Assembly (NCBI GenBank): GCA_002794465.1 | Contig: MTSL01000090.1 | Span: 1 to 21,177 of the forward strand | DNA from: Paramicrosporidium saccamoebae KSL3 | Lineage: Eukaryota > Fungi > Cryptomycota | Length of the DNA stretch: 21,177 nucleotides | Direction of reading: 5' to 3' | Shown: positions 1-21,177 of the stretch, in pieces | How positions within the stretch are numbered: the stretch's first letter is position 1 | Layout: each line of letters opens with the position of its first letter | Notes under the pieces: generated by a model | Seen by the model: only the letters and a program-made list of their open reading frames with translations | Databases searched by the model: none | What the model was told of the DNA's origin: nothing | Made by a program: the position numbers and the translations under genes

Positions 1-2
1 GC

Positions 3-1823
3 GATGACGAAAGGAAGAAGCTGTTTAAGCTCGTTACTCGGTTTTATCTTGGTATCGGGGCGCCGAGTTTTACTGAGACTGATCAATTCTGCAACAAAGT
101 CCCCGAAGCTTTTGGTAATCTTGCCGGCCGCCTCCAGGGCGCGAGTATGGGTATTAAGATTCGCACCTTAATGTTTAACAGCGAGTACTTTTCCAAATGG
201 GTGACTTTGTCAGGTTTCAGCACCGATCTTTCGAAATTCCTCACTTGGGCTCTTGTTGGTCAAATTACATCCAAAGAAAGCATGCAGAAAATAGAAACGT
301 TACATACACGCTGTGGAATGTTTGCTAAAGAGCTGATTATGAAATTTCCACTCTATGAGCAGCTTCTTCAGTCACTTGACCCTGCCGACTGCAGGGAAGG
401 TGAAAAAGTGGCAAAACAATTTGTCGTGGGACTAATACCGGAACTCAATGGTAAGTATGCCGAAGTGGCCAATGCTATTCCTGACGATGAATATGTAGTC
501 GATGTAAACAACGCTTTGAGAACTTCAGACTATCTCTGCGCAGCGGATGGCAAATGCAAGGACGTTAATGCCTATGTTGAGAAATTAAAAGCTGACATGC
601 AGACCACGTTTAGAATGACGATTGGTATGAATGAAAAGACATTGAACAAATTGCTGACTAGTTATAGAGTCCCTACTGAAGAACTTGGTGAAGCGAGAGG
701 GTCAATTTATGATGTTTGTACTAATATTCATGGGGGTACCTTGGAGGCTTGCATCCAAGAAATCTTAAACTACAAAACAGCGGGTGATGCGAACAAAAAG
801 CCTGGTAGATCTCCATCTGCGCAACCGCCTGCCACGGGGGCTCCCAACTCCCCTCTTAACGGCGCAAAAGCGTATTGGAACGACAAAATTTCACAGGACT
901 TTAGGGATCTACTTCGTGACAAGCCATTCTGGACCGACGAAGAAGCAGACAAGGCCAAAACTGCCAGTGCGACACCAGACTATGTCAAGTCTGATGGTAC
1001 GTCCACTGGCCTGGGAGAGAATGATAAGGTTGTTCTAACATATTTGCTAAATAACTTACCGGATGATCGCGATCTAAGGAAGGATATTACTGAGGTTGCA
1101 TCCAGAACGTATATCAAGTCGCTGGGAGTAAAAAATGATAATGTGAGTGGACCAGGAATCATCAGTCGGAAACTGTTTGACAAAGTCAAAGGTTTGCAAG
1201 GCTGTCCCATCGAACAAAGAATTCGGATCCTGATACTCAAAAATGTTGACCTGGCCAAAGAAATTATTCCAGGACAAGATGGGATCTCTGTGGAATGTTT
1301 TCTAGCTTGGGTATATGGCTGTACAACAGAAGAAGACGTAGCCCACGTTATGAAACTTTGGAAAGAAGAGAGAGCTAAACAGTTTATCAAGCATTTTCCA
1401 TTTATGTGGTATCTAACTCGCAAGTTTCACCTGCCACAATTGAATCAGAGCAAGAGTATTGTTAAGGGATTCTTTCACAAGCATGATAATAAGTCGTATG
1501 AAAAGGTGATTGAAGCCATTCCTGAGCTTGAGCTTGATCCGATTGTGGAAAAGTTTTATGAGAACATGCCAGAGTGCTGCACAAGGGAAAATGGCTGCGA
1601 GGCTATAGATCAATATTTTAAGAAACTGATAGATCGTATGACCCAAGTGGTCAATATTCGCATCTGTACTTTTATCACGGATGCATTAATGGGCAACATC
1701 TTCATGACTGCGCTTCCTCTGTCACGCACTAAAAGGACCGCCTTATACGCACCAATCTATGCTTCGTGTAAGGCCGACAAGAAAGTTCTCGATGTAATTG
1801 CCAATGCGTTAGCTAGCCCTTAA
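3..1823 (+). CDS. Lineage-specific protein, terminal paralog L (5'-partial, >606 aa); helical and Cys-containing with a central Pro-rich linker; function unknown
   Basis: The frame of the 147..1823 ORF stays open back to position 3 (DDERKKLFKLVTRFYLGIGAPSF...), so the start lies outside the window. It is colinear with 19349..21175(-), roughly two-thirds identical by eye. AATAAA is at 1843-1848. I recognise no domain. Confidence 0.85.
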   Translation, partial: DDERKKLFKLVTRFYLGIGAPSFTETDQFCNKVPEAFGNLAGRLQGASMGIKIRTLMFNSEYFSKWVTLSGFSTDLSKFLTWALVGQITSKESMQKIETLHTRCGMFAKELIMKFPLYEQLLQSLDPADCREGEKVAKQFVVGLIPELNGKYAEVANAIPDDEYVVDVNNALRTSDYLCAADGKCKDVNAYVEKLKADMQTTFRMTIGMNEKTLNKLLTSYRVPTEELGEARGSIYDVCTNIHGGTLEACIQEILNYKTAGDANKKPGRSPSAQPPATGAPNSPLNGAKAYWNDKISQDFRDLLRDKPFWTDEEADKAKTASATPDYVKSDGTSTGLGENDKVVLTYLLNNLPDDRDLRKDITEVASRTYIKSLGVKNDNVSGPGIISRKLFDKVKGLQGCPIEQRIRILILKNVDLAKEIIPGQDGISVECFLAWVYGCTTEEDVAHVMKLWKEERAKQFIKHFPFMWYLTRKFHLPQLNQSKSIVKGFFHKHDNKSYEKVIEAIPELELDPIVEKFYENMPECCTRENGCEAIDQYFKKLIDRMTQVVNIRICTFITDALMGNIFMTALPLSRTKRTALYAPIYASCKADKKVLDVIANALASP

Positions 1824-1883
1824 ACCCCAACGAGGAACACTCAATAAATGTACTGTAAATATGATTAAACATGAAAGTAATGT

Positions 1884-2066
1884 TTATGAAATTTCTACTA
1901 GACTAGAGTGACACTCCAACATGAAGATGGCCTGATTCACATCCCATCCCAGCATCCGAAGAACGGTCTCGCATTGTCCCAGGGGCTCTATCGCCAGTGT
2001 TCAGCGAGCAGGGTGAGGGAATGCAACGGGGATACTAAGGACTCTTGCGGTATCCTCGAACGAGGA
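1884..2066 (-). pseudogene. Decayed fragment of the PWP2 3' end (copy of 19022-19287)
   Basis: Left + strand ttatgaaatttctactagacta...acactccaacatgaagatgg...gaagaacggtctcgca...gcgagca...ttgcggtat...acgagga aligns to the reverse complement of PWP2's last 266 nt. It has deletions of 33, 4, 48 and 1 nt and a 3-nt insertion. Confidence 0.85.
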
Positions 2067-2115
2067 TGGGTGTGTCGTCTGTGCGCCACTCAGTAGAGTG
2101 AAAACGGTTTAAAAA
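2062..2115 (+). pseudogene. Decayed fragment of the LSM3 3' end (copy of ~14619-14564)
   Basis: tgcgccactcagtagagtgaaaacggtttaa (2082-2112) matches the LSM3 sense strand tgcgccccccagtagagtgaaaaaggttcaa. It directly abuts the PWP2 remnant. Confidence 0.75.
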
Positions 2116-2180
2116 GCACTATTGATACACCATTGATGTACTAGTGAAGCATGGCAGTGAATATATGATAGGTGGTGCAT

Positions 2181-2231
2181 TTGTCACATAATGGGTATTG
2201 TCGCGTAATGGAGATTGTCGCGTAGTGGGGA
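2181..2231 (+). repeat. 17-bp tandem repeat x3, consensus TTGTCGCGTAGTGGGGA
   Basis: Units are ttgtcacataatgggta, ttgtcgcgtaatggaga and ttgtcgcgtagtgggga. An inverted counterpart lies at 14444-14494. Confidence 0.8.
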
Positions 2232-2458
2232 TAATACCACGGACGGGAAGGGGGGTTGTCCACTGCTAATCCTAGAATATTATGGATACACATCTCGCTG
2301 TCCCCAAATACCCAGCAAAGAGAACCACTCTAGCACTCAAATACCCAACTAATCAACCCTCCGCCTCTACGTCACGCACTAAAGGGTTCCTGTATGCAGG
2401 CTGTAGCAACACCAAGAAACATGCAATGTATAATGTGAGGTTTTATAATGCCAATTTG

Positions 2459-4042
2459 TCAACTCGTGATGAGTGTAATGTTCTTCCCCGACCTAAGGCG
2501 ATTCTGACAAAAGTCTGTAATGATTGCGTTTGCAGCTTTAAGGATGGCGGCTGGCGACTGCTTCGCGGTCCCCAAAGAGACGGAATGCCGCAACGTTATC
2601 CCAAACGAAAAGAGCAAGTATGCCCGAAATACTGCCGGATTTGACTTGGAAGCGAGGAGGCTAGGCGCCTTGACAACCTCGCTGGAATCACAAGGAGGGG
2701 TGCGCGTTTGAACCATGGCAAACAGCTGCACAATTGCCAAAACATCCGAGTTTGCATTTTCTGGAACCTCAATTTCACCATTTGCTGCAAACGTCAACAG
2801 TTGTGTCACTGCCAAGGCACAGTGATCGCATCCCCAAATTAAAGAGCCAATCTTCTCAGTCGATAGAACCAATCCATTTTCAGTGGGATCTGTGAGGAGT
2901 AGATGCACAAGACGATACGAATTCTCCTCCAAACTGCGCTTCAAGGCGTACATTCTAATTGCCTCTGAGCTGGCTCCTTCAGCAAGGCCATTCTCTTCAC
3001 AGAGCAAATCTTCCGCCACATCGTTGATTAACGAGACTACCCTGGATCTCCTCTGAGCAAAGTCTGCAGCAGCATCAAAGAGATATGGCCCAAAGTTGGT
3101 CATTGTTAGATAGAAATCCAAGATGGTAAATGCCTCTTTCGGAGATTGTAGAAGTTTTAGACCTAAAATTGGGTTTGACTCGAGATTCGGGCTTGTGGTA
3201 TTGAGAAGAGATCGGTTTAAGAACATCATGGCGACTGCTCCGCTCATATTTGGAGGTAGTGTGCCCCCGAAATTGACGAGGAAATCTGCAGCATCCTCTA
3301 CAAGAACACGATAGAAGCGCGCAAACGGTCCCGAGTTTCTCCAGTCGCCCTTGTCGCAGCTAAACTGCAGCTGCAATACGGCAATAATCAGTGCATCCAT
3401 AAACGTCCCATCCTCTTCTCCACGTTCAAGATACTCTACCAGCAAGGCCGACAGCAGACGCTCCTGGCCGAGAAAGACAACAATCGACATTATCCAGTCT
3501 TTGAGAACGGCCGATTGAATAACTGATGAAAATTGGCCTACAAGACGACTCTGAAGATTCATCGAGAGTGAAACAAATTGGTTTCCAGAAATCTGAATTT
3601 GGCGCACCAACAATTGCCCCACGGAACTAGACATGATCCTCATGACCATATTTAGCACGCTTTGATCTGTTCCAGTTGCGTTTAACAAAATCTCAAAATC
3701 GTCAACCGTAAACTCGGCCCCGCCAGCAAGATGTCTTTCCACCACAGAAAAGCACACCCAGCGTTTAGCCGACTTGAGAACCATATCATCATTATCATCC
3801 AACAACAAAAATGTCTCGGCCAAAGTCTGGAGAGTTTCGGGCTGTTCTCCTGCAAACACATCATGAAAAGGCTCAAGTTGTGACAAACACCGAACGCTTG
3901 GAGCTTCCTTACACTGTTCATAAACCTTGTTAAACTCTTCTATCACTCCAACAGGGTGGACACTACAATTAACTGCGCTGGGGATGACAGTTCCACAGAG
4001 CTGGGTTACAATCAAGAAACGTATAATGCTCTGGATTATCAT
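2459..4042 (-). CDS. Predicted secreted protein, unknown family A, copy 1 (527 aa, most divergent copy)
   Basis: Long ORF with a hydrophobic N-terminus (MIIQSIIRFLIVTQLCGTVIPSA). It shares the motifs GDWRNSGPFARFYRVLV, LDFYLTMTNF, NSYRLV, TQLL..A...EIEV and RAYLLFSFGITLRHS with the next two ORFs. Confidence 0.85.
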   Translation of the reverse strand: MIIQSIIRFLIVTQLCGTVIPSAVNCSVHPVGVIEEFNKVYEQCKEAPSVRCLSQLEPFHDVFAGEQPETLQTLAETFLLLDDNDDMVLKSAKRWVCFSVVERHLAGGAEFTVDDFEILLNATGTDQSVLNMVMRIMSSSVGQLLVRQIQISGNQFVSLSMNLQSRLVGQFSSVIQSAVLKDWIMSIVVFLGQERLLSALLVEYLERGEEDGTFMDALIIAVLQLQFSCDKGDWRNSGPFARFYRVLVEDAADFLVNFGGTLPPNMSGAVAMMFLNRSLLNTTSPNLESNPILGLKLLQSPKEAFTILDFYLTMTNFGPYLFDAAADFAQRRSRVVSLINDVAEDLLCEENGLAEGASSEAIRMYALKRSLEENSYRLVHLLLTDPTENGLVLSTEKIGSLIWGCDHCALAVTQLLTFAANGEIEVPENANSDVLAIVQLFAMVQTRTPPCDSSEVVKAPSLLASKSNPAVFRAYLLFSFGITLRHSVSLGTAKQSPAAILKAANAIITDFCQNRLRSGKNITLITS

Positions 4043-4390
4043 GTGGACGATTAAAAATTATAGCCCTGGCCAACTGGTAAACACTAGGACGACCAGATCT
4101 GTCTTGTAGTTAGGTCGGGTGCGGGTGCAGGTATTAGTGTAAATGTTAGCTTGAGTGTGGGTGCAAAAGACTTGCTCGGGTTATATGAGTCTGATAGCTG
4201 AACTAGGGTTGTAATACTTTAAATGTTTACACTCTTAGTCTGTGGTCTCTTCCACTACGCGGCGTGACCACGTGCTTTGTTTATTACCAGCCGGTATGGA
4301 CTCGCCGGCATAGTGCCAGCCTTGTCGTTTCTCACCTCTGACCCTTATTTTTACATTTGATTGCTTTATTTCAATGTTTACCGGCAGTCA

Positions 4391-5920
4391 TCACGGGCTA
4401 CGGACATGGATAAATGCGGGGGCACTTTGATGGTGGATTGCGCAATATCTTGTCAACATGACATTTAGTGCTCCAGCATACTCGCTCGGATGGAGGGGGT
4501 CACTCGTGCTCTGCATCACAGAATAACGCAATGGAATTTTGAACCGAAAAAGCAGATAAGCTCTCAAAATAAATGCCCAATTTCGCTCGTCTGATACAAA
4601 GAGCTGTGGCATGTGGATTTCGCAAACATCTCCGGTGCCACAGGGATCAAGAGGCACAGACAGCACGAGCTGATTGTACAGTCGAATGAGATCCTTCTCA
4701 AGGCCACTAAAGCATTCTGTTATTGGAATTTCGTTTCGTTCAGCGTGATACAACAGCTGTATGAATGCCAGTGGCAATGTCGTAACCGCTGAAGCGAGGT
4801 TTCTCACTGTGAGTGCAGTAATGGCAAATTCACCAAAATTTAAATAAAACTCTAGCAATCGGTAGGCGTTTGCGCAGAGCATCACGCCTATAGCATTCAT
4901 AAATCTAATCATGTCATCCAACTCCTCTTCACTGTCATCAGGGTATTTGCTACACGCCCCTGAATCTGGCGCCTTGTGGCGATAGAATAATCGGTGAGAA
5001 TTACCCGCCATATCTGTCAGATAGTCTATTATGCTTAACAATGCGACGCTTCTGTTCCAAAAATCTGCCTTGGAAGCAAATCTTGATTCCTTGAAATCGG
5101 TCAGTGCAAAATAAAAATCAATAGTCTTGAAGCCACTAGAAGCATCCTCCCGGCAATCAAGAGTACATGCTCCACTAAATTCGATTTTCGGGCTCACGCA
5201 GGCCAACAGGCTGACATTGCTCATGAGAACCCAAGCATCGTCCTTTGGACGCTTAAGGGGAACAACAAACTCTGGCATGACTTGTACAACGACCCGAAAG
5301 AAACGTTGCAGGGCTCCGCCAGCGTTCCACTCTCCAAAGTCAGGCACATATGGGAGCTTATAAATGCAATGGAGCACGCGACTCATAAACTTGATCCTAT
5401 CAGCAGGCGGCATAGGTACGGCTTTGTAGGCCCTTAGTAAGATTTTGAAAGTGGCAGCATCCGTTTTACTGTGCACATTCAATAATAGTGCACGTTGAAT
5501 AGTGCGCCGCGGCAAGAATGTGGCCATTTCTTCAACACATACGAGTCGGCAAGATGCCGGTAGTTTCATAATATCATCGGCTTGAGGGAAAGGCCCCTTT
5601 GACAGGACGTCTGCCACAAATACTCTGTCTGCCAGCATCTCCTCAAGCAACTCAATAGCATCAGGGTGATTTTGATGGGCGGCTTGCTTTACAAGTTGGG
5701 AAAAGTCATTAGCCGTGACTCCGTAGGAGATGAATTGACTATTAAAAATCGATGGACTAACCTCCAATATTACCAGCGATGCAAACTTTTCTTCGAGCTC
5801 CTGGTCTTTTCGAAAAGTCGATTCAAAGGCCTCTCCGGTTGGATCTTGGCCTGGTGACAATCTTGAGCCGGTGGCCATACACAGGACCACTAGAAGCCAT
5901 GCACAAGTACTTTTGACCAT
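4391..5920 (-). CDS. Predicted secreted protein, unknown family A, copy 2 (509 aa)
   Basis: ATG at 5920 in a CAGGGT-ATG context (the track start at 5938 is TTG), with signal-like MVKSTCAWLLVVLCMATGS. Motifs are GEWNAGGALQRFFRVVVQ, IDFYFALTDF, RAYLLFRFKIPLRYS and EYAGALNVMLTRYCAIHHQS. AATAAA on the minus strand is at 4365-4370. Confidence 0.88.
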   Translation of the reverse strand: MVKSTCAWLLVVLCMATGSRLSPGQDPTGEAFESTFRKDQELEEKFASLVILEVSPSIFNSQFISYGVTANDFSQLVKQAAHQNHPDAIELLEEMLADRVFVADVLSKGPFPQADDIMKLPASCRLVCVEEMATFLPRRTIQRALLLNVHSKTDAATFKILLRAYKAVPMPPADRIKFMSRVLHCIYKLPYVPDFGEWNAGGALQRFFRVVVQVMPEFVVPLKRPKDDAWVLMSNVSLLACVSPKIEFSGACTLDCREDASSGFKTIDFYFALTDFKESRFASKADFWNRSVALLSIIDYLTDMAGNSHRLFYRHKAPDSGACSKYPDDSEEELDDMIRFMNAIGVMLCANAYRLLEFYLNFGEFAITALTVRNLASAVTTLPLAFIQLLYHAERNEIPITECFSGLEKDLIRLYNQLVLSVPLDPCGTGDVCEIHMPQLFVSDERNWAFILRAYLLFRFKIPLRYSVMQSTSDPLHPSEYAGALNVMLTRYCAIHHQSAPAFIHVRSP

Positions 5921-6368
5921 ACCCTGACGCGGGGCCAAACTTTTCAGCAGGGGCTTTATATATGGGTGGGTACAAAAAGTCTGGTTATTTGGCTTCTGAG
6001 CATGGTACTTTATAATTTTTGAGGATCCATTATGCGATAACCCCGTCAGGATAATTAACGATTGCCATGGCCAAGATCCGCGTCTCTCTCAGCGATCTGT
6101 TGCATGATGTGAGTATTACCACAGCGCAAATATAGATGGGCGACAAGGAACTAACAGTTGGTGTGGACTCGCTGGCACAGTTCCCAAACAGTAGGGAGTC
6201 AGTATTACTTGCCTCTGACTCTCCTTTCCATATTTGAGCAAGTACTCAGCATCCAGCACTCGGCTAAACACTTCATCGCTTTACAGATCCGTTGGCACTC
6301 TCTCTTATAATGGATCCTTTATTCCTGATCCCCTGTTATTCTACTCTACTCTATACTCTCTCTCTCTC

Positions 6369-7976
6369 CTAAAGTAGTTCCTCCGTTTTGGTAATGGGCT
6401 CTTCCGCAATAGACTCTTCATCTTTTGGGCTAATGCGTGCATGTGTGAATGCGGGACGGCTTTGATGGTGAATCGCACAATATCTTTCGAGCATAGCGTC
6501 AATTGCGCCAGCATATTCTGTTGGATCAAGTGGGTCGCTGTAATAAATTAACTTTGTATGCCGCAGCGGAATATCAAACCAAAAGAGAAGATATGCCCTG
6601 ATAAGAATGTCTGAAATCGATTTGCTCGGCGAAAAGAATTCGGGTAGTTGAATCTTACGAGCGGCTCCCGCGCTGCAAGGATCGCGACGGCCTGACGATA
6701 TTAGCTGGTTGTATAGTTGAATCAGCTGCCTGGCATGCTTACCACAATTCCCTGGTATCTCTATGACGCTCCTCTCAGCGTGATACAGCAGTTGAGTGAG
6801 TACCAACGGTAACGCATCGGTTCCAGCTACCAATTTGACAATCTTGTCGCTGCTCAAAGAAATTCCACTTTCATTGCAGTAGAATTCCAGGGCACTGTAA
6901 GCTTCCACGCCGAGCAACCATCCGAGCACATCCATGGAGCGCTTCTCTGCTTCCAGAGCGGTCATCTGGTCACTAAAATATTCTCCGTTTGGCATTTCCC
7001 AAGATTTTGTAACACTGTCAGATAATCCGTTCATCAATCCCAACAGGGCATTCCTTCTTTGCCAATAGTCTTCCGGTGTAAAGTTTGCTTGTTTAAAATC
7101 CGTCACGGCGATATAGAAATCGATAGCCATGAAGCCTTCATGAACGTCCCCGCCGTACAGCTTAGTACAGTTTTCAGAAAACATAAGAGCGGGACTCATG
7201 CACGACAGTAGTCCATGATTATTGATGATAAAGGATGCTTCGGAATCTGCTTCAGTATCACACGGAATGAGATCTGGAATCAGTTGCACAACGGTCCTAA
7301 AGAAGCGCTGGAATGGCCCACCCTCGTTCCAATCTCCATAATCCGGAGTGTATGGGAGCAAGTCTATTTTCGCCAAAATTTCATCCACGAATCTGATTCT
7401 TCTGGAGAAATCCATGGGGATAGTCGTGTGCGTTGCTAATAAGACTTTGAAAATATCAACGTTTGTTTGCCTGCCCACAGTGGTCACGAGCGCATACTCG
7501 ATCGCCTGGCAAGACATAAATGGAGCAAGTTTTTTAAAAAATAAAAGTCGGTACGGTGCACGCAGTTGCATAATCTCCTCTACTTGTGGGAATGGGCCTT
7601 GCGACAAGATATTTGTCACAATCGTCTCATCCTCCAAGATGTCTTCAAAAGCTTGGAGATAGACACGAGCATGGTCTCTGTTACCGTTGTAAGCGAGGTG
7701 ATTCACAATGTGAACAAAGTCCATGGCAATAAAGTTGCAAAAGTTTACAGGAGTGCTTTCGCGGCCAGTCTGGTCATAGCAGGTCCAGCGGTGGAGCGCT
7801 GCTGCTAAGCCTCCAGTCTCGCTGTCCCAGCCGGAAGGACTAGACGGACTCTGAACTGGAAAATAATCTAAAAGGTCGGTACTGATCGTCTCTTGCCCAC
7901 CCAGCTGCCCCTTGCCGGAGGCGGCTGTCGCCACACCTAATAACACGAAAAGCCACAAATATTTCATCCGCCACAT
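6369..7976 (-). CDS. Predicted secreted protein, unknown family A, copy 3 (535 aa; alternative ATG at 7967)
   Basis: ATG at 7976 has the same CAGGGT-ATG context as copy 2, with signal-like MWRMKYLWLFVLLGVATAASG. Motifs are GDWNEGGPFQRFFRTVVQ, IDFYIAVTDF, RAYLLFWFDIPLRHT and EYAGAIDAMLERYCAIHHQS. AATAAA on the minus strand is at 6318-6323. Confidence 0.88.
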   Translation of the reverse strand: MWRMKYLWLFVLLGVATAASGKGQLGGQETISTDLLDYFPVQSPSSPSGWDSETGGLAAALHRWTCYDQTGRESTPVNFCNFIAMDFVHIVNHLAYNGNRDHARVYLQAFEDILEDETIVTNILSQGPFPQVEEIMQLRAPYRLLFFKKLAPFMSCQAIEYALVTTVGRQTNVDIFKVLLATHTTIPMDFSRRIRFVDEILAKIDLLPYTPDYGDWNEGGPFQRFFRTVVQLIPDLIPCDTEADSEASFIINNHGLLSCMSPALMFSENCTKLYGGDVHEGFMAIDFYIAVTDFKQANFTPEDYWQRRNALLGLMNGLSDSVTKSWEMPNGEYFSDQMTALEAEKRSMDVLGWLLGVEAYSALEFYCNESGISLSSDKIVKLVAGTDALPLVLTQLLYHAERSVIEIPGNCGKHARQLIQLYNQLISSGRRDPCSAGAARKIQLPEFFSPSKSISDILIRAYLLFWFDIPLRHTKLIYYSDPLDPTEYAGAIDAMLERYCAIHHQSRPAFTHARISPKDEESIAEEPITKTEELL

Positions 7977-8009
7977 ACCCTGGTTGCCGGGGACTCCGGC
8001 TGATACGCG

Positions 8010-8117
8010 GCGAGTCTGTAAAGTAGTCAATACGTAGCGAGTCTGTAAAATGGTCAATACGTGGCGGGTCTGTAAAATAGTCAATGCGTAGCGAGTCTAT
8101 AAAGTAGTGAAATGGTA
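8010..8117 (+). repeat. 27-bp tandem repeat x4, consensus GCGAGTCTGTAAARTAGTCAATACGTA, just upstream of family A copy 3
   Basis: Units start at 8010, 8037, 8064 and 8091. The repeat explains the TILQTRxVL extension in the ORF track. Confidence 0.9.
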
Positions 8118-8222
8118 ATTCTATCTCTAGCATGATCGGATGATTGACAATACTTAATGAAACCATTTCTTGTTTGGAGTGTTTGTTAGCGAGTTCCTGT
8201 GCGTAGTGGGAAAGATGATCTG
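8064..8222 (-). promoter_or_regulatory. Upstream module shared with 9712-9878 (candidate promoter)
   Basis: Colinear blocks aaatggtaat, ctat.tctagca, cttaatga.acca, tagcgag and gcgtagtggg..a.gatgatctg occur in both regions. The regulatory role is inferred from position only. Confidence 0.55.
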
Positions 8223-8442
8223 CGTCGCGCAGCGGGGAAAGTACCACGTCGCAGGCGTAAAGAGACGGGATGAGGATTCGTCCACTGATAATCCTGGAAT
8301 CGTAAGAATACGGGTTTCACTGTCCTTAAATACCCAGCCAACCAATACTCTACATCGCACTTATATCACAATTGTATCACGCTTGTATCACATGGACTAT
8401 TGAGGGTTGTTAGAGCAGAGGAAGATTTATTCCCTAAGTGAA

Positions 8443-9585
8443 TCACAATGATGGCAATACTTTTGGTACGGCCACTCTGGCAACGATGCATGTTTCAAAC
8501 TCTTCGCTTGATGTCTCGGAAATTTGCTGTGCCAGACTTTCAGTGTCGTCTGATAGCTCCAGTGTGAATTCTTCAGATACAAAGCTGTCAACCGTCGAGT
8601 ATGATGCTACCAAAACCATGTCCCCATCTTCCAGAGGAGTCGTAATCAGATCTTTGCTACTTGATACCGCCTTTATGATCAATTTCCCTTGGGACTGGCG
8701 AAAAAGTACAGCACGCTGTTGCGGTTCCCCCTCCATCCAAAATAGGATTTCATTCGCGGCATTATTAATGGCGACAACTAGTCCATGCATCCTCAGCGGA
8801 TAAAGCTTTCGAAATGCCTCCTTGGTCAAGTTGGTTTTATCAAGCTGATGTTGATCCCAGTCACGGCGGCTTTCTCTTTTACGAGTTTTACCATAACCAA
8901 ACCCATCAATGAGTATTATTCGAGAAGAACTGGCCCGGTATCCTAGGGTTACGCCCTCCCCTTTAATATAATAATTTGCGTCTCTAGGCTTTTTTTTACC
9001 GCATGCACTGCGGTCTTTAAAGAATGCCGCAGATGAGTCGGTAGTTGTCTGCGTGATGCAGCGCGATCGTACTTGATGGTCTGCAAGGTTTTCCTCGCTC
9101 TTCTTCATTTCATCAACACGCGTTTCTCTCAATTTTTTGGGCTTCTTTGGACGATTTAGTGGGTTGTTCTCGTGTATATCTAGCTGAGAATGTGCTTCTG
9201 CGTCAGAAACTGCGGGGGCAGTGACCAGATCCTTGGCTCGATTAAATGTACTTTTCATAAGCGCGTCGTTGCTCACATACTGCTGCCCATCGCTCTGATT
9301 GCGGGTCGATATAGAAGAAAGCCAGTCCCTGTGGCTTTTAGTGATAAAAAATGTTTCCCTTATTCTGCTGTAAAAGCAAGTCGGCTCATTCTCGGATAGT
9401 ACAGACGTTGTTAGTTCTTCCTGTTCGTCCAATACTGGGTAAAACTGAACACCAATCTGCCCTTGTGGACTTGCGAGTCTCCAGTCGCCTACCATGCTTG
9501 TTTCCTCCCTCAAAAGAGACCCTTGCAAATGTCCAAATGGGCAAACAAGTAACAACGTCAACCACAAGCTTGGATATTGAATCAT
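8443..9585 (-). CDS. Predicted secreted protein (380 aa) with a degenerate PP2C/PPM (PTC7-like) C-terminal domain; probable pseudophosphatase
   Basis: First ATG at 9585 (MIQYPSLWLTLLLVCPFGHLQG, signal-like). Ordered motif resemblance to PTC7: RDANYYI~GEDNYFV, LIDGFG~VADGVG, GDMVLVASYSTVDSF~DIIILATDGVTDNI, LAQQIS~FAQEIS and FETCIVARV~DDITVVVVRV. AATAAA on the minus strand is at 8426-8431. The CDS is well supported; the fold call is by eye. Confidence 0.6.
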   Translation of the reverse strand: MIQYPSLWLTLLLVCPFGHLQGSLLREETSMVGDWRLASPQGQIGVQFYPVLDEQEELTTSVLSENEPTCFYSRIRETFFITKSHRDWLSSISTRNQSDGQQYVSNDALMKSTFNRAKDLVTAPAVSDAEAHSQLDIHENNPLNRPKKPKKLRETRVDEMKKSEENLADHQVRSRCITQTTTDSSAAFFKDRSACGKKKPRDANYYIKGEGVTLGYRASSSRIILIDGFGYGKTRKRESRRDWDQHQLDKTNLTKEAFRKLYPLRMHGLVVAINNAANEILFWMEGEPQQRAVLFRQSQGKLIIKAVSSSKDLITTPLEDGDMVLVASYSTVDSFVSEEFTLELSDDTESLAQQISETSSEEFETCIVARVAVPKVLPSL

Positions 9586-9711
9586 GAATTTCAGAAAAAG
9601 AACTCGCTTCACCAGCCGCCAGGGGTATCAGATGACCTGTGGGCAAGATTATCACCATCCCTGGCCAAGCTGCGTGGTAATCAGTTTTGCATATGACAAG
9701 TTTTTGGATTA

Positions 9712-9878
9712 CCGCTGCAAAATAGTTAGTACGTAGTGAGCTTATAAGTTTGTAAATGGTAATCTCTATTTCTAGCAGAATCAGATGACAAGCAATCCTT
9801 AATGAGACCAGCTCTTGGCTGATAGCGAGCTTTTGCATGCAGGCTGTTGTGTTGTTGCGTAGTGGGGACGATGATCTG
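9712..9878 (-). promoter_or_regulatory. Upstream module shared with 8064-8222 (candidate promoter)
   Basis: Contains two degenerate 27-mer units (9712-9762) and ttgttgcgtagtgggga (9852-9868), a 16/17 match to the 17-mer. Confidence 0.55.
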
Positions 9879-10185
9879 TTTGCTGTTAATACAATAGCCT
9901 TTTTATAGTCTCACAACTAACCTAATAATCCTAAAGTATCCGGCTAATTAATCCATTCTATCACAGCTCCACCACGCAGCATCCTGGCCCTGGTCTACTA
10001 TCTATCGATTATTGTATCGAGCTACAGACTTCCGACCAGGCAAATCACCTATTCCGAGTGAATGCATTACTGATATAGCATGCTTAATAACACTATAAAC
10101 CTAATATTTCTCCGGTTTAACAAAGCCCCGTGCCCTGCAAACACTTTGAGAGGATGCTGCCGGGGTGTGAGAGACCCTAACCGAC

Positions 10186-10804
10186 ATGGTAAGTATCCAA
10201 CCGACCTCATCCATCCATCTCATTTTTCCATTTTTCAACAGTTTCTAACGTCCTTCAGGGTATTGATATTGATCGCCACCACGTCAAGAAGCGTCAGCGC
10301 ACTGCGCCCGCTGGAGACAACGTCTACTTGATGCTTCTCGTCAAGTTGTACCGTTTCCTCGCTCGCCGTACCGGTTCGTCCTTCAACAAGATTATCCTGA
10401 AGCGTCTGTGTATGAGCAAGACTAACCGCCCGCCCATTTCTCTGTCCTGCGTTGCCAAGAATTTGGCTGGCCGAAAGGACGCCCCCGTTGCGGTCATGAT
10501 CGGCACCGTTACTAATGACGAGCGCCTTCAGGTCGTTCCCAAGATGACCATTGCCGCCCTCAAGTTTACCAAGACTGCACGCGCCCGCATTGTGCAGGCT
10601 GGTGGTGAGGCTTTGACGCTGGACCAACTCGCCCTGCGTGCGCCCAAGGGTGAAAAGACGATGCTGCTGCGCGGAAAGCGCACTGCACGCGAGGCTGTTT
10701 CTCACTTTGGTACTCCTGGTGCTATTGGAAGCCATGCTAAGCCCTATGTCCGTTCCAAGGGACGCAAGTTTGAGCGTACTCGTACTAAGCGTGCTAATTG
10801 CTAA
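10186..10804 (+). CDS. RPL18: 60S ribosomal protein eL18; exons 10186-10188 and 10259-10804 (182 aa)
   Basis: ATG followed by a 70-nt intron (GTAAGT...CTAAC...CAG, 10189-10258) gives [39 protein letters not shown]...[13 protein letters not shown]. Codon bias is strong. AATAAA is at 10821-10826. Confidence 0.97.
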
Positions 10805-10863
10805 AGCCCATGTTCCCCCCAATAAACAATACTAATGTGAAGTCCAGAGGAAATAGTGGTGTG

Positions 10864-11035
10864 TGTAATATGGGAGCGATGTGATCTAGTATGGGGGTGA
10901 TGTAATATGGGGGCGATGTAATGTAGTATGGGGACGATGTGATGTAATATGGGGGCGATTTGATGTAATATGGGGGCTATGTGATGTAATATGGGGGCTA
11001 TGTGATGTAATATGGGGGCGATGTGATGTAGTATA
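10864..11035 (+). repeat. 21-bp G-rich minisatellite, ~8 units, consensus TGTAATATGGGGGCGATGTGA
   Basis: Units start at 10864, 10885 (16-nt truncated), 10901, 10922, 10943, 10964, 10985, 11006 and 11027 (partial). Confidence 0.95.
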
Positions 11036-11130
11036 AAGGTTCTCAGGTGATGAAATAATTTGTTTATTATCACTATAGTAACTTGATGAGAAAAGGTTGA
11101 TGCTCTAATGTATCCATGTTTTAGCGTATT

Positions 11131-11195
11131 CCCACCATACACCACACCGCAATACACTATACCACAACACACTATACCACACAGCACAGCACATA
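11131..11195 (+). repeat. AC-rich degenerate repeat with 15-bp period upstream of MLH1
   Basis: acactataccaca is repeated exactly at 11154-11166 and 11169-11181 within ACCAC/ACTAT/ACAGC-type pentamers. Confidence 0.6.
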
Positions 11196-11230
11196 ACAAA
11201 ACACTCATGCTCTTTACCATTAAATAGTTG

Positions 11231-13446
11231 ATGCGCATTAAACGATTGGACGATGCTGTCGTTCATCGGATTGCCGCAGGAGAGGTACTCGTTTCGAGAT
11301 GACTGAGGTGGCAGGTTATAGTCAGGCCATGCAATGCCATCAAGGAGCTTCTTGAAAACTCGTTTGATGCTGGAGCAACAAATATCACCATTTCAATTCA
11401 GGACAATGGATACAAGTCTTTTACCATTCAAGACAATGGCCATGGAATCATGGTAGGATTGCATTAACAGTGTCTCTAAGATTGCAGAAGGAGGACTTGC
11501 CACTATTGTGTGAACGGTATGCAACCAGCAAACTATGCTGTCTGGATGACCTTCGGAAACTGACCACTTTTGGCTTCCGTGGCGAGGCGCTGGCTAGTCT
11601 TAGTCATATTGCGCGACTCTCTGTTGTTACTCGAACGGCAGGAAGCGCTGTTGGCTACAAGGCCTCGTATATTGATGGACGACTTGTAGGAGAGGCGACG
11701 CCAACGGCGGCTAATCCGGGCACAACTATTACAGTTCTGGACCTGTTCTACAACAATGCAGTGCGGGTGACAGGAAAAGCAGAGGAGTATTCGAGGATTA
11801 TGGAAGTTGTGCAGAGATATGCAATTAACAAAGCAGGTGAATGCGCAGTGTCTCTAAGACGAAGTGGTGGAAAGGCCGACTTTGTCACTCGACAAGGACA
11901 AGACCAAATATCAGTGATTCGTACCATTTTTGGAGAAAAGGTCTCATCAGCGCTTTTATCCCTCGAGGGGAGCAATGGAAATAGTGGGAATAACGGGGAT
12001 AATATGGTTACTGGACTCGTCAGCAACGCATATCATCAACAAAAATCTCTAGTGTTTATCCTATTTATCAACGGTCGTCTTGTGGACAGCCCACGTCTTA
12101 AAAAGGCCATTTCCAATTTGTATTCTGAAGTTCTCCTGAAGCAAACCAACCCGCTGGTCTACTTGCACCTCAAGCTTGCACCTGAAATATTGGACGTGAA
12201 TGTACACCCGACCAAGAAGGAAGTCATATTTCTGAACGAAGATCAAGTGATAGACACTGTTGTCGCCGTAATCCGGTCAAGGATATCAGATGCTGGAATA
12301 GTGGGAATGCATGTTCCAACTCTAAAGATTCCCGAAACAGTTCCGCAGGTCGTGTTGGAGACTGTTCGTGATGTGGCTCCGACTCGCAGTGTGTTACCAA
12401 TTCGCAGTGTGGCACCAAGTCGCAGTGTGATAACTATGCTGAATGCATCTCCCCAACAATATACAGCCTCTACACGAAACTCGTCGCTACCGTTTCAGCG
12501 GATTCATACAGATCCAAAGAATCGCACCTTGGACTATTTTATTCACAAAAGAGCTCGTGTTGATGAAGAAAGAGTCTTTAATCAACCACCTACTAACATG
12601 TCTTTGCATCTTTCTTCAGAAAATCCATTTTTTACTGAATCATCCAAACCTGCACTGCCGGTAAGCGAGCGTGAACATGAGCATGAGCGTGATAATGGGA
12701 ATGAGAATGGGAATTTGCGTCCACGTGAGCATGTGAATTTACGTTTGCATGAGGGTTTGCGTTTGGAAAGCAACCGAGGATGCAGCCCTCAAATTACTGA
12801 AATTTTGCAACGGCATTCCTTTGTCGGGTTACTTGATCGGCGCCGCTGCTTTATTCAATTTGAGACGAGCTTATTATTGATGGATGTTCCACGATTGCTA
12901 ACAGAATGGATCTTTCTAAGCATTGTCTTTACTGACACTGCCGTTGAGTCAATACCGAGAGGATTGTCAATCGACTCTTGTTTAGATGAATTTTTTGCCA
13001 CCGAGCCCGCCACTATTGAGGCCACTCTGGTCGACAGGGCCGTTCTGAAAAGCGAGATTATCGATTACATCGAGGCGAAAGCGGCCGTTTTAGGACACCT
13101 TATTGACATTGTGGATGGCACAGTGACTGCAGTCTATGATCCTTTTCGTTTGCGTGGACAGCACTTTGAGGCAAGATTGGGCGGATTCATATTTCGCTCT
13201 ATCATTGATGTCGACTGGGATAGTGGCGATCATGTCAAATCCGTGTACAGGCTGTATGCTGAATTCCTCGTATCATTAATCTGGGATACCGAGGACATTA
13301 GGCCACACATTGAGCATAGCATCCTCCCCGCAATGAAGCGATTGCCGAGCGAGAGTGACGGGTTCCCATCCGTTTGTGCATCAAATGGCTCCTTGTTACA
13401 GGTTGCCACTGTGCACGATCTCTACAAAATCTTTGAAAGATGTTAA
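11231..13446 (+). CDS. MLH1: DNA mismatch repair protein MutL homolog 1; exons 11231-11284, 11315-11452, 11488-13446 (716 aa)
   Basis: Removing introns 11285-11314 (30 nt) and 11453-11487 (35 nt) gives [38 protein letters not shown]...DNGHGI...TFGFRGEALASLS (GHKL ATPase). It also has DVNVHPTKKEV and the MLH1-specific C-terminal FERC. Confidence 0.97.
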
Positions 13447-13475
13447 CCATTTGGTCAGCAGCCAGTATGATACGG

Positions 13476-13494
13476 GGTTTATTGGGAATAAACC
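13476..13494. terminator. Palindrome GGTTTATT-GGG-AATAAACC giving AATAAA on both strands (candidate bidirectional polyadenylation signal)
   Basis: Perfect 8-bp inverted repeat 30-48 nt after the MLH1 stop. The function is inferred. Confidence 0.45.
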
Positions 13495-14274
13495 AATTGG
13501 GACGTGGTGAGGGGATTGCCATGGATGAAGCGCAGCTCTTCAATTTAATAGCCCATTTACAACCCTCACCAGCACAGTGGTGGTCAGAATAATCCATTAC
13601 TTTTCACTAGTAGAGGGCTACTATTATAAACACTCCATTTGCTGGTGGGATTGGGTCGTTATTGCAAGTATTACACTAGCCAATTAATTCACCACTACTG
13701 CAACACCCAGATCACTCAACCCGACGTACTAAAATTCTGTCCAACGATCTCTTCCCATAGCCCATGTGAATTGGCTTCCTTGTTACTATAATTCGAAATA
13801 CCAGAACGAACACTTTTACATAATACTCCAAACAGCTGATTCGATGTCATACAGGTACCATTCTTGTCGCAGGAATCGGGCATGCCTACTCTGGCATCTT
13901 TTCCTGCTTTAGACCCACGGGAGGCAAGCTTGGTGTAAATAGCCGCGAGAGTGGAAGCCGCAATAAAGTTCATAGCTCATAAGAGTCGTTGGCCCTTGTA
14001 GAAAATTGCCAAAGTACTTTGATGCACCGCATGGCCAGCGTATCAATAATTGACCAATTATCGCATGATGGACTTTAAGCCTATAACAATACATGTAAAT
14101 TCTCGGCAGAGGCGCGTCGATGTGGGTGTTTCCTGATCCCGTGGTCATAATTCTTCCTCGCATAAATCTCAGATATTGCCTGGGAAGGTCAGCGGATACC
14201 AACAACTCGACTATTAACAATTGCGAACCCGCAGAGCTGGAATGGTCATTGGTACTTGCTCAAGCAGTCACTCT

Positions 14275-14494
14275 GTGATGTAGAGGTAGAGGATTGATCA
14301 GTCGGGTATTTGAAGATGTAAGAATATACTTGTGTGCTAGAGTGGATCGCTTTGCTGGGTATTTGAGGACAAGGAGATGTGTATCCATACTGCTATAGGA
14401 TGGGCAGTGAATAGGTTTCCGCCTGACAAAGTCCGTGATATTATCCCCACTACACGACAATCCCCACTACGCGACAATTCCCACTGCGCGACAA
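14275..14494 (-). repeat. Non-coding segment duplicated in inverted orientation at 2181-2375; includes a 17-bp tandem x3 (14444-14494)
   Basis: Shared blocks include tatggatacacatctc, caaatacccagcaaag, ccactctagcac, caaataccc.act.atcaa and ctctac.tcac. Confidence 0.85.
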
Positions 14495-14563
14495 TAATGG
14501 GATTCTTACGTAATGTATAAAGATTACTAGCGCCGATTCAGCCCGTGATTGCACCGGGGGCGT

Positions 14564-14869
14564 TTATTGAACCTTTTTCACTCTACTGGGGGGCGCAACA
14601 AGCACAATGGCATCTCCTCTTACAAACAACACGCCCCTCCTCTCCACCTCTGTCTTCCATCCCTCGCCCTCGCCGGCGTTTGTGCGTTTCGTCTCCTCCA
14701 CCTCGCCCAACACCAAATTCATGTGTTGGTCAAACGCCTACCCTGTCAATACTGTTCCTCATAATACGTGTAATCGGCCGCGAAGCTCGCGTTCGCCCTT
14801 TAGCTTGACGTAAATGATTTCATCGAGACTTAATTTTATCAGGTCTAATGGTTCCTCTAGTCCAGTCAT
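14564..14869 (-). CDS. LSM3: U6 snRNA-associated Sm-like protein LSm3; exons 14869-14768 and 14737-14564 (91 aa)
   Basis: Manual translation gives [34 protein letters not shown]|[16 protein letters not shown]...[14 protein letters not shown]. The 30-nt intron is GTATTA...TTGACAGGGTAG. The gene is not in the ORF track. Confidence 0.95.
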
Positions 14870-14903
14870 TATGAATAATCAATTATCCGTAAAGTGGAGG
14901 GGT

Positions 14904-15647
14904 TTATTGGAGGGGATCGTGGTAGACTAGTGTCTCTTTGAGAGGGGTAATTTTGGAAAGATTATTCAGACGATGCCAAGGCGAATCATTGGCCAACAAC
15001 ATGTCACGAGCAATGGCCTTGAACCATGGCGTATAGATATCGGGACGCTCGGCAAGTTCGATGCGTAGCTCTTCAGGCCCTACCCAGCGGGTCTCCATTA
15101 CCTCTTCTTGATTAGGACGTACTGTTACATCTTTGACTACGGTATACAAATGATCCACTACACTGTCACCAAAATGCAACCAAACTACACTCATGCTCAC
15201 CCCAATTGGGATCGGCGGACAATGCGGCATAGCGCATCTTTCCCATAAACACCAGCTCGTCACTTGAAATGCCATCAATACCAAGCTCCTGTTGCAATTT
15301 TCGTTGTATGGCAGCGCAGATGTCGGCGTCAGAACGAAGTGGATGGCTGCAGACCGTATTGGACCAGATGCCGGGAAAGGTGTGCTTCCCCAGGGCTCGA
15401 CGTTGCAGCAGCAATCGGTGCTGGGGGTTGAATAGAAAGATGCTGAACGCACGGTGCAACGGCAATTGGTGGGGGTCAGATGAGGTCAAATAATGGCCTA
15501 TAAATCAGCCGACCAAGGATACCCTCTACACGAGTGTTTTGAGGCATGTCCAATAGGGTTATCGTGCAAGTCTACCAAAATGCACTGTTCCTGCTCCAGA
15601 AACCCCTTTTGTACTGATGTAATAAGCCTCCTGGCCAACTTTGACAT
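14904..15647 (-). CDS. IDI1: Isopentenyl-diphosphate delta-isomerase (type 1, Nudix fold); exons 15647-15530, 15497-15189, 15157-14904 (226 aa)
   Basis: Removing introns of 32 nt (15529-15498) and 31 nt (15188-15158) joins EQCILVDLHDNPIGHASKHSCH, LHRAFSIFLFN, TFPGIWSNTVCSHP, WGEHELDHL and YTPWFK. Confidence 0.95.
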
Positions 15648-15743
15648 GTCAATAAAACAATGAAACTGTTTATTTTTTACACATCCCCTTCCCGAGGTTA
15701 TTTACAATTAGGTCGTCATCATGGATCAAATAGCCTAGATCGC

Positions 15744-16838
15744 TCATGAATATGACTTTTGACTTGACATTTTCATTTCATCAGTCTCATCTCGCCCACT
15801 CGACTCGAGATATAATTCGGTGAGATTGGCAGCAAAGATGGAGGTGGGTAGAGGCAGGAATATGACACTGGTGAGCATGATTAGACCAGATAGAAGCTTT
15901 CCCAGCGGTGTTTGGGGGACAATATCACCATAACCCACGGTGGCCATGGTGACTACGCAGAGCCAGATGGCATCAAACATGTTTTGCACACTGCATAACA
16001 GTGTTTTGTCGGCTTCGAGGAGCCAGACGCCATCCTGCAGGACACATACGCTAGTCTCGGCAAAGAACAAACCGCCACTAAAGAGCAGACCGGCGCCAAA
16101 GACATAGACAAAGAGGAACATGAAAGCCAGACCAGAGCGACGCACGGCATGGAAGAACAGGCCGATACGAGGGAAATTGCCCAAGGTGATTCGAAAGAAG
16201 CGCGCAAAACGCACAAGCCGCAGTAGTCGGAGACTGGTGTATCTCCTGACACCGTTCACAGTGAGGGCGGGGAACAGCCAATAGAAATCAAAGATCCATG
16301 GGATCACAGTCAGTACATCAATGAGGGCATCCCAACTCTGCAAATAGACGGTGAGGGTGGGTTGACAGGTCAATTTTAGTAGCATATCCAGTACAAAATG
16401 CACCGATATTGCAGACTCGAGGGCAAACCACATGAATACCTGTTGATTGCTGGTTGACCAAGCGGGAACAGACTCGCAGCAAAACAGCAGTAGCGATAAC
16501 ATTACTAGCGCATCCATGTACCAACTAAACCACCGTGCGCCTCGAGAGCTATCTGGATTACTCAGAAACACATAAATGCAATGAACATGTCTCTTTGGTT
16601 CAAGCGGACCCCCACAAACAGAATTGTGTGAATTCAAAAGAGCAGAGTTGTTTAGGTCATGCCAATCCCGACAACCACACCACCTTTGCTCGTTTGGTTC
16701 CTGTAAATCCCGGCAACCACACCACCCTTGCTTGTTTGGTTCCTGTAACTCCAGACAACCACATTCACATTCATACCCACATCCGCATCCGCATCCACAA
16801 GGAACCGTCTCATTAGGGTCAGTCACATCGACACCCAT
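15744..16838 (-). CDS. Voltage-gated (6TM, Kv-type) potassium channel subunit (364 aa; start uncertain)
   Basis: Pre-S1 FLSNPDSSRGAR, S4 LRLLRLVRFARFFR, pore WLCVVTMATVGYGDIVP and S6 LPLPT. The only in-frame ATG upstream of S1 is at 16838. AATAAA on the minus strand is at 15669-15674. Confidence 0.9.
   Translation of the reverse strand: MGVDVTDPNETVPCGCGCGCGYECECGCLELQEPNKQGWCGCRDLQEPNEQRWCGCRDWHDLNNSALLNSHNSVCGGPLEPKRHVHCIYVFLSNPDSSRGARWFSWYMDALVMLSLLLFCCESVPAWSTSNQQVFMWFALESAISVHFVLDMLLKLTCQPTLTVYLQSWDALIDVLTVIPWIFDFYWLFPALTVNGVRRYTSLRLLRLVRFARFFRITLGNFPRIGLFFHAVRRSGLAFMFLFVYVFGAGLLFSGGLFFAETSVCVLQDGVWLLEADKTLLCSVQNMFDAIWLCVVTMATVGYGDIVPQTPLGKLLSGLIMLTSVIFLPLPTSIFAANLTELYLESSGRDETDEMKMSSQKSYS
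16665..16799. repeat. 42-bp tandem repeat x2.3 followed by six degenerate hexamers, within the channel's 5' ORF
   Basis: Units start at 16665, 16707 and 16749. The hexamers ttcaca ttcata cccaca tccgca tccgca tccaca span 16764-16799. Confidence 0.85.
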
Positions 16839-16851
16839 CGACCGGGGGTGT

Positions 16852-19287
16852 ATGCGACTCAACTACAAATTCTCCAACCTCTGTGGAGTGGTGTACAAAA
16901 AGGGAAACTTGGTGTATACGACGGACGGAAGAGGACTGTACAGTGCCGTGGGACGCCGAGTGACGCATTTTGATTTAACAGAGAACACGAGCACAACGTT
17001 TCCGTTTGAGCTGCCGACAAATGTGCAACGGATTGCCGTATCGCCAGATGGGATGCTATTAGTAGCAGTGGATACAACAGGCCAAGCAGTAGTGGTGTCA
17101 ATACCCCATCGCATAGCATTGCATTATGTCAACTTTCGAACAGCAGTGACGGCAATGACGTTCAGTCCGGACGGCACAAAGTTGGCAGTGGCAACAGATG
17201 GACGAGTGCGCATATGGCGTACTCCAAGCGGACAGCGCGAGTTTGCATCATTAGTGCTGGAAAAGACAATGGGCGGTCATACAGAGGAGATTGTCAGTTT
17301 TGATTGGTCAAGCGACTCGCGTTATTTACTGACTGCATCGCATGACATGACGGCGCGTCTGTTGGATTTGCGCCGAGATGAAGAAAATCCACAGTTTGTG
17401 CCCATTGAGCTACGCGCACATCGTCATCCGCTCTGTGGAGCCTATTTTGCCCATAAAGACCAACAAGTTGTGACAGTGGCCCGAAACGGAAGTCTCTTTA
17501 TATGGAAATTTGATCCTGTCCGTGGAACAATGGAGGAGAGAATGCCCACCATTCGGCACCACCTGCTCCAAGAATCGAATGAGCAGGAAGAAAATGCCAC
17601 TGCATCTAATACGCCCTCTTTGTCTTTTCGAACCAAAGTCACGGCAGTGGATTACAACAAAGAAAACCATCTGTTGGTAGTCACCTTTAGCAATGGCGTC
17701 TTTAGCATTTTTGTCATACCGTCATGTTCCATGGCGTTTATTACTGATACTACTACATCCGCCGACATGGCCACACCCACCGCTACTACACCTATTTATA
17801 CGTTGTCCCTTACTCAGTCCAAAGTCACTTCAGTGGCCATCAATGCGACAGGCGAATGGATTGCCTTGGGGATTGCGGAACACGGACAGCTACTCGTGTG
17901 GGAGTGGCGTAGTGAATCGTTTATACTGAAACAACAGGGCCATGCATTGGCCATGACATCATTGGATTATTCGCCCGATGGACAGACCATTGTGACGGGG
18001 AGTGCCGATGGACGCGTCAAGTTATGGCACGCGTCATCGGGACTGTGCTACGCCACGTTTGCAGAACATACGGCATCAGTGACGGCGGTAGAGTTTTCTG
18101 CAAAGAGCGGCAAAATTGTCGTCAGTGCGGCCAGCGACGGCACTGTGCGCGCCTATGATATGCTGCGATATCGCAACTTTCGCACTTTTACCACTCCCAC
18201 GCCGGTGCAGTTCATGTCATTGGCCATTGATCCGAGTGGCGAAGTGGTGGCAGCCGGCACCTTTGACACCTTTGAAATCTTTTTGTGGTCCATGCAGACG
18301 GGACAATTGTTGGAGATTATCGCCGGTCACACCGCGCCCATCTCTGCCCTCTCCTTTGATCCCCTCGGCCATCGTTTAGCCTCCGCTTCTTGGGACCGCA
18401 CCGTACGACTATGGGACGTCTTCCAACGCGACAAAAATATGCAAAGTCTCGACCATTCTGCCGAAGTCACCGCCGTTACCTTCAGACCTGATGGCGCCGA
18501 GGTGGTCGCTTGCACATTGGCTGGTGAAATTGTCACGTGGGATGTTGAACTCGCCACCGTCACCGGAGTGATTGAGGCCCGAAGAGATGTGGCTGACAAG
18601 CCGCTCACATCCTGTGCCCTCAAATCAGTGTGCTACTCCCCCGATGGCACGTGGCTGTTGGTGTCGGGATCCTTTCCCTTCATTGCACTATACGATGTCG
18701 CCAACAAAGTGCTGCTGCGTCGCTATCCGTTGACAAAGATGCGGCGTGGACAGTCGGTGGAGATGAATGTTCCATCGGTGAAAATGGCTCCCACTAATCG
18801 CGCATTTGCTGCTCTCTCTCCTGACGGTTTGGTAATCCATTCGCTCGACGAACAGCTAATCTTTGATCCTTTTGATCTTGAACTTGACATTACATCCGAG
18901 AACATTCAAACTGCTTTGGTTTCGGGCGAGCATCTCAAGGCATTCATTATGGCATTGCGATTGAACATTCCAAAGGTAACCGAACACGTCATCGTCTCCA
19001 TCCCCGTCAATGTCCTGTCTCTCCTCGTCCGGGGAATACCGCAAAAGTATTTATTGTCCACATTGCATGCCCTCACTCTGCTCGCCCCCCATCGTGTGGA
19101 ATTGCTGCTGCGATGGGTCGTTGCTGTGCTCGCCGAACATACTCTGACCATAAAGTCGTTGGGACGGTGCGAGACTGTTCTTCGGGTGTTGTTGGGCAAG
19201 GTAAAGGCCGATTATGAGGTGCTGGGTCGGGTTGCGAATCAGACCATCTTCATGTTGGAGTGTCGTAGTCTAGTAGAAATTTCATAA
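16852..19287 (+). CDS. PWP2: Periodic tryptophan protein 2 (Utp1), WD40 SSU processome subunit (811 aa)
   Basis: The conserved N-terminus MRLNYKFSNLCGVVYKKGNL fixes the start at 16852. It also has LLVWEWRSESFILKQQGH, DGTVRAYDMLRYRNFRTFT, multiple WD repeats and a C-terminal FDPFDLELDIT/Utp12-like region. Confidence 0.96.
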   Translation: MRLNYKFSNLCGVVYKKGNLVYTTDGRGLYSAVGRRVTHFDLTENTSTTFPFELPTNVQRIAVSPDGMLLVAVDTTGQAVVVSIPHRIALHYVNFRTAVTAMTFSPDGTKLAVATDGRVRIWRTPSGQREFASLVLEKTMGGHTEEIVSFDWSSDSRYLLTASHDMTARLLDLRRDEENPQFVPIELRAHRHPLCGAYFAHKDQQVVTVARNGSLFIWKFDPVRGTMEERMPTIRHHLLQESNEQEENATASNTPSLSFRTKVTAVDYNKENHLLVVTFSNGVFSIFVIPSCSMAFITDTTTSADMATPTATTPIYTLSLTQSKVTSVAINATGEWIALGIAEHGQLLVWEWRSESFILKQQGHALAMTSLDYSPDGQTIVTGSADGRVKLWHASSGLCYATFAEHTASVTAVEFSAKSGKIVVSAASDGTVRAYDMLRYRNFRTFTTPTPVQFMSLAIDPSGEVVAAGTFDTFEIFLWSMQTGQLLEIIAGHTAPISALSFDPLGHRLASASWDRTVRLWDVFQRDKNMQSLDHSAEVTAVTFRPDGAEVVACTLAGEIVTWDVELATVTGVIEARRDVADKPLTSCALKSVCYSPDGTWLLVSGSFPFIALYDVANKVLLRRYPLTKMRRGQSVEMNVPSVKMAPTNRAFAALSPDGLVIHSLDEQLIFDPFDLELDITSENIQTALVSGEHLKAFIMALRLNIPKVTEHVIVSIPVNVLSLLVRGIPQKYLLSTLHALTLLAPHRVELLLRWVVAVLAEHTLTIKSLGRCETVLRVLLGKVKADYEVLGRVANQTIFMLECRSLVEIS

Positions 19288-19348
19288 ACATTACTTTCAT
19301 GCTTAATCATATTTACAGTACATTTATTGAGTGTTCCTCGTTGGGGGT

Positions 19349-21175
19349 TTAAGGGCTAGCTAACGCTTTGGCAATCACATCGAGAACTTTGTTATCGGAA
19401 TCACACGAAATACCGATCGGTCCGTATAAACTGTTCCTTTTAGCGAGTGAAATAGGAAGCGCAGATATGAAGTCGTTGGCCGTTAATGTACGCATCATAA
19501 AAATACAGATGCGATTATTGACCACTTGGATCATATGATCTATCAGTTTCCCAAAATATTGAGCTATAGGCTCGCAGCCACTTTCCTTTGTGCAGAACTC
19601 TGGCATTCCCTTATAAAAGTTGTCCACAATCACATCAAGCTCAGACACAGGAATGGCTTCAATCACCTTTTCATACGACTTATTATCATGCTCGTGAAAG
19701 AATCCCTCAACAATACTCTTGCTCTGATTCAATTTTGCCACGTAAAACTTGGATCTTAGATAATCTATAAATGGAAAATGTTTGATAAACCGTTTAGTTT
19801 TCTCTTCGTTCCAATGGTTCATAATTTTGGCTACGCCTTCCTCTGTTGTACAGCCATATACCCAAGCTAGAAAACGTTCCACAGAAACCCTATTTTGTCC
19901 TGGAATAATTTCTTTGGCCAGGTCAACATTTTTGAACATCAGGATCCGAATTCTTTGTTCGATGGGACAGCCTTGCATACCTTTGACTCTGTCAAAAATT
20001 TCCGCACTGATGGTCCCTGATCCACTCACATTATCCATTTTTACTCCCAGTGACTTGATATACGCCTTGGATGCAACCTCAGCAATACCTTTTCTTGCAT
20101 CGGGATCATTCGGTAAGTTATTTAGCAAATATGTTAGAACAACCTTATCATCCTCTCCCAGGCCAGCGGACGTACCATCAGACTTGACATAGTCTGGTGC
20201 CACACTGGCAGTTTTGGCCTTGTCTGCTGCTTCGTCGGTCCAGAATGGCTTGCCACGAAGTAGATCCTTAAAGTCCTGTGAAAGTTTGTCGTCCCAATAC
20301 GCTTTTGTTACAGCGGGTGGGGGCTTGGGTGTTGTGGCAGGCGGTTTCGCAGGTGGAGTTCCACCAGGCTTTTTGTTCGCATCACCCGCTTTTTTGTACT
20401 TTAAGATTTCTTTGATGCAAGCCTCCAATGGATTAATAATAATACCTTTAGGAGCAAGACAAACATGACTAATTGACGCTTTCGCTCCATCAAATTGTTC
20501 AGTAGGGACTCCATAACTAGTCAGCAATCCGTTCAAGAACTCCTCTGCCGCGCCAATGGTCACTCTAAACGATTCGTCCATTTTCTCCCTCAAATACTCA
20601 ACATAGTCATTAAGGTCCTTGCATCTGCCATCCGCTGCGCAGAGATAGTCTGAATCTCTCAAAAAATGTCTTACAATGGATACATATTCATTGTCAGGAA
20701 TAGCATTGGCCACTTCGAAATAATTACCATTGAGTTCCGGTATTAGTCCCACGACAAGTTGTCTTGCCACTTTTCCGTCGTTCTTGCAGTCGGCAGGGTC
20801 AAGTGACTGAAGAAGCTGCTCATAGAGTGGAAATTTCATAATCAGCTCTTTAACAAAAATTCCACAGTGTATATGTAACTCTTCCATTTTCTGCATGCTT
20901 TCTTTGGATGTAATTTGACCAACAAGAGCCCAAGTGAGGAATTTCGGAAGATCGGTGCTGGAACCTGCCAAACTCATTTGGTTGGAAAAGTGCTCGCTGT
21001 TAAACATTAAGGTGCGAATCTTCATACCCATACTCGAGAGCTTGAGGCTGCTGTCAAAATTACCAAAAGCTCCGGGGACTTTGTTGCAGAATTGATCAGT
21101 CTCAGTAAAACTCGGCGCCCCGATGCCAAGATAAAACCGAGTAACGAGCTTAAACAGCTTCTTCCTTTCGTCATC
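19349..21175 (-). CDS. Lineage-specific protein, terminal paralog R (5'-partial, >608 aa)
   Basis: The frame of ORF 19349..21031 stays open to the window end (DDERKKLFKLVTRFYLGIGAPSFTETDQFCNKVPGAFGN...). It is a paralog of 3..1823. AATAAA on the minus strand is at 19323-19328. Confidence 0.85.
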   Translation of the reverse strand, partial: DDERKKLFKLVTRFYLGIGAPSFTETDQFCNKVPGAFGNFDSSLKLSSMGMKIRTLMFNSEHFSNQMSLAGSSTDLPKFLTWALVGQITSKESMQKMEELHIHCGIFVKELIMKFPLYEQLLQSLDPADCKNDGKVARQLVVGLIPELNGNYFEVANAIPDNEYVSIVRHFLRDSDYLCAADGRCKDLNDYVEYLREKMDESFRVTIGAAEEFLNGLLTSYGVPTEQFDGAKASISHVCLAPKGIIINPLEACIKEILKYKKAGDANKKPGGTPPAKPPATTPKPPPAVTKAYWDDKLSQDFKDLLRGKPFWTDEAADKAKTASVAPDYVKSDGTSAGLGEDDKVVLTYLLNNLPNDPDARKGIAEVASKAYIKSLGVKMDNVSGSGTISAEIFDRVKGMQGCPIEQRIRILMFKNVDLAKEIIPGQNRVSVERFLAWVYGCTTEEGVAKIMNHWNEEKTKRFIKHFPFIDYLRSKFYVAKLNQSKSIVEGFFHEHDNKSYEKVIEAIPVSELDVIVDNFYKGMPEFCTKESGCEPIAQYFGKLIDHMIQVVNNRICIFMMRTLTANDFISALPISLAKRNSLYGPIGISCDSDNKVLDVIAKALASP

Positions 21176-21177
21176 GC

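Follow-up and report, generated by a model that had tools for sequence, protein, structure and literature searches.

Contig MTSL01000090.1 from Paramicrosporidium saccamoebae KSL3, a parasite of amoebae, begins and ends within two inverted copies of the same gene, which raises the question of whether the 21 kb between them can flip and thereby switch between two protein variants. A sequence-only reading of this DNA had proposed such a flip-flop switch, in which a crossover in the shared 5′ part of the two genes exchanges the variable C-termini between two promoters and N-termini. The window, meaning the whole stretch of DNA analyzed here, is the entire contig of 21,177 nucleotides and contains no N bases. 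Overall, this idea is partly supported, and a programmed or regulated switch is not indicated.

The position of the two contig ends can be explained by the way in which the genome was assembled. Nucleotides 1-52 are the exact reverse complement of nucleotides 21126-21177, and k-mer counting showed that the match is lost at 1-53. The mismatches nearest the contig edge are found at positions 53, 106, and 120, so that the near-identical 5′ segment at 1-119 (+ strand), paired with 21059-21177, contains two mismatches, in agreement with the counts first made from the sequence and now confirmed by reading both ends and by k-mer counts. The P. saccamoebae assembly was made with Velvet at k=53 (PMC5701793), and the 52 nt common to both ends correspond to k-1. 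Contigs from de Bruijn graphs generally end at collapsed repeats with a k-1 overlap (PMC4859950), and the present contig shares with this description both the terminal identity of k-1 and the fork at the first distinguishing base, with no differences between the two. Given an overlap of k-1 and a differing base at position 53, both ends probably represent one upstream node that forks into two arms, and the contig would stop on both sides at the same homologous nucleotide because Velvet ended it at the first fork of the collapsed node. The earlier claim that the window starts and stops at one homologous nucleotide of the coding sequence is borne out by this overlap and by internal module alignment, and its corollary, that identity beyond the window explains the break at both ends, gains support from the match between 52 nt and the k-mer size. 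Judged from these terminal sequences, the identity of the arms extends beyond the contig. Since Velvet bridged exact runs of 61 and 68 nt inside the arms, both longer than k, the shared repeat outside is probably longer than these internal runs. A collapsed-repeat fork fully accounts for the start and end of the window but does not explain the biology of the two genes; an inverted repeat will break an assembly in flipping and non-flipping regions alike. An assembly artefact, whether hairpin or chimera, was ruled out, as the arms are ~13% different, carry frame-preserving indels, and are separated by 17 kb of unique genes.

The left copy, paralog A (1-1823, + strand), comprises the 3′ 606 codons of its gene, is open from nt 3, has its stop codon at 1821-1823, and is identical to the deposited partial model P0001. 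The right copy, paralog B (19349-21177, - strand), comprises 608 codons with its stop at 19349-19351. Counted from the contig edge, both reading frames lie in frame 3 and point inward, and the 5′ end of each gene lies outside the contig. The two proteins are 72% identical globally (69% by BLASTP), and every indel keeps the frame. The initial estimate that they differ at about a third of residues was roughly right, whereas the variable C-termini, put at ~550 aa, are in fact parts of ORFs of 606 and 608 aa. Within a single protein, residues 2-207 can be aligned to residues 357-560, an alignment that defines two internal modules and places the start of module 1 upstream of nt 1, so that the window ends within the coding sequence.

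The protein is predicted to consist of two modules, each all-helical and roughly 200-270 aa long. An AlphaFold model of a single module, based on an alignment of seven module instances, reached a pLDDT of 81 and a pTM of 0.79; a full-length model from a two-sequence alignment was unusable (pLDDT 35.7). Foldseek comparison of the module model with the PDB and BFVD revealed no fold relative (best E ~0.7-0.9, TM ≤ 0.24), and sequence searches of Pfam, NCBIfam, and the PDB with the paralogs returned nothing. Matches of the paralogs to MetQ (E = 0.04 to 0.4) were dismissed as noise. The family is an orphan except for three metagenomic proteins (P0003-P0005), and nothing came up in the literature under the three JGI metagenome identifiers. 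From the KSL3 genome, only two members were found in searches of 5.8e9 and 1.84e9 proteins, and a word-index search with a five-sequence profile again returned only P0001 and P0002. A metagenome scan with the family profile yielded 600 pattern matches and 0 relatives, in a collection that evidently does not hold the contigs of P0003-P0005. Because the N-termini of A and B are missing from the contig, their localization is judged from the homologue P0003, whose signal-peptide-like N-terminus suggests that A and B are probably secreted.

The inverted repeat extends beyond the two coding sequences. It spans ~1954-1969 nt at 86-88% identity and, with gaps allowed, reaches ~2053-2075 on the left and ~19036 on the right, or ~2.1 kb in all. 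The arms, of ~2.05 and 2.16 kb with ~17 kb between them, have the form of the two long inverted repeats that bound a flip/flop region; being 2-kb gene copies, they do not resemble short inverted recombination sites of tens of bp. Immediately downstream of the stop codon, the 3′ intergenic flank of the left arm (1824-1886) is conserved, with ~96% identity to 19288-19348. The sequence-only reading described a conserved 5′ end followed by a variable remainder, a picture that does not hold: identity across 100-nt windows ranges from 67% to 99% in a mosaic along the arms, and the exact runs of 61 and 68 nt are internal. The 5′ segment does stand out within this mosaic, as nt 1-119 are 98% identical, against 86-88% for the arms overall, and form their most similar 119-nt window (mismatch-shuffle P = 0.002). 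In comparison to a neutral estimate of 5.7-8.5%, the low divergence of this segment is only modestly significant (binomial P = 0.03 to 0.002). The segment probably marks the inner border of the latest conversion tract, although purifying selection on its 39 codons could also have conserved it.

Differences between A and B fall on codon positions 1, 2, and 3 in the numbers 100, 85, and 64, respectively. The dN/dS ratio is 1.86 (bootstrap CI 1.36-2.75, P(≤1) = 0.0002), with a dS of 0.09 and 5.7% difference at 4-fold sites. These codon comparisons indicate that the two copies differ mostly by amino-acid changes and that the pair is under positive, diversifying selection. Synonymous divergence is uneven along the gene, at marginal significance (P = 0.034).

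The history of the arms is recorded in a gene fragment at the inner end of the left one. On the inner side, the right arm consists of the intact 3′ end of a WD40 gene (19036-19287, + strand, within the ORF at 16624-19287). The left arm carries the final ~83 codons of this gene as a broken relic (1887-2053, - strand), in which the frame is shifted and 33 and 52 nt are missing in comparison to the right arm. The match between the two was found by tblastn (E = 2e-11) and by alignment, and the right-arm sequence is the source of the relic. The contig of a metagenomic relative from metagenome 3300042204, L002, has the same layout as the left locus, in the order family gene (+), conserved 3′ flank, relic-like sequence, and sec1 homologue (-), with the flank still recognizable and the sec1 homologue sharing 75% of amino acids and 80% of nucleotides with sec1 of the window. 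The relic part of L002 taken alone scored P = 0.002 and 0.007 against shuffles (control strand P = 0.6), in a match that is short, at ~90 nt with 63-67% identity. The relic of the left locus is apparently common to both lineages. A second gene on L002, just upstream of P0003, encodes a similar signal peptide; hhalign gave only a signal-peptide-like resemblance, and its product was not counted as a family member.

This shared layout has consequences for the age of the pair. Between the species, sec1 has a dS of 0.59, compared to 0.09 between A and B, and protein identity is 72% between A and B but just 33-35% between either of them and P0003. As the left layout appears older than the split and A and B differ so little at synonymous sites against an interspecies value of ~0.6, the arms would have been homogenized by gene conversion, that is, by concerted evolution. 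The argument assumes roughly similar neutral rates, and a lineage leading to L002 that evolved 5- to 6-fold faster would mimic the same pattern.

The DNA between the arms is single copy (2459-19287) and would be inverted by a crossover. This interior carries three tandem secreted paralogs (2459-8084, - strand), an ORF at 8443-9612, and genes for RPL18, MLH1, a Nudix/IDI-like protein, a K+ channel, and the WD40 protein. Pfam searches of 16 window ORFs of at least 100 aa and of two L002 proteins found no recombinase, integrase, or transposase domains, in keeping with the earlier statement that the window encodes no recombinase, and tRNA and Rfam searches of the window were equally negative. The bacterial invertible segments of the Hin/Gin/Fim type and the shufflons need short recombination sites and an adjacent gene for a site-specific recombinase. 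The present region is like them in that inversion would join one or the other C-terminal coding part to an unchanging 5′ part, but it has neither their short sites nor their recombinase gene.

Taken together, these observations are likely to reflect a contig-end fork, an old inverted duplication, patchy conversion, and positive selection. The contig is bounded by two inward-facing copies of a lineage-restricted gene for a probably secreted, two-module, all-helical protein. An inverted duplication, apparently older than the split from the metagenomic relative, would have brought the WD40 3′ end from the right locus into the left one. Since then, gene conversion may have homogenized the arms in patches while positive selection made the two amino-acid sequences diverge. 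The stretch homogenized last would be the outermost one, which runs inward from the 5′ coding sequence to about nt 119, and it is presumably this stretch that Velvet collapsed into one node before stopping at the first fork. If the arms cross over occasionally, the 21 kb would be inverted passively.

Two alternatives concern the origin and the copy number of the repeat. In one, considered improbable, the pair arose by a recent one-off inverted duplication without later conversion, such that uneven selection produced the mosaic and the L002 relic is due to chance or to a fast lineage. The marginal heterogeneity at synonymous sites, the shortness of the relic match, and the capacity of purifying selection to conserve the 5′ end would all be compatible with such an origin. 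However, the relative already has the family gene beside sec1 in the same orientation with a homologous 3′ flank, and reconciling dS values of 0.59 and 0.09 would require a new copy to be placed precisely where the old one lay, an event that amounts to gene conversion under another name. It is decidedly improbable that the contig break reflects a multi-copy repeat, with more than two copies of the shared 5′ segment, either as other family members or as a dispersed repeat, on unbinned or undeposited contigs. Binning was by ESOM with 3-kb windows and 221 scaffolds were kept (PMC5701793), a procedure by which short contigs may be lost, and the signal-peptide gene upstream of P0003 on L002 would fit further copies; yet no third homologue from the KSL3 genome appeared in any protein search, and the fork occurs at one and the same nucleotide on either side, which is what exactly these two arms should produce. 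A third possibility, doubtful but clearly better placed than these, accepts the conversion and adds a passive inversion polymorphism, in which both orientations occur among cells or strains through identity kept by conversion and rare crossovers, with no regulatory role. Its model is a 24-kb flip/flop region on chromosome XIV of Saccharomyces, whose flanking inverted repeats, 4 kb long, are formed by genes of the Centroid family (Salzberg et al. 2022, PMC9731477), where inversion is a passive by-product and both orientations are documented (PMC9731477). The architecture of the two regions is alike, with ~20 kb and roughly 10-15 ordinary genes lying between inverted paralogs of a fast-evolving, lineage-restricted family that is homogenized by gene conversion, in the present case apparently, and with no dedicated recombinase. 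The differences are that the Saccharomyces repeats belong to an unrelated gene family and are almost identical over 4 kb, whereas the present arms are 86-88% identical with near-identity only at their outer edge, and that two orientations are documented there. The apparent homogenization of the arms speaks for passive inversion, and the shortness of the near-identical tract within the window (119 nt) and the sampling of a single cultured strain, KSL3, count against it.

For the switch as originally conceived, the geometry is right, as crossing over within the common 5′ part would turn ~21 kb around and bring each gene body to the opposite outer flank, and concerted evolution suggests that the arms do recombine; most of each arm is 12-13% diverged and a poor crossover substrate. 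A programmed version, with frequent 21-kb flips via the shared 5′ segment and one active promoter and N-terminus giving mutually exclusive variants, is very unlikely. In its favor are the inverted arms with a shared 5′ part that extends outside, the sequence exchange between them, and the diversifying selection on probably secreted products. There is also a recombinase-free precedent in the mating-type flip/flop of Ogataea polymorpha, where 19 kb invert between identical 2-kb inverted repeats (PMC5720833). This system is similar in size and geometry, depends on homologous recombination without a site-specific recombinase, and is likewise found in a fungus. There the switch is regulated and acts by centromeric silencing of whichever MAT locus is proximal (PMC5720833), and the switched genes lie beside identical repeats, whereas in the present case they lie within diverged ones. 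The second parallel is the MSG expression site of Pneumocystis, with a UCS and a CRJE junction common to about 80 donor genes (PMC2743713, PMC10622565). Both involve a fungal parasite and a secreted or surface protein, and the switch idea has in common with MSG a conserved 5′ junction that joins variable gene bodies to one promoter and leader. However, Pneumocystis combines a large subtelomeric repertoire with a single expression site; here there is no large set of donors sharing the junction, only two family members, and the host is non-immune. Further points against a programmed switch are that the deposited genome holds just two variants, that known switches have identical repeats in place of arms diverged by 12-13% over most of their length, that an amoeba host has no adaptive immunity, and that the collapsed node suggests an identical upstream sequence in both copies, in which case a swap changes nothing. 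In its fullest form, a long and perfectly homogenized inverted repeat outside the contig would lead to two different flanks of which one is expressing, and flips in a fraction of cells would alternate two positively selected, secreted variants of novel fold; this is highly improbable. If true, it would represent a two-state recombinational switch in an early-diverging fungus, combining Ogataea-like geometry with Pneumocystis-like swapping of gene bodies.

Under the favored account of an old duplication shaped by conversion and selection, the ending of a contig on the same homologous base at both sides is a signature of the k-1 of the assembler; it is the mark of a collapsed repeat and should not be taken to show that the region flips. 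The family itself is one of few candidate families for host interaction or the spore surface in Rozellomycota. It is an orphan family of modular and apparently secreted proteins whose fold, modelled with confidence, has no PDB match, and it combines a dN/dS well above 1 with apparent concerted evolution across 17 kb. If both orientations exist, flip/flop regions with inverted repeats would be known from the base of the fungal tree as well as from budding yeasts.

An additional repeat lies just inside the left arm. The small segment at 2082-2400 is ~79-89% identical to the reverse complement of 14280-14600 and contains 17-nt subrepeats. A large ancestral inverted duplication (14280-21177) followed by a 4.5-kb deletion on the left was considered for this match; another partial copy, the third, lies at 8264-8341 and points rather to a small dispersed repeat.

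The contig MTSL01000090.1 of GCA_002794465.1 (21177 bp), which the window spans in its entirety, ends in inverted copies of one gene, and end comparison, k-mer counts and BLASTN all confirm this claim of the sequence-only reading. The reverse complement of 21126-21177 equals nt 1-52 exactly and the 53rd base differs (k-mer counting); the first mismatches between the arms fall at 53, 106 and 120, so the two mismatches reported for 1-119 hold. BLASTN paired 1-1954 with 21177-19220 at 86.5% identity, and gapped homology extends inward as far as about 2053-2075 in the left arm and about 19036 in the right. Identity per 100 nt varies as a mosaic from 67 to 99%, with two perfectly matching internal stretches, one of 61 nt (232-292) and one of 68 nt (326-393), and nt 1-119 form the most alike 119-nt window of the arms (mismatch-shuffle P = 0.002). 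Each paralog keeps frame 3 open starting at its edge of the contig: the left one, A (+ strand), for 606 codons to a stop at 1821-1823, and the right one, B (- strand), for 608 codons to a stop at 19349-19351. As previously stated, the window encodes no recombinase, and the domain scan found no recombinase or transposase domain among the ORFs scanned.

Adjacent nodes in the output of Velvet, a de Bruijn assembler, overlap by k-1 bases. The de Bruijn graph model has been described (PMC4859950). The genome of P. saccamoebae KSL3, an intranuclear parasite of Saccamoeba within the Rozellomycota (genome prefix MTSL), was assembled from 80-nt trimmed Illumina reads with Velvet 1.2.10 (k = 53) and MetaVelvet, and contigs were binned by ESOM on 3-kb windows into 221 scaffolds totaling 7.3 Mb (PMC5701793). 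The perfect terminal identity of 52 nt equals k-1, and the arms are first distinguished at base 53. Because mismatches 53 and 106 are spaced 53 nt apart, there is no common 53-mer inward of nt 1 before position 232, and the fork never re-closes as a bubble. Both contig ends exit one common upstream node, and the two copies share the preceding k-mer at the least; identity therefore continues beyond the window, supporting the proposal that such identity caused both breaks. Given that Velvet bridged the internal common blocks, which hold 9 and 16 shared 53-mers, but not the outer one, we infer that the outer common stretch exceeds the reach of the read pairs. The upstream node, if below the binning threshold in size, would likewise be missing from the deposit. 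The break itself says nothing on whether the segment flips, as any inverted repeat beyond the library span gives the same break.

The A and B proteins are 72% identical, with only two gaps (3 aa and 1 aa), both frame-preserving. Searches of Pfam, NCBIfam and PDB sequences gave no match to them, and among 5.8 billion clustered proteins they match only each other. HMMER over 1.84 billion representatives adds three members, P0003 (E = 4e-40), P0004 (E = 1e-23) and P0005 (E = 7e-4), all from short contigs of JGI metagenomes 3300042203 to 3300042205; by eye, the N-terminus of P0003, MKLTTIAVLWISTNLFEAVTG, is signal-peptide-like. Residues 357-560 of A align with its own residues 2-207 (E = 3e-7), and in an alignment of seven module rows Tyr, Leu, Trp, Pro, Ile and two Cys do not vary. 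The family protein thus comprises two modules of about 200-270 aa with a Pro-rich linker between them, and since the window starts inside module 1, the coding sequence extends upstream of it. AlphaFold modeled a single module from the seven-row alignment (pLDDT 81.3, pTM 0.79) as all-helical, with a small hairpin where the Cys pair lies, and a Foldseek search of this model against PDB and BFVD found no relative (E at least 0.7, TM-scores at most 0.24). This orphan family of two-module proteins, probably secreted and with a fold unmatched in PDB, is among the most solid new facts.

The deposited partial model of A, P0001 (3-2096), is apparently wrong: it splices out the conserved C-terminus CKADKKVLDVIANALASP, common to A, B, P0004 and P0005, and reads through a relic of a WD40 gene. 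The genome paper found no polar-filament proteins and blamed rapid evolution (PMC5701793); as pure speculation, the paralogs, with a Pro-rich linker, conserved Cys pairs, fast evolution and predicted secretion, are of the type that would escape a search of that kind.

Total nucleotide divergence between A and B is 12.8%, with 33 synonymous and 216 nonsynonymous differences (Nei-Gojobori; dS 0.091, dN 0.169, dN/dS 1.86, bootstrap 95% CI 1.36-2.75, P(omega <= 1) = 0.0002). Codon positions 1, 2 and 3 hold 100, 85 and 64 differences, and 5.7% of 4-fold sites differ. Together, the ratio and these counts indicate that amino-acid changes driven by positive selection make up most of the divergence, over a neutral level of about 6-9%. 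Synonymous differences are unevenly spread (permutation P = 0.034): codons 1-150 diverge by about 3%, codons 301-350 by 0, and codons 151-300 and 351-400 by about 16-17%, a pattern that patchy gene conversion would yield.

The intact 3' end of the WD40-repeat gene (16624-19287) forms the inner end of the right arm. In the left arm, a relic of its last ~83 codons lies on the opposite strand at 1887-2053, frameshifted and lacking 33 and 52 nt (tblastn E = 2e-11). With the broken copy on the left and the intact one on the right, the transfer of sequence went from right to left. The metagenome contig carrying P0003, L002 (4.8 kb, GC 0.46), has the order P0003 (+), 3' flank, and C-terminus of a homologue (-) of sec1, the first interior gene of the window; the homologue is 75% (aa) and 80% (nt) identical to sec1. 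The flank matches the left arm over 89 nt at 67% (E = 9e-8) and the right arm over 96 nt at 64% (E = 6e-4), and its portion matching the WD40 coding end keeps collinearity and scores above shuffled sequences (P = 0.002 and 0.007, against 0.6 for a control strand). By this comparison, L002 is the left-locus orthologue in a related species and seems to have the relic already, in which case the duplication predates the species split.

The dS of sec1 between species is 0.59, far above the 0.09 between A and B, and P0003 is only 33-35% identical to A or B, against 72% between these two. Given both contrasts, the simplest reading is post-split gene conversion between the inverted arms, lending comparative support to the earlier suggestion of recombination between them. 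The alternative is that neutral rates of the lineages differ 5- to 6-fold. Sustained dN/dS of at least 1, at a dS near 0.6, would produce the 33% identity of A and P0003. The dN/dS above 1 of the pair and its concerted evolution over 17 kb, to which these contrasts point, also rank among the most solid new facts.

If recombination between the arms were resolved as a crossover, the interval would be inverted, and if it fell in the shared 5' part, the two gene bodies would trade places between the outer flanks, with the geometry first proposed. The further claim, of a variant switch under regulation, lacks support and is very improbable as the evidence stands: there are only two genes, the arms are mostly 12-13% diverged, and the host lacks adaptive immunity. 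A passive inversion polymorphism, with both orientations present without a regulatory role, is plausible, though less probable than not. Saccharomyces chromosome XIV carries a 24-kb flip/flop region whose bounding 4-kb homogenised inverted repeats consist of fast-evolving Centroid genes, and inversion there is a recurrent, unregulated by-product that needs no recombinase (PMC9731477). In Ogataea polymorpha, a regulated 19-kb MAT flip/flop, also without a recombinase, occurs between identical 2-kb repeats (PMC5720833), unlike the diverged arms here, and the present locus is far closer to the Saccharomyces region. In addition, the collapsed node hints that the upstream parts are alike in both copies, so that a gene-body swap would be without consequence. 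The presence of MLH1 inside the interval is taken as coincidence.

In the 4036-4090 region of L002, a stop at 4036-4038 interrupts P0003, yet homology to A runs on to 4233; a short intron, a frameshift or a pseudogene in the relative may account for this. Tandem genes at 612-2327 and 2665-4038 have closely similar signal peptides, MKLTAATIYVLWVSVSPFETVMG and MKLTTIAVLWISTNLFEAVTG; the former then runs into a proline-rich tail of roughly 300 aa and otherwise does not resemble the family (hhalign probability 2%).

Within the window, three tandem paralogs at 2459-8084 (-), of 527, 515 and 571 aa and 22-25% mutual identity, have no Pfam or NCBIfam match and hydrophobic, signal-peptide-like N-termini; the last 60 residues of sec1 are 75% identical (aa) to the L002 homologue. 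They make up a second lineage-specific secreted family, adjoining the paralog pair. A deposited model in 6369-9585 apparently wrongly fuses ORFs 6369-8084 and 8443-9612 (918 aa). At MLH1 (11231-13446), the long ORF is missing its N-terminal ATPase part, and 11231 is where the deposited model begins, implying at least one short intron near 11231-11470; thus, the window genes are not all intronless. A dispersed intergenic repeat of about 80-260 nt (2181-2343; 14327-14494, inverted; 8264-8341, direct) holds three copies of a 17-nt unit, TTGTCGCGTAATGGGGA; it may be a short element, either mobile or regulatory, or the remnant of a larger ancestral duplication. Minisatellites lie between RPL18 and MLH1 (10860-11034, 21-nt unit x 8.6), immediately 5' to the probable ATG of the third secreted paralog (8003-8108, 27-nt unit x 3.9), and in the Cys/Gly-rich N-terminal repeats of a K+ channel ORF (16664-16763, 42-nt unit x 2.4), within the short divergent interval between this ORF and the WD40 gene.
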